A DNA stretch of 64,000 nucleotides from Elusimicrobiota bacterium (GTDB lineage Bacteria; Elusimicrobiota; Elusimicrobia; UBA1565; UBA9628): the NCBI GenBank assembly GCA_023249645.1, contig JAHFCF010000002.1:64806-128805 (forward strand), written 5' to 3'. How positions within the stretch are numbered: the first letter of the stretch is position 1; each line of letters opens with the position of its first letter. The notes beneath the pieces were generated by a model. That model was not told the DNA's origin and ran no database searches. It worked only from the letters and a program-made list of their open reading frames with translations. Positions 1 through 64,000 of the stretch are shown here, piece by piece. A program made the translations under genes and the position numbers.

Positions 1-2107
1 CGCCGAAGAGGCCGGTGGCGATCTGCGTGATGATGTGGTCCGCATAAGGCTTGAGCTCGTCGGGATAGCCTCCCTCGCCGGTCGAGGTGAAGGTGTGCAG
101 GCGCTGAGCGGCCAAGGCGCGCCCCTGCATGACGGCCAGCGACACGGATCCATAGGACATCCCGCCGCCGTAGATCGGCAAGCCCAGCCGGATGCGCGGG
201 CCTTCCGGGCGGCGGTTGAGGTCCAAGGACAGATCGACATCCTCGGGCCGGATCTTGCTCGGCGGGCTTGAACGCCAGCGCAACAGATCAAACCCTCCGC
301 CGGAGTCGCCGCGAGGCTCGTCCGATCCGTCATTCTTCCCGTGGGCGCGGGCGTCTCGCCAGACACCTTGCAGCAGGCCAGCTGTCCAACGCTTGTCTCC
401 CAAGGTGCGCGGCAACTCGGAGGGCTCCACGCGGATGGCCTGCCAGGGGCAGATCTTGACGCAGGATTGCGTGCCGGAAAGGCAGGACTGCCCGGTGCAG
501 CGATCATGACGAGGCTCATCGAGCTTGAGCTTTCCGTCCCCTCGGGAAAACACCCCCTGAGGACAGGCCGGCACGCAGAGTCCGCAGTCCGTGCAGCGGG
601 CCCGGTCGATCAAGACGTTGAAGGAGGGCAGATCATCGGCGAATCTGGAAAGGCAAGAGTCCGTATTCGTAGTCTTCGTCTCCTCCGGCAAGCGGGGAGG
701 GACTTTCGCCTGCGAGGACGATGGTCCAGAGGCCATCGTCAGTCTTTTCTTAAAATCCTGACGCGCGGCGTCGGCGAAGATGGCCCGGCCGGTCTCTCCG
801 CGCAGGCGGCGCACGTCGCGCATGCCCATGGCTCCCAGGACCTCGAGGAGCTGGTCGCGCCAGGCCAACATCAGGTTGATCATGCGCGTAGCGCCCCATT
901 GCGGATCCACCTTCTCCAGACCCCGCGGACAGGGATGCCCGGATCGGCATTCGCCGCAGAGGTGGCATTCGAGGGCCACGAAGAGCGGCAGGTCGACCAT
1001 GACGGCGTCCGCGCCCAGGATGATGGCCTTGGGCACGTGCTCGGCCGCGATGATGCCGCCCGAGGCCAAGAGGGTCACGCGGTCGCGCAGTCCGGCCTCC
1101 ACGAGGCCGAGATGGACCTGGCGCAAGCGGGAGATCAAGGTCTCCCCGTCGGGCATGAGCCCCAGACTGTCGCCCGCCAGATGCAGGGTCTCTCCCATCC
1201 CGCCAGCAAGCCGCAGCGCCTCGGCCAATGACTCCTTGCCACCCGAGAGGCGATGCACGGTCAGGAGCTGGGGATTGATCCGCTTGGCCAGCGGCGCGGT
1301 CTCATCCGTCCAGGTGCCCGGCAAGAACTCCACCATGCTCGCCCATTCGAGCAGCTGGCGGTGCCGTTGCAAGTCCTGGGCGTCGATGCGCACGATGAGA
1401 TGGTTGAAATGCTCCTTCAGGGCTCCCGGCAGTCCATCGGCGGCAATGGCAGCGAAGCTGCTCAGCGCGCGCGCGCAGAGGGCCAGAGCCTTGAGGGCTC
1501 CCGGAGCGTCGCCCACGCCCGGAAGGTCCGGGACCTGGAAGAGGACCGGCAGGGAGATCTCCCGCGTGGGCGGGATGGGGGTGAGGAGATTGCCCTCCTC
1601 ATCGTAGCGCATGCCGCAGAGGTTGGAAAGCTTGCGGCCGAGGTCGACGACAGTTGAGATGTGCTCTCGGCCGTGGATGCCGTCGCGGGTGGGACGAACG
1701 ATCTCGGACATGTCCGTCCAGAGGCCGTCGAAGCCGGCGCCGTCGAAGGGGCCGCCGTAGCCGGCCCCGCTGACCGGGATCTTGCCGGTCGAGGCCTGCT
1801 CGAGGGTGACGCGCATGACCGCCGGCGGGAAAGAGGCGTCGCCCTGTTTCAGGAAAGCGGGGTCCTCGATCATGCGCAGGGCATGGCGCGGACAGTCGAA
1901 AACGCAGGCGAAGCACGCCCGGCAGCAGGCCCCATCCGGCTCGGCCATGAGGCGCAGATCCTCCGGCCTGCGGGAGTGGCACTCGTAGGGGCAGGACGCG
2001 ATGCAGGTCCCGCAGGAGATGCAGCGGTCGCTGCGCTCCACGCGCCGGGGCGCCAGCACGGGGAAGCGGCCCGCGGCGCGCCGGGACTTCTCCGATGAGC
2101 CGCTCAT
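1..2107 (-). CDS. Fe-S/FMN glutamate-synthase-related protein with tandem [ferredoxin + GltB FMN-binding-like] modules; 3' end runs off the window
   Basis: Not in the ORF track (no stop in window). My translation from ATG 2107 (ATGA overlap with upstream stop) is open to position 1: CISCGTCIASCP...CRACFACVFDCP, GFDGLWTDMSEIVRPTRDGIHGRE, LLASGGIIAAEHVPKAIILGAD; then second module CTDCGLCVPACP...GGGMSYGSVS...STGEGGY...QIATGLFG. Confidence 0.85.
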   Translation of the reverse strand, partial: MSGSSEKSRRAAGRFPVLAPRRVERSDRCISCGTCIASCPYECHSRRPEDLRLMAEPDGACCRACFACVFDCPRHALRMIEDPAFLKQGDASFPPAVMRVTLEQASTGKIPVSGAGYGGPFDGAGFDGLWTDMSEIVRPTRDGIHGREHISTVVDLGRKLSNLCGMRYDEEGNLLTPIPPTREISLPVLFQVPDLPGVGDAPGALKALALCARALSSFAAIAADGLPGALKEHFNHLIVRIDAQDLQRHRQLLEWASMVEFLPGTWTDETAPLAKRINPQLLTVHRLSGGKESLAEALRLAGGMGETLHLAGDSLGLMPDGETLISRLRQVHLGLVEAGLRDRVTLLASGGIIAAEHVPKAIILGADAVMVDLPLFVALECHLCGECRSGHPCPRGLEKVDPQWGATRMINLMLAWRDQLLEVLGAMGMRDVRRLRGETGRAIFADAARQDFKKRLTMASGPSSSQAKVPPRLPEETKTTNTDSCLSRFADDLPSFNVLIDRARCTDCGLCVPACPQGVFSRGDGKLKLDEPRHDRCTGQSCLSGTQSCVKICPWQAIRVEPSELPRTLGDKRWTAGLLQGVWRDARAHGKNDGSDEPRGDSGGGFDLLRWRSSPPSKIRPEDVDLSLDLNRRPEGPRIRLGLPIYGGGMSYGSVSLAVMQGRALAAQRLHTFTSTGEGGYPDELKPYADHIITQIATGLFG

Positions 2108-4014
2108 CGGGATGTCCCTGGCCGCCACTCAGGCCGCAGAAGTCCATAGGACTGCGCCACTTCCGGGGAGATCTTGTCCACCCTGGCCGCGAAATCCGCG
2201 ATGAGCTTGTCCGGCCTGCCGTGGAGCAAGGCCACAGATTTTTCCAGGACATCGTAGCAGGCGCGCAAAGGCAAGGCGGTCTGGCAGACCTCCTCGCAGA
2301 GCCCGCAATGCACGCATTGGAACATGCTCTGGGCGGCTTCGGCGGAAAGCCCATGCCCTAAAGCCTGCGCCGCCTCGAGCTTGCCGCGCGCGGTGGTGAG
2401 TTCTTCGCGGGTCACGATCCAGGCCGGGCAGACTGCGATGCAGGAACCGCAGGCCGTGCAGCGCTCGGCGGTCTCCTTGAGGAGCGCTGGGCCAGAGGCC
2501 GCCGCATCCGGCACGGACCATGCCTCGCCCGTGGGCCGGGCCAAGCCACGCGCCGCCAGGCCCAGGAGGGGGGAAAACCACCGGGCCAGCCGCAAACCGA
2601 TGACGTGAAGGATCGGTTGCAGGATCCAATCCCGCAAACTGAAGAAACCTGGCCTGGAAAGCGACTTGTGCGGGTTGAGGAGATTGTGCGGGTCGACCTG
2701 GGCCTTGAGCGCCGACCTTCGGGATCTGACGAAGGGCAGGTTCCAGAGGCCGATCCCGTAAGGCCGTCCGCCGAAAGTCAGGGCCGCATGGGTGAGCAGC
2801 TGCACCAGAAGGAGGCGCAGTGGGTAATCCGCCCCGGCCGGGTCGCAGAGAAAAGTGAGGATGACCACCGAGTCCAGACTGTCCTGGGACTGATGGAACG
2901 ATGTCTCGCAGGCCAGTTCATCTCCGAACCGTTGCGCCAGGCGTCGGGCATCGGCCAGATAGGCCGGCAGCCGGCCGTGCGGCAGGAGGACCTCGCTGGC
3001 CAGCATGCCGGGCCCGCGGCGCTGGGCCTTCATGGGGTAGAACCGTTCAGACCAAAGATAGCGCGCGGCCAAGACCGCGGCAACGCGGTGCGGGGGCAAT
3101 CCTTTATGCTCCAGGAATTTCCCCGCTGACGCGGCATCGTCGAAATGAAGGAGCACCGCGCTTTGGGCTTCCACGATGTCATCCTTCAGGCCGGTCTTGT
3201 CCTTGAACAGGGCGTTCTCTTCCTTAAGACGCGCCGCATCGTAGGATTGAAGGTGCGTGGGCTTGTGCTGAGACGCGATCACGGCCTCCAGGAACGAAGA
3301 GGCTCTCTGGTCGTCGTCAAAGTAGAACAAAAGGGGGTGGCTCTCCCGCGCCGCCGGACGCAAGGCCAAGGTGAGCTCAGTGATGAGCCCGAGCTGACCC
3401 TCGGCGCCAAAAAAATCAGCCATCCGGGGATCCGAGGACTTAAGGTCCCAGACCTCGCCGCAAGGCATCACCACGCGCATTCCCTGGACCGCCTCACGAA
3501 GAGGACCGTACTTAAAGCCGTTCAAGCCTCGGCCGCCGGTCGAGACCCAGCCCGCGACGGTTGAAAAAAGGCCGGTCGGCGTGGTCCTGGGAGCCAGACC
3601 ATGCGGCGAGACGGCATCCACAAGATCAGCCCAGCGCACCCCCGGCTCTACCGTGGCCGTGCGGGCCGCTGGATCCACGGACAGCACGCGGTTCATGGAC
3701 GAGAAGTCAGCCACGACCCCGGCCTCGGTCGGGACCGCGCCGCCAAAGGCCGAACTCGACACCCCGCGCGCAAAGAGGGCCAGCCCGCGCTCCCGGCAGA
3801 ATTCGGTCAGGACTAAGACGTCGTCCTGCGTCCGCGGCTGGACCACCAGGAGGGGGGAGCGGGGCAATAGCGCGCGTTCCATGAAACCCGGCAGACGGGC
3901 GAGGTCACGACGGCACAGGCTCCGCTCGAAATCGTCGGCGATGACCCGGCTGCCGACGGAAAGACGAGGACGGAGCGCTTCGACGGCCTCGGCGGCTGAT
4001 GAGCGCGCTGTCAT
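2104..4014 (-). CDS. FAD-binding oxidoreductase (GlcD/D-lactate dehydrogenase-like) with C-terminal 2x[4Fe-4S] domain
   Basis: ARGVSSSAFGGAVP, TVEPGVRW, STVAGWVSTGG, GAEGQLGLITE, DPHNLLNP, plus CTACGSCIAVCP and CVHCGLCEEVC; start moved to ATG 4014 because the longer ORF overlaps the OsmC gene. Confidence 0.85.
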   Translation of the reverse strand: MTARSSAAEAVEALRPRLSVGSRVIADDFERSLCRRDLARLPGFMERALLPRSPLLVVQPRTQDDVLVLTEFCRERGLALFARGVSSSAFGGAVPTEAGVVADFSSMNRVLSVDPAARTATVEPGVRWADLVDAVSPHGLAPRTTPTGLFSTVAGWVSTGGRGLNGFKYGPLREAVQGMRVVMPCGEVWDLKSSDPRMADFFGAEGQLGLITELTLALRPAARESHPLLFYFDDDQRASSFLEAVIASQHKPTHLQSYDAARLKEENALFKDKTGLKDDIVEAQSAVLLHFDDAASAGKFLEHKGLPPHRVAAVLAARYLWSERFYPMKAQRRGPGMLASEVLLPHGRLPAYLADARRLAQRFGDELACETSFHQSQDSLDSVVILTFLCDPAGADYPLRLLLVQLLTHAALTFGGRPYGIGLWNLPFVRSRRSALKAQVDPHNLLNPHKSLSRPGFFSLRDWILQPILHVIGLRLARWFSPLLGLAARGLARPTGEAWSVPDAAASGPALLKETAERCTACGSCIAVCPAWIVTREELTTARGKLEAAQALGHGLSAEAAQSMFQCVHCGLCEEVCQTALPLRACYDVLEKSVALLHGRPDKLIADFAARVDKISPEVAQSYGLLRPEWRPGTSR

Positions 4015-4075
4015 GAGGAAGGTATAGATGATTATACCAAATGCACGATCAACCGCTGAGGACCACTGGGCCGAC

Positions 4076-4471
4076 TCACACCACCCGCGTCTTGATCTCG
4101 AATTGGGGCGGCGCCTGCAGGTGGCGCTTGACCGTGCAGAGGTTGGCGGCGCTGACCAGGCTGTCTTTATACTTTTCAGGAAAACTCTTGGGGATACGGA
4201 TCTCGAGGCTGATCCGGGTCGCCAAGTGCTTATCCGGATCCCAAAGAGCCGTCTGCACGAGCTCGATGCCATCCGTAGGGATGCGGCGTTTCCGGCAGAA
4301 GCTGAGCACGAAAAAGCCCGCGCAGGTGCCCAGGGAGGCCAAGAACAGCTGGAAGGGCGAGGGAGCCAGACCTTCGCCTCCATCCTCCAGCGGCTGATCG
4401 GTCAGGACCTTGAGCCCCGCAAAATCAGCAGCCACCTTCTGATTTCCTTGAAAGCTGATCCTCATTTCCAT
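4076..4471 (-). CDS. OsmC/Ohr family protein
   Basis: TDQP..GGEG.APSPFQLFLASLGTC and second Cys in LCTVKRHL; GGAGG 6 nt before ATG 4471. Confidence 0.9.
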   Translation of the reverse strand: MEMRISFQGNQKVAADFAGLKVLTDQPLEDGGEGLAPSPFQLFLASLGTCAGFFVLSFCRKRRIPTDGIELVQTALWDPDKHLATRISLEIRIPKSFPEKYKDSLVSAANLCTVKRHLQAPPQFEIKTRVV

Positions 4472-4489
4472 GTTCATCCTCCTCAGGGC

Positions 4490-4524
4490 TAGACAAGTAT
4501 ATAATAATATTATAATATTTTAAT
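4490..4524. promoter_or_regulatory. AT-rich divergent promoter with perfect 14-bp palindrome AATATTATAATATT (4506-4519); probable ArsR operator
   Basis: Palindrome overlaps TATAAT (4511-4516) between divergent OsmC and ArsR genes; TAGACA at 4490-4495. Confidence 0.6.
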
Positions 4525-4830
4525 ATGAATAACAAGGCGCTTGAATCCATGCTTCAAAGCTGCGAGACGACCGCCCGCATCCTGAAGATGCTGGCCCACC
4601 CCCGCCGACTGCAGATCCTCTGCCATCTCTGCGGCGACGAGAAGACCGTGGGGGAGCTCGAGCGCCTGTGCGGCGCCTCGCAGTCCCAGGTCTCGCAGTT
4701 TCTGGGACGCATGAGCAGCGAGGGGCTGGTGGCCGGGCGCCGCACGGGCCATCACGTCTCCTACCGCATCGAAGACCCGCAGATCCTCGCGCTCATCTTG
4801 TCCCTGCACAAGATCTTCTGTCCCCGCTAA
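4525..4830 (+). CDS. ArsR/SmtB family repressor, BigR/YgaV/SqrR (persulfide-sensing) type
   Basis: LKMLAHPRRLQILC...HTH...LHKIFCP; Cys in helix 2 and at the C-terminus as in BigR/YgaV; adjacent rhodanese. Confidence 0.85.
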   Translation: MNNKALESMLQSCETTARILKMLAHPRRLQILCHLCGDEKTVGELERLCGASQSQVSQFLGRMSSEGLVAGRRTGHHVSYRIEDPQILALILSLHKIFCPR

Positions 4831-4840
4831 GGAGGCGACC

Positions 4841-5335
4841 ATGCAACCCGTGATCCTGGACGTGAGAGAAAAAGACGAGTTCGAGGCGGAGCATGTCCCC
4901 GGCTCGCTCTGGGTGCCTCTCTCGCAATTCGCGCAGCAGGCTCCGGGCGTGCTGCAGAATCTCGTCGGCAAGCAGGTCCTGATCCTGTGCCGCAGCGGCA
5001 ACAGGGCGCGGCTGGCTCGCCAACAGATCGCGCAGCTCGGCTTCGCGGACCAGATCCGCTGCGAGGTCTACGCGGGGGGGATCCTGGAGTGGGCCAAGCA
5101 GGGCAAGCCCGTGGTGACGCGCCAGAAGAGCCATCTTCCGGTCATGCGCCAGGTCCTGCTGATCGCCGGCCTTCTGGTCTTGGTTTCGGTCCTTCTGAGT
5201 TTTCTTCTGGATCAGCGCATCGCCTGGCTCGCGGCGCTCATCGGCGCCGGCCTTGCTTTTGCCGGCCTCACGGGATTCTGCCTGTTGGCCGAGCTCCTGG
5301 CCAAGATGCCCTGGAATCAGACTCCGAACTCATAG
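4841..5335 (+). CDS. Rhodanese-domain membrane protein with DUF2892 (YgaP-like)
   Basis: ILDVRE.DEF..EHVPG, active-site CRSGNR, C-terminal GAGLAFAGLTGFC...LAKMPWN; AGGAGG RBS. Confidence 0.9.
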   Translation: MQPVILDVREKDEFEAEHVPGSLWVPLSQFAQQAPGVLQNLVGKQVLILCRSGNRARLARQQIAQLGFADQIRCEVYAGGILEWAKQGKPVVTRQKSHLPVMRQVLLIAGLLVLVSVLLSFLLDQRIAWLAALIGAGLAFAGLTGFCLLAELLAKMPWNQTPNS

Positions 5336-5376
5336 CGACAGGGACTTTCCCAAGCAATCCGCTAAGAGTGGGCGGC

Positions 5377-6582
5377 TTAACGCCGGGAGCGTCGGCGGTA
5401 GCGGCCCCAGTTCATGTCCGCGAAAGTCTTGGGCCGGGGAGGCGTGAGGTGCGGCGGGGCGCTGTATTTGAAATCGGGGAGGACCGCCCGCGGGAACACG
5501 ATGCCCACGAAGCGTTCGATGGCGCCCAAAAATGGCTGTTCGTCCAAGGCCATCAGGGTGATGGCGTCACCCACGCCGTAGGCGCGGGCCGTGCGGCCGA
5601 CGCGGTGCACGTAATCCTCCGGGTGGCGCGGCACGTCGTAATTGATGACGTGGCTGATCTCCTTGACGTCGATGCCGCGCGCCGCGATGTCCGTGGCCAC
5701 CAGGATCTTGATGCGGCCCTTGCGGAAGTTCTCCATGGCGTCCGTGCGCTGGCCCTGGGTGCGGTCCGCGTGCAAAACGCCCACGGAGAAGCCCTTGTCC
5801 TTGAGCCGTCGGGTCACATTGTCGGCTCCGTGCTTGGTCCGGCAGAACACGAGCCCCGAGTTGATCTCGGTGGCCTGGAGCAGAGTCACCAGGAACTCGG
5901 ATTTTTGATTCTGGGCGACGGGATAGACCACCTGGCTGATGCCCTCGGCCACCGACGTCGGCCGGGAGATCTGGATGCGCTGGGGATCCTTCATCGCGAA
6001 GGCGGCCACGCGCTCGATCTCGGGCACCAGCGTGGCGGAGAAGAGCATGGTCTGGCGCTTGGTCGGCACGCGGCGGATGATCTCGCGGATGTCCGGCAAA
6101 AAACCCATGTCGAGCATCCTGTCCGCCTCGTCAAGAACCAAAAACTCGACCTGGTCGAGGCGGAAGGTCCCCTGTCTCAAGTGATCCAAAAGCCTGCCGG
6201 GCGTCGCCACGAGCACTTGGGCGCCTTGGGCCAGGGCTTGGCGCTGGCCCTGATAGCCGACCCCGCCGATCACGATGGCGACCTTGATGGGCGTGAATCG
6301 CCCCAGATCGCGGAACGTCGTCTCCACCTGGGCGGCCAGCTCCCGGGTGGGCACGATGATCAGGGCGCGCAGGCCTGGGCGGGGGTGCTCGAGGAAACGA
6401 TGCAGGATGGGCAAGGAGAACGCCGCGGTCTTGCCGCTGCCGGTCTGCGCGCAGCCCAACAGGTCCAGGCCTTTCTGCGCCAGAGGGATGGCCTGCGCCT
6501 GTATGGGCGTGGGTTCGGCGAAACCCATGGCGCGGATCCCGCGCACGAGCTCCGGATGAAGGCCGAGTTTAGTGAATGGCAT
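5377..6582 (-). CDS. DEAD-box RNA helicase (RhlE-like)
   Basis: Q motif PTPIQ, AQTGSGKT, PTRELA, TPGRL, DEAD, SAT, ARGID, HRVGRTAR. Confidence 0.97.
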   Translation of the reverse strand: MPFTKLGLHPELVRGIRAMGFAEPTPIQAQAIPLAQKGLDLLGCAQTGSGKTAAFSLPILHRFLEHPRPGLRALIIVPTRELAAQVETTFRDLGRFTPIKVAIVIGGVGYQGQRQALAQGAQVLVATPGRLLDHLRQGTFRLDQVEFLVLDEADRMLDMGFLPDIREIIRRVPTKRQTMLFSATLVPEIERVAAFAMKDPQRIQISRPTSVAEGISQVVYPVAQNQKSEFLVTLLQATEINSGLVFCRTKHGADNVTRRLKDKGFSVGVLHADRTQGQRTDAMENFRKGRIKILVATDIAARGIDVKEISHVINYDVPRHPEDYVHRVGRTARAYGVGDAITLMALDEQPFLGAIERFVGIVFPRAVLPDFKYSAPPHLTPPRPKTFADMNWGRYRRRSRR

Positions 6583-7022
6583 CAGGCCGCGGCAGACGGA
6601 TCAGGCGGGGGGAGATAATCGACCTCGATCTTGTATTGCGCCTGGCAGCCGCAGGTGTCCTTCGCTCCGGCATAGAGAGGCTCGCGGCACGAGACGCTGC
6701 CCTCGGCCACGGCCTGGCGCTGGCCGATGGCGCGGGACACGGCCTCGCTGAAATCGAAACGCCCCACGCCGCAGCGGCCAGGACACGACGCGTCCCACCG
6801 GCATGCGTCATTGGCCTGAAGCGTGAGGGCCTTTTCCTCCAGCAGCTGCTGCTGGGGGGTGAGGAATCTCAGGGTGAAAGCCAACTGACGCACGGACGGA
6901 TATCGGGCCTGCAAGGTCGCTCCGGAACTTTCCCGGGAACGCGCATCCGCCGCGCGCTGGACCTTCTCCTCGTTCTTGTTGGCGCCCTGGCTCTTGCGGC
7001 GCTTCTTGAAATATCCTGCCAT
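6582..7022 (-). CDS. Hypothetical Cys-rich protein, possibly Zn-binding
   Basis: Basic N-terminus; CPGRC...GRFDFS...C...C.C; TGATG overlap with the helicase start. Confidence 0.7.
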   Translation of the reverse strand: MAGYFKKRRKSQGANKNEEKVQRAADARSRESSGATLQARYPSVRQLAFTLRFLTPQQQLLEEKALTLQANDACRWDASCPGRCGVGRFDFSEAVSRAIGQRQAVAEGSVSCREPLYAGAKDTCGCQAQYKIEVDYLPPPDPSAAA

Positions 7023-7109
7023 GACTGTCTGCAGTATAGCATTTAAACCGGAGCCCGCAAGGAATGGCGAGGGGGCTTTTCTTTCCTTAATGATATGTTA
7101 GAATGCCTC

Positions 7110-7580
7110 ATGCTCCCGTTCACGCGCGCCGCGTTCCTTCTGGCGCTCCTGCTCGGAGCCTGCGCGCGCCCGGAGACTGCCGAGAAGCTCCCGGACATCA
7201 AGCTGCCGACGGTCTCGGCCCAGCCCGCCCCCTCTCTGGCCTCCTGTCCCGCCAAGAAATGCCTGACCGTCTATGTCGCGCCCTGGTGCGGCTACTGCCG
7301 GGCCGCCACGCCCATGCTCCTGAAGCTGCGCAAATACCTGCGCCAGAACCAGGAGGAGATGCGCTTCATCGTGGGCAAGGACCGCCTGGCGGCCCTGAGA
7401 GAATACGGCCGCGTGTTCGGGCCGGACACCCTGCTGGACGTAGACGACGCCTTCGCCGTCGACGGGGTGCCCCATTTCTTCGTCAGCGACCCGAACGGAA
7501 CCATCCTCAAGGAAGTCTCCGGCGTTCCCTCTGGAGACTATCCTCCCGAAGAGATCGCCGGCTATTTCGGCCTGCCCTAG
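7110..7580 (+). CDS. Thioredoxin-fold lipoprotein (TlpA-like)
   Basis: Lipobox LLLGAC, APWCGYC, cis-Pro loop GVPHF. Confidence 0.85.
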   Translation: MLPFTRAAFLLALLLGACARPETAEKLPDIKLPTVSAQPAPSLASCPAKKCLTVYVAPWCGYCRAATPMLLKLRKYLRQNQEEMRFIVGKDRLAALREYGRVFGPDTLLDVDDAFAVDGVPHFFVSDPNGTILKEVSGVPSGDYPPEEIAGYFGLP

Positions 7581-7583
7581 GGC

Positions 7584-8309
7584 TTATCTTCGGCCGTCGT
7601 AGAGATTCTTATGGACCGCAGTATCCCTGAGACTTTTTTGGGGGGACTTCGCTATGTCCAGGAGGATTTTCAGGAACTCCCAAGGGCTGTAGAGGGCGAA
7701 CTTCCGACCTGAACTGACATGCCTCGGCTGGGTCAAGATGAGAAAGTCCAGACCGCGCGGTTTGGCCCAGAGCCGGAGCTTGCGGCTCAAGCCCAATTCC
7801 TCGCCCGCGGCGAGTTCCGGAGGGAATCCCCCGACCGCGCGGAAAGCATCGGCACGGCAGAAGACAAAGGAGCCCGCGGCCCACTTCAGGGCGAGCGAGA
7901 ACAGCGTCCAAAGGCCCACTAAGAGGGCTCCCCACCAGGGCTTCTCATCCAGATCGATGAGCGATCCGCCGCCGACACAGCGGCCGCTCTGCGCGGCGGC
8001 GAGCACCGCCGACAAGGACGCGGTCGAAAGCCGGGAATCCGCGTCGATGAACAAGAACCACTCGCCCAAAGCGGCGGCCGCACCCGCGTTGCGCGCGCAA
8101 GAGATGCGGCGGATCGGCTCGCGGACCACCGTCGCCCCGGCTTCCCGCGCCAGGCGGGGCGTGGCATCCGTGGAGGCGTTGTCGCAGACGACGATCTCCC
8201 AGGACAGATCCGGCCGGCCGCAGCCGGCCAGGGCGGCCTGCACGCTCTGAAGACAACCGGACAGGAGCTTTTCCTCATTGTAGGCCGGGATGATGATGGA
8301 GAGTTTCAA
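7584..8309 (-). CDS. Glycosyltransferase family 2
   Basis: LSIIIPAYNEE, VCDNASTD, ARNAGA, FIDADS; start estimated at TTG 8309. Confidence 0.88.
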   Translation of the reverse strand: MKLSIIIPAYNEEKLLSGCLQSVQAALAGCGRPDLSWEIVVCDNASTDATPRLAREAGATVVREPIRRISCARNAGAAAALGEWFLFIDADSRLSTASLSAVLAAAQSGRCVGGGSLIDLDEKPWWGALLVGLWTLFSLALKWAAGSFVFCRADAFRAVGGFPPELAAGEELGLSRKLRLWAKPRGLDFLILTQPRHVSSGRKFALYSPWEFLKILLDIAKSPQKSLRDTAVHKNLYDGRR

Positions 8310-8325
8310 GGTCGGGGCCTGCCGC

Positions 8326-8526
8326 CTAGACTTTGCGCGCCACGATGAACCAGATGGCGGCCACCAAGGCAAAAACAGCGATGAAAAAAACGATCGGGAC
8401 GATCGACCAGGTCGTGCCCACCGTCGGCATGTCGTCGGACTCATCGGCGAAGGATTCGGGGCAATTGGGACACACACGGGCATCCCGGGGGACCTCGGTC
8501 TTGCAGGAAGGGCAGCGCTTTGTCAT
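8326..8526 (-). CDS. Small zinc-ribbon membrane protein
   Basis: CPSC-x10-CPNC followed by one C-terminal TM helix. Confidence 0.75.
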   Translation of the reverse strand: MTKRCPSCKTEVPRDARVCPNCPESFADESDDMPTVGTTWSIVPIVFFIAVFALVAAIWFIVARKV

Positions 8527-8545
8527 GGCCGGGTAGGATAGCAAA

Positions 8546-9202
8546 TCAGAGCCGCTTCAAAGCCTCCTCAGCCACACGACGATAGCGCGGATCCTTGCTC
8601 GTGTCCTGGATGAGACGGTAAAGGGCGGCAGCCTTCTCTTGCTGGCCGCATTGAGCATAGAGATACGCCATCATGTTCTTGATCATGGCCGGACAGTCGC
8701 TCTCTCCCAGGATCGGCTCCAGGATCCGGATGACTCCCGCCTTGTCGCCGCGGCGGTGCAGGCCGATGGCCGCGACATAGGCCTGATATTGAACGTTATG
8801 CGCGTCGCGGCTCAAGGCGACTTGCAGCACGCGCAAGGCCTCGTCGGGGCGGTTGAGATTGAAGGCCAGAGCCCCTGACGCATAGAGCGTCGCGTAGGTG
8901 AACGTGGGATCCACGTCGAGGATGCGCAGGGCGCGCGCGGCGAGTTCCGGATAGGCGCTGGAAACCGCCTGCGTCACTTGCTCTTCCTCTTCGGCGCCGG
9001 GCTGGGGCGTCCCGTAATAGATGAGAAGGCGTATGAATCCCAAGTCCGCGGCAAGCCGGCGCATCCCCAACGAAAGCAAGCCCGCGGACTCGACCGCGTT
9101 GTCAGCAACCAGGCCCTGGCTTAAGGGAGAAGAGGCGGGGCGCAGATGGAAGGACGCGGCGTTCAAGGCCGCGCACAGGCCGAGAGCCACCACCCAGCGC
9201 AT
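8546..9202 (-). CDS. TPR-like membrane-anchored protein (PilG/XapA-like ABC accessory)
   Basis: N-terminal hydrophobic segment, RRLAADLGFIRLLIYYG...ILDVDPTF, TPR-like helices; overlaps the permease stop. Confidence 0.6.
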   Translation of the reverse strand: MRWVVALGLCAALNAASFHLRPASSPLSQGLVADNAVESAGLLSLGMRRLAADLGFIRLLIYYGTPQPGAEEEEQVTQAVSSAYPELAARALRILDVDPTFTYATLYASGALAFNLNRPDEALRVLQVALSRDAHNVQYQAYVAAIGLHRRGDKAGVIRILEPILGESDCPAMIKNMMAYLYAQCGQQEKAAALYRLIQDTSKDPRYRRVAEEALKRL

Positions 9203-9951
9203 CAGAACTCCTTGCGCCGAAACAGAGAGCGGCCCAGGACGAGCCACACGGCCGAGTAGAGCGCCGCGTACGCGAACCACCACCAGAGCGGCGCTTCCAA
9301 GGCCGCGCGGTCGCGCAGATTATAGAGCTGCAGGTCCGGCACGATCCAGGAAAGCGCGGCCAGCGGCGCTGCCGCAAGAACCGAGGCGCGCTGAACAAGG
9401 AACCGGATCTCCGGCAGGAAATGCCCCAGGGTCCAGCCCACGGCAGCGAGAACGCCGGCGGTGAGGGCTGAGGAAGAGAAGACGGCCAAAAAGGTCGCCA
9501 AGGCGGACGTCACGAACACCTTGAGGTAAGCCCCCAGGAAAGCCAGGGCATAAGGATCCGTCCAACGCCAGCCCTTGGCCGCCAGGATGGCCAGATGAAA
9601 GACGGCCATGAGGACCATGGAGGCCAGGACCGACAGCATCAAGCCCAGAAAACGGCCCAGAAGATATTCCCCGCGGCTGACCGGGCGAGTGAGGATCAGG
9701 TAGATGGTCTTGGTCTCCATCTCGTGCAGGATGATGGTGACGGCGCCGTAGAGGGCGCCGGCCAGGCCCATGAGCTCGATGAATCCGAGGCCGAAATCGT
9801 AGAGGACCCGGACCTCCTGCTCCACGGCCAGAACCCCCAGGAGCAGGCTCATATAAAGGAAGACGCCGGCAAAGGCCACGGACAGGAGGAAAAAACGGCT
9901 GCGCAGGTTCTCGCGCCAGCCGGTCAAAGCCAGAAGGAGGACGTTTTTCAT
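9202..9951 (-). CDS. ABC-2 type permease (PilI-like)
   Basis: About 6 TMs; EMETKTIYLILTRPVSRGEYLLGRFLG. Confidence 0.88.
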   Translation of the reverse strand: MKNVLLLALTGWRENLRSRFFLLSVAFAGVFLYMSLLLGVLAVEQEVRVLYDFGLGFIELMGLAGALYGAVTIILHEMETKTIYLILTRPVSRGEYLLGRFLGLMLSVLASMVLMAVFHLAILAAKGWRWTDPYALAFLGAYLKVFVTSALATFLAVFSSSALTAGVLAAVGWTLGHFLPEIRFLVQRASVLAAAPLAALSWIVPDLQLYNLRDRAALEAPLWWWFAYAALYSAVWLVLGRSLFRRKEF

Positions 9952-10667
9952 CGCACGGTCTCCACGAAGAGTCCTTCCAGGCCTTCCGGAGCGCTGTCCC
10001 ATTCCTTGTGCGGGATGAGGCGCGCCAGGCGCCCCTCTTTCAAGACGCCGACGCGGTCGCAGAGCTTCTCCACCTCGGAGATGCTGTGCGACGAGACGAC
10101 CAGGGTCTTGCCCTTCTCGCGCAGGGTGCCCAAGAGATCCCGGAACTCCTTGATGGCCAAGGGGTCGAGCCCGCTGACCGGCTCGTCGAGGATGATGAGG
10201 CGCGGGTCGTGCAGGATGGCCTGCGCCAAGCCCACGCGCTGGACCATGCCCTTGGAGAACTCTCCCAGGCGGCGGTCGCCCTGCGCCGAGAGCCCGACCA
10301 AGGAGAGCACCTCCTCGATGCGCGCGGCCATGGCCTGCTCAGGCAGACCCGAGAGCCGTCCGTAGAAGCGCAAGGACTCGCGCGGGGTGAGGAAGGAGTA
10401 GAAGCAGGGAAGTTCCGGCAGAAAACCCACCTGCGAGAGGTCCGGCACGCGCACATCCCCCGAGGTCGCCCTCAGGAGTCCCAAAGCCAGCTTGAAGGTC
10501 GTGGTCTTGCCGCTGCCGTTCAAGCCGAGAAGCCCGAAAGATTCGCCTTCGGGGATCGAGAGCGACAGATCGACGATGCCGCGGCTGTATGTCGTGCGGC
10601 CCAGATGCGAGCGGGAATAGGTCTTGGTGACTTTCGAGAATTCAAGGCTGAACGGCTTCTCACTCAT
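9948..10667 (-). CDS. ABC transporter ATP-binding protein (PilH-like)
   Basis: GLNGSGKTT, FSKGMVQR, IILDEP, SSH. Confidence 0.95.
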   Translation of the reverse strand: MSEKPFSLEFSKVTKTYSRSHLGRTTYSRGIVDLSLSIPEGESFGLLGLNGSGKTTTFKLALGLLRATSGDVRVPDLSQVGFLPELPCFYSFLTPRESLRFYGRLSGLPEQAMAARIEEVLSLVGLSAQGDRRLGEFSKGMVQRVGLAQAILHDPRLIILDEPVSGLDPLAIKEFRDLLGTLREKGKTLVVSSHSISEVEKLCDRVGVLKEGRLARLIPHKEWDSAPEGLEGLFVETVR

Positions 10668-13008
10668 GGGCAGTGATCGGTTCCTTGGTCCTGGAAGGGA
10701 CCAAAGCCAGCTTGAGGACCTGGTCGAAATGCTCGACAGGCACCATCTTCAAAGCCTTGAGCACATCCTCCGGGATGTCCTCGAGGTCCTTGCGGTTGCC
10801 TTCCGGATAGATGACGGTCCTGATGCCGTCGCGATGCGCGGCCAGGACCTTCTCCTTCAACCCGCCGATGGGCAGCACGCGGCCGCGCAAGGTCATCTCG
10901 CCGGTCATGGCCACGGAGCCGGCGACGGCCCGTCCGCTGATCAGGCTGGCCAAAGCCGAGGCGATGGCGATCCCCGCGGAGGGACCATCCTTGGGCGTGG
11001 CGCCGTCCGGGACATGGACGTGGAAGTCCATGTCCTTGAAGGTTTCCAAGGATCCGCCGATAGTTTTTGAGACGGATTTTACGTAGGAGAAGGCGGCCTG
11101 GGCCGACTCGGTCATGACTGAGCCGAGCTTGCCCGTGAGCTTGAGCTCGCCCTTGCCTGGCACGGTCACGGCCTCCACCGCCATGGTGATGCCGCCCACC
11201 TCGGTCCAGGCCAGGCCCGTGGAGACTCCCACGGCATTGTGCGTGCGGCGGTCATGGTGGAACTTGGGGATCCCCAGGAATTCGGGGAGGTTCTTCGCGT
11301 CCACGCGGATCGCCGCTGCCTCTCCTGAAGCGAAGCGCTTGGCCGCCTTGCGGGCCAAAGAAGCCATCTCGCGGTCGAGGTTCCTCACGCCGGCCTCGCT
11401 CGTGTAATCGTCGATGGCGCGCTCGACCGCCCCGTCGTTGACCTTCAGACGCCCGGGCTCGATGCCGTGCTCCTTCAACTGCTTGGGCAAAAGATAGGTC
11501 TTGGCGATGAGGAGCTTTTCTCTGTGCGTGTAGCCGGAGAAGCGCAGGATCTCCAGGCGGTCCTGGAGGCTCACGGGGATGCCTTCCAAGGTATTGGCCG
11601 TGCAGACGAACATGACCTGGGAGAGGTCGAACTCCACGTCGAGATAGTGGTCGACGAAGGTGTTGTTCTGCTCCGGATCGAGCACTTCCAGAAGCGCCGC
11701 GGCCGGGTCTCAGCGCCAGTCCGTACCCATCTTGTCCACCTCGTCGGGCAGAAAGAGCGGATTCTTGCTGCCCGCCTGTCGCAATGACTGGATGATGCGG
11801 CCGGGCAAGGAGCCGATGTAGGTGCGGCGATGACCCCGGATCTCCGCCTCATCCCGCACGCCGCCCAACGAAAGGCGGACGAACTTGCGGTCCATGGCGC
11901 GCGCGATCGACTTGCCCATGGAGGTCTTGCCGACTCCCGGGGGGCCCACGAAGCAGAGGATGGGGCCGCGCAGGCCCTTGGTCAGACTGCAGACGGCCAG
12001 ATGCTCCAGGACGCGCTCCTTGATCTTTTTTAAGTCATAGTGGTCCGCTTCTAGGATCTCCTCAGCGCGCGCAATCTCGAGGTTGTCGCGCGTCTTCTTG
12101 GACCAGGGCACGCGGACCATCCAATCGAGATACGTGCGCGCCACCGTCGCCTCGGGAGAGTAGGGCATCATCTTCTCCAGGCGCCCCACTTCCTTCAAAG
12201 AAGCTTGCAGAGCCTCGTCCGGCATGCCCGCCTCGGCCACGGCCTTCTTCAGGTCTTCGATCTCCTGGGCGAAGTCGTCCTTCTTTTGGAGCTCCTTCTG
12301 GATGGCCTTCATCTGCTCCGTCAGGTAGTACTCCTTCTGGGACTTCTCCATCTGCGTCTTGACGCGGGCGTGGATCTTGCGCTCGACATTGAGCATCTCG
12401 ATGTCGGCTTTGAGAAGTTCGAGGAGCTTGAGCAGCCGCTCGGAAGGCCGCAGGATCTCCAAGAGGGTCTGACGCTCCGCGTTCTTGGCCACCGCATGAG
12501 CGGAGACGGCGTCGGCCAGCTGGGCCGGATTCTCGATGCGGGCAAAGACGCCCAGGGCGTCCGCCCCGCCGCGCCCGGAGAGCTTGAAATGCTCTTCCGC
12601 AGACTCGAGGATGCGGCGCATCAGGGCCTTGATCTCCGGCGTGACCGGCTCAGCGACTTCCGGATAATCCAGGTCCGCCTGCCAATAGCCGAGTTCCTGA
12701 GAAAAACGCAAAGCCGTGACCTGTGCCCGACAGAGGCCCTGCAAAAAGACCTTGAGCGTGCCGTCGGGCATCTTGAGATATTGGACGACCTCGCACAGCA
12801 CGCCCAGAGAGAAAAGGTCCTTCTCAGCCGGGTCCTCGATGGCCACGTCCCGCTGGGCCACCACGCCTAAAAGTTTTCCGCAAACCATAGCCGCTTCCAG
12901 GGCCTTGATGGACTTGGGCCTGCCCACGGACAGCGGCAGGACCATCTCAGGGAAGACCACCAGGTCACGGACCGCCAAGAGCGGCAGGGTCTTCGGGCGT
13001 TGGCTCAT
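10660..13008 (-). pseudogene. lon: Lon protease interrupted by in-frame TGA at 11710-11712 (real lesion or sequence error)
   Basis: ORFs 11710-13008 and 10660-11685 are in one frame (783 codons); read-through [26 protein letters not shown] matches Lon D(F/W)RGDP; GPPGVGKTS, catalytic DGPSAG and GGLKEK intact. Confidence 0.85.
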
Positions 13009-14297
13009 GACTTGGCCGCCGGGACCAACGCCTCCGTGATGGACGCCTTGGACAGCATCCAGGTGTGGGTCTTGCGGTCGCGCAGCATGGACTTGACCTC
13101 GGGCCGCCGTTGCGTGAACATCTTGCGCATATTCTCCTTCTCCTCATCCGAAGGCGTGGCGGCCAGAGCGGCCTGGAGTTCCGCCTCGATCTCCGCGTCC
13201 GTCACCTCCAGCTTCTCGCGCGCGGCGATCGCCGGAAGGAGGAAAGAGATGCGCACGCGGTCCTCGGCCTGCCCCTTGATCTTGGCCTTGAGCTCCTCGA
13301 CCTGCTTGGCTGAGAACTCGCCGCGATGGCCCAGGAGCTGGCTCTTGAGGCGCTCCATCATGTGTTCGAGTTCGGCCTCGGCCAAAGAAGGGGGAACGGG
13401 GATCGGATTGGCCTTCAGAAGGCCGGCCTCCAGCTGCTCGGAGAGCTCGCGCTCGGTCTTGGCCTTGCCCTCCTGGCCGATGATCTCCCGCAATTTGGCC
13501 TTGAGCTCATCGAGGCCGGGCAGTCCCATGTCCTTGGCGAAATCAGCGTCCAGGGGCGGCAGGATCTTGGTCTTGATCTCCTTGAGAGAGACGCAGAGCT
13601 GGGTATCCTGACCGTTGAACTTGACCGTGATCGCCTTGGTCTCGTCGCGCTTCATGCCGAGCAATCCCTCGACTAAGCCGGGCACGGTCTGCTGGGAGGA
13701 CATATCCACGAGCTCGTTGACTCCTTTGTCCTTGGGATGGGGCTTGCCGTCCTTCACGGCCGCGTAGTCGATGACGACATAGTGGGTCTTGCCGACGGTC
13801 TCTTGCGCGGCGCGCTCCAAGCGCGCGTGAGCCTCGCGCAATTCCTCCAGGCGCGCGGCCAGGGCCTCGTCCGTCGCCGGGTAGGCACGACGCTCGAGCT
13901 TGATGCCGGTATAATTCTTCGGCGCCACGCGCGGGGGGACTTCCACGCGCACTTCAAAATGCAGGGGCTTGCCCGCCGGAGCCTCGACCTTCGTCACGCT
14001 GGGCGTGGCGACAGGGTTCAGGTTCAGCTCGCGCAACGCCTCGGGCACGTGCTTGTGCATGAAATGCTCGAGGACCTCTTCCTTGAGATGCTCGCCGAAC
14101 TGCTGGCGCACGAAATCCAAGGGCGCCTTGCCCGGCCTGAAACCGGGGAGCCGCGCGCGCTGCTGGAAACGCACCAGGGAGTTCTGCGTCTCAGACTCCA
14201 CATGGGCCGCGGGCACCTCCACGGAAAAGAGGGCCTCGCAGGCGTCCTCCTTGACGATCTTGAAGCGGACCTTGTCCGACGCCGAGAAGATTCCCAT
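13005..14297 (-). CDS. tig: Trigger factor
   Basis: Ribosome-binding signature LPGFRPGKAP, FKBP-like middle domain; AGGAGG before ATG 14297. Confidence 0.93.
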   Translation of the reverse strand: MGIFSASDKVRFKIVKEDACEALFSVEVPAAHVESETQNSLVRFQQRARLPGFRPGKAPLDFVRQQFGEHLKEEVLEHFMHKHVPEALRELNLNPVATPSVTKVEAPAGKPLHFEVRVEVPPRVAPKNYTGIKLERRAYPATDEALAARLEELREAHARLERAAQETVGKTHYVVIDYAAVKDGKPHPKDKGVNELVDMSSQQTVPGLVEGLLGMKRDETKAITVKFNGQDTQLCVSLKEIKTKILPPLDADFAKDMGLPGLDELKAKLREIIGQEGKAKTERELSEQLEAGLLKANPIPVPPSLAEAELEHMMERLKSQLLGHRGEFSAKQVEELKAKIKGQAEDRVRISFLLPAIAAREKLEVTDAEIEAELQAALAATPSDEEKENMRKMFTQRRPEVKSMLRDRKTHTWMLSKASITEALVPAAKS

Positions 14298-14314
14298 GAC
14301 GCCTCCTGAGCGAG

Positions 14315-14396
14315 TGGGCGGGGGGGGATTCGAACCCCCAAGCCTCGCGGCACACGGTCCTAAGCCGTGCGCGTCTGCCAGTTCCGCCACCCGCCC
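14315..14396 (-). tRNA. tRNA-Leu (TAG)
   Basis: GGGCGGG/CCCGCCC acceptor, CACGG-CTTAGGA-CCGTG anticodon arm, long variable arm, GGTTCGAATCC; CCA not encoded. Confidence 0.95.
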
Positions 14397-14450
14397 TAAA
14401 AAATCAGGACCGAGCGCTCCGCCCAGTCCCGGGTGCGACGAGTGAAAAAT

Positions 14451-14522
14451 TGGGCCATATAGGACTCGAACCTATAACCTTATCCTTAAGAGGGATCTGC
14501 TCTACCATTGAGCTAATGGCCC
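14451..14522 (-). tRNA. tRNA-Lys (CTT)
   Basis: GGGCCAT/ATGGCCC acceptor, TAGCTCAATGGTAGAGC D arm, CTCTTAA loop, ATAGG-TTCGAGT-CCTAT T arm. Confidence 0.93.
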
Positions 14523-14530
14523 TGGCAGGG

Positions 14531-14595
14531 ATTATACAAAGAAGACAATCTGTTAACAACTTTGTCATTGATTTTTCCCCGGGTGGTGTTATACT
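14531..14595. promoter_or_regulatory. Back-to-back sigma70-like promoters (tRNA pair on -, gene 14634 on +)
   Basis: Minus: TTGTTA-17-TATAAT (14559-14531). Plus: TTGATT-16-TATACT with TGn extension (14568-14595). Confidence 0.6.
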
Positions 14596-14633
14596 TAACA
14601 GGAATTGAAAATCCCTCTCCAGGATGACAACCT

Positions 14634-16106
14634 ATGAAATACTGGATCTTCCAAAACAACCAAGTCTGCGGCCCCTACGAGCCCGAGGAATTGGCCCGCC
14701 TGCCCGGCTACTCCGCGGAAAGCCTCGTCTGCCCGGAAGGCCGCAAAGGCACCAGCATGGGCGATTGGCAGCGCTCCAGCCTCATTCCCGATCTGGCCCC
14801 CGCCGCCGCCCAGAAAGCGGCGCAGACCGCCGAGTTCTCCGTCAAGGAGTTGGCGCTCCTCCATTCTCTTCAAGAAAAGGTCGCGCTCCTGGAGAACACG
14901 GCGCTGCGCCTGCAGGAAAGCCTCAGAGCCAAGGAAGACGAGCTCTTGGGACTGCGCCGGGAGCTCGACTCGCGGCAAGCCGTCGCGGCCGACCTTCAGG
15001 CCAAGATCCAAGGGCTCGAGGAGCGCCTGAACTCCATGGCGCAGCTGCGCGAGACCGTGGATGTCGCCGTGGCCGCGGAGAAGCACGTGGAATCCGAGGT
15101 CAAGGAACTCGAGGGCAATCTGGAAGAGCAGCGCCGCACCATCACCGGCCTCATCCTCAAGATCGAGGAGTCCCAGGCGGCTGCAGCTCCCGCAGAAGCT
15201 CCTGCCCCGGAGCCTCTGGCCGCTCCCGAACCGGCCGCCAAGGAACTCCCCCCGATCGTGGTCGTCGCTCAGCCCCAGGTGCAACCGCCGTCCTTGTTAG
15301 ACACCCCGTCCCAGCCGGCGCCGGAACCCCCGCCGATCCCTGAACAGAAAGCCGTTCTAGAAGCCGCGTCGATGCTGATGCCGCAGCCTCAAGCCGCGCA
15401 GGATATTGCTCCCGAACAAACCGCCCAAGAACCCCCGCCGCTCCTGATGCCGGAGCAGCCCACGCCGCCCTCCGCTCCGACCTTGTCGAGCAAGCCCAAA
15501 TCGCACAAAAAGGCTTGGATCCTCGCCGCGGCCGCCTTCGGCGGCGTCGGCCTCCTCGCGCTCATCTTCCTCGGAAAACCAAGCCAGCCGCCCGCGCCCT
15601 TGACGCCCCAGGAGCCGTCGGCGCCAGTCCAGCCCGTTGCCCAGGCTTCCGCGCCCGCGGTGCCGCAAGCGCCTCAGGCGCCGTCTCCAGAAGCCCAGTT
15701 GGAGGAGCTCAAGCATCAGGCGATCGCCCTGGTCCAATCCTGGCCGACATTCGACCAATCCACCAGCGTGGGCCAGCGCTTGGAGCCGCAAGCTCCCGCG
15801 GAGGGCAATCTCTCTCCCTGGATGGCGGAAAAACTCAAGGAGGATTCCTTCCTGGTGAATTTCTACGGGAAGAAATCCGAGGACGGCCAGCAGGTCGTCT
15901 ACTCTTTCGTGGCCGGCCTGGGAGACAAGAGCGTCTCGCCGCGCAATGACGCGGCCAAGGTCCTCCTGATGGGAGAGCCGGCGCGGGCCAAGCCTAAGAA
16001 GGTCCGCATCGCGAGGAAGAAGGCTAAAAAGGCGCCTGCGCCCAAACCGGCCGAGCCGCCTGCGCAAAAAACTGACGAGCAGCTCGATAAACTGCTCAAT
16101 CCTTAA
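14634..16106 (+). CDS. GYF_2/DUF4339-like membrane protein with coiled coil and Pro-rich linker
   Basis: MKYWIFQNNQVCGPYEPEEL...W N-terminus, heptad region, Pro/Ala/Glu-rich spacer, one TM (WILAAAAFGGVGLLALIFL), C-terminal domain. Confidence 0.75.
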   Translation: MKYWIFQNNQVCGPYEPEELARLPGYSAESLVCPEGRKGTSMGDWQRSSLIPDLAPAAAQKAAQTAEFSVKELALLHSLQEKVALLENTALRLQESLRAKEDELLGLRRELDSRQAVAADLQAKIQGLEERLNSMAQLRETVDVAVAAEKHVESEVKELEGNLEEQRRTITGLILKIEESQAAAAPAEAPAPEPLAAPEPAAKELPPIVVVAQPQVQPPSLLDTPSQPAPEPPPIPEQKAVLEAASMLMPQPQAAQDIAPEQTAQEPPPLLMPEQPTPPSAPTLSSKPKSHKKAWILAAAAFGGVGLLALIFLGKPSQPPAPLTPQEPSAPVQPVAQASAPAVPQAPQAPSPEAQLEELKHQAIALVQSWPTFDQSTSVGQRLEPQAPAEGNLSPWMAEKLKEDSFLVNFYGKKSEDGQQVVYSFVAGLGDKSVSPRNDAAKVLLMGEPARAKPKKVRIARKKAKKAPAPKPAEPPAQKTDEQLDKLLNP

Positions 16107-16155
16107 GACGCCTTCCCATCCAGCCGCAAAAGTGATAGATTCTCGACCACAGGGC

Positions 16156-16539
16156 ATGGAATTTCTATTAAGGATCTGCACCCGGCACCGCCTGGCCATC
16201 GCCGCGATCGTCATCGGGTCTCTTTACGGCGCTGCCCTCCTACAATCCTACCCGCGCCAGTGGGTTGGCCACTGGCGCTATCCTCCGCAGAAAGGCTTGA
16301 GCGCCGGCGGCGCGGAGATCCTGCAGCTTCAGGAACAAAGAGACTCCGCCCGGCTCCTGCGGCGCCATGCGCGGATCAGGGCGCTGCTCGCCCAGGCCTG
16401 GGCTGAAGGCTTCGATGTCGACGCCCTGCAACGCAAGGCGGATGTGGCCCTGAGCCTCAATGACGAGAGCCATCGTGCCCAAGCGGTCAAGATGCTCATG
16501 GAAGTGGAGATGAGCATCCCGCGCGCGAAACAACGATGA
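16156..16539 (+). CDS. Hypothetical membrane-anchored protein
   Basis: N-terminal TM, helical C-terminus; ATGA overlap with the next gene. Confidence 0.65.
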   Translation: MEFLLRICTRHRLAIAAIVIGSLYGAALLQSYPRQWVGHWRYPPQKGLSAGGAEILQLQEQRDSARLLRRHARIRALLAQAWAEGFDVDALQRKADVALSLNDESHRAQAVKMLMEVEMSIPRAKQR

Positions 16540-18554
16540 CGAAAAAATACCTTCTCCTCCTGGCCGCGGCCTGGTCCTCATCCTCCCCGGGATTCTGCGC
16601 TGCGAAAGGCATCCTCGATCCGCAGAATGCGGCGGCGCCGGCATGGCAGCAGACGGCCTCGACCGACTCCGCCGCCGACCAGGCGCTCATCCAGCGCGAC
16701 CTCGGCCGTCTCGACGAAAGCCTCTCTCTTTGGAAGCAGGAGAAGGCTCCCGACGGATTCTCCCTCAACCAGCAGGGATGGGCTTGGCTGTCGCTGAGAC
16801 GCTATGCCGAGGCGCGCGAGGCTTTCCTGAAAGCCGCGGAGAGGTCCGCGACGAGCGCGGATCAAGCCGAAGCCGGCCTCGGACTGGGCTTGGCCGCGCG
16901 TCTGAGCGGCGCTCATGCCTCCGAGGGCCTCGCCCATCTGCGCCAGGCCATGGTCCAAAGCCCTTCCTTGATGGCGGCGGTCTCCTACGAGATGGCCAAG
17001 GCTTCCGAGCGGGCTGATGACTCGAATGCGGCCGCCGCCTATTTTCAGCAATGTTCTCATCTCGATGCTCTCGATCTCGAATGCCTCAAAGAAGCCTATG
17101 CCTTTTATGCCCGCGCCGGGATGCAACGCGCCGCCTGGCAGACGGCCCTGCGCGTGGCGGCCTTGGACCCCGAGGACGGCGCCGCGGCGCGCCTGCTCAC
17201 CCAGCTCGCCAAGAAGATGCCCGGCGGCTTGGAAGCCTCGCGGCCGCTCAGGCGTCTGACCCGGCCGGTCCTGCCGGAGAAGCCGTCCGCTGGCGAAGAG
17301 GCGCCGCCCTCTGCCGCCATCCGCGTGGCGCTCTTTTCCGACGCCGACGGCAGGCCCGCCGCTCTCGCCAGGATCCAGTTCATCGCCAACTCCGGATTCA
17401 AGGCCTTCGACATCTCCGGCGCCGCGCTCGTCGATGAAACCCAGGGGGGATCGCTCTGGGAGATCGCCTTCAGGGACGGCGCGCTCGAGCTGCGCGATCC
17501 CTCGCGCAACATCCGCCATTCGACCCGGCGCGGGCTGCGCCTGGTCCCCGGAGGACGGCAGGGATCGATCCTGCTCAAAGGCGCCTCCCTATCCCAGGCG
17601 GCTCTCGTGGACGCGGGAGACCGGGAAGTGCGCGGAGCCGTCGAGGCCCTGCCCGCGGCCGGCGGGATCCGGCTGGTCAATGAACTGGGGATCGAGGAAT
17701 ACCTCTACGGCGTCGTCTCCATCGCCTTTCCGCATGGCGCCGGCCTGGAGGCCTACAAGGCCCAGGCCGTAGTCTCGCGCACCCGGGCCCTGTGGGAGAA
17801 GGCGCACCATGGCGAGAATCCCGAGAAGACCGACACCTGCGACTCGGAGGCCTGCCAAAAATATCTCGGCGTCAGCGAGGAGATGCGCGAGGCGGCCCTG
17901 GCCGTGCGCACCGTGACCGGGGTCTTCCTCGCCAGCGACGGCGCGCCCGCCTTCATGCTCCAGCATGAGGACTGCGGGGGCAGGACCGAGGACGGACGCG
18001 AAGCGTTCGGCCCTCTCGCGGCGGACCTGGTCTCTGTTTTCGATGCGAAGGATCCCCAGCCGCTGCCGCGCTCTCCCCGGGGGCTCGAGCGCTGGACCCA
18101 CGAGGCGCCTCCCCCAGGGGGCTATGACGAGGCCGGCGGCTTGAGCAGTCCCTCTCAATCGCGCTGGATGCGCCTTCTGCCGGCCGCGGACCTGGCCGCT
18201 CGCGCCGAACGCATCCATCCCATCGGCGCTTTGAAAAGCCTGCGCGCCGCCCAACGCACCTCCACGGGCCGGATCCTGTCCCTGGAAGTGTCCGGCTCCA
18301 AGGACCGCTTCGTGCTGGAGGGGGAAAAGGCTGTCGTCAGTTTCCTGTCTCCGGGCTCGCTGCGCTCGACCCTCTTCACGATCCAGCCACTCATGGGGAG
18401 AGGCAAGCCGAGCTACTTCATCCTCTGGGGCGCGGGCACGGGCCATGGCATCGGTTTTTGCCGCGCCGGCGCTCTCGGGCAAGCCAAGCTGGGAAGAACC
18501 TGGGAAGAGATCCTCGCTCATGACTTCCCGAAATTGAAGATATCCAAACCCTGA
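16536..18554 (+). CDS. TPR + SpoIID/LytB domain protein (putative lytic transglycosylase)
   Basis: Signal peptide, TPR-like repeats, VNELGIEEYLYGVV, EAYKAQAVVSRT, CDSEACQKY, LRSTLF, GTGHGIGFC. Confidence 0.88.
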   Translation: MTKKYLLLLAAAWSSSSPGFCAAKGILDPQNAAAPAWQQTASTDSAADQALIQRDLGRLDESLSLWKQEKAPDGFSLNQQGWAWLSLRRYAEAREAFLKAAERSATSADQAEAGLGLGLAARLSGAHASEGLAHLRQAMVQSPSLMAAVSYEMAKASERADDSNAAAAYFQQCSHLDALDLECLKEAYAFYARAGMQRAAWQTALRVAALDPEDGAAARLLTQLAKKMPGGLEASRPLRRLTRPVLPEKPSAGEEAPPSAAIRVALFSDADGRPAALARIQFIANSGFKAFDISGAALVDETQGGSLWEIAFRDGALELRDPSRNIRHSTRRGLRLVPGGRQGSILLKGASLSQAALVDAGDREVRGAVEALPAAGGIRLVNELGIEEYLYGVVSIAFPHGAGLEAYKAQAVVSRTRALWEKAHHGENPEKTDTCDSEACQKYLGVSEEMREAALAVRTVTGVFLASDGAPAFMLQHEDCGGRTEDGREAFGPLAADLVSVFDAKDPQPLPRSPRGLERWTHEAPPPGGYDEAGGLSSPSQSRWMRLLPAADLAARAERIHPIGALKSLRAAQRTSTGRILSLEVSGSKDRFVLEGEKAVVSFLSPGSLRSTLFTIQPLMGRGKPSYFILWGAGTGHGIGFCRAGALGQAKLGRTWEEILAHDFPKLKISKP

Positions 18555-18559
18555 ATCCC

Positions 18560-19699
18560 GTGGTCATCAAGGTCGCTCACATCATCACGCGCCTGGACCT
18601 GGGCGGAGCCCAGCAGAACACTCTCTACACGGTGAGCCACCTCGATGCCTCAAGATTCAAGGCCCTGCTGATCTGCGGTCCGGGGGGCATCCTGGACGGC
18701 GAAGCCCCTGCTCCGATCTTCGTGCCAGATTTGGTCCGAGAGATCCGGCCGTGGAAGGATCTGCGGGCCTTTTTCGATCTCTATAAAATCCTGCAACGAG
18801 AAAGGCCGCAGGTGGTCCACACGCATTCTTCCAAGGCAGGCATACTCGGCCGCCTAGCCGCTCGATGCGCCGGCGTTCCCGTCATCATCCACACCTTCCA
18901 TGGCTTCGGGTTCCATGGACGACAGCGCTGGTGGATCCGATGGCCATATGTGTTCGCGGAAAAACTCTGCGCCAAGTTCTCCTCAGCCCTGATCTTCGTC
19001 TCGCGCGCTAATCAGGAAGAGGCTGCACGCCTGGGCCTGGGCGAGACTCGCCGCCATGCGCTCATCCGCTCAGGGATCAAGCTCGCTGATTTCCAGGCCC
19101 GAACGGATGCGTCCCTCAAGAAGAAAGAACTTGGGCTGGCACCAGAAACACCCCTCATTTTGAGCGTCGGGAATCTAAAACCTCAGAAAAATCCTCAGGA
19201 CTTCCTGTCCGCCGCCCGGATCGTGTCTCAGCAGCGCCCGGACGCGGCCTTCGTTTTCGTCGGCGAGGGCCCTTTGCGCCCAAAAATCGAATCCGCGGCT
19301 TCCGGCCTGCCCTGCCGCTTCCTTCTGCCAGGCTGGCGACGCGACGTGCCCGAGCTTCTGGCCGCTTGCGACATCTTCGTCTTGACCTCGCTCTGGGAGG
19401 GCCTGCCACGAGCCCTGGTCGAAGCCATGAAGTCCGGCAAGCCCTGCGTCTGTTACGCCACGGACGGCGTGCGCGACATTGTGTGCGATGGCGAGAACGG
19501 ATTCCTCGTGCCTGCGGGCGATGCTCCGGCCCTGGCCCGAAAGATCCTGGATCTATTGTCTGATGCGGACAGGCGCCGCGAAATGGGAAAAGCCGCGGCC
19601 GCCTCCATCAGCCAGGAATTCGACATCGATCTCATGGTGCAACGACAAGAAGAAGTGTATCAACATTTGATAAAATACGGAAAATACGAGAAAGCCTGA
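18560..19699 (+). CDS. Glycosyltransferase family 4
   Basis: HIITRLDLGGAQ, HTHSSKAG, SLWEGLPRALVEAM. Confidence 0.93.
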   Translation: MVIKVAHIITRLDLGGAQQNTLYTVSHLDASRFKALLICGPGGILDGEAPAPIFVPDLVREIRPWKDLRAFFDLYKILQRERPQVVHTHSSKAGILGRLAARCAGVPVIIHTFHGFGFHGRQRWWIRWPYVFAEKLCAKFSSALIFVSRANQEEAARLGLGETRRHALIRSGIKLADFQARTDASLKKKELGLAPETPLILSVGNLKPQKNPQDFLSAARIVSQQRPDAAFVFVGEGPLRPKIESAASGLPCRFLLPGWRRDVPELLAACDIFVLTSLWEGLPRALVEAMKSGKPCVCYATDGVRDIVCDGENGFLVPAGDAPALARKILDLLSDADRRREMGKAAAASISQEFDIDLMVQRQEEVYQHLIKYGKYEKA

Positions 19700-19703
19700 C
19701 CCC
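19673..19703 (+). repeat. Dispersed 31-nt repeat, copy 1 (AAATACGGAAAATACGAGAAAGCCTGACCCC)
   Basis: Near-identical to 44721-44750 (reverse) and 48218-48248; supplies the last codons and stop of the GT4 gene. Confidence 0.85.
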
Positions 19704-19715
19704 AACGGAGGAATC

Positions 19716-20342
19716 ATGTCCTTCAGCCTCATGCCCAAGGAAGAGAAGTTCTTCGAATTCTTCGAAGCCCAGGCCGACTACAACTGCCGGACGGTCAAGC
19801 TCTTCAAGGAGCTCGTCAACTCTTGGAGCCTGGAGTCCCCGATCTTCGACAAGCTGCGCGAGATCGAGCACGAGGCGGACATCACGACGCATGAGATCTT
19901 CGACAAGCTCAACCGCACCTTCATCACGCCCTTCGACCGCGAGGACATCCATCGCCTCGCCAGCGAGATGGACGACGTCACGGACATCATCCAATCCCTC
20001 TCCAACCGCATGCGCCTCTACAAGATCCGGCATTCCTCGCCGAATCTGGCGCAGATGGTGGACATCCTCGAGCAGGCCGTCGACACCATCAGCAAGGCGC
20101 TGCGGGACCTTCCTCTCAAGGACAAGACCCGCCGGGTCCTCGACTACTGCATCGAGATCAACCGCCTGGAGAACACCGGCGACCACTCCCGCGACGTGGC
20201 CTTAAGCCAGCTCTTCGAGGGGACACCCGACCCCATCGAAGTGCTCAAGTGGAAGGAGGTCTATGAGGTCATCGAGACCGGCATCGACAAGTGCGAGGAC
20301 ATCGCCAACACGATTGAGACCATCCTGGTCAAGCAGGCCTAG
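19716..20342 (+). CDS. DUF47 / PhoU-like phosphate transport regulator
   Basis: EHEADITTHEIFDKLNRTFITPFDREDI, INRLENTGD, LKWKEVYE..E...DKCEDIAN. Confidence 0.93.
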   Translation: MSFSLMPKEEKFFEFFEAQADYNCRTVKLFKELVNSWSLESPIFDKLREIEHEADITTHEIFDKLNRTFITPFDREDIHRLASEMDDVTDIIQSLSNRMRLYKIRHSSPNLAQMVDILEQAVDTISKALRDLPLKDKTRRVLDYCIEINRLENTGDHSRDVALSQLFEGTPDPIEVLKWKEVYEVIETGIDKCEDIANTIETILVKQA

Positions 20343-20347
20343 CTCCC

Positions 20348-21343
20348 GTGTCCCCCATCGCCGCCGTCTGCGTCCTCGTCGCCCTGGCCCTGCTGTTCGA
20401 TTTCCTCAACGGCATGCACGACGCGGCCAATTCCATCGCCACGGTCGTTTCCACGCGCGTGCTCTCACCTCGCCAGGCCGTGGTCTGGGCCGCCTTCTTC
20501 AATTTCGCCGCCGTGTTCTTCTTCGGGGTCCACGTCGCCGACACCATCGGCAAGGGCATCGTGGACCCCCGGCTCATGGACAACGCGGTCGTGGCCGGGG
20601 CCCTCATCGGCGCCAGCCTCTGGGATTGGGCCACCATCGTCTTCGGCATCCCGGTGAGCTCCTCGCACGCCTTGATCGGCGGACTCATCGGCGCCGGCGT
20701 GGCCAAGTCCGGCTGGTCGTGCCTGATGACGCACAAGCTCCTCGTCATCCTGGCCTTCATCTTCCTTTCCCCGGCGATCGGCCTCTTCTTCGGTTTTCTC
20801 TTCATGGTCGCCGTCTCCTGGCTTTTCCGCCGACGCTCGCCCTCCCAGGTGGACTCCGTCTTCCGGATCGGACAGCTCTTCTCCGCCGGCCTCTACAGCC
20901 TCTCCCACGGAGCCAACGACGCCCAGAAGACCATGGGCGTCATCGCGCTTCTGTTGTTCACCAACGGCCTTCTGGGAGCGAGCTTCTATGTGCCCTGGTG
21001 GGTCATCGTCAGCTGCTACTTCGTCATCAGCCTGGGCACGCTCATGGGCGGCTGGAAGATCGTCAGGACCATGGGCAGCAAAGTGACCAAGCTCAAGCCG
21101 GTGGGGGGATTCTGCGCTGAGTCAGGCGCCGGGCTCTCGATCCTCATCAGCTCGCTCTTCGGCATCCCGGTCTCCACCACGCACACCATCACCGGGGCCA
21201 TCGTGGGCGTGGGTTCCACGCAGCGCCTCTCGGCGGTCCGCTGGGGCGTGGCCGGCCGCATCGTCTGGGCGTGGGTGCTGACCATCCCCTGCGCGGGGGC
21301 GACGTCCGCCTTGGCCTATCTCCTGCTGCGGCACGTCTTTTAA
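20348..21343 (+). CDS. PiT family inorganic phosphate transporter
   Basis: NGMHDAANSIAT, GIPVSSSHA, SHGANDAQKTMG, GIPVSTTH. Confidence 0.95.
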   Translation: MSPIAAVCVLVALALLFDFLNGMHDAANSIATVVSTRVLSPRQAVVWAAFFNFAAVFFFGVHVADTIGKGIVDPRLMDNAVVAGALIGASLWDWATIVFGIPVSSSHALIGGLIGAGVAKSGWSCLMTHKLLVILAFIFLSPAIGLFFGFLFMVAVSWLFRRRSPSQVDSVFRIGQLFSAGLYSLSHGANDAQKTMGVIALLLFTNGLLGASFYVPWWVIVSCYFVISLGTLMGGWKIVRTMGSKVTKLKPVGGFCAESGAGLSILISSLFGIPVSTTHTITGAIVGVGSTQRLSAVRWGVAGRIVWAWVLTIPCAGATSALAYLLLRHVF

Positions 21344-21411
21344 GCCGCCGCAATAAAGGTTCTCTTATTCTTTCGATGGTTTTTTGGTAGAATCTTAAAC
21401 TCTCAATAATT

Positions 21412-22380
21412 ATGGTTGAAGCCGCCCAAGAGCCGTACCTGAGCGTTGTCATCCCGGTCTACAACGAAAGCCAGAGCCTCCCGGCCCTGGGCGGGGAGCT
21501 CGCCTTGGCGCTCGACGCGATCGCCAGGAACTACGAGGTCATCTTCGTCGACGACGGATCCAGGGATGGTTCCTACGCCGCGATCCTCGAGCTGGCGCGC
21601 ACGCGGCCCGGCTTCAAGGCCCTGCGCCTGGGACGCAACGTGGGCCAGACCGCGGCCCTCTCGGCAGGCATCCGACACGCCTCGGGCGAGATCATCGCGC
21701 TCTTGGACGCTGACCGGCAGAACGATCCGCGGGACATCCCCAAGCTCCTCGCCAAGCTCGACGAAGGCTATGACGTGGTCAGCGGCTGGCGCCAGGACCG
21801 ACAAGACCCGGCCTTGAGCCGCGTGCTCCCCTCGAAGCTGGCCAACGCTCTCATCTCCTGGATCACCGGCGTGCCCCTGCACGACTACGGCTGCACCCTG
21901 AAGCTCTACCGCGGCCGCTACCTCAAATCCCTGCGCCTCTACGGCGAGATGCACCGCTTCATCCCCGCCTTCGCGGGCTTCCTGGGCGCGCGCATCGCCG
22001 AGGTCCCGGTGAATCACCGCCCCCGGACCGAGGGAGTCTCCAAATACGGCCTTTCGCGCACCTTCAAGGTGCTCCTGGACCTTCTGACCGTCAAGTTCAT
22101 GGACGCCTACCTGGCCAAGCCCATCTATCTCTTCGGCGGCTCCGGCCTCGTCATGGGCTGCGCCGGAGCCGTCATGGCCGCGGTCACCCTCTATAAGAAG
22201 TTCTGCTACGGGATCTTTGTCAAGGATCAGCCGCTCTTCCAGGTCTCCATCTTCTTCGCCCTGGTGGGCCTGCAGCTCATCCTCATGGGCCTGGTGGCCG
22301 AGATCCTCGTGCGCGTCTACTTCGACATCAAGGACAAGCCCTCGTATTTCATCCGCGAGTCCTTCGGATTCCACGGATGA
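21412..22380 (+). CDS. Polyprenol-phosphate glycosyltransferase, GT2 (ArnC/DPM-like)
   Basis: VVIPVYNE, VDDGSRD, LDADRQNDP, HDYGCTLK, HRFIP, two C-terminal TMs. Confidence 0.92.
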   Translation: MVEAAQEPYLSVVIPVYNESQSLPALGGELALALDAIARNYEVIFVDDGSRDGSYAAILELARTRPGFKALRLGRNVGQTAALSAGIRHASGEIIALLDADRQNDPRDIPKLLAKLDEGYDVVSGWRQDRQDPALSRVLPSKLANALISWITGVPLHDYGCTLKLYRGRYLKSLRLYGEMHRFIPAFAGFLGARIAEVPVNHRPRTEGVSKYGLSRTFKVLLDLLTVKFMDAYLAKPIYLFGGSGLVMGCAGAVMAAVTLYKKFCYGIFVKDQPLFQVSIFFALVGLQLILMGLVAEILVRVYFDIKDKPSYFIRESFGFHG

Positions 22381-22832
22381 CTCAAGCCACCATGACCGCG
22401 CTGCCCATCGACCTGAGCCCCTTGCGCGAGCAGACGCTTTGCGAGATCGAACGCTCCCTCAAGCCGGTCCAGGTCCAGGACCTGGTGGCCGACTCGGCGA
22501 CCCTGACCCAGGCGCTGACCCTGCGCCTGACTCTGGTGCGCCACGACACCGGGATCTCCTTCGAAGGCTCCCTCTCGGGAGAGTGGGAGCTGGCCTGCGC
22601 GCGCTGCCTGGCCCCGGCGCGCCTGAGATTCAACGCCTCCCTCGACGGAGAAGCCCCGATGAGCGCGGAGTCCTTCGACGCTTCGGAGGAAGCCCGCCAA
22701 GCGCTCCTGCTCGCCTTGCCCCTCAATCCCCTGTGCCGGCCCGAGTGCCAAGGCCTGTGCCCCATTTGCGGCGTCAGCCGCAACGATGTAAAATGCGACT
22801 GTACGCCAGCGCCTGACCGCGCGAGGAGATGA
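22377..22832 (+). CDS. DUF177 / YceD family protein
   Basis: CARCL and PLCRPECQGLCPICG; immediately upstream of rpmF. Confidence 0.88.
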   Translation: MTQATMTALPIDLSPLREQTLCEIERSLKPVQVQDLVADSATLTQALTLRLTLVRHDTGISFEGSLSGEWELACARCLAPARLRFNASLDGEAPMSAESFDASEEARQALLLALPLNPLCRPECQGLCPICGVSRNDVKCDCTPAPDRARR

Positions 22833-22833
22833 C

Positions 22834-23064
22834 ATGCCAAACCCAAAAAGAAAACACACGCGATCGCGCCGCGACAGCCGGCGCTCCCAGAACTGGCGCC
22901 TAGACCTCGTGGCAGCCTCGACTTGCCCCCACTGCAAGAGCCTGCGGCCAGGGCACACGATCTGTCCGAGCTGCGGCTGGTACAACGGCCGCCTCGCGCT
23001 CGCGCCCAAGAAGAAGAAAGAGGAATCCGCCGCCGGCGAGGGCGGACAAGCGCAAGGATCGTAA
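22834..23064 (+). CDS. rpmF: 50S ribosomal protein L32
   Basis: MPNPKRKHTRSRRDSRRS, CPHC...HTICPSCGWY. Confidence 0.96.
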   Translation: MPNPKRKHTRSRRDSRRSQNWRLDLVAASTCPHCKSLRPGHTICPSCGWYNGRLALAPKKKKEESAAGEGGQAQGS

Positions 23065-23079
23065 GAGGAGGAGAACCCA

Positions 23080-23322
23080 ATGGCGGAGAATGTCGAAGAA
23101 CGCGTCAAGAAGATCATCGTCGAGCAGCTCGGCGTCGACGGTTCCGAGGTCAAACGGGAAGCCCATTTCGTCAATGACCTGGGAGCGGATTCGCTGGACA
23201 CCGTGGAGCTGGTGATGGCTCTCGAGGAAGAGTTCGACATGGAGATCCCGGACGAGCAGGCCGAGAAGATCCAGACCGTCGGCCAAGCCGTCGACTACAT
23301 CGCCGTCCACGCCAAGAAGTAG
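23080..23322 (+). CDS. acpP: Acyl carrier protein
   Basis: [20 protein letters not shown]. Confidence 0.98.
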
Positions 23323-23333
23323 GCGGCAGGCTT

Positions 23334-23381
23334 CTTTCGTCCTGAGCGCAGGCGATCCTGCCTGCGCTCAGGGCAGGAAAG
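23334..23381 (+). promoter_or_regulatory. Long stem-loop in the rnc leader
   Basis: CCTGAGCGCAGGC-GATCCT-GCCTGCGCTCAGG, extended by GT/GC and CTTTC/GAAAG; the 3' arm includes the rnc RBS region. Confidence 0.55.
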
Positions 23382-23388
23382 GCATCCC

Positions 23389-24075
23389 GTGTCTGATCCA
23401 CCGCCACTCGAAGACGTCCTCGGCTACCGCTTCCGCAATGCGCGCCTCCTCAACGAAGCGCTTTCGCACAAGTCCCATGCCGCGGAAAGCCGTTCCGGCA
23501 TCGACAACGAACGGCTCGAGTTCCTGGGAGACAGCATCCTGGCCGCGGTCATCGCCCATCACCTCTACGCCCTCTCCCCGAAGGAGTCCGAGGGAGATCT
23601 CTCCAAAAAGAAGGCCCAGATGGTCTCGCGATCCAGCCTGGCGCACTGGGCCTCTGAGCTGGGCCTGGGGTTCTACCTCCTGCTCGGCGTCGGAGAAGAA
23701 AGCTCCGGAGGCCGAGCGCGCTCGAGCCTCTTGGCCAACGCCTTCGAGGCCGTCGTGGGCGCGATCTTCCTCGACGGCGGCTACGACGCGGCCTCGGCCT
23801 TCATCCTGCGATGCCTCTCTCACTCGACGCCCTGCGCGGAAACGGATCACAAAAGCCTCCTGCAGGAAGTCTTTCAAAAGAAGCACAAGGCGCCTCCCTC
23901 CTATGAGACGGCTTCCTCCGAGGGACCGGACCATGACAAGACCTTCCAGGTCGTGGTCCGCTTCGGCAAAAGGATCCTGGGCCAAGGCTCGGGCAAGACG
24001 AAGAAAGAGGCGGAGCAGGCGGCCGCCTGCGACGCGCTCTTAAAACTCAAGGAGCCCCCATGGACTACGGATTGA
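23389..24075 (+). CDS. rnc: Ribonuclease III
   Basis: NERLEFLGDSIL, ANAFEAVVGAIFLDGG, dsRBD with KTKKEAEQAAA. Confidence 0.96.
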   Translation: MSDPPPLEDVLGYRFRNARLLNEALSHKSHAAESRSGIDNERLEFLGDSILAAVIAHHLYALSPKESEGDLSKKKAQMVSRSSLAHWASELGLGFYLLLGVGEESSGGRARSSLLANAFEAVVGAIFLDGGYDAASAFILRCLSHSTPCAETDHKSLLQEVFQKKHKAPPSYETASSEGPDHDKTFQVVVRFGKRILGQGSGKTKKEAEQAAACDALLKLKEPPWTTD

Positions 24076-25298
24076 ACGAACAGCAGAACGAGATCATCGC
24101 TCTCGCCGCCCAGCTCGCCCAGGAGAAGATCAAGCCCGTGCGCGAGCATTGCGACCAAGCCGAGGAATTCCCCTGGTCGGTGGTGGAGGAGATCCGCAAG
24201 GCGGACCTCTTCGGAGTCTATCTCCCCGAGAAATACGGCGGCATGGGCGGCGGGGCCGTCGACCTCTGCCTGGCCGTCGAACAACTCTCCCGCGTCTGCG
24301 GCGGGATCGCCCTGTGCCTGGCGGGCTCTGCTTTGGGCACCATGCCCATCCTTCTCTTCGGAAGCGAGGCCCAGCGCCGCCAATGGCTGCCCGACCTCGC
24401 CTCGGGCAAGAAGCTCGCCGCCTTCGCCCTCACGGAAGCCGAAGCCGGCTCGGACGCCACGGCGATCAAAACCTCGGCCAAGCTCGACGGAGACCATTAC
24501 ATCCTCAACGGCACCAAGTCCTTCATCACCGGAGGAGAAGTCTCCCAGATCTACACGATCTTCGCCACGACGAACCCAGCCCGCGGCGCGCGCGGCATCG
24601 GCGCTTTCGTCGTGGAGAAGGGGACGCCCGGCTTCACCTTCGGCAAGAAGGAGACCAAGATGGGCATCCGAGCCAATCCCACCTACGAGCTCCATTTCAA
24701 GGATTGCCGCATCCCCAAGGCCAACCTCCTCTATAAGGAAGGCTACGGCCTCTTCGTGGCGCAGAATACGCTCGACATGTCGAGGACCGGCGTGGGCGCC
24801 CAGGCCATCGGCATCGCGCAGGGGGCTCTGGACGAGGCCCTGGCCTATGTCCGCGTGCGCAAGCAGTTCGGCCAGCCCGTGGCGAGCCTCCCGGTCATCA
24901 GCCACATGATCGCCGACTGCGCCTCCGCCATCGAATCCTCGCGGGCGCTGATCTACTCCACGGCCAAGGCCATGGCCGCGGCCATGGCGCCGGCCTTCGA
25001 GGCGGCCTTCGACAAAGGCACCGTCGTCTTCGACGAGATGCACGCCTTGAAGATCCGCCGCTATACCAAGGAATCGGCCATGTGCAAGGTCGTGGCCTCG
25101 GACATGGCCATGAAGGTGACCACGGACTGCGTGCAGATGTGCGGCGGGGTGGGCTATATGCGCGATTTCCCCGTCGAAAAATTCATGCGCGACGCCAAGA
25201 TCACGCAGATCTACGAGGGAACCAACCAAATCCAGCGCAACGAGATCGCCGCCATGGTCATCAAGGAAGCGGCGTCGAAGGACCGGGTCAAAGGCTAG
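24060..25298 (+). CDS. Acyl-CoA dehydrogenase (butyryl-CoA dehydrogenase-like)
   Basis: FALTEAEAGSDA, NGTKSFIT, KMGIRA, RKQFGQ, RDAKITQIYEGTNQIQR. Confidence 0.95.
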   Translation: MDYGLNEQQNEIIALAAQLAQEKIKPVREHCDQAEEFPWSVVEEIRKADLFGVYLPEKYGGMGGGAVDLCLAVEQLSRVCGGIALCLAGSALGTMPILLFGSEAQRRQWLPDLASGKKLAAFALTEAEAGSDATAIKTSAKLDGDHYILNGTKSFITGGEVSQIYTIFATTNPARGARGIGAFVVEKGTPGFTFGKKETKMGIRANPTYELHFKDCRIPKANLLYKEGYGLFVAQNTLDMSRTGVGAQAIGIAQGALDEALAYVRVRKQFGQPVASLPVISHMIADCASAIESSRALIYSTAKAMAAAMAPAFEAAFDKGTVVFDEMHALKIRRYTKESAMCKVVASDMAMKVTTDCVQMCGGVGYMRDFPVEKFMRDAKITQIYEGTNQIQRNEIAAMVIKEAASKDRVKG

Positions 25299-25303
25299 CC
25301 TCT

Positions 25304-25471
25304 GGGGTCAGGTCTTGATTTGTGACTGAGATCCGTCAGGCGGCTAGAATGCATATGGCTTTCAAAAACTCCAACCGATTGAATTCCAAGAAGCCATAGG
25401 GACCGATCCAAAGCTCATTACATGAGAGAGCACCCCTGACCCAGCTCAGTCACAAATCAAGACCTGGCCCC
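25304..25471. mobile_element. 168-bp MITE-like element with 27-bp terminal inverted repeats
   Basis: Left GGGGTCAGGTCTTGATTTGTGACTGAG vs reverse complement of right end GGGGCCAGGTCTTGATTTGTGACTGAG (26/27); lower-GC interior; lies between convergent genes. Confidence 0.75.
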
Positions 25472-25494
25472 ATTTCACAGGCTAGTCCGCCCCG

Positions 25495-26544
25495 TCAATA
25501 CCTGAAACCCAGGCTCAGACGGTAGACTTCCCCGAGCGCCGCCATGGGTTCAAAGCCGAAGTCGAGGCTGAACTTCTTGTAGTTCACGCCGACACCGATG
25601 GTCAGTCCGGAGAGGATGCCCAGATCCGTGGCCGCCAGGGTCTTGTAGCCGAGGCGGTAGGCCATGGAGACTTGCGGCGCCACGGGCGATGTGAATTCAA
25701 AACCGATCTTGCCGTAGGGATTGCCGTAAGTGGGGACCGCGGCCTCCAACGCCGACAACAGCCGGCCCTGATCCAGATGCAGGTCGTAGGCGAGCCCCGC
25801 GTCCATCTCCGAAGGGAGATCCTCGAGGTCAGCGCCAAAGTTCTGCTTGGAACCCAGGTTGCGGAAAGCAAAGCTCATCCGCAATTCGTCCCAATCCAGA
25901 GGCCGATAAAGCGCGCCGCCGTCCAAAGCGACAGCCGCCGATGAGCGGTCGTAGATCGTCTCATTGATGACTTTGATGGCCAAGCCTGCCATGAGATGCC
26001 CGCTCCACGGCTCCAGCTCCCGCTCCAGGGGACGGTAGCTCTCGGCCAGCGCCCAGTTGTCCCTGAAATACTCGCGATCCGACTGGCGCGGATCCGGCCT
26101 GCCGAAATCATAGGCATAGGCCAGGGACACGGCCTCGCCGTGGGGGGAAAAAGTCCCGACTGATTGGTTGGTGTTGGTCACGGCCGTCAAGTCGTCCTGG
26201 GAGAACCGGGCCAACGACGCGGCCACGGTGCCATGCAAGAGGCTCACCGGCAAGGCATAGGCCGCGAAATCGTAGCGGAAGAAGCGCAGGAATTCCGAAT
26301 GATCGTAGATGAAGTCTTGAGTCCTCAGGGCGGCCAGCCCCGCGGGATTCCAATAGATGGCCTCTGCCCCCTCGGCCACCGGGCCGAAAGCCTCTCCCAT
26401 GCCCAAGGCCCGCGCTCCCGCGCCCAAGGTCAAGAACTGAGAGGCATTGCCGCCCGCATTTGAGGTGAAGGCAAAAACCCGGCCCGTCGCAGCCAGCCAC
26501 AAGGCTGCGGCGAAAAAAGTCCTCGTCATCATGGACTTCTTCAC
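25495..26544 (-). CDS. PorV/PorQ-family outer-membrane beta-barrel protein
   Basis: Signal peptide, FLTLGAGARALGMGEAF, AIYWNPAGLA, C-terminal YRLSLGFRY; GTGA overlap with upstream stop. Confidence 0.85.
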   Translation of the reverse strand: MKKSMMTRTFFAAALWLAATGRVFAFTSNAGGNASQFLTLGAGARALGMGEAFGPVAEGAEAIYWNPAGLAALRTQDFIYDHSEFLRFFRYDFAAYALPVSLLHGTVAASLARFSQDDLTAVTNTNQSVGTFSPHGEAVSLAYAYDFGRPDPRQSDREYFRDNWALAESYRPLERELEPWSGHLMAGLAIKVINETIYDRSSAAVALDGGALYRPLDWDELRMSFAFRNLGSKQNFGADLEDLPSEMDAGLAYDLHLDQGRLLSALEAAVPTYGNPYGKIGFEFTSPVAPQVSMAYRLGYKTLAATDLGILSGLTIGVGVNYKKFSLDFGFEPMAALGEVYRLSLGFRY

Positions 26545-29500
26545 CGGATCACCACCACGCGCCGGGTCAGGCGCTGGCCTCCTCCCTCGATGACGACCAG
26601 ATAGGTCCCGCTGGCCACCTTGCCGCCGTGATCGTTCGCGCCGGTCCAAGTCGCCACGCCCGTGGAGTCAGCCGCGCCCCTCCAGAGCAGCTCTCCCGTG
26701 ATCGTGTAAAGCTTGAGGCTCGCCGAAGCGGGGAGATTGGAGAACGTCAAGACACCGGCGTTGAAGCGGCCATCGGTCGATCCGATCTTCCATGGGATGG
26801 GGAAGATCTGAACGGAATCCAAGGCAGAGGCAGGGGTTACGAAAAACGGCGCGAAGGTGGAGAAGTGATTGGTCAAGGCGGTGAGGCGATGCAGGGTCGT
26901 GTCCACGGAAGTGGGAAGGAGCACCCATTGGGACGATTCGTCATCGTAACGCATGATCACCAGCGTCTTGGGATCCTTGCCCGCCGGCAGACTGGCCGGA
27001 TCATAGTCCATGGTGATGGTGGCATTGCCGTTGGGCTGCAGACCTCCGGCCGCGATGGTCAATCCGACGCTCGAACCGACGGACGTGATGATCCCTTCAT
27101 TGGAGACCGGGGGCGGCAGAAGATTCACGACGCTGGCATTGATGGTCACGGCCGTTCCGGTCGGCAACACTCCGGGCGGCGCCTGAAGGCCCACGGCCGT
27201 GAACGCCGCATAAGGCGGCGACAAACTCAAGGAGAGCGCCTGGCCGGCGAGCACCGTTGCTGAGGACAAGACCGCCGACCAGGTGACGCTTGAACCCATG
27301 GCCAGGACATTGGACGCGTTGTTCCAGTTGAGCGCGCCCACGCGCAGGTAATAGGTCGTTCCATAGGAGAGACCGGCCACGGCGGCGGAGGTGGCGGCGG
27401 AACCACTCGTGATGCTCGAGTAAAGCACGCCGCCGAAGTCCGACGATGTGGCGAGATCCACCTGATAGCCCTCACAACTCGCGCTTTGGGGAGACGACGG
27501 CAGGGCCACCCAATGCACGGTCATGCTGGCGTAGCTGACGGAGACGAACGGCGAGGACGCGGCGCTGGGCGGCACGGCCAAGGTCGCGCCGGCCCCCACA
27601 TCGGCCAACGAAGAGTCCGGATTGGGGGGGGAGAGGCTTAAGGACTGAACGCGCAGATAGTAAGTCGTGTTGGCGGCCAAACCTGAGAAATCCGCCCACG
27701 TGTTCGCGGTCGTGGAGCTCAGAACCCCGCTGGCAAAAGCCGCGTCCGGGGAGATCTTGGACAGAAAAAGGGTCGGCGCCGGGTTGCCGTTGGCCGACCA
27801 CGCCATGCGGATCGTGCTGACCGACACCGTGGAAACGACCGCGGAAAGGGCCGCGGCAGGCGCCGGAAGGGTGGCCGTGGCGAGCACGGCAGTGAAAGCC
27901 GTGTTGCCCCCGCTGAGATTCATAGCCGCCGCGCGCAGATAATAGCTGGTGTTGGACGCCAGACCTGTGAAGACAGCGGAGGTGTTGAGCGTGACTGAGG
28001 CCTGGAAAACGAAGCTGAAGGCTGGATCCGTCGAAACCTGCGCCAGATATTGCGTCCCCGAGGAATTGTTCCCGGCGGTGAAACTGCCCGTGAATCCCGA
28101 GGATCCCTGCCCGCTGAAGGGCTGGGCCAGCAGGCTCACCGGCAGGGCCAAGGTCGAAGTGGAGCCCACGGCCAGATAAGTCGCGCTCAGAGCTCCACCG
28201 TTGCCCACGGTCCAGACGCGGGCGTAATAGGCCTTGTTAGCGGCCAGCCCCGTGAACGACGCGGACACGCCCCGCGTGCGCGATGAGACAACGGAGGAAT
28301 AGCCGGAGTCGGACGAGATCTCGGCCTGGAAGAGCGAACCTGAAGGGTCGACTCCGACGGACCACTGGACCGACATGCTGGAAGTCCAGACGGCGGAGAA
28401 AGGCGCGGCGGCCAAGGACGGTGCCACGCCCAAAGTCGAGACCGTGCTCGTGCTTGCCGGCGAGCCCAAGATATAAGCACGGAAGTAATACGTGGTGTTG
28501 GGCAAAAGGCTTGTGAATGTGGAGGAGAAGATGTCATTGCCTGTCTGCAATGCCGTCAGGGGGGCGAAGCTGGACATGGTGGAACAGTCCGCCTCATAAG
28601 GCTGATTCGTGGGATTTCCATGGCGAGTCCAATTGAACACGACCGTCGATGAAGAGATGTTGGTGAAGGAGGCTTGTCCCGGCGCCGCGATCGCTTGAAG
28701 AGTCGCGGCCTTGCCCAGGGAGGCGAAATTCGCGCCCTGGGTCAGGTTCAGGGTGGCCAGACGGAGATAATAGGTGGTATTGGAGGAGAGGCCCGTGGCC
28801 ACGAACTGGGAAACAGTCCGGTCCGTCGTGGTGGAATGAAAGACGATCGAGGAAAAGCCCGCGTTGACCGAGACATCGAGGATGTAGCCTTCGCAGGAAG
28901 AGGCGGCGGGAGAGGCCGGGCAGGGATTGAAGTTCACGGTCAGGCTGGTCAAGGAAGGGGTGATGGTCGGCGTGCCGACGATGGGATTGGCCAAGGTGGA
29001 GGTGGTCACGGAAACCCCGCCGGGACCCTCGCCTCCGGCATTATCGCCTTTGACGGACAGGGCATAGGTATTGTTCGCGGACAATCCTGTGCGGGTATAA
29101 GCCGTTGCGGAGACATTGGCCAAGAAAGCTGTTTGAACGATGCCGTCATAGACGTTATAGGATGTGGCGTTGGGAACGCTGCTCCAAGTCCAGGTGATGG
29201 AGCTGGTCCCGAGAGTCGCTGCGGCGAATCCGGAGGGCGCGACGATGGGGATGTCGAAGGCGTTGATCAGCGCGGTTCCCTTAAATGAGCCCCACCCCGT
29301 GACATTGTCATAGCCCGCCCCAGCGCTATAGTGCCCGTTGCTGCCGCTGGTGACGTCGTTGAAGACGCTGGCATAGGAAGCGCCTTTGCCCAGACTGTAA
29401 AAGGTGGGATTGGCGAATCCCACAGTCGGAGATCCGCCGACGGCGAGCTGCTCATTGAGAAGGGCGGTCCAGGACGCCCAAAGGGGCGCCGCCGCGCTGG

Positions 29501-30965
29501 TCCCTCCATACAGGTACCAGGCTCCACCGACATAAATGCCATAACCCGTGTTGGGGTCTGAATCGAGCGCCACGTCAGGGACGTTGCGCATCGTGGCTGA
29601 GGTCCCGACGCCGCTTTGCCAGCTCGGACGCCCCCAGAAGGCGCTCACACCGCCTCCGGTGGCTTCACAGGTTCCCGGCGATACGCATGAGGTATCCCAA
29701 ACCGTCTCCGCGGGAGACGAGATCGTCCCTGAAAGTGTGGTCCCACCCACGCCCGTCACATAAGGCTGGGAAGCGGGGTCGCTGACGCTGAGCGTGGAGC
29801 GGTCAGCGTAGGAGCCATTATCTCCGGCGGCCGCATAAAATGTCTGCCCCTGGGCCGCCATCTGGGCGAAGATCACGCTCTCCGCCGTCAGCATGGCCTG
29901 GCCTATATCCGTCTCATCGAGTCCCCAGGAGGTGCTCACGACCTTGGCCGTATTCTCGGATGCTATTTGCGCGAGGATGTCATAGTTGTTCTGAACCGAA
30001 TTGGCAGACGTATAAGCCAAGATATGCGCAGCGCCGGGAGCCAAAGCCATGGCCAATTCGATATCCAAGGCCACCTCTCCCATATCCGGGTCCGTATCCG
30101 GCGTGCTCAAATCGCAGGACACACCGTTGCAGAAGTTCGACACTCCGTCCACGCTGACGAAGGTCACGGGCGTGCTCAAGCCATAGCGGCTCCGATAAGC
30201 CTGGATATCATTGAGGCTGTAGCCATCCAGCTCCACCAGGGCGATAGTCTGGCCGGAGCCGGTGAGCGCCGTGGAACCCAAGCCATAGATGGATTTGATG
30301 TCTGCCGGAGCCAAGGTGCCTCCGGGGCCGGTCCCCGTAAATTGCGGAAGAGCCTGTCCTGCGCCTGGGACCAAGGAGCCGGATCGGATGGGCGAGGGAT
30401 GGGCTCTGAGGCGGGAATGATAAATGCCGCGGGCGTTCGAAAGCCCGGCGACCGCGCCCAGGTGCTCGGCCAAGGCTGCGGGGATCGTCGGCTCGGCCTC
30501 ATGCGCGTGGAAAACCTGGCCGTCGACATGCCGATAGCGGTTCAACCGGACCTCAAAAGCTTTTTCGACCCGGCTCGCGGAGCCGTGGACTTTGATGACC
30601 AGGCTGTGCGGCTCATCCCCGTTGTCCACACTCAACCCGTGCGCCTGGGCGAAATCCTTCAGTCTCCGGCGCTTCTCCGCCAAGCCGCACTTCCGGGCGA
30701 ATTCCTCTGGACTCAGATAATGCCGGCCGGCCGCAGAGGTGGACTGATAGATCTGCGCCAGCGTCTGATCCAATAGCTTCTGGTCCAGACGCACCAGGAA
30801 ACTCAGCCGGATGTCTTCATCGGGGGAGACTCTGCCTAGCGGGGAAGAGCTTCTGATCTGCGGGGCGACATGCCCGTGCATAGCCACGCGCGTCTCGCCA
30901 GAGGCCGGCGATGCCAGCAGGAATCCAGACAGTAAAATGCCAAGAAAGGCTCTTGTTGTCCTCAT
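26541..30965 (-). CDS. Secreted S53 (sedolisin/kumamolisin) protease with pro-domain, seven FN3-like repeats and T9SS-CTD/FlgD-like tail
   Basis: YLSPEEF pro-domain; EVALDIE, AAAGDNG, GGTSAAAP, GYDNVTGWGS; seven L..NT.YY.R-type repeats; terminal IFPIPW...KLYTITGELL...W.G.N..GGKVASGTYLVVI...RVVVIR. Confidence 0.9.
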   Translation of the reverse strand: MRTTRAFLGILLSGFLLASPASGETRVAMHGHVAPQIRSSSPLGRVSPDEDIRLSFLVRLDQKLLDQTLAQIYQSTSAAGRHYLSPEEFARKCGLAEKRRRLKDFAQAHGLSVDNGDEPHSLVIKVHGSASRVEKAFEVRLNRYRHVDGQVFHAHEAEPTIPAALAEHLGAVAGLSNARGIYHSRLRAHPSPIRSGSLVPGAGQALPQFTGTGPGGTLAPADIKSIYGLGSTALTGSGQTIALVELDGYSLNDIQAYRSRYGLSTPVTFVSVDGVSNFCNGVSCDLSTPDTDPDMGEVALDIELAMALAPGAAHILAYTSANSVQNNYDILAQIASENTAKVVSTSWGLDETDIGQAMLTAESVIFAQMAAQGQTFYAAAGDNGSYADRSTLSVSDPASQPYVTGVGGTTLSGTISSPAETVWDTSCVSPGTCEATGGGVSAFWGRPSWQSGVGTSATMRNVPDVALDSDPNTGYGIYVGGAWYLYGGTSAAAPLWASWTALLNEQLAVGGSPTVGFANPTFYSLGKGASYASVFNDVTSGSNGHYSAGAGYDNVTGWGSFKGTALINAFDIPIVAPSGFAAATLGTSSITWTWSSVPNATSYNVYDGIVQTAFLANVSATAYTRTGLSANNTYALSVKGDNAGGEGPGGVSVTTSTLANPIVGTPTITPSLTSLTVNFNPCPASPAASSCEGYILDVSVNAGFSSIVFHSTTTDRTVSQFVATGLSSNTTYYLRLATLNLTQGANFASLGKAATLQAIAAPGQASFTNISSSTVVFNWTRHGNPTNQPYEADCSTMSSFAPLTALQTGNDIFSSTFTSLLPNTTYYFRAYILGSPASTSTVSTLGVAPSLAAAPFSAVWTSSMSVQWSVGVDPSGSLFQAEISSDSGYSSVVSSRTRGVSASFTGLAANKAYYARVWTVGNGGALSATYLAVGSTSTLALPVSLLAQPFSGQGSSGFTGSFTAGNNSSGTQYLAQVSTDPAFSFVFQASVTLNTSAVFTGLASNTSYYLRAAAMNLSGGNTAFTAVLATATLPAPAAALSAVVSTVSVSTIRMAWSANGNPAPTLFLSKISPDAAFASGVLSSTTANTWADFSGLAANTTYYLRVQSLSLSPPNPDSSLADVGAGATLAVPPSAASSPFVSVSYASMTVHWVALPSSPQSASCEGYQVDLATSSDFGGVLYSSITSGSAATSAAVAGLSYGTTYYLRVGALNWNNASNVLAMGSSVTWSAVLSSATVLAGQALSLSLSPPYAAFTAVGLQAPPGVLPTGTAVTINASVVNLLPPPVSNEGIITSVGSSVGLTIAAGGLQPNGNATITMDYDPASLPAGKDPKTLVIMRYDDESSQWVLLPTSVDTTLHRLTALTNHFSTFAPFFVTPASALDSVQIFPIPWKIGSTDGRFNAGVLTFSNLPASASLKLYTITGELLWRGAADSTGVATWTGANDHGGKVASGTYLVVIEGGGQRLTRRVVVIR

Positions 30966-31063
30966 GGAAGCAGTAGAAACTCTATATTAAGAAAGTTTAA
31001 GGCACAGAGAGGAGAAAGTCATGACGAAACTGTTAAAAAAATTGAGAATTACTAAGGGGCTTT

Positions 31064-31738
31064 TTAATCGACTTTGGAGCCCTCGGCCGCGATGAGGCCC
31101 AAGTCGATGCCCTTGACCACGGCCTCGGTGCGGTTGCTGACCCCGAGCTTCTGGAAGATACTGTTGAGATGGTTCTTGATCGTCTTGACGCTGGAGGCCA
31201 GGGTCTTGGCGATCTCCTTGTTGGACAATCCATGACCCAGGAAGGACATGATCTTGATCTCCGTCTTGGTCAAGGCCACGATCGAGGCCTCGGCCGAGGT
31301 CGTGCCCATCTGGCGCAGACCGTCGATGAGTTTGCTCATGACCGGCTGGGGGATCATCAGGCCCTGGTTGGCGAAGGTCTTCAAAGCATTGACCAGCTCG
31401 GAGGCGGGCAGCATCTTCGAGAGATAGCCGTTGGCCCCGGCCTGGATGGCCTCCATGACGTGCGCCTCGTCCTCGTAGGAGGAGAGGATGAGCACGTTGG
31501 TCTGCGGGCAATCGCGGTGGATCTGGCGAGTGGCCTCGATGCCGTCCATGTGGGGAAGCTTGATGTCGAGGAGGATGACGTTGGGCTTGAGCTTCTTGAC
31601 CAGCCGCAGAGCCTCGACGCCGTCCTTGGCCTCTCCCACGACCTCCAGGATCCTCTCGTTTTCCAGAAGGTCCTTGATGCCTTCCCGGAAAAGGGTCTGG
31701 TCGTCGGCGATCACTACGGAAATCTTCTTTTTGGCCAT
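31064..31738 (-). CDS. Orphan NarL/LuxR-family response regulator
   Basis: IADD, ILLDIKLPHMDG, GANGYLSK receiver; LTKTE...GLSNKEIA...KTIKNHLNSIFQKLGVSNRTEA HTH; no adjacent kinase. Confidence 0.95.
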   Translation of the reverse strand: MAKKKISVVIADDQTLFREGIKDLLENERILEVVGEAKDGVEALRLVKKLKPNVILLDIKLPHMDGIEATRQIHRDCPQTNVLILSSYEDEAHVMEAIQAGANGYLSKMLPASELVNALKTFANQGLMIPQPVMSKLIDGLRQMGTTSAEASIVALTKTEIKIMSFLGHGLSNKEIAKTLASSVKTIKNHLNSIFQKLGVSNRTEAVVKGIDLGLIAAEGSKVD

Positions 31739-31762
31739 CAGGAAACCTCCTCGGTTTTGGAG

Positions 31763-31775
31763 ATTATAGTATAAT
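31763..31775. promoter_or_regulatory. Back-to-back TATAAT -10 elements (regulator on -, tRNA-Met on +)
   Basis: ATTATAGTATAAT: TATAAT on - (31768-31763) and on + (31770-31775). Confidence 0.55.
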
Positions 31776-31783
31776 AAACACGC

Positions 31784-31856
31784 GGCGCGGTAGCTCAGGG
31801 GTTAGAGCGGGCGTTTCATAAGCGTCAGGTCGGAGGTTCGAGACCTCCCCGCGCCA
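31784..31856 (+). tRNA. tRNA with CAT anticodon, most likely elongator tRNA-Met
   Basis: GGCGCGG/CCGCGCC acceptor (1-72 paired), TTCATAA loop, GGAGG-TTCGAGA-CCTCC; lacks initiator GGG/CCC. Confidence 0.9.
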
Positions 31857-31919
31857 CGATTTGACACTCAGGTCCTTATTTCATTAGATAGTCGTCATCC
31901 CAGTTACCGAGGAGGGCTC

Positions 31920-32102
31920 ATGGCAGAAACTCTGGTGGTCGTCAGCAAGGTCAAGAAGGTCGTGAAGGAAGCCGGTTTCAGGACAGGCGGCGACTACATC
32001 GAAGCCCTTTCCGGGAAGATCACCGCCCTGGTCAGCGCCTCCATCGAGAAGGTCAAGGCTCAAGGCGGCAAGAAGACCCTCGGCGCCGAAGACCTGATCT
32101 AA
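31920..32102 (+). CDS. Bacterial histone-fold protein (Bd0055/HBb-like)
   Basis: 60 aa MAETLVVVSKVKKVVKEAGFRTGGDYIEALSGKITALVSASIEKVKAQGGKKTLGAEDLI; LVV.SKVK start and K-K-T-x4-D end typical of these histones; GAGGAGG RBS. Confidence 0.88.
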   Translation: MAETLVVVSKVKKVVKEAGFRTGGDYIEALSGKITALVSASIEKVKAQGGKKTLGAEDLI

Positions 32103-32148
32103 ACATCTCTCAAGAGACCCGAAGCCTTGCACCGGGCCTTGAAGGCCC

Positions 32149-32502
32149 ATGAGCGCCCTGGTCGTCGTCTTTCTCTTCGTCCTCGTCGGCATCGCCTTCG
32201 GCGTCGGCGCTCTGGTGGCGGCTTGGCTTTTACGGCCAAGTCTCCCCTATGAGCGCAAGCTCTCGACCTACGAGTGCGGCATCACTCCCGTAGGAACGCC
32301 TGAAGTCAAGCTCAACATCCGCTTCTACGTCTTCGCCCTGCTCTTCGTCATCTTCGACGTGGAGATCCTCTACGTGTATCCGTGGGCGGTCACGGCCCGA
32401 CAGATCGGACCCGCGGCCCTCGCGGAGATGGCGATCTTTTTGGCCATCCTCTTTTTAGGTCTGCTCTATGCCTGGCGCAAGGGAGCCCTGGTGTGGGAAT
32501 GA
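32149..32502 (+). CDS. nuoA: NADH-quinone oxidoreductase subunit A
   Basis: [32 protein letters not shown]. Confidence 0.95.
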
Positions 32503-33050
32503 TCCTGGACAAGTACCCGGCCGTGCTCCAGGCGGTTCCCGGCGGAAAGATCCTCCTCACCACCACGGACGATTTCATCAACCTGGGACGCAAATACTCG
32601 ATCTGGCCCCTCACCTTCGGCCTGGCCTGCTGCGCCATCGAGATGATGGCGGCCTATGCCTCCCGGTTCGATTTCGACCGCCTGGGCGTCATCCCCAGGC
32701 CCAGCCCCCGACAGGCCGATCTGATGATCATCGCGGGGACCTTCGTCAAGAAGATGGCCGCGCCCGTGCGCGAGATCTACCACCAGATGCCCGAGCCGCG
32801 CTTCGTCATCGCCATGGGCAGCTGCGCCAACTGCGGCGGGCCGTTCCACGACGCCTATTCCGTGGTCAAGGGCGTGGACAAGGTCATCCCCGTGGACGTC
32901 TACATCCCCGGCTGCCCGCCCCGGCCCGAGGCCCTCATCTACGGGGTCATGGAACTGCAGAAGAAGATCATGCGCATGAAGCTGGCCAAAGGCGGCGGCG
33001 CGACCCTGCAGGCTGAGAAAGGAAGCCGTGACCCGGCGGGCGGAGCGTGA
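32499..33050 (+). CDS. nuoB: NADH-quinone oxidoreductase subunit B
   Basis: [34 protein letters not shown]. Confidence 0.96.
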
Positions 33051-33051
33051 G

Positions 33052-33624
33052 ATGACCCGCGAAAAAGTCCTCTCGGACATCCTTGCCCAAGTCCCTGGCG
33101 CTTCGGCCGCCGCGGCGCCGGTCAAGGACTACCCCACGGTGCGCCTCTCCCAGCCGTCGGACCTCCCGACCGCGGCGCGATTGCTCAAGGACGAGCTGGG
33201 CTTCGATTATCTGGAGATGGTCACGGCCGTGGATTGGCTGGGGCCGACCAAGACGGAAGGCTTCCTCCCAGCCGTCACGCCCATCCCCTTTGCCGCCAAG
33301 GCGCCGGCGCTCCCCGTCACGCCGGCTGCCGGGCCTGACATCGCCTACCGTCCGGTCCTGGACCTGCTTTGGTCCTTTGGCAATCTCAAGACGCATCTCA
33401 AGGTCTTCCTGCGGCTGGAGGTCTCTCGAGAGAAGCCCGAGGTTCCCAGCCTCACGGGACTCTTCCCGGCCGCGGACTGGCAGGAACGCGAGACCTTCGA
33501 TCTCTTCGGCGTGCGCTTCAGCGGCCATCCCAATCTGACCAAGATCCTCACCCCGGATTTCCTCCAGGGCCATCCTCTGCTCAAGGACTATGTCCATCAA
33601 CCCGATGAATTCGACGCCGATTAG
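33052..33624 (+). CDS. nuoC: NADH-quinone oxidoreductase subunit C
   Basis: [36 protein letters not shown]. Confidence 0.93.
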
Positions 33625-34735
33625 ATCAGAGACGTCGGGATTGAAGACCGACACGCTCTTCCTCAACATGGGCCCGCAGCACCCATCCACCCACGGGGTC
33701 CTGCGCCTGGGGCTGACCATCTCCGGCGAGGTCATCGTCGAGGCCATGCCGGACATCGGCTATCTGCACCGCGGCGTGGAAAAACTCCTGGAGACCCGCA
33801 CCTACGCGCAGGGCGTGGTGCTGGCCGACCGCCTGGACTACTGCTCGGCCATGTCCAATGACCTGGCCTTCTGCCTAAGCGTCGAGAAACTTCTCGGCGC
33901 GCAGGTCCCAAAACGCGCCCAGGTCCTGCGGGTCATCATGGCCGAGCTCAACCGCATCGCCAGCCACCTCATCTTCTTCGGCACCTACGGCATCGACATC
34001 GGCGCCTTCACGCCTTTCCTCTACGCCTTCCGGGAGCGCGAGATGGTCCTGGACCTCTTCGAGATGTGCTGCGGGGCTCGGCTCACCTACAACTACATCC
34101 GACCGGGCGGCGTGGCCTCGGATATCAACGCCGACTGGATCGCCCGATGCCGCGAGTTCCTCGATTTCTTCAAGCCCCGCTTAGACGAATATGACACCCT
34201 GCTCTCTTTCAACCCCATCTTCCTCGTCCGCACCCAGACGGTTGGAATCATCACCCCGAAGACCGCCGTGGCGTGGGGGCTCTCCGGCCCCAACCTGCGC
34301 GCCTCGGGCGTGAACTACGACGTGCGCCAGGCCGAGCCCTACTGCGGCTACGAGCAGTATGACTTCACCGTGGCCCTGGGAAAGACCGGCTCCTGCTGGG
34401 ACCGCTATTTCTGCCGGGTGGTCGAGATGCGCCAGTCCGTCCGCATCGTCGAGCAGGCTCTGTCCCGGCTTGCCTCCGGCGAGATCATGGCCAAGCTGCC
34501 CAAGGTCCTGCGGCTGCCGGCCGGGGAAGCCTACTCCCATATCGAGGCCTCGCGGGGAGACCTGGGCGTTTACATCGTCTCGGACGGCGGACTGGCCCCC
34601 TACCGACTCCATTTCCGCGCGCCCTGCTTCATCAATCTGGCCATCCTGCAGGAGATCCTTGTCGGCAAGAAGGTGGCCGACGTCATCGCGGTCCTGGGCT
34701 CCCTCGACATCGTCCTGGGCGAGGTGGATCGATGA
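33605..34735 (+). CDS. nuoD: NADH-quinone oxidoreductase subunit D
   Basis: [40 protein letters not shown]; start uncertain (33590-33641). Confidence 0.96.
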
Positions 34736-35925
34736 TGCCGCGCTCCTGGCCCACGGAGGTCTGGAAGGATCCGTGGTCTCTGCCGCGCTACCGCGCAGGC
34801 GCCCTTTGGCTGGGAGGTATCCTTTTCGGCATCGTCCTCATCAGTGCTGTCGTGGGAGAACTCTGCGTCTGGGGGGAAAAACTCTTCGCGTTCCTCAGCC
34901 ATCTAGGATTGTCTGTCGTTGTTGTTGACTGGATATGGGTCCTGGTCAAGCTCGGCTGCGTCATAGGCCTCATCGTTGCCAACGGCCTCTGGGCCGTCTG
35001 GTGGGAGCGCAAGATCTCGGCCCACATGCAATCGCGCCTGGGGCCCATGTACGCGGGAGGCTTCCATGGCTGGGCCCAGACCATCCTCGACACCGTCAAA
35101 CTTCTATTAAAGGAAGACATCACGCCGGCCTCGGCCGACAAGGTCCTGCACGCCCTCGCACCCGTCGTGGCGATCGCGCCCTGCGTCATCGCCTTCGCCC
35201 CGGTGCTCTTCGGCAAGGAACTCGCCGCGGCCAAGCTTGACATCGGAGTCCTCTACATCTTCGCCTTCGCCGGGATCTCGGTCATCGGCATCGTCATGGC
35301 CGGCTGGGCTTCGGGGAACAAGTACTCCCTGCTGGGAGGGCTGCGCGCCGCGGCACAGATCGTCAGCTATGAACTGCCCCGCGGATTCTCGGTCGTGCCC
35401 ATCATCATGTTCGCCGGTTCCCTGGACCTCGCGGTCATCGACCAGGCGCAGGCCGGCTACTGGTTCGGATTCTTCCCGCGCTGGTTCATCTTCTACCCCG
35501 TCGCGGGCCAGCTCTCCTTCCTGTTCTTCCTCATCGCCTCCGTGGCCGAGACCAACCGCACGCCCTTCGACATCCCGGAGGCCGAATCCGAACTCGTGGC
35601 CGGCTTCCACACGGAGTTCTCCGGCATGAAATGGTCGCTCTTCTTTTTGACCGAGTACGGCTATGTGATGCTGGCGAGTTTCCTCTTGGCCGTCTTCTTC
35701 TTCGGCGGCGGCGCGGCACCCCTGCCCTTCCTGCGGTTCATCCCGAGCTGGATCTGGATGATGGGCAAGGCCATGCTCATGATGTTCGTCTTCTTGTGGT
35801 TCCGGTGGACCTTCCCGCGTCTGCGCGTGGACCAGCTCATGGAGTTCAACTGGAAGTTCCTTCTGCCGTGGTGCTTTGTCAACATCGCCGTGGCGGGACT
35901 CATCCTGGCCTGGGGGATGCGGTGA
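34732..35925 (+). CDS. nuoH: NADH-quinone oxidoreductase subunit H
   Basis: ERKISAHMQSRLGP, KLLLKED, SYELP, AETNRTPFDIPEAESELVAG, RWTFPRLRVDQLM. Confidence 0.95.
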   Translation: MMPRSWPTEVWKDPWSLPRYRAGALWLGGILFGIVLISAVVGELCVWGEKLFAFLSHLGLSVVVVDWIWVLVKLGCVIGLIVANGLWAVWWERKISAHMQSRLGPMYAGGFHGWAQTILDTVKLLLKEDITPASADKVLHALAPVVAIAPCVIAFAPVLFGKELAAAKLDIGVLYIFAFAGISVIGIVMAGWASGNKYSLLGGLRAAAQIVSYELPRGFSVVPIIMFAGSLDLAVIDQAQAGYWFGFFPRWFIFYPVAGQLSFLFFLIASVAETNRTPFDIPEAESELVAGFHTEFSGMKWSLFFLTEYGYVMLASFLLAVFFFGGGAAPLPFLRFIPSWIWMMGKAMLMMFVFLWFRWTFPRLRVDQLMEFNWKFLLPWCFVNIAVAGLILAWGMR

Positions 35926-36434
35926 TCGCTTATTTCAAGGAAGTCTTTTCAGGCGCCTGGGCTTTTCTTCAGGGGCTCGCCATCACGCTGCGCTACCTTT
36001 TCAAGCCTTCGATCACCGTTCCATACCCGACGGAAAAGCTGACTCCCTATGCCGCCTTCCGCGGCATCCTGCTCGTCGATCCCGCCAAGTGCATCGCCTG
36101 CGGGCTGTGCGCCAAGGCCTGCCCCTCCACCTGCATCTCTCTCGAAAGCCAGGTCCATCCGGAAACCAAGAAGAGGATCCCCAAGCCCGAGTGGTACGCC
36201 CTGGACCTGGGGCGCTGCAATTTCTGCGGCCTCTGCGAGGCCGCCTGCCCCACCAAGCCCAAGTCCGTCTGGCACTCCCTCGATTATGAGGCCGTCTTCT
36301 CCAATCGCGACGAGATGGTGCGCTGCTGGAAGCCGGGATTCCCGCTGGCAGGCCGCGTCTGGGATCCGAGGAAAAAAGATTTCAAGGATCCCAAGGGCCA
36401 GATATCCGTCAAAGAAATGAGGACACGACCATGA
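35922..36434 (+). CDS. nuoI: NADH-quinone oxidoreductase subunit I
   Basis: TVPYP, CIACGLCAKACP, RCNFCGLCEAACP; GTG start overlaps nuoH stop. Confidence 0.93.
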   Translation: MIAYFKEVFSGAWAFLQGLAITLRYLFKPSITVPYPTEKLTPYAAFRGILLVDPAKCIACGLCAKACPSTCISLESQVHPETKKRIPKPEWYALDLGRCNFCGLCEAACPTKPKSVWHSLDYEAVFSNRDEMVRCWKPGFPLAGRVWDPRKKDFKDPKGQISVKEMRTRP

Positions 36435-36679
36435 GGATAGTTGGCTACCGGAAGGAATCTCCCTTGTCCTTTTGCGCCTCTGGCCGGCTTCTCATGAAAG
36501 AAGCCCGGTTCAATGAAGAATTCCAAAAACTCCCCATGGGAAAACTGACAGGAGTCCGAAAAGGTGTCTATCATTTCAAGACCCATGCGGACATGAATCG
36601 CTTTGATGAGGATTGCTGGGCAGCCCGCATGGTTCAGGTCTGCACGCAACATAGGGAAAATGCAAAAAAGGGCGCATGA
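36431..36679 (+). CDS. Small hypothetical protein inserted in the nuo operon
   Basis: 82 aa, lower GC than flanks, ATGA-coupled to nuoI; KGVYHFKTH.D.NR motif. Confidence 0.65.
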   Translation: MRIVGYRKESPLSFCASGRLLMKEARFNEEFQKLPMGKLTGVRKGVYHFKTHADMNRFDEDCWAARMVQVCTQHRENAKKGA

Positions 36680-36750
36680 TAAAAAATTATGGATTTGTAC
36701 CGTATGCTGAGCACCCAATGAAACGGTCGCATCCCCGAGCAATCTTCGCA

Positions 36751-36823
36751 GCAACTGTGGGCGCCCACAGTTGCACTTATTCAGCAAAGGTGTCCAGCCC
36801 AAGCAACTGTGTCCGGACACAGT
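36751..36823. repeat. Two related perfect palindromes
   Basis: GCAACTGTGGGCGCCCACAGTTGC (36751-36774) and ACTGTGTCCGGACACAGT (36806-36823); both carry GCAACTGTG at the 5' end. Confidence 0.85.
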
Positions 36824-36836
36824 CAAAGGATAAAGC

Positions 36837-37331
36837 ATGATTGAAGCCATCGCTTTTTATACTTTTGCCGCCGTGACGTTAATCGGCGCGTTTGGCGTGG
36901 TCACGCTGCGCAATACGATCTACTCAGCCCTATGCCTGGGATTGTGTCTGGCCGGCGTGGCCGGCATCTTCGCCAACCTGGGCGCGGATTTCCTTTTCGC
37001 CAGCCAGCTCCTCATCTACGTCGGCGGCATCGCGATCCTCATCGTGTTCGCCGTCATGCTCTTGGGACGCACCTCGGACCTCCACTTGAAGCAGGTCAAC
37101 GAACAATGGGCCGCGGCGTTCCTCATCGGCGCCGTCACTTGGGTCGGACTCTGGAGAGCCGCCAAGATATTCTCCCACACGCCGCTGCCCATCCCTGAGG
37201 CCGCCAAGACGACCCGCGCCATCGGGCTCTTGATGATGGGAGACCTGGCCGTGCCCTTCGAGGCCATCTCCCTCGTCCTCTTGGCGGCACTCCTGGGCGC
37301 CGTGTTCTTCTCGCGCAAGGAGAACCCATGA
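36837..37331 (+). CDS. nuoJ: NADH-quinone oxidoreductase subunit J
   Basis: QLLIYVGGIAILIVFAVML, PFEAISLVLLAALLGAV. Confidence 0.93.
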   Translation: MIEAIAFYTFAAVTLIGAFGVVTLRNTIYSALCLGLCLAGVAGIFANLGADFLFASQLLIYVGGIAILIVFAVMLLGRTSDLHLKQVNEQWAAAFLIGAVTWVGLWRAAKIFSHTPLPIPEAAKTTRAIGLLMMGDLAVPFEAISLVLLAALLGAVFFSRKENP

Positions 37332-37633
37332 CCCTGACCCACCATCTCCTCTTGGGCGCGGCGCTCTTTCTCATCGGCGTGTTCGGGGCCTTGACCCGAC
37401 GCAACATCATCGGCATCCTCATGTCCATCGAGCTCATGTTCAACGCCGCCAACATCAACCTGGCCGCCTTCAACCACTTCCTCCATCCCGAAGGCGTCCT
37501 GGGGATGACCACGGCGCTCTTCATCATCACCGTGGCCGCGGCCGAGGTCGTGGTCGGGCTGGCCCTGGTTCTGGCCATCTATCGCAATTGCGAATCGGTC
37601 TATGCGGAGGACTTCAACCTGCTGAAGGGATGA
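37328..37633 (+). CDS. nuoK: NADH-quinone oxidoreductase subunit K
   Basis: RRNII.ILMSIELMFNAANIN, AAAEVVVGLA. Confidence 0.95.
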   Translation: MTLTHHLLLGAALFLIGVFGALTRRNIIGILMSIELMFNAANINLAAFNHFLHPEGVLGMTTALFIITVAAAEVVVGLALVLAIYRNCESVYAEDFNLLKG

Positions 37634-39597
37634 CCATGCTCGAACACGCCTATCTCATTGCCCTCATCCCGCTGGCCGCCTCCTTCCTCATCCTTTTTGG
37701 CGGCAAAGAGGACCCGCACTCGCCACTGCCCTTCGTCGGCATCGCCGCGATCGGCTGGTGCCTCGTGGAATCCTTGGGCATATTGTACGCGGCCATCTCA
37801 GGCGCAGCTTTGCCCTATGCGCAGGACTGGTCCTGGTTCTCCTTCGGCATGACCGCGGCCAACCGCCCCTTCGTCTATGACATGCCCATCGGGGTCCTCA
37901 TCGACGGACCAGCCGTCTTCATGCTGGTCGTCGTGACCCTGGTCAGCTTCCTGGTCCAGATCTACTCCCTTTCCTACATGCATGGCGACGCGCGCTTCAA
38001 ACGCTACTACGCCTATCTGTCCTTCTTCACCGCGTCCATGCTGGGCCTGGTGGTGTCCAGCAACCTCCTGGTCACCTTCTGCTGCTGGGAGCTGGTGGGA
38101 TTCTCTTCCTACATCCTCATCGGCTTCTGGTTCGAAAGATCCGAACCCGCCTATGCCGCCAAGAAGGCCTTCCTCACCACCAAACTGGGCGACCTGGGGC
38201 TCTACCTCGCGCTGCTGTTCATCTTCGTCCTCGTGGGAAGCTTCCAGATCCCGCAGATCGCGCAGTTCGTCTCGCGCGGCTACATGTCAACGGCCGCCGC
38301 GACCCTCATCGCTCTGGGGATACTCTGCGGCGCGGCTGGAAAATCCGCGCAGGCGCCTCTCTTCATCTGGCTGCCCGACGCCATGGAAGGCCCCACCCCG
38401 GTCTCGGCCCTCATCCATGCCGCCACCATGGTCGCGGCCGGCGTCTATCTCGTGGCCCGGTGCTACTTCATCTTCACGGCCGCACCCATCGCGATGGAGA
38501 CCGTGGCCTGGCTGGGAGCCCTCACGGCGTTCTTGGCGGCGACCATGGCCATCGTCTGCACCGACATCAAAAGGGTGCTGGCCTTCTCGACCGTCTCCCA
38601 GCTGGGGTTCATGATGTGCGCCCTGGGCGCCTGGGGCCTGACGGCAGGACTCTTCCACCTGACCACGCACGCCGCCTTCAAGGCGCTGCTCTTCCTCTGC
38701 GCCGGCTCGGTCATCCACGCCGTGCATACCAATGACATGCGCCAGATGGGGGGACTCTCCAAGAAGATGCCCCTCACGTTTTTGACCACCTTCATCGGGA
38801 CCTGCGCCATCTCGGGCATCCCGCTCTTGTCCGGCTGGTACTCCAAGGACATGATCTTGGAAAGGGTCTACGAACACGACCCCCGCCTCTTCATCATCCT
38901 CGCCATCACGGCGACCTTGACCGCGTTCTACATGTTCCGCCTCCTCTTCTTGACCTTCCTGGGCACGGAGCGCGACAAGGACAAGCACGCCCATGCCCAC
39001 GAGTCGCCCTGGCCCATGACCGTGCCGCTCGTGGTCCTGGCGCTGCTCTCCATCTTCGCCGGAGCTCTGCTGGACCACCATCATCTCTTCGAATCCCTGG
39101 TGACGGGCCCGGTCTCTCCGGAGATCCCGCATCCGGCCCCGCCCTGGCTGGGGTGGTCGGTCACCGCCGCGGTCGCCGCGTCCATCGTCGCGGCCGCCAA
39201 GCTCTATGGCGGGCCCCACTTCGAGACAGCCCAGCGGCTCAAGGCCGCCTGGGCGCCTCTCTTCCATCTTCTGGACCGGCGCTACTACCTCGATGACATC
39301 TTCCTGGGCCTGGTGGATCTCGGCGACCGCGCCGCCCGACTCGCCTTCTGGATCGATTCCGAGGTCATCGACGCCATCTTCGTGGATGGCTGGGGCGCCG
39401 TGGCACGCCTGGCGGCCAAGCTCAGCCATCTCTTCGACGATCTCTGCATCGATCGGACGGTGGACGGCACCGGCGGCTTGAGCGTCACCGTCGGCGGAGC
39501 GCTGAGGAGCCTGGTCGCCCGGGGCCTGGCGCAGGAATATCTGATGTACGCCGCCGTGGGCATGAGCGTCTTGGCGGCCCTGACGTGGTTCAGGTAA
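37630..39597 (+). CDS. nuoL: NADH-quinone oxidoreductase subunit L
   Basis: WELVG, GKSAQAPLFIWLPDAMEGPTPVSALIHAATMV, STVSQLG, HAAFKALLFL. Confidence 0.96.
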   Translation: MTMLEHAYLIALIPLAASFLILFGGKEDPHSPLPFVGIAAIGWCLVESLGILYAAISGAALPYAQDWSWFSFGMTAANRPFVYDMPIGVLIDGPAVFMLVVVTLVSFLVQIYSLSYMHGDARFKRYYAYLSFFTASMLGLVVSSNLLVTFCCWELVGFSSYILIGFWFERSEPAYAAKKAFLTTKLGDLGLYLALLFIFVLVGSFQIPQIAQFVSRGYMSTAAATLIALGILCGAAGKSAQAPLFIWLPDAMEGPTPVSALIHAATMVAAGVYLVARCYFIFTAAPIAMETVAWLGALTAFLAATMAIVCTDIKRVLAFSTVSQLGFMMCALGAWGLTAGLFHLTTHAAFKALLFLCAGSVIHAVHTNDMRQMGGLSKKMPLTFLTTFIGTCAISGIPLLSGWYSKDMILERVYEHDPRLFIILAITATLTAFYMFRLLFLTFLGTERDKDKHAHAHESPWPMTVPLVVLALLSIFAGALLDHHHLFESLVTGPVSPEIPHPAPPWLGWSVTAAVAASIVAAAKLYGGPHFETAQRLKAAWAPLFHLLDRRYYLDDIFLGLVDLGDRAARLAFWIDSEVIDAIFVDGWGAVARLAAKLSHLFDDLCIDRTVDGTGGLSVTVGGALRSLVARGLAQEYLMYAAVGMSVLAALTWFR

Positions 39598-39607
39598 GGA
39601 GAATGTC

Positions 39608-41068
39608 ATGAACATCTTGAGTCTCATCACCTTTCTTCCGGCAGCCGGGGCCCTGGTCATCCTGGCCCTGCCCAAGGAGCGCGAGCGCGCCATCCAGGCG
39701 GCCGCGCTCATCTCTTCGGGACTCTCCCTGATCCTCTGCGGCGCGCTCTATGTCCTTTTCAACCGCGGCACCTCGGACATGCAGTTCGTCGAGCGCATCC
39801 CCTGGATCCCGTCCTTGGGCGCGCAGTACTTCTTAGGCGTGGACGGACTCTCGGTGCCCCTGGTGATCCTGACGGCCCTCATGTCCTTCGTCTCTTTGAT
39901 CGCATCTCTCAACATCAAGGTCCGCATCAAGGAGTACTTCTTCTGGTTCTTGATCCTGGAAACAGGCATGAGCGGGGTCTTCGCCGCCCTGGACATGGTC
40001 CTCTTCTATGTCTTCTGGGAGATCACCCTGGTCCCCATGTACTTCCTCATCGGGATCTGGGGGGGACCGAAGAAGGAGTACGCGGCCATCAAGTTCTTCC
40101 TCTACACCCTGACCGGCTCGGTCTTCATGCTCCTGGGCATACTGGCCGTGTACTTCAACACGACTCCGCACACCTTCGACCTGCTCACGCTGCTGCAGTC
40201 GCATGCCCAATGGAGCAGCCGCTTCCAGATCCTCGTGTTCATCGCCTTCTACCTCGGCTTCGCGGTCAAGGTGCCGGCGTTCCCGTTCCACACCTGGCTT
40301 CCCCTGGCCCATGTGGAGGCGCCCACGGCCGTGAGCGTGGTCCTGGCCGCTGTCCTGCTGAAGATGGGAGTCTACGGCATCATGCGCATCTCCTACGGCA
40401 TGCTGCCCTTGGGTTTTTCGTGGTTCCTGCCGATCCTGATCGCCATCGCGGTCATCAACATCATCTATGGCGCTCTCTGCGCCATGGCCCAGACGGACAT
40501 GAAGAAGATGGTGGCCTACTCCTCGATCAACCACATGGGCTACTGCCTTTTGGGCATCGCCGGGCTGACGGCCACGGGGTTCGCGGGCGCCAGCTTCGAG
40601 ATGATCAACCACGGGATCATCACCGGAGCCCTGTTCCTTCTGGTCGGCGTCATCTATGACCGGGCGCACACGCGCGACATCTCGGCCTTCGGCGGCTTGG
40701 CGGCTAAGCTGCCGGTCTACGCGGGCCTCATGTCCTTGGCCTGCTTCGCCTCTCTGGGCCTGCCCGGCCTGGCCGGCTTCATCAGCGAGTTCCTATGCTT
40801 CTTGGGCGCGTTCGCCCGCTGGAAGGTCTGCACGGCCGTCTCGGTCATCGGCATCCTCGTCACCGCCGCTTTCTTCCTGCGCATGCTCGAGAAAGTCTTC
40901 CTGGGACCGTTCAATGAGAAATGGTCGGCGCTCACCGACCTCGATGCCCGAGAGCTCTGCGCCATCGTGCCGCTCGCCGCGCTCACGATCGTCTTGGGCG
41001 TCTATCCCAGGCCGGCGCTGGACCTCATGAACACCACCCTCGTGCACATGGCGGGCCTCTTCAAATAA
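39608..41068 (+). CDS. nuoM: NADH-quinone oxidoreductase subunit M
   Basis: FYVFWE, AVKVPAFPFHTWLPLAHVEAP, LLKMG, AYSSINHMG, LGLPGLAGFISE. Confidence 0.96.
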   Translation: MNILSLITFLPAAGALVILALPKERERAIQAAALISSGLSLILCGALYVLFNRGTSDMQFVERIPWIPSLGAQYFLGVDGLSVPLVILTALMSFVSLIASLNIKVRIKEYFFWFLILETGMSGVFAALDMVLFYVFWEITLVPMYFLIGIWGGPKKEYAAIKFFLYTLTGSVFMLLGILAVYFNTTPHTFDLLTLLQSHAQWSSRFQILVFIAFYLGFAVKVPAFPFHTWLPLAHVEAPTAVSVVLAAVLLKMGVYGIMRISYGMLPLGFSWFLPILIAIAVINIIYGALCAMAQTDMKKMVAYSSINHMGYCLLGIAGLTATGFAGASFEMINHGIITGALFLLVGVIYDRAHTRDISAFGGLAAKLPVYAGLMSLACFASLGLPGLAGFISEFLCFLGAFARWKVCTAVSVIGILVTAAFFLRMLEKVFLGPFNEKWSALTDLDARELCAIVPLAALTIVLGVYPRPALDLMNTTLVHMAGLFK

Positions 41069-41070
41069 TC

Positions 41071-42561
41071 ATGTTCAACCTCCAGCTCCTCGCCCCCGAG
41101 ATCGTCTTGAGCGTTCTGGCCCTGGCCCTCATGGCCATCGATCTCATCCTGCCAACGAGGCGCTCCCAACTGCCGTACCATCTGGGGTGGATATCGGCCC
41201 TCGTGGCTCTGGCCTGCGTCGTCGCGACACTGGCCACCAGCAGCCAGGGAGCCGGCCCGCTCTGGATCGTGGATCCGTTCAGCCAGCTCTTCAAGGCCAT
41301 GACGCTTTTGGCCGTGATCGTGACCTTCCTGCTCTGCCTGGAATACGAGGACCTCTCGCTCTCCCAGTCAGGGACCTTCGCGGCACTCCTGCTCCTCTCG
41401 GCGGTAGGCCTCATGCTCTTGGTCTCCGCCACGGACCTTCTCTTCCTCTTCGTGTCCCTGGAGCTCGTGGCCGTCTCTTCCTTCATCCTGGCAGGGTTCG
41501 AGAGGCGCAACCGCAAGTCCAACGAAGGCGCCATCAAGTACTTCCTCTTCGGCGCCTTCTCCTCGGCCATCTTCGTCTACGGCCTCTCTCTCTACTACGG
41601 CGCGGCCGGCACGACCAAGCTCTTGATCCTCTCGCAGAACGGCTCGAGCCTGAGCCTCTGGACTCCGGTGCTGACGGGCCTGGGCCGGCAGGGCCCGGTC
41701 CTGCTCTTAGCCATGCTCTTCCTGCTTCTGGGCTTCGGCTTCAAGGCGGCGATGGTGCCCATGCACTTCTGGGTGCCCGATGTCTACGAGGGCGCGCCCA
41801 TGCCGGTGACGACCTTTCTCTCGGTCGCTCCCAAGATCGCGATCATGGGAGTCCTCTTGCGGGTCTTCACGCTCCTGGTGCCGGCCTCGGGCCTGGGCCT
41901 GACCGGGCTTCTGGCCCTCTTGGCCATCCTCACCATGACCGTGGGCAACACCATCGCCATCTTCCAGGACAACGTCAAGCGCCTCTTGGCCTACTCCTCC
42001 ATCGCCCAGGCCGGCTATATCCTGATCGGCATCGTGACCGCCAACTCCCTCGGCTTGGAGGGCGTGCTCCTCTACAGCGCTGTCTACATCGCCATGAACG
42101 TCGGCGCATTCACCGTGCTGCAGGCTGTGGGCAAGAACGGCTCCTACGAGCTTTCGGCCTTCGACGGCCTCTCGCGCCGATCCATGGCACTCGCTCTGAC
42201 CATGGCCGTATTCCTGCTCTCCTTGGCCGGCATCCCTCCGTTGGCTGGGTTCATCGGGAAGTTCTATCTCTTCGCCGCGGCCATGGAGGCCGGCCGCGCA
42301 GCAGCCTCCTCATCCTCGAAAAACATCTTCTACGCCTTGGCCGTGGTCGGCGTCATCAACAGCGTCATCTCGGTCTACTACTACATGAAGATCGTCTACC
42401 ACATGTTCTTCTTACCGCCGCACGAGAGGTCCTCGGCGCCGGCCATCGGTCCCTATCTGCTAGCCGTCCTGGCCGTGTGCCTGGCCGGAGTCCTCGCCTT
42501 CGGCGTCTGGCCGGAGCCTCTCATCGCCCAGATGAGGATCTCCGCCGTGCACCTGCCGTAG
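41071..42561 (+). CDS. nuoN: NADH-quinone oxidoreductase subunit N
   Basis: EGAIKYF, FKAAMVPMHFWVPDVYEGAP, KRLLAYSSIAQAGY, SLAGIPPLAGFIGK. Confidence 0.96.
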   Translation: MFNLQLLAPEIVLSVLALALMAIDLILPTRRSQLPYHLGWISALVALACVVATLATSSQGAGPLWIVDPFSQLFKAMTLLAVIVTFLLCLEYEDLSLSQSGTFAALLLLSAVGLMLLVSATDLLFLFVSLELVAVSSFILAGFERRNRKSNEGAIKYFLFGAFSSAIFVYGLSLYYGAAGTTKLLILSQNGSSLSLWTPVLTGLGRQGPVLLLAMLFLLLGFGFKAAMVPMHFWVPDVYEGAPMPVTTFLSVAPKIAIMGVLLRVFTLLVPASGLGLTGLLALLAILTMTVGNTIAIFQDNVKRLLAYSSIAQAGYILIGIVTANSLGLEGVLLYSAVYIAMNVGAFTVLQAVGKNGSYELSAFDGLSRRSMALALTMAVFLLSLAGIPPLAGFIGKFYLFAAAMEAGRAAASSSSKNIFYALAVVGVINSVISVYYYMKIVYHMFFLPPHERSSAPAIGPYLLAVLAVCLAGVLAFGVWPEPLIAQMRISAVHLP

Positions 42562-42649
42562 GTCTTTGGGCCCACAAAAATCCGGGACCATTGCCGACGC
42601 AGTTTTGGGACTTTTGACCTATGGAGAAATCCTAAAAATAACGTATCCT
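42559..42649 (+). promoter_or_regulatory. Triple-box promoter A
   Basis: TAGGTCTTTGGGCCCA (42559), CGGGACCATTGCCGAC (42583), TGGGACTTTTGACCTA (42606); -10-like TATCCT at 42644. Confidence 0.75.
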
Positions 42650-42680
42650 TTCTGGAGATTGGCCGCAGCAGGAGGTTCAA

Positions 42681-43232
42681 ATGAAAATTTTTAATTCCCT
42701 TTCCGTGATCGCACTTCTCTGCAGTCCGACACCGCTTTTAGCCCGAGCTGGGGGAGGGCTCGCGTCGCATTACATAGCGACGCAGACTGCGCTCAATCAA
42801 AGCCAGCAAGGTGATGGCTGCCCGTGGCTGGGTGCCTCAGGGATTCTGCAATGCGAAATCGAGAAAGCCAAAAAATCACGCGATGAAATCTTTGCCAATG
42901 GCCCTGACAGCAAAACGATCGCCGAAAAGAAACAAGCCGTCGATAGACTCATCGTTCTTTACAACACTTCGAAGAATGAAGAGGTGTGGTTGGATGCCAT
43001 CACAACATTGGTCGGCAGCCCTCTTATGATGTCTAATGAGATTCAGGAATATGCGATCTCCCAGATATGTTATCTGTCGCCGTTGCCGCTTCTTGAAAGC
43101 AAAACCATCAAAGAACGACTCATTGAGAGTCTGCGGAGCTTCACGTATGCTGCTGAGTATCCATATGAGAAACACTCTAAAGCATTCTACATCGATCTCG
43201 CCAAGGAGTTAGCATACCTTGCTCAAGGGTAG
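42681..43232 (+). CDS. Hypothetical secreted protein (lower GC)
   Basis: Signal peptide MKIFNSLSVIALLCSPTPLLARA; AGGAGG RBS; no family recognised. Confidence 0.75.
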   Translation: MKIFNSLSVIALLCSPTPLLARAGGGLASHYIATQTALNQSQQGDGCPWLGASGILQCEIEKAKKSRDEIFANGPDSKTIAEKKQAVDRLIVLYNTSKNEEVWLDAITTLVGSPLMMSNEIQEYAISQICYLSPLPLLESKTIKERLIESLRSFTYAAEYPYEKHSKAFYIDLAKELAYLAQG

Positions 43233-43279
43233 GCTTTCTGCCGTGCACCTGCCGCAGTCAAAATTTGTATCTTCTTCGC

Positions 43280-44158
43280 ATGCGTTTGCGCTGCCTGGCG
43301 TCGACGGTCGTGATCACCTACACGGCCACTGCACTCCTCTCCTGGCATTGCGAAAATATCCTCTTCAAACCCTATGCGGGACTACGCGGCCAGGCACTAG
43401 CCGGAACGGCCAGTGCCGAGGCTCGCGCCACCCAGCGCCTGAGCCGGACGCCTGACTTCTACAAAGCGGAGTACGGATTCGAGAATTTCAACGGAGATCA
43501 ACTCCACATCAGCTATCAGGCCCCGCGCCAGGCCTACGAAGCCTATTGTTCGAGCTTCTGGTACCGCTTGGAAGACCTCAATGCAGCCGGTCCATCTGTG
43601 GATGCCTATCTCGCCTCGCGCGGCTTCAAACGCCTGGAGAAGAACATCATCGAGGCGGATGTGCCCGGCATGGTCAAGAGAAGCTCCGGACCCTTGAAAG
43701 CCCTCTCTAAAGCCTTCGATCGCATCGCCATGGATAAGAACTACGATTCAGAAAGCCTCATCGGCTCGGTCACGGCCATGGTCCAGACCGCGGTGCGCTA
43801 CCAGATCCCGCCCGTCGTTGAAGATGGCCGACACACGGGAGGCATACTGCCTCCGGTCATGTCCCTGATGCGCGGGTGGGGGGACTGCGACACGAAGACC
43901 GGACTTTTGACCTCGATCTTGGTCAACTGGCCGAACATGCGCATGGTCGGCATCGCGCTGCCCGGTCACTATCTCATGGCCGTCTTGCGCATCCCGGCTC
44001 GCGGCGAGGCTTTCGTGGAATACCAGGGCCTGAAATATGTCCTCGTCGAACCCGCCGGACCGGCGTGGCTGGCCCCGGGCACGGTCGGCGTGGACACCCT
44101 GCCGGAACTAGAAGCTGCCGAAGGATTCCGGATCGAGCCGTTTTTTGATCCGTCATAA
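43280..44158 (+). CDS. Membrane-anchored transglutaminase-like cysteine hydrolase
   Basis: N-terminal TM; QTAVRY, GDCDTKT, PGHYLMAV, YVLVEPAGP (Cys-His-Glu order). Confidence 0.75.
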   Translation: MRLRCLASTVVITYTATALLSWHCENILFKPYAGLRGQALAGTASAEARATQRLSRTPDFYKAEYGFENFNGDQLHISYQAPRQAYEAYCSSFWYRLEDLNAAGPSVDAYLASRGFKRLEKNIIEADVPGMVKRSSGPLKALSKAFDRIAMDKNYDSESLIGSVTAMVQTAVRYQIPPVVEDGRHTGGILPPVMSLMRGWGDCDTKTGLLTSILVNWPNMRMVGIALPGHYLMAVLRIPARGEAFVEYQGLKYVLVEPAGPAWLAPGTVGVDTLPELEAAEGFRIEPFFDPS

Positions 44159-44170
44159 AAGGAGAAAACC

Positions 44171-44710
44171 ATGTTCATGATCCGAGTGCTGGTGAGCCTT
44201 TTCGAATTCGTCCTGGCGGTTGTCATGTCCGGCGGCGTCATCTACGCGACCTACCGCGTCTTCATCAAGGCCAACCCAGACTTCGACATGCAGGCCGAGA
44301 TCAAGAAGGGAAACATCGCCGTGGGGCTTCTCGTCTCCACCATCCTCATCTGCGCCTCGGTCTTCGTGGAGAAGGGCATGGCCTCGGTAGTGCACATGTT
44401 CCGACTCTACATCAGCATGCCGGCCCAAGCGCCGATCTCCGGATGGCAGCTGGTCCTCATCGGCTTGGGCCACTTGGCTATTTCCTTGCTGTTAGCAGTC
44501 CTGACCATCTCGCTCACCCTGCGCCTCTTCGGAAGGCTCACCGCCGAGATGCAGGAAGGCAAGGAACTTGAAAAGGGGAATCTGGCGGTCGGTCTTCTCC
44601 TTTCCAGCGTCGTCATCGTGGCCACGTTCTACGTCTCAGGCGGGGTCAGCGCGCTCTCCAAAGCCCTCGTGCCCCAGCCTTCCATCGGACGGATAGAAAT
44701 CCAGAAATAA
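44171..44710 (+). CDS. DUF350-domain membrane protein
   Basis: Duplicated EIKKGNIAVGL / ELEKGNLAVGL motif, four TMs. Confidence 0.85.
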   Translation: MFMIRVLVSLFEFVLAVVMSGGVIYATYRVFIKANPDFDMQAEIKKGNIAVGLLVSTILICASVFVEKGMASVVHMFRLYISMPAQAPISGWQLVLIGLGHLAISLLLAVLTISLTLRLFGRLTAEMQEGKELEKGNLAVGLLLSSVVIVATFYVSGGVSALSKALVPQPSIGRIEIQK

Positions 44711-44716
44711 GCTAAA

Positions 44717-44759
44717 ATGGGTGTCAGGCTTTCTCGTATTTTCCGTATTTGACACCCAT
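44717..44759 (-). repeat. Dispersed 31-nt repeat, copy 2, enclosed by a 10-bp inverted repeat
   Basis: Reverse strand AAATACGGAAAATACGAGAAAGCCTGACAC; arms ATGGGTGTCA / TGACACCCAT reach into the hydA start codon. Confidence 0.85.
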
Positions 44760-46164
44760 GGCGAAAAAACCACACGATCTCCTCATCCGAGGAGCGACGG
44801 TTCTAAGCGCGTCGGACAGTTTCGTGGCGGATATTGCCGTTTCCAATGGGCGCGTCATTGCCTTGGGAGAGGACCTGGGACCGGCCCAGGAATCCATCGA
44901 CGCCCGCGGCCTGGTGGCCGCACCGGGAGGCGTGGACGCGCACACCCATCTCGACATGCCCTGTCCGGGCGGGACCACGGCGGACGATTTTTCCACGGGG
45001 ACGGCCGCCGCTCTCTTCGGCGGCACGACCACCATCATCGATTTCGCGACCCAGCAACGCGGGGGCAGCTGCCTCAAGGCTCTACAAGATTGGCATGCCA
45101 AGGCGGATGGCAAGAGTTTTACGGATTACGCCTTTCACATGGCCATCACGGACATGTCCGAGAGCGCTTCGCGCGAAATGAAGCGTCTCATCGGTGAGGG
45201 CGTGACCAGCTTCAAGCTCTACATGGCCTACCCAGCGCTCCTCTCGGACGACGCGGCCATTCTCAGAGCCTTGGAGCGATCCAATGAGATCGGCGGCTTG
45301 ATCGCCCTGCACTGCGAAAACGAACCGGCCATCGATCGACTGATCAAAGAAGCCATCGCCGCGGGACACATCGAGCCGAGATTCCACCCACTGACCCGGC
45401 CGCCGCAAGCCGAGGCCGAGGCTGTCAGCCGCGCCGTCTCTTTGGCCGAGACGGCCCAGGCGCCCGTCTACATCGTCCATCTCTCGGCAGCGGATTCCCT
45501 CGAAGAGGTGCGCCGCGCCCGCCGCAGGGGTGTGGCTGTCCTGGCTGAGACTTGCCCGCAGTATCTCTATCTGGCCAGCCACGAATACGACAAGCCGTTT
45601 TGTGAAGCAGCACGGTCCGTGATCTCGCCGCCCTTAAGATCCAAGGAGCATTCCCAAGCCCTGTGGCAGGCTTTGTCCTGGGGGGAATTCCAAGCCGTGG
45701 CCACGGACCACTGCACCTTCCCCATGCATTCCAAGCCCGGCAAGCCGGGCAAGGACCGCGGCCTCAAGGATTTCTCAAAGATCCCGGGGGGCGCCCCGGG
45801 CCTGGAGACGCGCATGCTCCTCATGTGGGAGGCGGTGCAAAAAGGCCGGATCTCTTCTTCGCGGTTCGTGGATCTGACCTCGACGGGCCCGGCCAAGGCC
45901 TTCGGCCTCTACCCCCGCAAGGGCCACCTCATGCCTGGGGCCGACGCGGACATCGTGCTCATCGATCCCCAGCACCGCACGACGATCGCTGCCGCCGATC
46001 TTCACCACGCCGTGGACTACACGCCCTTCGAGGGCATCTGCGTGCACGGCGCCATCCGGGAGGTCTTTCTGCGCGGCCGACGCGCCGTCTCCCAAGGACG
46101 GCTCCTGGCCAAGAAAGGCCAAGGCCGCTTTCTCCAGTGCAGCCAAAGACAGTTCTGCCTATGA
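44758..46164 (+). CDS. hydA: Dihydropyrimidinase / D-hydantoinase
   Basis: PGGVDAHTH, GGTTTIIDF, SFKLYMAY, HCEN, YIVHLS, AETCPQYL, SPPLR, ATDHC. Confidence 0.92.
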   Translation: MAKKPHDLLIRGATVLSASDSFVADIAVSNGRVIALGEDLGPAQESIDARGLVAAPGGVDAHTHLDMPCPGGTTADDFSTGTAAALFGGTTTIIDFATQQRGGSCLKALQDWHAKADGKSFTDYAFHMAITDMSESASREMKRLIGEGVTSFKLYMAYPALLSDDAAILRALERSNEIGGLIALHCENEPAIDRLIKEAIAAGHIEPRFHPLTRPPQAEAEAVSRAVSLAETAQAPVYIVHLSAADSLEEVRRARRRGVAVLAETCPQYLYLASHEYDKPFCEAARSVISPPLRSKEHSQALWQALSWGEFQAVATDHCTFPMHSKPGKPGKDRGLKDFSKIPGGAPGLETRMLLMWEAVQKGRISSSRFVDLTSTGPAKAFGLYPRKGHLMPGADADIVLIDPQHRTTIAAADLHHAVDYTPFEGICVHGAIREVFLRGRRAVSQGRLLAKKGQGRFLQCSQRQFCL

Positions 46165-46835
46165 ACTGGAGACCTGGCGTCGCAGGTTTGTCCGGAGGCT
46201 TTGCCGGTGCCTTGGCTGGGCACATCGCCGTGACCCTCATCACGCGCCTCGGCGCGCAGCTCTGGCTCGTCGGCCCCTACGGCCCTCCCATGCAGTTCTT
46301 CGCCATGTCGGTCTATCTCGGCTTCTTGTACGCCAGCATCGCCGGGGCTCTCTCTCGCCAGATCCGTCCCGCCTTAGTCGGCTTCGGGAGCGCCTGCCTC
46401 CCCATCGCTCTGCCCATGACGATCCTGACCCATTGGCCCGGCCCCTTGCGCGCCTTCCTCCATCTGCTCGCAAGATCTCCCGCCATCACTGTCAGGCTCA
46501 TGCGCGCCCTGCATGTGCTCAACCCGATCGCCTTGATCTGGACCATCGCGGTCCTGACCGTCTACCTCGTCGCGACCTGGGGGACGACGCTCGCCCTGGG
46601 GGCGCTGCTATGCCCCGCGCGGCGATGGCTCGGAGCGATCTTGGCCGCTGTCGGCTCCGGGGCCGGCTATCTGGCCCTGCAACTCTTCGCCCATTTCATC
46701 CCGCTGCCGAGCCGATGGGATCCCACGAGCTTCATTCCCGCGCCCCTGGACCTGCTCACCGGGCTCTTGATCGGCGCCGGCATGGGCGCGGGCATCGGCT
46801 GGGCGCAAGACCGGCAGCACAAGGAGCCATCATGA
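46161..46835 (+). CDS. Hypothetical integral membrane protein
   Basis: About 6 hydrophobic helices; ATGA-coupled to both neighbours. Confidence 0.7.
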   Translation: MNWRPGVAGLSGGFAGALAGHIAVTLITRLGAQLWLVGPYGPPMQFFAMSVYLGFLYASIAGALSRQIRPALVGFGSACLPIALPMTILTHWPGPLRAFLHLLARSPAITVRLMRALHVLNPIALIWTIAVLTVYLVATWGTTLALGALLCPARRWLGAILAAVGSGAGYLALQLFAHFIPLPSRWDPTSFIPAPLDLLTGLLIGAGMGAGIGWAQDRQHKEPS

Positions 46836-48193
46836 AGCTCGCCACTCCGGACATCCTCAAGGAAACCGAACACGCCTTGGACCTCGTGGCCAAGGATTCG
46901 CTCACCGCGGAAGACAAGGCTTGGCTCACGCAGGTCACGGCGGACTATTACGCGAACTTCGTCAATCCCGGCATACTCGAGTACCGCAAGTCCGTCTCGA
47001 CCGACTACGTCTCCGTGGAGTGGTCGGACCACGCCAACAGCTTCGAGGACGTCCAGGGCCGCCGCTACCTCGACCTCCTGGGAGGCTACGGCATCTACAA
47101 CGTGGGCCATCGCCATCCCAAGGTCGTGGAGGCCGTCTCGCATCAGCTCAAGCGCCAGGCCCTGCATTCCCAGGAACTCCTTGAGCCCTTCCGCGCCATT
47201 TTGGCCAAGCTCATCAACGACATCACCCCCGGGGACCTGCAGTTCTCCTTTTTCGGCAATTCCGGCGCCGAGGCCATCGAAGGAGCCATGAAACTCGCCA
47301 TGCTCCACACGGGCCGCAAATCCTTCATCGCGGCCAACGCGGGCTTCCACGGAAAGACCCTGGGCGCGCTCTCGGCCACGGCCAAAGCCAAGTTCCGCCA
47401 ACCTTTTTTGCCGATCCTCCCCGACTGCTACCACATCCCTTTCGGCGACGCGGACTACATCGAGTCGGCCTTGAAATCCGCCGACGAAGTGGGCAACGAC
47501 ATCGCGGCCGTCATCCTCGAGCCCATCCAGGGAGAGGGGGGCATCAACGTGCCGCCGGACGACTATTTCCCGCGCGTGCGCGAGCTCTGCGACCGATTCG
47601 GAGCGCTCCTCATCGCCGACGAGATCCAGACGGGCTTCGGCCGCACGGGCCGGATGTGGTGCGTGGACCATTGGGACGTGGTGCCCGACATCATGTGCAT
47701 GGGAAAATCCATGGGCGGCGGAGTCATGCCGATTGGCGCCTTCGTCTCGAACAAGACCATCTGGGAGCACCTCTTCCCAGAGCCCTGGCTGCATTCGACC
47801 ACCTTCGGCGGCAACCCCCTCTCCTGCGTGGCCGCGATCGCCGGCATCCACGTGCTTCTGGACGAGAAGCTCCCCGAGCGGGCGGACAAGATGGGGACCG
47901 AGATGATCGCCAAGCTCAAGGCCCTGCGCCGGCGCTTCCCGAAACTCTGCGCGGACATACGCGGCAAGGGCCTGATGATCGGCATGGAGTTTCCCACGGA
48001 TGCCATCGGCTACGAGGTAGCCAAGGGCCTCTTCGACCACGGCGTGCTGGTGGCAGGCACGCTCTTCTCAGCCAAGACCCTGCGCATCGAGCCGCCCTTA
48101 ACCCTCACGCCCAAGGAGATGGACCAGGCACTCGACGCCATCGAGAAGGTCTTTAAGGAAACCAACGCCAAGCATTTCGAAAAGAAGAAGTAG
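46832..48193 (+). CDS. patA: Putrescine aminotransferase (class III PLP)
   Basis: VNPGILEYRKSV, DLLGGYGIYNVGHRHP, LHSQELL, DEIQTGFGRTG, HSTTFGGNPLSC, RIEPPL. Confidence 0.9.
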   Translation: MKLATPDILKETEHALDLVAKDSLTAEDKAWLTQVTADYYANFVNPGILEYRKSVSTDYVSVEWSDHANSFEDVQGRRYLDLLGGYGIYNVGHRHPKVVEAVSHQLKRQALHSQELLEPFRAILAKLINDITPGDLQFSFFGNSGAEAIEGAMKLAMLHTGRKSFIAANAGFHGKTLGALSATAKAKFRQPFLPILPDCYHIPFGDADYIESALKSADEVGNDIAAVILEPIQGEGGINVPPDDYFPRVRELCDRFGALLIADEIQTGFGRTGRMWCVDHWDVVPDIMCMGKSMGGGVMPIGAFVSNKTIWEHLFPEPWLHSTTFGGNPLSCVAAIAGIHVLLDEKLPERADKMGTEMIAKLKALRRRFPKLCADIRGKGLMIGMEFPTDAIGYEVAKGLFDHGVLVAGTLFSAKTLRIEPPLTLTPKEMDQALDAIEKVFKETNAKHFEKKK

Positions 48194-48217
48194 TACCAGG
48201 TTGTCATTTTTTTAAAG

Positions 48218-48248
48218 AAATACGGAAAATACGTGAAGGTCTGACCCC
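48218..48248 (+). repeat. Dispersed 31-nt repeat, copy 3
   Basis: AAATACGGAAAATACGTGAAGGTCTGACCCC, 28/31 identical to copy 1. Confidence 0.85.
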
Positions 48249-48280
48249 GATTCTTTAAAATTTTGTATTATTATCGCGCA

Positions 48281-49450
48281 ATGGCAGACGCCTCGAGCTC
48301 AACCCAGGAGCTCGCCTCCAAAGAACCGAAACCTCCGTCCGCCGGCCCACTCCTCGAAGTCTCCGGGATCGTCAAATCCTTCGGCCGCACCAAGGTCATC
48401 GCCGGCGTCAGCTTCCACGTCGCCGCCGGCGAGTTCTTGACGCTCCTGGGCCCGTCGGGCTGCGGCAAGACCACGACTCTGCGCATCATCGCGGGCTTCG
48501 AGCAGGCGGACAAGGGACGCGTGTTCCTCAAGGGCGAGGACGTCACGACCCGGCCACCCTACCTGCGCGACGTGCACACGGTCTTCCAGCACTACGCCCT
48601 CTTCCCTCACTACAACGTCTTCGACAACGTCGCCTTCGGCCTGCGCATCCAGAAGCTCCCCAAGCGCCAGATCAAGACCCGAGTGACCGAGGTCCTCGAT
48701 CTCGTCAAGCTCTCCGGCTATGAGAAGCGCCGCACGACCGAGATGTCAGGCGGCCAGATGCAGCGCATCGCCCTGGCCCGGGCCCTGGCCGGACGACCCT
48801 CCCTGCTCCTTTTAGACGAGCCTCTGGGCGCCCTGGACCTGAAGCTGCGCCGCGAGATGCAGCTTGAGCTCAAGGCCATCCAAAGGCGCCTGGGCATCGC
48901 CTTCATCTACGTCACCCACGACCAGGACGAAGCCATGGCCATGTCGGACCGCATCGTCGTCTTCCATCACGGCCGCATCGAGCAGATCGGCACCCCCTCC
49001 GAAGTCTATCGCAAGCCCAAGACCAGCTTCGTGGCGGATTTCATGGGCTCGGCCAACATCCTCTCCGGCCGCCTCATCGGCTTCAAGGACGGCTGCGTGC
49101 GCATCCGCCTGGAGGACGAGGTCGAGGTGGAGTTCCCCTACGCCGATCCCCTGCCGGTGGCGCAAGGCCAGGCGCTCTGCGTGGCGATTAGGCCTGAGCG
49201 CATCTCCGTGCGCTATGAAGGCGATCTGCCTCTGCGGGGCAGCTGCGTCTCCTTGCCCGCGATCCTGGCCGACACGGTGAGCCTCGGCGACGAGACCCAG
49301 ATGTTCCTCGCCTTCTTCAAGAATTCCACGAAGACCGTGCTCTCCGCCACCATGGAGGCGCGCCACCAGAATGAGAGGCGCGACGGCACTCCGGTCTGGG
49401 CCGACATCCGCTGGCGCGACATCCTTCTCCTGGAGCCTGAGGGTGAGTGA
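48281..49450 (+). CDS. potA: Spermidine/putrescine ABC transporter ATPase
   Basis: GPSGCGKTT, VFQHYALFPH, SGGQMQR, LLDEPLGALDLKLR, TOBE-like tail. Confidence 0.9.
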   Translation: MADASSSTQELASKEPKPPSAGPLLEVSGIVKSFGRTKVIAGVSFHVAAGEFLTLLGPSGCGKTTTLRIIAGFEQADKGRVFLKGEDVTTRPPYLRDVHTVFQHYALFPHYNVFDNVAFGLRIQKLPKRQIKTRVTEVLDLVKLSGYEKRRTTEMSGGQMQRIALARALAGRPSLLLLDEPLGALDLKLRREMQLELKAIQRRLGIAFIYVTHDQDEAMAMSDRIVVFHHGRIEQIGTPSEVYRKPKTSFVADFMGSANILSGRLIGFKDGCVRIRLEDEVEVEFPYADPLPVAQGQALCVAIRPERISVRYEGDLPLRGSCVSLPAILADTVSLGDETQMFLAFFKNSTKTVLSATMEARHQNERRDGTPVWADIRWRDILLLEPEGE

Positions 49451-50525
49451 TCCGGATCGCCGACTCACGCGCCGCGATTTCCTGAGATTGGGCGTTCTGG
49501 CGCCCGCCCTGCCGCCGCTGCTCTCCGGCGCGCTCTCGGCGTGCTTCAAGCGCGAGAAGGAGAATGCCGTCAATTTCTTCAACTGGTCCGCCTACATCGG
49601 CAAGGACACGCTGCCCGCCTTCAGCCGGGAGACCGGCATCAAGGTCAACTACGACGTCTACGCCGACGAAGAGGAGATGTTCGCCAAGCTCCGCTCGGGC
49701 GCCTTGGGCTACGACCTCATCGTCCCGACGGACTACCTGGTGCCGCGCCTGAAGGCGGCCATGCTGATCGCGCCCATCCCCATGGAGGGCCTGAAGAATC
49801 TCCACAACATCGACAAGCGCTTCCTCCACACCCCCTTCGATCCTCAGCAGGAGATCAGCGTCCCCTATCTGTGGGGCACCACCGGCATCGGCTACAACAA
49901 GAAGCTGGTCTCCAAACCTCCGACCTCCTGGCGCGCGCTTTGGGACGAGAAATACCAGGGCCGCATCTGCGTGCTCGACAGCGCGAGGGAATGCATCGGC
50001 ATCTCCCTGCTCTTGAACGGCTGCGATGAGAACACGACCTCGGAGAAGGATTTCGAGGCCGCCAAGGCTCTGCTCTTGAAGCAAAAGCCCCTGGTCAAGC
50101 AGTACACGAGCACCACCTACGTGGACAGCCTCGTGGCCGGCGAGGCGGCCCTGGCCATGGCCTATTCCGGCGACGTCCTGCAGGCCATCAAGGAGAACCC
50201 GCACCTCGACTACATCATCCCCCAGGAAGGGAGCTTCCTGTGGATGGACTGCCTCTGCCTCATGCGCGGAGCGCCGCATCCCGAACAAGCCCTCCAGCTC
50301 ATCGATTACCTCCTGCGGCCGGAAGTTTCCGCTGACATCTCCAACACGGTCCGCTACGGCACGCCCAACGCGTCGGCTCGATCGCAGATCGAGCCGACGC
50401 TGAGGCATGACCCGCGCTGTTATCCTCCCTCCTCGGTCATGAGCCGCCTGCGCTACCACACGCCTCCCGACTCGGAGGCCTATTCCCTTTGGAACGAGAC
50501 CTGGTCCGACGTGAAGGCCCTTTAG
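49443..50525 (+). CDS. potD: Polyamine-binding lipoprotein with Tat signal
   Basis: TRRDFLRLG...LSAC; NWSAYI, YDLIVPTDY, PYLWGTTGIGYN, YSGD, PQEGSFLWMD. Confidence 0.9.
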   Translation: MSDPDRRLTRRDFLRLGVLAPALPPLLSGALSACFKREKENAVNFFNWSAYIGKDTLPAFSRETGIKVNYDVYADEEEMFAKLRSGALGYDLIVPTDYLVPRLKAAMLIAPIPMEGLKNLHNIDKRFLHTPFDPQQEISVPYLWGTTGIGYNKKLVSKPPTSWRALWDEKYQGRICVLDSARECIGISLLLNGCDENTTSEKDFEAAKALLLKQKPLVKQYTSTTYVDSLVAGEAALAMAYSGDVLQAIKENPHLDYIIPQEGSFLWMDCLCLMRGAPHPEQALQLIDYLLRPEVSADISNTVRYGTPNASARSQIEPTLRHDPRCYPPSSVMSRLRYHTPPDSEAYSLWNETWSDVKAL

Positions 50526-50578
50526 AAAGGGCCGCTTCCTGGCTCATCAGAGGGGCAAGCCCCGCTGCCAGCCACGCC

Positions 50579-51409
50579 ATGCTGGCGCCGGCCTCCCTTT
50601 GGCTGCTGGCCTTCCTCATCCTTCCGGTGGCCTCTCTTCTGATCCTCGGCTTCACCCACCGAGGAGCTTTCGGCGCCTGCGAATGGGTCTTCACCTGGGA
50701 CAATTTCCGCCGCGCCATGGACGTCAAGTATCTTCCCATCATGCTGCGCACCGTGTCCTACGCCGGCACGGCGACGCTCTTATGCCTTCTTCTCGGCTAC
50801 CCTCTCGCCTATTTTTTGAGCTTCCAGGCGGGCAAGCGCCGCGATCTTTTCTTGGTGCTGCTCATGATCCCTTTCTGGACGTCATGCCTGGTCGCCCTCT
50901 ATTCCTGGATCATCATCCTGGGCCGCGAGGGCCTCATCAGCCACCTGCTAATGAGGCTCGGCATCATCTCCAAACCCGCCAGCTTCCTCGGCACTCCCGC
51001 CGCGGTCATCCTCGGCTTGGTCTATTTCTATCTGCCCTTCATGGTCCTGCCGCTCTACGCCGCCTTGGAGAAGATCCCGCGCACCTATGTCGAAGCCGCC
51101 CATGACCTCGGCGCCGGCAAGTTCGAGGCTTTCCGCAAAGTCACCTTCCCCCTGTCCATGCCGGGAGTCATGGCCGGCGTGATCCTGACCTTCGTGCCCT
51201 GCATGGGGGACTTCCTCTCGGCGGATTTCCTCGGCAGTCCGCGCACCTATCTGGTGGGCAACCTCATCCAGAATCAATTCCTCATGGTCCAGGACTGGCA
51301 GTTCGGCTCCGCTCTGACCTCGCTCATCGTCTTGTTCCTCATCACGGGCCTGTGGGCTCGGCATATCTTCGAGGAACAGGGAGTTTTCGAAGGGGAGGGG
51401 GAAGAGTGA
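50579..51409 (+). CDS. potB: Polyamine ABC permease
   Basis: LLGYPLAY, IPFWTS, YLPFMVLPLY, EAAHDLGA; start uncertain. Confidence 0.9.
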   Translation: MLAPASLWLLAFLILPVASLLILGFTHRGAFGACEWVFTWDNFRRAMDVKYLPIMLRTVSYAGTATLLCLLLGYPLAYFLSFQAGKRRDLFLVLLMIPFWTSCLVALYSWIIILGREGLISHLLMRLGIISKPASFLGTPAAVILGLVYFYLPFMVLPLYAALEKIPRTYVEAAHDLGAGKFEAFRKVTFPLSMPGVMAGVILTFVPCMGDFLSADFLGSPRTYLVGNLIQNQFLMVQDWQFGSALTSLIVLFLITGLWARHIFEEQGVFEGEGEE

Positions 51410-52269
51410 AGCGACGGCCGACGGCCCCCCGACGGAAAAAAGCTCCCCAGCGGGGGGGGCTCTGGGGCGCGACAGAAAAGCTGTCGCGCTTGAGAAAGAC
51501 AAACGGATTATTGGCCTACTGCCTTGGGCTCTACGGTTTTCTCTACCTGCCCCTGGCCGTCATGGTCGCTTTCTCCTTCAACGGCGCGCGGCGCAACGTG
51601 GTCTGGACGGGGTTCACGTTCAAATGGTACGCCAGTCTCTTCCACAACGCGGAGATGGCCCGCGCCATGGCCACGACCCTGGAGATCGCCGTGGCCGCCA
51701 GCGTCATGGCCGCGGCCATGGGCATGCTCGCCGCCTACGCCATGACGCGCCATGCCCCGTTCCGCGGCCGAGGGCTTTACGCGGCGCTTTTGAACGCCCC
51801 TCTCATGATGCCCGAGATCGTCATGGGGGTTGGTCTTCTCTCCTTCTTTTCCCGCGTGGGTCTCCCTTTGAACTTCTGGAGCCTGGCGTGCGCCCACGCC
51901 TTGATCGCGCTGCCCTACACCACGGGCTCGATCAGGGCAAGACTTCTGTCGCTCAAGGATTCCAATCTGGAAGACGCTGCCATGGATCTGGGCGCGACCG
52001 AATGGCAGGCCTTCCGCCAGATCACGCTGCCCCTGGCCCGGCCGGCCATCATCAGCGGAGCACTTCTGGCCTTCACGGTCAGCTTCGAAGACTTCGTGAC
52101 CACCTTCTTCATCGCGGGCATCGGGATTGTGACCATGCCCATCAAGGTCTATTCCATGATGAAATTCGGCGTGACCCCGGAGGTCAATGCCTTGGCCTCG
52201 TGTCTCTTGGTCCTCACCATCATCGCTCTCACCATCAACCGAACCCTCGTCAAAGAGACAAAGTCTTAA
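51406..52269 (+). CDS. potC: Polyamine ABC permease
   Basis: FLYLPL...FSFN, GFTFKWY, MPEIVMGV, EDAAMDLGA, GVTPEVNA; start uncertain. Confidence 0.9.
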   Translation: MKRRPTAPRRKKAPQRGGLWGATEKLSRLRKTNGLLAYCLGLYGFLYLPLAVMVAFSFNGARRNVVWTGFTFKWYASLFHNAEMARAMATTLEIAVAASVMAAAMGMLAAYAMTRHAPFRGRGLYAALLNAPLMMPEIVMGVGLLSFFSRVGLPLNFWSLACAHALIALPYTTGSIRARLLSLKDSNLEDAAMDLGATEWQAFRQITLPLARPAIISGALLAFTVSFEDFVTTFFIAGIGIVTMPIKVYSMMKFGVTPEVNALASCLLVLTIIALTINRTLVKETKS

Positions 52270-52307
52270 AAAATGCTTATAAAATAAGCATTTTTATTTT
52301 AACGACA

Positions 52308-52398
52308 TAGGTCTTTGGACCCAGGATTGCCTGGGTCCTTTATCCAAGAGAAGCTGGGACTTAAGGCCCCTGCGGTATGCCGGGATTCCGGGTATATA
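52308..52398 (+). promoter_or_regulatory. Triple-box promoter B
   Basis: TAGGTCTTTGGACCCA (52308), TGGGTCCTTTATCCAA (52332), TGGGACTTAAGGCCCC (52355); -10-like TATATA at 52393. Confidence 0.75.
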
Positions 52399-52404
52399 GG
52401 GAGT

Positions 52405-53115
52405 ATGCAGACGGCATTGAAAAACAACAAAAAAATGGACAGATTCAGGCATCGGTCCTCTTCTATCGCAGCCGCGGGCGTGCTGCTCGCCTGCATCCTC
52501 TGCGCCCACGCCATCGTGCCCAATCCGAGGTCCATCGATCTCACTCCGCCGGCGCGGCTCGTCGTTGCCGTGCCGCAGCCGAGCCCGGCCTACCGCTACA
52601 CGTTCCGCCATCTCCTCTCCCATCCCAAGATCACGGATCATTATGACGCCATCATCCTGCGCGAAGCCAAGAAGCATCACATGGATCCAAGGCTCGTCAA
52701 AGCCATCATCGCGGCTGAATCGGAATTCGACATGAAAGCCCTTTCCCCGCGAGGCGCCCGGGGCCTCATGCAGGTCCTGCCGATCACCGCTGATGAGATG
52801 AAAATGCCTCGCCAAGCCCTTCAAACCCCGGAAGGCAACATCGCCATCGGCACGGCTTATCTGGAGCTCCTCTTTAAGACGGCCTGGCGGCAGAATCGAT
52901 TCCACGCCATGGATTACGCCGACGCGCCGCCCTGGCTCATCCAGCGCATCATCGCCGCCTACAACGCCGGGCCCAGCTCCCTGCACCGCGACCATTGGGT
53001 GCGCCAGACCCGCGGCTACGTCAAGAAGGTCCTGCTCTTCTACCAGTCCGACGTCGCGACGCTGCGGCCCGCTTCCCGATGGAATTTCCTCGGGCAGCTG
53101 GCCTCAAACCCTTGA
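52405..53115 (+). CDS. SLT-domain lytic transglycosylase with N-terminal TM/signal
   Basis: LVKAIIAAESEF, SPRGARGLMQV, NIAIGTAYL, AAYNAG, TRGYVKKV; start 52405 or 52435. Confidence 0.92.
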   Translation: MQTALKNNKKMDRFRHRSSSIAAAGVLLACILCAHAIVPNPRSIDLTPPARLVVAVPQPSPAYRYTFRHLLSHPKITDHYDAIILREAKKHHMDPRLVKAIIAAESEFDMKALSPRGARGLMQVLPITADEMKMPRQALQTPEGNIAIGTAYLELLFKTAWRQNRFHAMDYADAPPWLIQRIIAAYNAGPSSLHRDHWVRQTRGYVKKVLLFYQSDVATLRPASRWNFLGQLASNP

Positions 53116-53464
53116 CTGCCGCGCAGTCCTTGCGGATCTGTTCCACGAGTTCATCCAGCGTGTCAAAACGTTTCTCATCCCTCAGCTTCTTGATGAAGCG
53201 GACCTCCATCTGCTCTCCGTAGAGGTCATCCTTGAATCCCGGGACATGGACCTCCACCCAGACCGCGTTCGAAGGCCCCAAGGTCGGGCGCACGCCCACG
53301 TTGCAGAGCGCCGGACGGGCTTTTCCTCCCCAGACAGCCTCGGCGAGATAGACCCCGAAGGGGGGGAGGTCTTTTTTGGGGATATGGATATTGGCGGTCG
53401 CAAAGCCCAGACGCCGACCCAGACCCAAGCCCGGCACCACGAGACCCGAGACTGAAGTGATCAT
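53021..53464 (-). CDS. Monofunctional riboflavin kinase (RibF C-terminal domain only)
   Basis: GLVVPG.GLGRRLGFATAN, GVY, NVGVRPT, EVHV, DLYG, LRDEKRF; no FAD synthetase domain. Confidence 0.88.
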   Translation of the reverse strand: MITSVSGLVVPGLGLGRRLGFATANIHIPKKDLPPFGVYLAEAVWGGKARPALCNVGVRPTLGPSNAVWVEVHVPGFKDDLYGEQMEVRFIKKLRDEKRFDTLDELVEQIRKDCAAVKGLRPAARGNSIGKRAAASRRRTGRRAGPS

Positions 53465-54186
53465 GAGACAGGCGCGGCAGCGAGATCCTTGCTCCAACGA
53501 GCCAAGGAAGAGGCAAAAAGCCGCTGAAGTTCTTCGCCCCGGAGGGCTTTGAGCATCCCCAGATCGAGAGCATCCTCCACCCGGAAATCCGCGATGCGCT
53601 CCCGGCGCAGGGTCAAGACCGTCGCGCCGCAGCCCAAGCGCCGCCCGACCAGCTCGGCCAAGGACCTCACATAGGTGCCGCTCGAGCAGGACAATCGATG
53701 CTCGAAATCCGGGCTCTCGAGAGCCAGCGCCTTCCAGGACAGGACCTGGCAGGTGCGTAGCTTGACTGGCACAGGTAAGCCAGCTCTGACGTATTTATAA
53801 AGCGGCCGGCCCTTGTGCTTGACCGCGGAATAAGCGGGCGCCGCCATCTCCTGCACGCCGAGCAAAGAATCCAGGCACGCCTGCACGGCCGCCACGGTAA
53901 GGGAAGGGACTGATTTTTGCTCCAGGACTCGGCCCGTGATGTCTCCCGTGTCGGTGAGCACGCCCAGCCGGATCTTGCCGGCGTAGACCTTGTCCAAGCC
54001 CTGCAGACGGCCCTGCAGGCGCGTGCAGGGCCCCGCGAGTATGATCAGCAGCCCCGTAGCCAGAGGATCGAGTGTGCCGCAATGGCCGACCTTGGTCTGG
54101 CCGGGCAGCATGCGGCGCACCACCGCGACCGCGTCGTGAGAGGTCCAACCCTCGGGCTTGTCGAAGAGGAGAAGGCCCGACGTCAT
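53461..54186 (-). CDS. truB: tRNA pseudouridine(55) synthase
   Basis: DKPEGWTSHD, KVGHCGTLDPLATG, PAYSAVK, CSSGTYVRSL. Confidence 0.95.
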   Translation of the reverse strand: MTSGLLLFDKPEGWTSHDAVAVVRRMLPGQTKVGHCGTLDPLATGLLIILAGPCTRLQGRLQGLDKVYAGKIRLGVLTDTGDITGRVLEQKSVPSLTVAAVQACLDSLLGVQEMAAPAYSAVKHKGRPLYKYVRAGLPVPVKLRTCQVLSWKALALESPDFEHRLSCSSGTYVRSLAELVGRRLGCGATVLTLRRERIADFRVEDALDLGMLKALRGEELQRLFASSLARWSKDLAAAPVS

Positions 54187-54533
54187 TTCTCGCGTTCCTG
54201 CTCGATGCGGCCCAGGATCTTGTCCACCTGGGAGGCCCGGCGGGGGGTGTCGTCGAACTCGAAAATCAGGCGCGGGATGACCCGCAAAGAAAGCCTCTTG
54301 ACCAGGAGATGATGCAGATAGGGCGCCGAGCGCGTCAGGGCCCGGGCCGTCATCGCTCGCTCCTTGGCGTTGCCCAGGACCGAATAGAAGACGATCACGG
54401 TCTTTCGGTCGGAGCTGAGATTGATGTCCGTCAGGGTCACGAGGCCCGAGATGCCCGGGTCCTTGACGTCGCGCAAGGCCTTCACGATCTCCGCGCGGAA
54501 AAGCTCCTTCAAGCGTTCGTCGCGGGAGAACAT
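54183..54533 (-). CDS. rbfA: Ribosome-binding factor A
   Basis: VKDP, LRVIPRLIFEFD; located between infB and truB. Confidence 0.92.
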   Translation of the reverse strand: MFSRDERLKELFRAEIVKALRDVKDPGISGLVTLTDINLSSDRKTVIVFYSVLGNAKERAMTARALTRSAPYLHHLLVKRLSLRVIPRLIFEFDDTPRRASQVDKILGRIEQEREK

Positions 54534-54539
54534 GCGCGT

Positions 54540-56981
54540 TCAGCGGGCGCTTTCAAGGCGGCGCGTGCGGGTCTCTTTGACGTAGAACTCGAGCTCGTCG
54601 CCCTTCTCGAAAGCCTTGAAGCCCTCGAAATCCATGCCGCACTCAAGGCCCTTCTCCACTTCCTTGACGTCATCCTTGAAGCGCTTAAGCGTGGACACGC
54701 GGCCCTCGTAGGCGAGCACGCCGTTGCGGCGGATCTTCACCAAGCCCCCGCGCACGACCTTGCCGTCGCGGACCATGCAGCCGGCGACCTTGCCGGCCTT
54801 GACCTTGAAGATCTCGCGCAGCTCGCCCTTGCCGACCACGACTTCCACGATCTCGGGGGCGAGCAGGCCCTCCAGGGCGGCCTTGATGTCCGCGATGAGG
54901 TCGTAGATGATCTCGTATTTGCGCACTTCGACGCCCTCGCGGGCCGCGAGTTCCGAGGCGCGCGACTCGATGTCGGAGTGGAACAGCAGCGTCACCGCGT
55001 CCGAGGCCGAGGCCAGGAGGATGTCCGACTCGTTCGCGTTGCCCACGTCCCCGCGGATGATGCGCACGCGGCATTCGGAGTTCGAGAGCGCCTCCAGCGA
55101 ATCCTTGATGGCCTGCAGGGATCCCTGGACATCGGCTTTCAAGACGATGTTCAGATCCTTCATGACCGCCTTGCCGCCGGTCGCGGCCAAGGCGCTCTTC
55201 AAGCCCACGAGCGTCATGTGGCGCTGATGGGCCAGGGTCTGTTCGCGGGCGATGATGGAGCGGCGCTGCGCGATCTCGCGGGCCTGGCGGTCGTTTGAGA
55301 CTACGTTGAAGACGTCGCCGGCCTGCGGGGTTTCGATGATGCCGAGAACCTCGACGGGAGTCGAGGGGCCGGCCTCCAGGATGCGCTTGCCCGTGTCGTC
55401 ATGCAGGGCCTTGACCTTGCCGTGGGCCAGGCCCGCCACGAAGGGATCTCCGGCCTTCAAAGTTCCGCCCTGGACCAGGACCGTGGCCACCACGCCCTTC
55501 TTGGGATCCAGACGAGCTTCCAGGACCACGCCGTAAGCGGGGCGATCCGGATTGGCCTTGAGATCCAGGATCTCGGCCTGCAGGGCCAGCATCTCCAAAA
55601 GCGTGTCGATGTGCAGCTTCATCTTGGCCGAAACGTCGACGAAGATGTTCTTGCCGCCCCATTCCTCGGGTTGGATGCCCCGCTGGGCGAGGTCCTGGCG
55701 GATCTTCTGCGGGTTGGCGCCCGGCAGGTCGATCTTGTTGACCGCGACCACGATGGGCACGTCGGCGGCCTTGGCGTGGTCGATGGCCTCGATGGTCTGC
55801 GGCATGACCCCGTCGGTCGCGGAGACCACGATGACCACGATGTCGGTGACCTTGGCTCCCCGCGCGCGCATAGCCGTGAAAGCCTCGTGGCCCGGCGTGT
55901 CGAGAAAGACGATGTCTCCCTTGGACGTGTGCGCGCGATAGGCGCCGATGTGCTGGGTGATGCCGCCCGATTCGCCTTCGGCGACGCGGGCGGAGCGGAT
56001 GGCGTCCAAAAGCTTGGTCTTGCCGTGGTCCACATGGCCCATGACGGTCACGACAGGGGCCCGGGACTTCAGGGATTCCGGCTTCTCGGTCTCGGGACCG
56101 CCCGCCGCCTGGATCTCCTCTTCCTTGTACAGGGCGACGAAATCGAGCTCGAAGCCGAACTCGGCCGCGATGATGGCGGCTGATTCGCTCTCGAGGCGCT
56201 GGTTGATCGTGGCGAAGATGCCCAGGTTCATGAGCTTCTTGATGACATCGGAGGACTTGATCTCCATCTTCTCGGCCAAGTCCCGCACGGTCATCATGCT
56301 GGAGACCTGGAGCTTCTTCAAGGACGGCTTGGGTGCCGCGGCTGCTGGAGCCGGGGTTGGCGAGGCCACAGACGGATGCACCACCACCACCGGCCTAGCC
56401 GGCATCTTGACAGGCTTGGGCCCATGCTTGGCGCCCGGCGGGATGGCCGGCCTGAAGGAGGATCTGGGAGGCGGAGGGCCTGTGCGCACGGAGGGGGACG
56501 GCGTCCGAACAGGCGCCTGCGGAGCAGGCGCCGCCGGTGCCGGCTTGGGAGCCGGCGCAGCAACGGAAGCCTGGGTTGGAACGGGCGGCGCTGCGAGGGT
56601 CGCAGGAGCGGCGGACACCGGCGTGGGCGCCGGTTCCACGGTCTTGGCCGGGGCCTGCGGTGCAGGCGCCGCCGGTGGCGGAGGCGGCTTGGGTAAAGAA
56701 GCTCCGGCCGCTAGACGCGTGACCGTGGGGCCTGTCGAACGGATGAGATTTTTCTTTTTGAAAAGGTCGAAGGCGGAGACCAGATGCTGCGAGGGGGGAG
56801 CGATGGAGCCCTTTTCCTGGGTGGGACGCTTCTCGGCCGCCGTCGCGCGAATGCCGGCGACAGCCTTTTTGGGCGACGCTGCCGGCTTAGGGGACTTCTG
56901 AGCGGGCGCAAGCTTGGCCGCCGGCTTGGGCTTGAGGGCTTTCGCAGGCTTAGCCGTCTTTCCCGCCTTTTTCTTCTCCAT
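54540..56981 (-). CDS. infB: Translation initiation factor IF-2
   Basis: [40 protein letters not shown]; Lys/Ala/Pro-rich N-terminus. Confidence 0.97.
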
Positions 56982-56997
56982 CCATGGATGATAGCAT

Positions 56998-58242
56998 TTA
57001 TGCCTTGGACTCGTCCGGCGGCGCTGGCACATGCTTCTTCGCCGCGGCGATGATCTTGGCCGCGGTCTTCTCGCCGATCCCTTCCAAAGCCGTCAGTTCC
57101 TCGAGCGTGGCCTCGGCCAAGCGGGCCGGGTCCGAGAAACCGCCAGCCGCCAGGACCTCCGCGGTCTTCTCGCCCACTCCTTCCAGGCCCCTCAGGCCGG
57201 CACTGCCGGCCGCAGGTGCAGGCTTGACCTCCAGGTCCCAGCCGGTCAAGCGGCAAGCCAGGCGGACGTTCTGACCGTCTTTTCCGATGGCCAGGCTCAG
57301 GTGCTCCTCGGTGACGAGCGCCTGGGCGCGCTTGTTGGCGGCATCCAGGATCCTCACTTCGGCGACCTTGGCAGGAGCCAGGGAGTTGGCCAGGAACTTG
57401 GAGAGGTCCGCGTCGAAGGGAATGAGGTCGATGCGCTCGCCGGCCAGCTCGTTCATGATGCTGCGGATGCGCGAGCCGCGCAGCCCCACGCAGGAGCCGA
57501 CCGGGTCCACCTTGGGGTCATTGGACTTGACCAGGACCTTGGCACGGAAGCCCGGATCGCGCACGACCTCGATGATCTCGACGATCTTCTCGACGATCTC
57601 CGGGACCTCCAGCTCGAAAAGGCGCTTGAGGAACAAGGGCGCCGCCCGCGAAAGGACGACCTGGGGGCCGCGCTGGGCCCGGTCCACGCGCGAGATCAGC
57701 GCGCGCACGTTGGCGCCGATCGCGTAATGCTCGCGGCGGATCTGCTCGCGCGCGGGCAGGATCGCCTCAGCCTTGCCGATGTCGACGATGACGTTGCGCT
57801 CCTGGAAACGGTGCACGGAGCCGGAGATGATCTCGCCTTCCTTGGGTTTGAACTCGTCGTAAAGGGTGTCCCTCTCCTTCTCCCGGATCTTCTGGGCCAG
57901 GACCTGCTTGGCGGTCTGCGCGGCGATGCGGGCGAAATCCGTCACGGGCGCGGACAGGCGCAGGTCGTCGCCGACGGTCGCGTTGGACTTCTCGCGCTTG
58001 GCATCGGCCAGAGAGATCTCAAGCTCGGCATTCGCCACGGTCTCCACCACGCGTTTGACCACGCAGGCCTTGAACTCCGCGGTCTCGGGATCGATGGACG
58101 CTTCGATGATCGCCTCCTCGCCCACGTGCTTGCGCAAGGAGCTCACGACCGCCTCCTCGATCATCTTAAGGATCTCGCCCTTGGGGAGGTTCTTCTCCCG
58201 TTCCAGCTGCTCCAAAGCCACCACCAGCTCTGATTTCGCCAT
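56998..58242 (-). CDS. nusA: Transcription factor NusA
   Basis: RIAAQTAKQV, S1 and KH domains (DPVGSCVGLRGSRI, AIGKDGQNVRLA), C-terminal HhH pair. Confidence 0.96.
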   Translation of the reverse strand: MAKSELVVALEQLEREKNLPKGEILKMIEEAVVSSLRKHVGEEAIIEASIDPETAEFKACVVKRVVETVANAELEISLADAKREKSNATVGDDLRLSAPVTDFARIAAQTAKQVLAQKIREKERDTLYDEFKPKEGEIISGSVHRFQERNVIVDIGKAEAILPAREQIRREHYAIGANVRALISRVDRAQRGPQVVLSRAAPLFLKRLFELEVPEIVEKIVEIIEVVRDPGFRAKVLVKSNDPKVDPVGSCVGLRGSRIRSIMNELAGERIDLIPFDADLSKFLANSLAPAKVAEVRILDAANKRAQALVTEEHLSLAIGKDGQNVRLACRLTGWDLEVKPAPAAGSAGLRGLEGVGEKTAEVLAAGGFSDPARLAEATLEELTALEGIGEKTAAKIIAAAKKHVPAPPDESKA

Positions 58243-58245
58243 GAC

Positions 58246-58701
58246 TTAAACCTCCGCCGAATCATCCAGCCGCGTCTCATCGATGCGGTCGAGAGAAAAC
58301 GCCCAGCGCTTGCCTTCGCCTTCCACGATCACTTGGCCGTTCTCGAAGCCGCGCAGGATGCCCTTGAAGTTGCGCCGTCCTTCCTCGGGCAAACGCAGAC
58401 GCAGCTTCACGGCCTTGCCGGAAAATCGGATGAAATCCTTCTCTTTTTTCACGATCCGATCCAGCCCGGGAGACGACACCTCCAGGACGTAGGAACTCGG
58501 GATGGCGTTCGTCTCGTCAAGCAGGGCCCCCAAGCGGTTGGAGAGATGCTCGCAATCGTCCAAGTTGATGCCGCCCTCCTTGTCCAAAAAGAAGCGCAGG
58601 ATCTGCGAGCCGTGCTCGTTGCCGAATTCCACATGCACAAGCTCCGCCGCCTCCTGGCTGAGGAGGGGCTCGACCAGCTTCTCGATCTCTGAAATGTCCA
58701 T
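58246..58701 (-). CDS. rimP: Ribosome maturation factor RimP
   Basis: INLDDC, YVLEVSSPGLDR. Confidence 0.95.
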   Translation of the reverse strand: MDISEIEKLVEPLLSQEAAELVHVEFGNEHGSQILRFFLDKEGGINLDDCEHLSNRLGALLDETNAIPSSYVLEVSSPGLDRIVKKEKDFIRFSGKAVKLRLRLPEEGRRNFKGILRGFENGQVIVEGEGKRWAFSLDRIDETRLDDSAEV

Positions 58702-58711
58702 TTTTGAGAAT

Positions 58712-58741
58712 AAAAAAAGTGGCTTTGCTGCTAGCCACTTT
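58712..58741 (-). terminator. Terminator-like hairpin in the rimP leader (possible attenuator)
   Basis: Minus strand AAAGTGGCT-AGCAGCAA-AGCCACTTTTTTT, between promoter and rimP start. Confidence 0.7.
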
Positions 58742-58763
58742 ATCTCCAGGCTGCGTTGAGATG

Positions 58764-58793
58764 ATTATATCATTCGACGGAAAAGCCTGTCAA
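58764..58793 (-). promoter_or_regulatory. Consensus sigma70 promoter of the rimP-nusA-infB operon
   Basis: TTGACA (58793-58788), 18 nt, TATAAT (58769-58764) with TGn extension. Confidence 0.8.
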
Positions 58794-60136
58794 ATGGACC
58801 TCGACTTCAGTATCCCTTCCGCGGCCAGAAGGCCCGTAGCCGCCGCGCCGACGATGCCGCGCGAGTACCCCGAGGCGTCGCCGGCGAAATAGATCCCCGG
58901 CACGTTGCTTTCCAGAGAGGCCGTCGTCTTCACGCGGATGCCGTGGAACTTGATCTCCGGAGCGTAGAGCAGCGTGTGGTCCTGCGCCAGACCCGGGATC
59001 AGCTTATCGAGCCTGTCCAATCCCTCCAGGATCCCCGTGACAAACCGGTGGCCCATGGCCATGCCGATGTCTCCCGGTGTGACGTCCTGCAGAGTGGGGG
59101 AAACGTAGCTGTGCGAGAGCCGATCGAATGTGCTGCGCCGGTTGCGGCGCAGATCGCCCAAACGCTGGATGATGGGCTTGCCTCCTCCCAGATAGGTCAC
59201 CTGCTCAGCGAGCTTAGCCGCGTAGGTGTTCGCGTTCTTCAAGGGAGAAGTCAGGCGGCTCTTGATCAGAAAGGCGAAATTCGTATTGGGGCTTCTCGTG
59301 TGCTTGCGCGAATGGCCATTGACCAGGCTGTAGGTGTCGTAATCCTCGCGCGCGACATAGCCGTAGGGGCAGGTGCAGAAGGTTCGGGCGATGTCCTCGT
59401 TCTTCAGGCGCACGCGCGCCTTGAAGTCCCAATTGACCGAGCAGGCGTACTCCAAGATCGAGGCCGGGACCTCCACGCGCACGCCGATGTCCACGGGGTT
59501 GTATTCATAGTCGATGCCCTGGCGCTCGACCACGGCCTCGATCCATTCGGCCCCGCTTCTTCCCGGGGCCACGATGATCCTGTCGCAGGCATGTTTTCCC
59601 GATGGCGTGCCAACGAATCCTTGCCCAAGCTCCGTCACATCCTCATGGACGATGCGCACCTTCCCATGGAAATCCTCAATGAGGGCGGCGATGACGTCCG
59701 GCAGCCTGTCGCTGCCCACATGGCTCTGATGCGCCGCGATGTACTCGATGCCGTGCTGGTTGGCCTGGGTCTGCAAGAGACGCGAATCCGCGGGCTTGTC
59801 CGCGTCGGCCTTCACCCCGTGATGGGCGAACAGGGCCTCCACATCCGAGACGAGCCTTTGGGTCTCGGGGATGCCGATGAGTTCCGGCAGATTGGTGCCG
59901 ATGATCGTCGAGAACATAAGCTTGCCGTCGCTGAAAAGCCCAGCCCCGCCGATGCCGGAGGCGATGTTGCACGGCTTGCAGTTGACGCACTCCTTGCCTT
60001 GGGCGACCAGGCATTTCCTCGCGGCGATATCCCGGCCTTTCTCAAAAAGAACGATCTCCATATCCTTGCCGGAACGGACCAGCTTGTGCGCGGCGAAAAG
60101 CCCGGCCGGTCCCGCTCCAACGATCGCGATCTTCAT
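58790..60136 (-). CDS. Uncharacterised FAD-dependent oxidoreductase (COG2509-like)
   Basis: IVGAGPAG, GIGGAGLFSDGK, HVGSD, APGRSG, DIGVRVE, RTFCTCP.G, YAPEIKF, AGDASG. Confidence 0.85.
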   Translation of the reverse strand: MKIAIVGAGPAGLFAAHKLVRSGKDMEIVLFEKGRDIAARKCLVAQGKECVNCKPCNIASGIGGAGLFSDGKLMFSTIIGTNLPELIGIPETQRLVSDVEALFAHHGVKADADKPADSRLLQTQANQHGIEYIAAHQSHVGSDRLPDVIAALIEDFHGKVRIVHEDVTELGQGFVGTPSGKHACDRIIVAPGRSGAEWIEAVVERQGIDYEYNPVDIGVRVEVPASILEYACSVNWDFKARVRLKNEDIARTFCTCPYGYVAREDYDTYSLVNGHSRKHTRSPNTNFAFLIKSRLTSPLKNANTYAAKLAEQVTYLGGGKPIIQRLGDLRRNRRSTFDRLSHSYVSPTLQDVTPGDIGMAMGHRFVTGILEGLDRLDKLIPGLAQDHTLLYAPEIKFHGIRVKTTASLESNVPGIYFAGDASGYSRGIVGAAATGLLAAEGILKSRSI

Positions 60137-61158
60137 GCTGATCTCAGATCCAAGACATCCATCAAGCCCGGCCCATAAGAGACGAGTCCCACGCGGGGAT
60201 AAGGATAGACCGCGCACAGTCTCTCGAGGATGGCCAAAAACTTCCCGGCCTCTCCCCGGAAGCTCTTCAAACCCTGAGAAAAATCAGCTCCCTCCATCAA
60301 GTCCGCATGGGTGATGGCGAGCTGGGTCGCCGAATTGATGGTGATGGCCTGGACGGCAGATCCCATCTCAAAACGGCCGACTCGCCGCAGCCGGCCGCTG
60401 ACACTGCCGACCTCCCGGCCTGTCGTGTGATAGACGCCGAGCTTCTTCACATCCCTGAGCTCCTGGGAGACAGGCCCTGGCCCCACGCGGGTCACATAGG
60501 GCTTGAAGATGACATAGACATCGCCGGCGTATTTGGGCCCGAGGCCGGCCTCTCCCATGAAGGTCGAGGCGGTCGTGTCCCGGGAGGTGACATGGGGATA
60601 TTCCCCATGCAGGTTGGAGAGCTTCATGCCCTGCGTGCCTTCCAGAAGAACGCGCCGACCCTTCTCCAGGGCCTTGTTCAAGACAGCGGGCACATCCTGG
60701 ACGTATTTCTTGAGCCTCGGATGATCCTTGGCGAACCGCAGGGATTTGCGCTCGATGCGTTCCACGACCGCGGCGCCCAACCCCGTGCCCACGCTGCCGA
60801 TCTTGCCCATCATCCTCTTGTCGGATTTCTCGGCGAGCGTGTGGCGCGGCTCGATGATGACCGCGTGAGGATCGATGATGAAACGATCCTGCGAGCCGGT
60901 CAGCTTGATCTCCTTCTCCAACCAATCCGGGATGATGTAGGTCCCGGCCCCCAAGACGAGCTTGGTCTTCTTGTTCACGAAGCCGGAGGGGACCGTCTTC
61001 AAAGCATAGATGCGGCCTTCGAAAAAAACGGTGTGTCCGGCGTTCGGCCCGCCGACGCGGACGGAATAATCGTAGTCGCCTTCATGGGCCAGATAGGCCG
61101 CGATCTTGCCCTTGCCCTCGTCTCCCGCCTGACCTCCCACGACAATATCAACAGGCAT
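60133..61158 (-). CDS. purA: Adenylosuccinate synthetase, short type (341 aa)
   Basis: GGQAGDEGKGKI, GGPNAGHT, LLEGTQG, YPHVTSRD, YVTRVGPGP, GRLRRVGRF. Confidence 0.93.
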   Translation of the reverse strand: MPVDIVVGGQAGDEGKGKIAAYLAHEGDYDYSVRVGGPNAGHTVFFEGRIYALKTVPSGFVNKKTKLVLGAGTYIIPDWLEKEIKLTGSQDRFIIDPHAVIIEPRHTLAEKSDKRMMGKIGSVGTGLGAAVVERIERKSLRFAKDHPRLKKYVQDVPAVLNKALEKGRRVLLEGTQGMKLSNLHGEYPHVTSRDTTASTFMGEAGLGPKYAGDVYVIFKPYVTRVGPGPVSQELRDVKKLGVYHTTGREVGSVSGRLRRVGRFEMGSAVQAITINSATQLAITHADLMEGADFSQGLKSFRGEAGKFLAILERLCAVYPYPRVGLVSYGPGLMDVLDLRSA

Positions 61159-61175
61159 TTGATGTCTCCTTTATA

Positions 61176-61223
61176 GGGTCAGGCCTTGAGTTTTGAGTCA
61201 ACTCAAAACTCAAGGCCTGACCC
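61176..61223. repeat. Perfect 23-bp-arm hairpin of the GGGTCAG-tagged family
   Basis: GGGTCAGGCCTTGAGTTTTGAGT-CA-ACTCAAAACTCAAGGCCTGACCC; supplies the purB C-terminal GSGLEF and stop. Confidence 0.9.
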
Positions 61224-62543
61224 CATTTTTTTCGCCAATCCCAGATAGTTGGTCGGAGAAAGGCTCTTCAGTTCGCGCTTGACCGTTGGCCTGACATCGA
61301 GGCCATCGATAAAGGCATGCAGCTCCTTCAGGCTGACTCGGCGACCACGGACCAGACGCGCCAACTGCTCGTAAGGCTGGACAGCTTTCTCACGACGCAA
61401 AATGGTCTGGATTCCTTCAGAAATGACCTCTGGATGAGACTCCAGCTCGGCCAAGGCCGCGGCCTCATTGACAGAGATCCCGGCCAAGCCGCTGACAAGG
61501 AACTGATACGCCACCAAACAATGCCCGAAAGCGACTCCGAAATTTCGCAGGACCGTAGAATCCGAAAGATCCCGCTGAAGCCTGGAGATCGGCAGTTTGG
61601 CAGAGAAGAAACCGAGCAGGGCATTGGCCAAGCCCAGATTGCCTTCCGCGTTCTCGAACTTGATCGGATTGACCTTCTGCGGCATGGTGGAGGAGCCGAT
61701 CTCTCCGGCCACGGCTTTCTCGACGATCAAGCCCAGGGAAATGTAGCGCCACAGATCCTGGCACAAACCCAGGAGGATGATATTCACACGACGCAGAGCG
61801 TCGAACAGCTCGGCCTGAGAATCATGCGGCTCGATCTGCGTGGTAAGGGGGGAATAATCCAAGCCAAAAGAGAGGATGAAATCCCTGGAGAATCTTTCCC
61901 AGTCCCGCTTGGGGAATGCCGCGCAGAGCGCGTTGTAGTTGCCAACCGCGCCATTGAGCTTGGCACAAAGATGGATGGACTCAAGGCCTCGGACCTGACG
62001 GCTGAGTCGCGAGTGAAAGACGCGGAATTCCTTCCCGAAAGTCGTGGGAACAGCAGGCTGGCCATGGGTCCTGGCCAGAAGCGGCGAAGCCGCGTATCGC
62101 ACGGAGAGCTTGTCCAGCGTCTTGAGGATGGCGTTCAAAGCAGGCAGGATCTCGCTCTGAAGGCCATCCGTGAGCATCAAGGCATAGGCGATGTTGTTGA
62201 CATCCTCGGAAGTCAGGCCGAAATGCACGAAGCCGGCCAGATCCTTGAGGCTGGTCTTGAGAAGTCTCTCCCGGAGATAGTACTCCACGGCCTTGACATC
62301 GTGCTTGGTCACGGCTTCCAGGCGGACGATCCGGGCCAGATCGGACTGTGTCGGATCCTCCAATCCCGCGAGGATACGCTTTTCGTGAGGCTTGAGTTTT
62401 CGGATGCCGAGCTTTTGAAGATAGCGGCACTCGACTTGGAGCCTGTGCCGGATCAACACCCCTTCGCCAAGGCGGCGCCCCATTCCTTTAATAAGGGGGG
62501 AATACCGGCCGTCTAGAGGACTGATGAGATCCATGCGGTCCAT
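61203..62543 (-). CDS. purB: Adenylosuccinate lyase
   Basis: ISPLDGRY, HDVKAVEY, HFGLTSEDVNN, ARTHGQPA, GSSTMPQKVNPI, SRLQRDLSDST. Confidence 0.96.
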   Translation of the reverse strand: MDRMDLISPLDGRYSPLIKGMGRRLGEGVLIRHRLQVECRYLQKLGIRKLKPHEKRILAGLEDPTQSDLARIVRLEAVTKHDVKAVEYYLRERLLKTSLKDLAGFVHFGLTSEDVNNIAYALMLTDGLQSEILPALNAILKTLDKLSVRYAASPLLARTHGQPAVPTTFGKEFRVFHSRLSRQVRGLESIHLCAKLNGAVGNYNALCAAFPKRDWERFSRDFILSFGLDYSPLTTQIEPHDSQAELFDALRRVNIILLGLCQDLWRYISLGLIVEKAVAGEIGSSTMPQKVNPIKFENAEGNLGLANALLGFFSAKLPISRLQRDLSDSTVLRNFGVAFGHCLVAYQFLVSGLAGISVNEAAALAELESHPEVISEGIQTILRREKAVQPYEQLARLVRGRRVSLKELHAFIDGLDVRPTVKRELKSLSPTNYLGLAKKMGSGLEF

Positions 62544-62552
62544 AATTGCCCG

Positions 62553-62614
62553 CAAAAATGCCCTGTGTCGGCAAGAACCTTCCGACCCAGGGCTTCTTGC
62601 GAGTTATTATAGCA
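62553..62614 (-). promoter_or_regulatory. Extended -10 promoter and structured leader of the purB operon
   Basis: TGcTATAAT (62614-62606); leader contains GCCCTG.GTCGG...CCGAC.CAGGGC hairpin followed by ATTTTT. Confidence 0.55.
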
Positions 62615-62633
62615 AACTTTTCAAAAACAGGAA

Positions 62634-62723
62634 TAGGTCTTTTGGCCCACCCGCGACTAGGTCCATTGTCATAGCCCACCTAGGACCAAAGGCCCCTGTC
62701 GGATTTCATAATCCGGCTAAACT
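62634..62723 (+). promoter_or_regulatory. Triple-box promoter C
   Basis: TAGGTCTTTTGGCCCA (62634), TAGGTCCATTGTCATA (62658), TAGGACCAAAGGCCCC (62681); -10-like TAAACT at 62718. Confidence 0.75.
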
Positions 62724-62750
62724 ATCAGCATCACAGGGAGGAATAAATCA

Positions 62751-63278
62751 ATGAAAAACCATCTGAAGGTGTGCGCGATGTTGGTTCTGCTGATCGGCCT
62801 GGGCGTGGCAGCCCATGCGGACACATTATCTGCAGCGGCAGAGGTAGCTGGATCAGCGGCAAAGACAACCAAGAAAGATCTTGCGGCGACACAGAAGAAG
62901 CGCCAAGCTGAAGTGGCCATGGCAAAGGATGCCTCCTTCCTGGAGGGGCACAAGCGCGCGATGATCGCACGGTGGGACCATATACCAAATACCACTTCCC
63001 AGGGCGACCTCTGCACCCGCAAGCAAGTGCCAGAACTTCGACAGCTCAAAGACGAGAACATCCTGAGTTACTATCAGACATTCATTTTCCCTGAAAATGA
63101 GTCCCTCGGCAATAAGCTCAGGCTGGTGGAAGTGAAGGTTGACCCAAAACATCGACGTCAGTATACTCTGACCCTATACATGGTTGCACAAAATTACTGG
63201 CACAACATGGAGATATTGACAGTGACACGGCAAGTGAATGCCCTCACTGGAGAAGTGCAGGAGACGATGGAAGAGTAA
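62751..63278 (+). CDS. Hypothetical secreted protein (lower GC)
   Basis: Signal peptide ending AAHA; GGAGG RBS; C-terminal VNALTGEV resembles a PepSY-type motif. Confidence 0.75.
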   Translation: MKNHLKVCAMLVLLIGLGVAAHADTLSAAAEVAGSAAKTTKKDLAATQKKRQAEVAMAKDASFLEGHKRAMIARWDHIPNTTSQGDLCTRKQVPELRQLKDENILSYYQTFIFPENESLGNKLRLVEVKVDPKHRRQYTLTLYMVAQNYWHNMEILTVTRQVNALTGEVQETMEE

Positions 63279-63309
63279 AGGTATAGCAAACTTTTAGTAC
63301 AATGCCGCC

Positions 63310-63939
63310 GTGCTCCTGAAAGGCTACATCGGCATCTCCGGCATCATCGGAGTGGGGAAATCCACCTTCACGAATCGCCTGGCCAAGGCCTTGGACTTCG
63401 AGCCGGTCCAGGAAGACGCGTTTCACAACCCCTACCTCCCGAAGTTCTACAAGGACATGAGCCGCTATGTCTTCCGCATGCAGATCTGGTTCTTGAACCA
63501 CCGCGTCCGCCAGCACCGCCGCCTGACGGCCAAGATCCTTTCAGGACAGAAGTGTGGGATCGTCAAGGACCGCACGGTCTGGGAAGACCAGGTCTTCGCC
63601 AAGATGTTCAACCAGGGCCCGAGCAAGCTCTTGTCAGCCGTCGATTACCGCACCTACCGCGAGATCTTCGACTGCATGATGGGAGAGGACCCAGGCATCC
63701 CCGAGCTGATCATCCATCTCGACTGCAAACCCGAGACCGCCTTGAAACGCGTGAAGCAGCGCGGGCGGTCGTCGGAAAAAACTGCGCTGGATCTGGATTA
63801 TCTTCGAGCCCTGCAAAAGTCGTATGAAGAATTCCTCAAAGAGATGCAGAAGTCCGGAACCAAGATCTTGAGGCTCGATTGGGAAAGATTCATGCCCACC
63901 GCCGAAGTGCTGCGGCGCGTGCGCCCTCTGCTCTCTTAA
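63310..63939 (+). CDS. Deoxynucleoside kinase
   Basis: GIIGVGKST, NPYLPKFYKDM, QIWFL, DRTVWED, LKRVKQRGR..E. Confidence 0.92.
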   Translation: MLLKGYIGISGIIGVGKSTFTNRLAKALDFEPVQEDAFHNPYLPKFYKDMSRYVFRMQIWFLNHRVRQHRRLTAKILSGQKCGIVKDRTVWEDQVFAKMFNQGPSKLLSAVDYRTYREIFDCMMGEDPGIPELIIHLDCKPETALKRVKQRGRSSEKTALDLDYLRALQKSYEEFLKEMQKSGTKILRLDWERFMPTAEVLRRVRPLLS

Positions 63940-64000
63940 GGCGAGACTTCAGCCGACGATCGGACCTTGCGAATGCTGCGCTCGCCGCGCAATCTCAGCA

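Follow-up and report, generated by a model that had tools for sequence, protein, structure and literature searches.

The histone gene and its flanking features

The gene considered here lies between a tRNA-Met gene and a string of respiratory genes in a metagenome-assembled genome (MAG) of an Elusimicrobiota bacterium (2.27 Mb, 38 contigs, 93% complete). The window, meaning the whole stretch of DNA that was analyzed, is 64 kb long. An open reading frame at 31920..32102 (+) with an ATG start encodes a 60-amino-acid protein, MAETLVVVSKVKKVVKEAGFRTGGDYIEALSGKITALVSASIEKVKAQGGKKTLGAEDLI, with a pI of 9.4 and ten K+R against seven D+E residues. It is flanked by tRNA-Met(CAT) 62 nt upstream and by nuoA 46 nt downstream, and is the only histone copy in the genome, which also carries one HU gene. 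At E ≤ 1e-3, a search over 5.8 billion proteins returned 756 homologs, of which the best 120 were nearly all 59-60 amino acids long and 72-90% identical, and were annotated just as hypothetical protein in Elusimicrobia/Elusimicrobiota MAGs. Relative to 74 gapless orthologs, codon positions 1, 2 and 3 took 936, 567 and 2190 nucleotide differences, respectively, a pattern expected where purifying selection acts on the protein read in this frame. Judged by the homologs and the codon comparison, the ORF at 31920-32102 is a real gene and no chance ORF. The stretch from the tRNA through the histone gene to nuoA, with the histone-nuoA junction, was bridged without difference by per-run contigs from two DNA runs, although both runs belong to one study that may include the source sample, so that this support is not independent.

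The upstream tRNA gene (31784..31857, +) was called by ARAGORN and matched Rfam RF00005 with 63.1 bits; nothing except this tRNA scored above threshold when Rfam was searched over 31000-33000. Inspection by eye showed a G1:C72 pair and the lack of three consecutive G:C pairs in the anticodon stem, which indicates that the tRNA(CAT) is not an initiator. It would by the same inspection be an elongator-type tRNA-Met, and could alternatively be a lysidine-modified tRNA-Ile2. A tRNA-Met gene on the same strand was found upstream of the histone in 41 of the 70 related loci with at least 400 nt of upstream sequence, and within 300 nt in 31.

The short interval between the tRNA and the histone gene contains signals for expression. 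A -35-like hexamer, TTGACA, is present at 31861-31866 (+), followed after 17-18 nt by an AT-rich -10-like element, TTAGATA (31884..31890, +), and by a Shine-Dalgarno sequence, GAGGAGG (31909..31915, +), whose GGAGG ends 4 nt before the ATG. In eight aligned upstream regions (alignment A2) both TTTGAC (31860-31865) and GGAGG were invariant (8/8), and by eye TTGAC followed by A, G or T recurred in about ten further tRNA-histone spacers. The -10-like element read TTAGATA or TTATATA in six of the eight aligned sequences, this locus included, four of the six being same-genus genomes; the corresponding position in loci L002 and L004 reads TATATT/TATAGT. The stretches upstream of 70 full-length orthologs were mostly of a purine-rich GGAG type with a few weaker ones, as viewed by eye and uncounted. 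A generic sigma-70 scan of 31600-32600 listed no promoter, because TTAGATA fails its -10 rule (A2/T6), and the promoter call made here rests on conservation. The tRNA-histone spacer is also low in GC, 46.8% vs 62.7% for the window. The conserved -35- and -10-like elements and the low GC of the spacer make it very likely that the histone gene is served by a sigma-70-like promoter of its own, conserved and located 3 nt past the tRNA. Eleven loci have a tRNA-histone spacer of no more than 29-52 nt; the promoter there must overlap the tRNA gene, or else the tRNA and the histone are co-transcribed.

Two further features touch this region. One subgroup of relatives (loci L008, L010, L013, L015-L018, L022, L050 and L066) carries, right after tRNA-Met, a conserved long hairpin of the CCGGACATTGATC...GATCAATGTCCGG type with a T-rich tail; it is absent at this locus, and has the look of a terminator belonging to the tRNA and lying upstream of the histone promoter. 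On the other side of the tRNA, and divergent from it with 45 nt between, lies a gene for a LuxR-type response regulator (PF00072 + PF00196; 31064-31738, -). With a gap of this size the regulator's promoter must overlap the tRNA/histone region. A regulator of this type, 74-87% identical, lies beside the tRNA-histone pair in many relatives. Further along on the same strand as the regulator is an ORF of 1474 amino acids (26541-30965, -) with a PF09286 pro-kumamolisin activation domain followed by repeated fibronectin type III domains, which is probably a large secreted protease of the sedolisin type.

Downstream, nuoA (32149..32502, +; PF00507, E 2.1e-35) begins an 11-gene complex I-type operon, nuoA-B-C-D-H-I-J-K-L-M-N, which extends over 32149..42561 (+) and was assigned from Pfam matches for each gene. 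The first two genes overlap by ATGA at 32499-32502. No nuoE, nuoF or nuoG is present between nuoD and nuoH. Genes of the NuoF type were found on other contigs, and a lower-scoring second nuoA with a NuoF-type gene nearby (C20:91932-95631) suggests that the organism has two complex I-type systems. The spacer between the histone gene and nuoA (32103-32148, +) is 46 nt long and contains no terminator-like site, either by the scan tool, which found none in 31600-32600, or by a re-implementation of its rule; the scan of 31600-32600 also listed no promoter-like site between the two genes. The spacer folds no better than its shuffles (z -0.48). By eye, a 5-bp GC hairpin (GGGCC/GGCCC) can be drawn over the likely ribosome-binding site of nuoA. 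The preliminary description of this DNA had read the region as a basic protein of 60 amino acids with a strong ribosome-binding site and TTGACA at 31861, placed between tRNA-Met and the complex I operon and separated from nuoA by 46 nt with no U-tailed terminator, and on all of these points it was borne out, both of the upstream motifs proving to be conserved.

Family, predicted fold and DNA-contact residues

Scans of the histone protein against Pfam-A and NCBIfam returned 0 families at E ≤ 10, which shows that curated profiles miss the Elusimicrobiota histone clade. Identification therefore rests on PDB, profile and fold searches. A phmmer search of PDB sequences gave 8fvx_A (E 1.9e-7) and 8cmp_A (2.2e-7), both spanning residues 1-60, followed by HLp (9qt0, 1.1e-6) and HTkC (9f2c, 3.7e-4). 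A profile built from 44 sequences matched HBb at 6e-21, HTkC at 1.8e-18, HLp at 6.5e-17 and HMfA/B at 2.5e-4. The AlphaFold2 model (mean pLDDT 88.8) consists of alpha1 (residues 8-17), L1 (18-23), an alpha2 of 25 residues (24-48), L2 (49-55) and an alpha3 of three residues (56-58), with K51, T53 and D58 forming the clamp motif. It is thus predicted as a histone fold with a shortened alpha2 and a truncated alpha3, as in the bacterial dimer histones, whose alpha3 is of 3-4 residues. The top Foldseek match was HBb chain 9ezz_B (TM 0.90, rmsd 1.5 A, 46% identity), and HBb chains overall gave TM 0.89-0.90, rmsd 0.9-1.5 A and identities of 44-46%. Lower matches were HLp and HTkC, each with TM 0.83, and nucleosomal, NF-Y and TAF folds at 0.5-0.68. 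HBb was accordingly the best match by phmmer, by profile and by Foldseek.

The protein shares with HBb/Bd0055 (PDB 8fvx, 8fw7, 8cmp, 9ezz, 9f0e) its length, the N-terminal signature MAE.LVV.SKVKK, the short alpha2, the one-turn alpha3, K52-T53 in L2, D58 and, as a prediction, the handshake homodimer. It differs from HBb in having an L1 one residue shorter and an L2 one residue longer, and its gene heads a string of nuo genes. The lysines of alpha1 and the S9-K10 pair are kept: S9 and K10 are at least 90% conserved in alignment A1, and K12, K13 and K16 are present (the conserved alpha1 lysines are K11, K13 and K17 in the numbering of Schwab, PMC11390915). Archaeal HMfA/HMfB (1a7w, 1b67, 5t5k) also share the histone fold and an (R/K)-K-T-x4-D motif in L2/alpha3, but their alpha3 is full-length, their alpha2 is longer, and they assemble into tetramers and hypernucleosomes. 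Assignment to this nucleosomal (HMf/HTk) type was considered and rejected, as alpha3 has three residues and not about 10, the protein ends at residue 60, and the TM is only 0.52-0.56.

The class to which the protein would belong is established in the literature. In Schwab 2024 (PMC11390915) the class of 'bacterial dimer' histones, with a truncated alpha3, was defined from sequences that cluster with HBb, and was described as predominating in phyla including Elusimicrobiota; Hocher 2023 (PMC10627809) described histones as phylogenetically persistent in Elusimicrobia. Since Elusimicrobiota bacterial dimer histones are already catalogued, the protein adds no new category. We consider it to be a bacterial dimer histone with a truncated alpha3 and, in Elusimicrobiota, the orthologue of HBb/Bd0055, and hold this reading, along with the mechanism and transcription proposed below, at a probability of roughly 0.85.

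A two-copy model of the protein scored an ipSAE of 0.48 in each of three runs, with 0.01 as the best of 3 controls. For calibration, 20 of 30 one-chain pairs of known structure reached the ipSAE mark, compared with 1 of 23 proteins whose known structure is a single chain; these counts are only rough, because our own alignment was used. The dimer runs agreed in at least 96% of contacts, and the partner pLDDT was 78. In the model, L1 residues 21-23 contact L2 residues 53-55 and residue 34 of alpha2 contacts residue 34 of the other chain, which is the handshake pattern. Like complexes have been solved (8fvx, 8cmp), and the dimer result may therefore reflect memory of that likeness. A handshake homodimer is in this sense predicted, the model being a likeness and no proof of binding.

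Residues with which HBb contacts DNA were taken from PMC11317129 and mapped through the PDB sequence-search alignment. The Elusimicrobiota protein is identical to HBb at 6 of the 10 contact residues ranked by MD in that source (S9, K10, K12, K16, K52 and T53). The two top-ranked contacts are both changed, N22 of HBb to R21 and R57 to E57, the latter a charge reversal; the other contact changes are T8 to V and S24 to G. With these four substitutions the geometry of DNA contact may differ from that of HBb. At the clamp, R51 of HBb corresponds to K51 and the auxiliary D49 to Q48. Of the RKTxxxD/RxTxxxxD motif, which is a conserved trait of bacterial dimer histones without being what defines them, T53 and D58 are present and the arginine is replaced by K51. 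The KKT-x4-D form was found in 118 of 120 close homologs, and a clamp lysine in 72 of 80 related loci. When the clamp residue, position 57 and the clamp aspartate were scored together in these 80 loci, 71 were K/E/D, three R/E/D, one K/S/D and one truncated; the HBb-like combination R/R/D was seen in only four, namely three Anoxychlamydiales-labelled MAGs and one uncultured bacterium. An arginine precedes the L1 threonine in 71 of the 80. By these counts K51, R21 and E57 are clade-wide Elusimicrobiota states and not peculiar to this gene. The HBb contact residues are stated to be conserved in Elusimicrobiota (PMC11317129, NAR), a statement that fails for N22 and R57 in the present sequences, and no paper reporting the R21/E57/K51 state was found in full-text literature searches.

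In the dimer model R21 touches T53 and L54 of the partner chain. It seems that a positive charge has moved from alpha3 (R57 in HBb) to L1 (R21) within the same DNA-binding site. The placement of R21 beside T53 of the partner is reminiscent of the archaeal pair of sprocket arginine and threonine described by Hocher (PMC10627809), and is offered as an analogy.

The preliminary description had likened the protein to the Bdellovibrio histone Bd0055/HBb, had noted a K-K-T-LGAE-D clamp and a minimal third helix, and had named comparison with histone-fold structures and AlphaFold dimer models as ways to check this. The likeness held up in the PDB, profile and fold searches, and the HBb sequence given there agrees with the 8fvx chain. 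The clamp is present as K51-K52-T53-LGAE-D58, and the minimal third helix is a clade-wide trait; both proposed checks were run, with the results given above.

Gene order across the phylum and transcription of the histone gene

The protein itself is ordinary; less expected is the conserved position of its gene at the head of complex I genes. Eighty related loci were compared, of which 75 had a histone tblastn match and 66 of those had at least 1600 nt of downstream sequence. In 54 of the 66, nuoA follows downstream on the same strand. A PF02636 methyltransferase gene lies between the histone gene and nuoA in 28 of these 54; in another 19 the gap is 671-829 nt, and the one checked, L041, holds a UbiE-family gene there; in two the gap is about 1.0 kb with MidA not detected; and in five nuoA is within 30-145 nt, as at this locus. 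A sample of 301 genomes of the phylum contained 86 with the histone, from 55 of 98 genera. Counting nuoA at 83 bits or more, with lower-scoring matches dropped, the histone and nuoA were on the same strand within 1.4 kb in 42 of the 46 genomes having both, and directly adjacent only in G000, G092 and G276. The histone was present without this nuoA in 40 of the 301 genomes, including four from the family of the present genome, and the reverse was seen in 19. Functional co-dependence of the histone and complex I was rejected, because each gene occurs alone in many genomes. Full-text literature searches found no paper on linkage of histone and nuo genes, and the main text of Schwab 2024 has no mention of NADH, synteny, gene neighbourhood or tRNA.

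In most relatives the position of the spacer is thus occupied by a methyltransferase gene, of PF02636 (MidA/NDUFAF7-type) or UbiE-type; examples are found at 2699-3703 in L004 and at 2733-3386 in L041, the latter of UbiE family PF01209. In the present genome, 93% complete, PF02636 was not found anywhere by protein query or family model. The intervening gene appears to have been lost at this locus, leaving 46 nt. The same-genus genome G276 (L086) is also without it but keeps a 3' remnant of about 45 nt. A search for a deletion scar found only nine identical nt common to the spacer and the 3' terminus of the L084 methyltransferase gene; about 0.16 such matches would be expected by chance on our own estimate, and the L083 match falls elsewhere. 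A remnant in this spacer is accordingly unconvincing. The feature specific to this locus is the apparent loss of the methyltransferase gene, which puts the histone gene 46 nt from nuoA.

Whether transcription passes from the histone gene into nuo was judged from the distribution of terminator-like and promoter-like sites. A terminator-like site was found within 160 nt after the histone stop in 6 of 59 loci with nuoA following vs 6 of 16 in which nuoA was unseen (Fisher p 0.016, for kin that are not independent and with short downstream sequence in 4 of the 16). This rarity of terminators favours read-through, as does the finding of no promoter-like site ahead of nuoA; on sequence evidence we consider read-through somewhat better than an even prospect. 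Co-transcription with nuo is possible, with indirect support from these two observations and from synteny. A search for RNA sequencing runs that contain this stretch returned none. It conflicts with the single-gene-operon pattern that Schwab 2024 (PMC11390915) described for alpha3 histones.

That pattern belongs to the main competing account, to which we would give a substantial chance, though a little short of even: the histone gene would be transcribed alone, its transcript ending in the 46-nt spacer at a U-less hairpin or through Rho, with nuoA having its own start and the adjacency being inherited. In PMC11390915 the genes of nucleoid-associated proteins, and those of alpha3 histones, are assigned to operons of a single gene. 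A small abundant protein is required in amounts far from those of a membrane complex of 11 subunits. Strong GC hairpins are present in the histone-downstream spacers of some relatives (L086, L087), and the 5-bp GC hairpin lies just ahead of the nuoA start here. In GC-rich bacteria, termination can occur at hairpins that lack a U-tract. Against transcription of the histone gene alone stand the absence of any terminator-like or promoter-like site listed in 31600-32600, the folding of the spacer like its shuffles, the higher frequency of terminator-like sites where nuoA does not follow, and locus L004, where the histone stop is only 15 nt from the next gene.

Read-through into nuo can be put in a stronger form, in which the histone is the promoter-proximal cistron of the 11-subunit complex I operon, one conserved post-tRNA promoter drives the principal chromatin protein together with the respiratory chain, and R21 of L1 replaces R57 of HBb in DNA contact. 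In this full combination the proposal is doubtful. If true, a promoter shared by the histone and nuo would contradict the published single-gene-operon view of alpha3 histones, and the place of the gene at the head of complex I genes would be an exception to that pattern. The RdgC and IHF histones described in Schwab 2024 likewise keep a conserved place at the start of a string of several genes; they belong to other categories and have DNA-related partner genes, whereas the downstream genes here are respiratory.

Proposed mechanism and oligomeric state

Under the preferred reading of an HBb-type bacterial dimer histone, two chains would associate as a handshake homodimer with antiparallel alpha2 helices and each L1 paired to the L2 of the partner chain, and a K51-D58 salt bridge would stand in place of the usual R-D clamp. 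The dimer may bind the DNA backbone without sequence preference, through the first turn of alpha1 (S9, K10, K12, K16) and the paired L1/L2 loops (R21 and T22 with K52 and T53), the positive charge held by alpha3 R57 in HBb sitting on R21 of L1 across the Elusimicrobiota clade. From the likeness to HBb we infer an abundant nucleoid protein that would bend or coat DNA beside the single HU; no published work on DNA binding, abundance or RNA was found in the literature for any Elusimicrobiota histone. Transcription would start at the gene's own sigma-70-like promoter right after tRNA-Met and, with no terminator in the way, probably continue into the 11-gene nuo operon, the MidA/NDUFAF7- or UbiE-type gene that most relatives hold in between having apparently been lost here.

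The closest structural comparison after HBb is with the face-to-face (FtF) histones HLp of Leptospira perolatii (9qt0-9qt2) and HTkC of Thermococcus kodakarensis (9f2c), which have the same truncated fold, 33-34% identity and, in common with the present protein, the SK motif at the start of alpha1 and the clamp T and D. A functional FtF histone would form tetramers that wrap DNA and not single dimers that bend it. The scores do not lie far apart: 32.0 bits for HLp against 34.4 for HBb with the single sequence, 64.7 (HLp) and 69.7 (HTkC) against 77.6 with the profile, and TM 0.83 against 0.90, but HBb is the best match in every comparison. The tetramer-interface residues of HLp, R49, N53 and R55 (PMC12701072), correspond to the chemically similar K44, Q48 and K51, yet none of the three is identical, and the interface is in that respect not conserved. 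Position 48 is mostly D or E in the clade, like D49 of HBb, as judged from the commonest C-terminal tails without a tally. Schwab 2024 (PMC11390915) moreover puts Elusimicrobiota sequences under the bacterial dimers, for which that source reports no confident AlphaFold multimer above the dimer and no FtF residues R48/N52. An FtF tetramer is on this evidence improbable.

More improbable still is that the protein is not a general nucleoid protein but a factor that serves the neighbouring respiratory genes alone, as a local nuo regulator or a histone-fold partner in complex I biogenesis, a role that would account for its place at the operon's head: in its favour are a nuoA linkage kept across deep divergence (54/66 loci, 42/46 genomes), an intervening gene of a complex I assembly methyltransferase family (PF02636) or of UbiE type (PF01209, L041 only) and the rarity of terminator-like sites, but the genes are not co-dependent (40 vs 19 of 301 genomes), the closest solved relative, HBb, binds DNA non-specifically (PMC11317129), and an identity of about 75-90% in hundreds of homologs of 59-60 amino acids together with the retained backbone contacts of HBb are consistent with a DNA binder sensitive to dosage.

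Work on bacterial histones is recent, with HBb and HLp as the two members characterised. Read as HBb-type dimers, the Elusimicrobiota proteins offer a natural set of variants, with a lysine clamp and R21/E57 in place of N22/R57, for asking which contacts drive bending. The distribution of the gene within the phylum is a further point of use. The histone was found in none of 88 and none of 89 genomes of two heavily sampled small-genome families and in 2 of 22 of a third (the f4, f14, f5 set), whereas nearly all other families have it; the genomes of the histone-free families are of 1.2-2.3 Mb and most are at least 96% complete. Such families, beside near-universal presence elsewhere, would make a clean system for learning what replaces a lost histone.

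Additional histone forms were observed. Some genomes hold a second, more divergent histone copy (E 1e-12 to 1e-19), which this genome does not. The more distant relatives (P0123, P0129, P0131 and P0127 among them) include doublets of 118-134 amino acids with two matched stretches, and also proteins of 150 and 279 amino acids with a C-terminal histone domain. These doublet and long forms are probable members of the pseudodimer and ZZ-type categories known from the literature.

Follow-up and report, generated by a model that had tools for sequence, protein, structure and literature searches.

Tandem palindromic boxes upstream of exported-protein genes in Elusimicrobia and a candidate DosR-like activator

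In the 2.27-Mb genome of an uncultured Elusimicrobia bacterium (phylum Elusimicrobiota), arrays of a 16-bp palindromic box define a regulon of about 80-120 promoters, nearly all of them for exported proteins, and this regulon is conserved across several families. The boxes stand at a fixed distance from a -10 element, next to a weak or missing -35. We consider it reasonably probable that they are the operators of a DosR-like class II activator, which would switch on this large set of exported-protein genes; the best candidate for such an activator is encoded in the window, the 64,000-nucleotide stretch of DNA that was analysed (Table 1). To our knowledge, almost nothing is known about regulation in the phylum Elusimicrobiota.

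Table 1. Features of the window: box arrays, -10-like hexamers, adjacent genes and the candidate regulator
Feature	Position	Strand	Details
Candidate regulator, 224-aa response regulator	31064-31738	-	receiver and GerE/LuxR helix-turn-helix
Site 1 distal full palindromic box TAGGTCTTTGGGCCCA	42559-42574	.	PWM 20.9 bits
Site 1 middle element CGGGACCATTGCCGAC	42583-42598	+	PWM -7.8 bits as full palindrome
Site 1 promoter-proximal full box TGGGACTTTTGACCTA	42606-42621	.	19.9 bits; predicted span -50 to -35
Site 1 -10-like hexamer TATCCT	42644-42649	+	38 nt from proximal box start
183-aa orphan protein gene	42681-43232	+	signal-peptide-like N-terminus; AGGAGG ribosome-binding site
Site 2 distal full box TAGGTCTTTGGACCCA	52308-52323	.	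22.2 bits
Site 2 middle half-site element TGGGTCCTTTATCCAA	52332-52347	+	5.9 bits
Site 2 proximal box TGGGACTTAAGGCCCC	52355-52370	.	15.9 bits
Site 2 -10-like hexamer TATATA	52393-52398	+	38 nt from proximal box start
Lytic transglycosylase gene, SLT domain	52405-53115	+	signal-peptide-like N-terminus
purB, adenylosuccinate lyase	61203-62483	-	divergent from site 3
Site 3 TATAAT	62606-62611	-	score 9/9; 38 nt from minus-strand box 1 start; 22-nt spacer
Site 3 box 1 TAGGTCTTTTGGCCCA	62634-62649	.	20.9 bits
Site 3 middle half-site element TAGGTCCATTGTCATA	62658-62673	+	11.5 bits
Site 3 box proximal to orphan gene TAGGACCAAAGGCCCC	62681-62696	.	14.5 bits
Site 3 -10-like hexamer TAAACT	62718-62723	+	37 nt from proximal box start
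175-aa orphan protein gene	62751-63278	+	signal-peptide-like N-terminus

A sequence-only reading of the window had described three promoters with box starts at 0, +24 and +47, separated by spacers that share no sequence and followed by a -10-like hexamer 37-38 nt past the start of the third box. The offsets were reproduced at all three sites, a hexamer was found at that distance at each of them, and the spacers indeed have no sequence in common. The description of the arrays as triple palindromes holds for the outer two boxes and fails for the middle element, which matches the left half only, both in the window and genome-wide; at site 1 its likeness to the box is confined to the left half-site, CGGGACC. 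Over 42 arrays in the genome, the left half of the middle element scores 9.0 bits on average and the right half -2.9 bits, so that the array consists of a full site, a half-site and a full site. The distal box of site 1 overlaps the stop codon of the nuoN-like gene (Proton_antipo_M) that lies upstream, and box 1 of site 3, which is distal relative to the orphan gene, is proximal relative to purB. Together with the TATAAT on the minus strand, this box forms a predicted divergent promoter facing purB, possibly making purB, which is not exported, a second target of site 3. Further arrays are absent from the window, in which the remaining PWM matches of at least 7 bits are weak and solitary.

The genes downstream had been taken for two orphan secreted proteins and a lytic transglycosylase. 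All three products have signal-peptide-like N-termini and the SLT domain of the transglycosylase was confirmed, while no Pfam or NCBIfam family was matched by the 183-aa and 175-aa proteins. The N-terminus of a box-regulated protein on contig C26 resembles that of the 183-aa protein. In the SLT protein, the signal-peptide-like sequence starts at an internal ATG at 52435; the upstream ATG of this gene lies only 6 nt past the -10 hexamer, and a leaderless start is therefore also possible.

A scan of the genome with a position weight matrix (PWM) for the box, which has the genome-wide consensus TRGGYC-TWWA-GRCCYA, gave 230 matches at 12 bits or more, with 190 of them in intergenic DNA, which makes up 7.1% of the genome according to our crude in-house gene calls. 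Six column-permuted matrices produced 19-82 matches each, only 1-9 of which were intergenic. The bare count of strict palindromes is by itself unexceptional (91; 360 permuted patterns gave a median of 14 and, in one case, 92), and the signal lies in the location and spacing of the boxes. In total, 228 boxes are found in 119 intergenic regions, namely in 56 of 215 divergent and 60 of 920 tandem regions but in only 3 of the 142 convergent ones; of the 1135 non-convergent regions, 116 carry boxes. Among 109 pairs of neighbouring boxes, 61 are spaced by 22-25 bp and 30 by 46-48 bp, with steps of 23 or 24 bp from box to box. The large regulon that the sequence-only reading had anticipated from three sites is thus borne out by the scan, with about a hundred promoters rather than three, and the additional matches show the same placement, arrays and distance of 38 nt to -10-like hexamers.

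The relation of the boxes to the -10 element is close to invariant. A -10-like hexamer accompanies 107 oriented promoters; the proximal box starts exactly 38 nt before it in 65 of them and 37-39 nt before it in 83, whereas the offset distribution is flat for random intergenic positions, of which 114 of 621 have such a hexamer. Counted from these predicted -10 elements, the offset of 37-39 nt places the box centre at -42.5, and the proximal box occupies -50 to -35, alongside a poor -35, in agreement with the class II geometry suggested for the window sites. None of the 33 box promoters examined has a good -35, as the match to TTGACA is at most 4 of 6 positions in all of them; 33 of 427 -10-like hexamers outside box promoters have a match of 5-6 positions, indicating that canonical promoters exist in this genome. 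The -10 of the box promoters is of the housekeeping TATAAT type. An extended -10 TG is present in 23 of 83 box promoters, some of which may therefore fire without an activator. In 35 of the 83 promoters, an ATG stands 4-9 nt past the -10 and opens a reading frame of 50 aa or more, as expected for leaderless transcripts, and 33 of these 35 targets have signal-peptide-like N-termini, which we count as an independent check on the start sites.

The idea of an exported-protein programme is supported by the nature of the targets. Signal-peptide-like N-termini, as called with a crude in-house heuristic, are encoded by 76 of 83 targets, compared with 194 of the 546 remaining first genes (odds ratio 19.7, p = 2e-23). 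A sample of 20 targets contained 12 without a Pfam family; the remaining eight comprise a ParB-like nuclease, a PLD-domain protein, an alpha-amylase, two S41 peptidases, a calpain-like protease, an Endonuclease I and a protein that matches HEAT_2 below threshold. The targets that could be identified are secreted hydrolases, and orphan exported proteins and giant surface proteins make up most of the regulon.

Of the genomes sampled within the class, 46 of 52 have the palindrome; among those from other classes, 4 of 69 do, with one match each. The motif is kept across families of very different GC content. In the class sample, 198 box/-10 matches have a 21-23 nt spacer, compared with 50 for a control spacer of 27-29 nt. 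At 15 loci fetched from a genome of another family (G070), boxes are 22-25 bp apart in 11 and the -10 lies at exactly 38 nt in nine. A box with a -10 precedes SLT homologues in relatives at 8 of 17 loci. Conservation does not hold for every gene: the 10 best S41-peptidase homologues taken from other genomes that have the regulator all lack a box, their orthology being doubtful.

The protein most likely to bind the boxes, judging from correlation and resemblance, is the conserved NarL/DosR-type response regulator encoded in the window. It consists of a receiver (Pfam Response_reg, E = 5.8e-31, residues 8-119) and a GerE domain (E = 1e-15, residues 155-208). A genome search found only two GerE-type proteins, this regulator and a 76%-identical paralogue on contig C8, which sits in a kinase/receiver cluster. 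No histidine kinase gene lies beside the window regulator, whose neighbours are a sedolisin-like protease gene and a histone-fold gene. Across families the regulator is 64-86% identical, and 13 orthologues and paralogues all have the same recognition helix, SVKT[IV]KNHLNS. In the class sample, the box/-10 pattern occurs in 26 of 26 genomes with an orthologue (at least 64% identity) and in 3 of 25 without one, in which the architecture is at chance level, and in the phylum sample the palindrome occurs in 44 of 48 genomes with and 6 of 73 without an orthologue; this link is confounded by descent, as the motif-bearing families may form one clade and any clade-specific protein would correlate equally. 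For families f28, f30, f31, f32, f29 and f33, the prediction was made from the motif, ahead of any inspection of the regulator. The earlier guess of a NarL/DosR-like switch thus fits a near-DosR box and a genome whose sole GerE-type regulators are two paralogues with orthologues that track the motif, the identification being correlative. No box was found upstream of the regulator gene in genome G000 or of 12 other copies, giving no sign of autoregulation.

The closest parallel is DosR/DevR of Mycobacterium tuberculosis. DosR reads GGGACT via K179, K182 and N183, and its boxes are arranged in tandem, the proximal one lying at -42.5/-43.5 next to a -35 that is suboptimal (PMC3177182, PMC13486717). 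The Elusimicrobia boxes share with this description a palindrome whose half-site is near the GGGAC type, the 4-bp TWWA centre, the 16-bp core geometry, the presence of at least two tandem boxes with the proximal one near -42.5 (counted here from predicted -10 elements), the poor -35 and the use of one common array by divergent promoters. An ungapped alignment to DevR (3c3w) places the three base-reading residues opposite identical ones in the candidate regulator, K185, K188 and N189, but this triad does not discriminate, since the KT[V]KN motif is also found in 47-54%-identical homologues from genomes without the box. There are also clear differences. Compared with the G4G5G6A7C8T9 motif of PMC3177182, the Elusimicrobia box has a single changed position per half-site, the fourth base being Y here and A in DosR. 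Cooperativity of DevR is stated there to need a 21-bp, in-phase spacing, whereas the boxes described here are 23-24 bp apart and do not keep that phase. In addition, the middle site of the array is a half-site, the window regulator lacks an adjacent kinase gene, and the DosR regulon has ~48 hypoxia genes as opposed to ~80-120 promoters of exported proteins. On this reading, the regulon would be a new form of a known mechanism. The candidate regulator was rejected as a DosR/DevR orthologue, since its match to 3c3w (E = 4e-31) is slightly weaker than that to VraR, and it reaches none of the NCBIfam equivalog cut-offs, the best being the MadR family with 150 bits against a cut-off of 300; by sequence, it belongs to a separate NarL subfamily.

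A typical promoter carries a full 16-bp palindrome at -50 to -35, centred at -42.5 and abutting a vestigial TTG or an absent -35, with a TATAAT-like -10 coming 22 bp after it; upstream of it, a conserved half-site lies at -23/-24 bp and another full palindrome at -47 bp. This architecture is well supported computationally; that the boxes serve activation and not repression, that binding is cooperative and which protein binds are inferences. In the model that we propose, a dimer bound to the proximal box could recruit sigma-70-type RNA polymerase via sigma region 4 and alpha, and the upstream sites may help cooperatively to load the proximal one. Where genes diverge, a single array would serve both directions, as predicted for site 3. 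The activator would be the NarL/FixJ-family regulator of the window, together with its contig C8 paralogue, and might work like DosR/DevR on tandem Dev boxes. More tentatively, and with chances that we judge to fall somewhat short of even, one orphan, exceptionally conserved NarL-type regulator could act as a master switch that activates most of the secretome in a multi-family Elusimicrobia clade, working through full/half/full, out-of-phase arrays with 23-24-bp steps. If so, this one switch would change the cell surface between 'naked' and 'armed': it would control the giant surface proteins, the secreted nucleases and proteases, an amylase, a transglycosylase and several dozen orphan exported proteins, with leaderless mRNAs serving for the expression of many of these.

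The same class II logic on tandem boxes might instead be used by another DNA-binding protein, possibly an uncharacterised one confined to the same lineages, which we regard as rather unlikely. It would account for the missing boxes at the regulator gene and for the occurrence of the K-K-N triad in distant homologues from motif-less genomes, and the correlation between regulator and motif could go back to a single evolutionary event. The candidate regulator is, on the other hand, unusually conserved, with an invariant recognition helix, and the box shares its geometry and central TWWA with the DosR box (PMC3177182), sites of a kind known to be read by GerE-type regulators. Crp/Fnr, the other obvious class II candidate, was rejected as the activator, as it is absent from G070, a 98%-complete genome with 15 strict palindromes; G000 has four such proteins, and G100 and G132 only sub-threshold matches.

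That a repressor or silencer uses the arrays as operators to keep the secretome genes switched off, or that a chromatin-organising protein binds them, seems improbable to us. A protein occupying -50 to -35 could likewise block polymerase, the promoters with an extended -10 might not depend on a -35, and a histone-fold protein gene adjoins the regulator gene; this adjacency, though, is seen within the genus only, at 2 of 12 loci. A repressor needs no 1-bp register with the -10, yet 83 of the 107 promoters keep one of 37-39 nt, a usable -35 is missing from box promoters and present in others of the genome, and the box position is that of activating DevR boxes (PMC3177182, PMC13486717). We give very little credence to the idea that RNA polymerase itself reads the box as a promoter element, either through an alternative sigma factor or as a UP-like element, with no regulator involved. 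The strict spacing and the abundance of the element would suit such a reading, but a dyad-symmetric 16-mer in two or three copies at 23-24 bp, used in both directions, is not expected from sigma or alpha contacts, and the -10 is of the housekeeping type. A mobile or REP-like repeat without a regulatory role has practically no chance of being correct and is already contradicted by the placement statistics. The boxes are repeated intergenic palindromes, as such a repeat would be, yet the REP/MITE-like type was rejected, as the boxes lack a conserved whole unit, keep a fixed relation to genes and are rare between convergent genes. Unconserved spacers together with so few boxes in convergent regions argue for protein binding, as had been supposed for the three window sites; the flanks are likewise unconserved, the register with -10 and start codons is fixed, and the motif persists in families that differ widely in GC content.

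To return to the favoured candidate, the NarL-type regulator, its best full-length PDB matches are VraR/LiaR (E about 1e-34), which share the NarL-family domain architecture. VraR and LiaR are cell-envelope stress regulators that control envelope-related genes; the recognition helix of VraR reads KTVKTH, that of the candidate regulator KTIKNH. In Bacillus subtilis, DegS-DegU includes a NarL-family response regulator that governs secreted proteases, amylase and other hydrolases. The DegU regulon is similar in its secreted hydrolases, whereas the Elusimicrobia regulon consists mostly of orphan exported and giant surface proteins, and DegU sites are not known to follow the TRGGYC-TWWA-GRCCYA palindrome. 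An analogy in geometry only is offered by lambda OR1-OR2-OR3, three adjacent operators with centres about 24 and 23 bp apart that form one locus of a phage, not a regulon spread over a chromosome, and are bound by a protein of another family, cI. Dimers of cI bind cooperatively and the dimer at about -42 activates PRM through sigma region 4, illustrating that a spacing of 23-24 bp can support cooperativity.

The 16-bp palindrome TRGGYC-TWWA-GRCCYA, hereafter the box, which the sequence-only reading had noticed in three arrays of the window, recurs throughout the host genome, an assembly of 2.27 Mb in 38 contigs with 62% GC. Sites were scored with a symmetric position weight matrix (PWM) obtained by iteration, from the column counts of which the consensus T-R-G-G-Y-C-T-W-W-A-G-R-C-C-Y-A was read, and placed on gene models of our own, which are crude (1987 genes, 92.9% coding). 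At a threshold of >=12 bits, 190 of 230 sites were intergenic, and intergenic DNA makes up 7.1% of the genome; at >=16 bits this was the case for 126 of 133 sites. Six column-permuted control matrices gave 19-82 sites each, with 1-9 of them intergenic. The strict palindrome was counted 91 times. The median count of 360 permuted patterns was 14, but as one of them reached 92, the argument rests on the placement of the boxes and not on their number. At >=9 bits, 228 of 377 matches fell inside 119 intergenic regions, comprising 56 of 215 divergent, 60 of 920 tandem and only 3 of 142 convergent regions, so that the large regulon anticipated from the three arrays is borne out by the genome-wide scan. 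Among 109 pairs of neighbouring boxes, 61 were spaced by 22-25 bp and 30 by 46-48 bp.

Within the window, the PWM scan returned just the three arrays noticed before (Table). Each consists of a strong box 1, an element at +24 bp and a second strong palindrome at +47 bp, is separated by spacers unrelated to those of the other two, and is followed by a -10-like hexamer at the spacing that had been read from the sequence. Their description as triple palindromes holds for the outer boxes (14.5-22.2 bits) and fails for the middle element, of which only the left half is present (-7.8, 5.9 and 11.5 bits). As claimed, the genes downstream code for two proteins of 183 and 175 amino acids without a Pfam or NCBIfam family and for an SLT-domain lytic transglycosylase, and by our own heuristic all three proteins have signal-peptide-like N-termini. 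Site 3 is bidirectional, since its minus strand carries a perfect TATAAT that faces purB, 38 nt from where box 1 starts on that strand. Visual inspection showed an A/T-rich inverted repeat with a T run behind it between an ABC permease gene and site 2; it looks like an intrinsic terminator and would insulate the site 2 promoter.

Table. Positions of the box arrays, -10-like hexamers and neighbouring features (window coordinates unless a contig is named)
Feature	Position	Strand	Sequence or content	Offset
Site 1 array	42559
Site 1 -10-like hexamer	42644		TATCCT	38 nt from box 3 start
Site 2 array	52308
Site 2 -10-like hexamer	52393		TATATA	38 nt from box 3 start
Site 3 array	62634
Site 3 -10-like hexamer	62718		TAAACT	37 nt from box 3 start
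Site 3 minus-strand hexamer	62606-62611	-	TATAAT	38 nt from minus-strand start of box 1
Inverted repeat and T run	52270-52300
Possible leaderless start	52405
Candidate regulator gene	31064-31738	-	224-aa Response_reg+GerE protein
Histone-fold gene	31920-32102	+	60-aa protein
Gene directly downstream of the regulator	26541-30887	-	1448-aa protein
Kinase/receiver cluster (locus L133)	C8:376-5318		paralogue of the regulator at its end
Tandem S41 peptidase genes	C28:85282-87944

Orienting the arrays of the genome towards their flanking genes resulted in 172 candidate promoters. A -10-like hexamer was found 28-49 nt from the start of the proximal box, the one nearest to the promoter, in 107 of these; the offset was exactly 38 nt in 65 and 37-39 nt in 83, which we refer to as strong promoters. 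Of 621 random intergenic positions, 114 had a hexamer of this kind, and the distribution was flat. When the hexamer is set at -12 to -7, the proximal box covers -50 to -35 with its centre at -42.5, all promoter positions being counted from predicted -10 elements. The -10 hexamers are of the housekeeping type, with TATAAT the commonest (15/83), and an extended -10 TG is present in 23 of the 83. The -35 region of the box promoters is poor: the best match to TTGACA did not exceed four of six positions in any of the 33 examined, and among non-box -10-like hexamers 33 of 427 had a 5-6/6 match at 16-18 bp. The two bases directly after the box are often TG, leaving a vestigial TTG at -35. The strong promoters lie in 75 intergenic regions, eight of which are divergent and have a -10 at the right distance in either direction, and comprise chains of one box in 30 cases, two in 24, three in 28 and four in one. 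The step from the proximal to the middle box is 23 or 24 bp and that from the middle to the distal box mostly 24 bp. Where a distal box lies at 46-48 bp (42 arrays), the middle position is occupied by a half-site, with a mean of 9.0 bits for the left half and -2.9 bits for the right.

The proteins encoded behind these promoters are mainly ones that begin like exported proteins. With a start-tolerant signal-peptide test applied equally to all genes, which does not separate signal peptides from N-terminal membrane anchors, 76 of 83 strong targets were signal-peptide-like, as were 128 of 172 genes flanking any box-bearing region and 194 of 546 other first genes; the predicted enrichment was thus found, with an odds ratio of 19.7 for strong targets versus other first genes (p = 2e-23). 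With uncorrected start calls the counts were 77/172 for flanking genes vs 110/546 for other first genes (p = 7e-10), and the box rule mended many of our start-codon calls. Start codons gave an independent check on the predicted starts: in 35 of the 83 strong promoters, the ATG of an open reading frame of >=50 aa lies 4-9 nt, mostly 6-7 nt, after the -10 hexamer, and 33 of these 35 reading frames have signal-peptide-like N-termini. The promoter consensus itself shows an ATG at the leaderless-start position, and these 35 promoters would give leaderless mRNAs with the A of the ATG as first base. On these counts leaderless mRNAs look common in the genome, and one possible case lies inside the window (Table).

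Twelve of 20 targets scanned had no Pfam family; the other eight were a ParB-like nuclease, a PLD-like enzyme, an alpha-amylase, two S41 peptidases with PDZ domains, a calpain-like protease, an Endonuclease I and a protein with a sub-threshold HEAT_2 match. Some targets are giant, with 1919-5069 aa. On six contigs outside the window (C3, C13, C26, C29, C32 and C37), six large exported proteins, including open frames of 4022 and 5166 residues, were seen in which the signal-peptide-like region closes with the common motif L-S-P-G-x(2-3)-[AC]-[YW]-A, possibly a signal or sorting motif specific to the lineage. Elsewhere, two tandem S41 peptidase paralogues share 46% identity, and a box array precedes only the first of them.

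The same promoter pattern is found in related genomes. All 21 relatives of the order have the strict palindrome, a reversed control giving 0-1 matches, as do 46 of the 52 genomes sampled from the class; among 69 genomes of other classes it was found in four, once in each. The genome G070 belongs to another family, is 1.4 Mb in size and has about 46% GC at the loci fetched. Of 15 such loci, 11 had boxes 22-25 bp apart and nine a -10 at exactly 38 nt, and the reading frames that follow again start like signal peptides. In a sample drawn evenly from the class, a box followed by N21-23 and TANNNT occurred 198 times vs 50 times for the control spacer N27-29. This box/-10 pattern was seen in all sampled genomes of nine families (f1, f2, f3, f4, f8, f28, f30, f31 and f32) and in none of those of f6, f9, f29 and f33; in f7, three of six genomes had one or two matches. 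At individual targets, 8 of 17 SLT homologue loci in relatives from three families have a box upstream together with a -10 at the expected distance. A locus search of genome contigs with the SLT protein found no relative. For S41-peptidase homologues, a box was upstream in 0/10 cases from other regulator-bearing and 0/19 from regulator-lacking genomes; as these are only 34-45% identical and paralogues are many, their orthology is doubtful and the comparison is uninformative on orthologues.

We propose with considerable confidence that the boxes are sites at which a class II activator controls a secretome regulon. The proposed mechanism is of a known kind, that of a NarL/DosR-type class II activator on tandem boxes, as the sequence-only reading had supposed. 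PMC3177182 describes a DosR dimer reading G4G5G6A7C8T9 in each half of a 20-bp palindrome, and PMC13486717 describes K179, K182 and N183 reading GGGACT in an activation complex at -43.5, beside a suboptimal -35 and touching sigma region 4 and alpha. The box resembles the DosR site in its geometry, with the same 4-bp centre, but has a Y in the half-site where DosR has an A. DevR promoters, again according to PMC3177182, require two or more boxes in tandem, as at -42.5 and -63.5, whereas the 23-24-bp spacing found here is out of helical phase.

Position and dyad symmetry had first suggested a Crp/Fnr protein, and four such proteins are encoded in the host genome; G070 has no match to HTH_Crp_2 even though the motif is abundant there, which argues against this family. 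Seven XRE/cI-like proteins were found, none of which stood out. GerE-type proteins number only two in the host genome, both response regulators and 76% identical: the copy in the window, which has no adjoining kinase gene and in which the receiver aspartate is, by our count, Asp58, and a second inside a kinase/receiver cluster on contig C8. Of the 52 genomes of the class in the phylum sample, 48 have an orthologue of the window copy with 64-86% identity, the best match elsewhere having 54%, and the palindrome occurs in 44 of 48 genomes with an orthologue vs 6 of 73 without. For newly sampled families, the presence of the regulator was predicted from the motif before it was searched for, and the prediction agreed: the box/-10 pattern was found in 26 of 26 genomes with an orthologue of >=64% identity and in 3 of 25 without, with four matches in all. 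Since related genomes are not independent, this phyletic match may reflect a single ancestral event. The recognition helix reads SVKT[IV]KNHLNS in all 13 copies compared, which come from five families, and an ungapped alignment of regulator fragment residues 6-64 with residues 149-207 of DevR (3c3w) pairs K179, K182 and N183 with K185, K188 and N189; the K-K-N triad is also present in 47-54%-identical homologues from motif-less genomes. The upstream regions of 15 candidate regulator genes had no box reaching 7 bits, apart from the boxes of an XRE gene's divergent neighbour and one single match of 11.9 bits. Upstream of 13 copies of the response regulator none was found either, so that the boxes lend no support to autoregulation. 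Given the promoter logic, the response regulator of the window is the probable activator. Logic and regulator together we would still favour, although this is a judgement rounded up, the product of the two parts being little better than even.

To our knowledge, gene regulation in Elusimicrobiota is almost unexplored, and a full-text literature search returned no description of the motif, the regulon or regulation in this phylum. The novelty lies in the lineage, in how large the regulon is and what it contains (exported proteins almost throughout, many predicted to be made from leaderless mRNAs), in the full/half/full array with its 23-24-bp spacing, and in an orphan, very conserved candidate regulator. 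If our reading is right, one short DNA rule predicts start sites, true start codons and the co-regulation of about 100 exported proteins, most of them without a known family, and provides a named candidate master regulator. In the annotation of metagenome-assembled genomes of this clade, the box would mark secretome genes and leaderless starts. The system would also be a natural variant of the DosR mechanism in which the spacing differs and a half-site is built in, and as such could help to explain cooperation between dimers of the NarL family.

The cluster on C8, which could possibly be a phosphorelay feeding the regulon, has the paralogue at its end, next to genes for an OmpR-type regulator, a single-domain receiver, a dCache-HAMP histidine kinase and a receiver-kinase hybrid; the contig stops 147 bp beyond the paralogue gene. 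In the window, a gene divergent from the regulator encodes a 60-aa protein that matches the bacterial histone-fold structures PDB 8fvx and 8cmp over its full length (E ~2e-7) and has no Pfam or NCBIfam match. It adjoins the regulator in a same-genus genome only (2 of 12 loci), and a functional link was therefore dropped. The gene directly downstream of the regulator, upstream of which no boxes were seen, encodes 1448 aa and combines a pro-kumamolisin (sedolisin) activation domain with fibronectin type III domains; next after it comes the gene for a 349-aa exported protein without a family.
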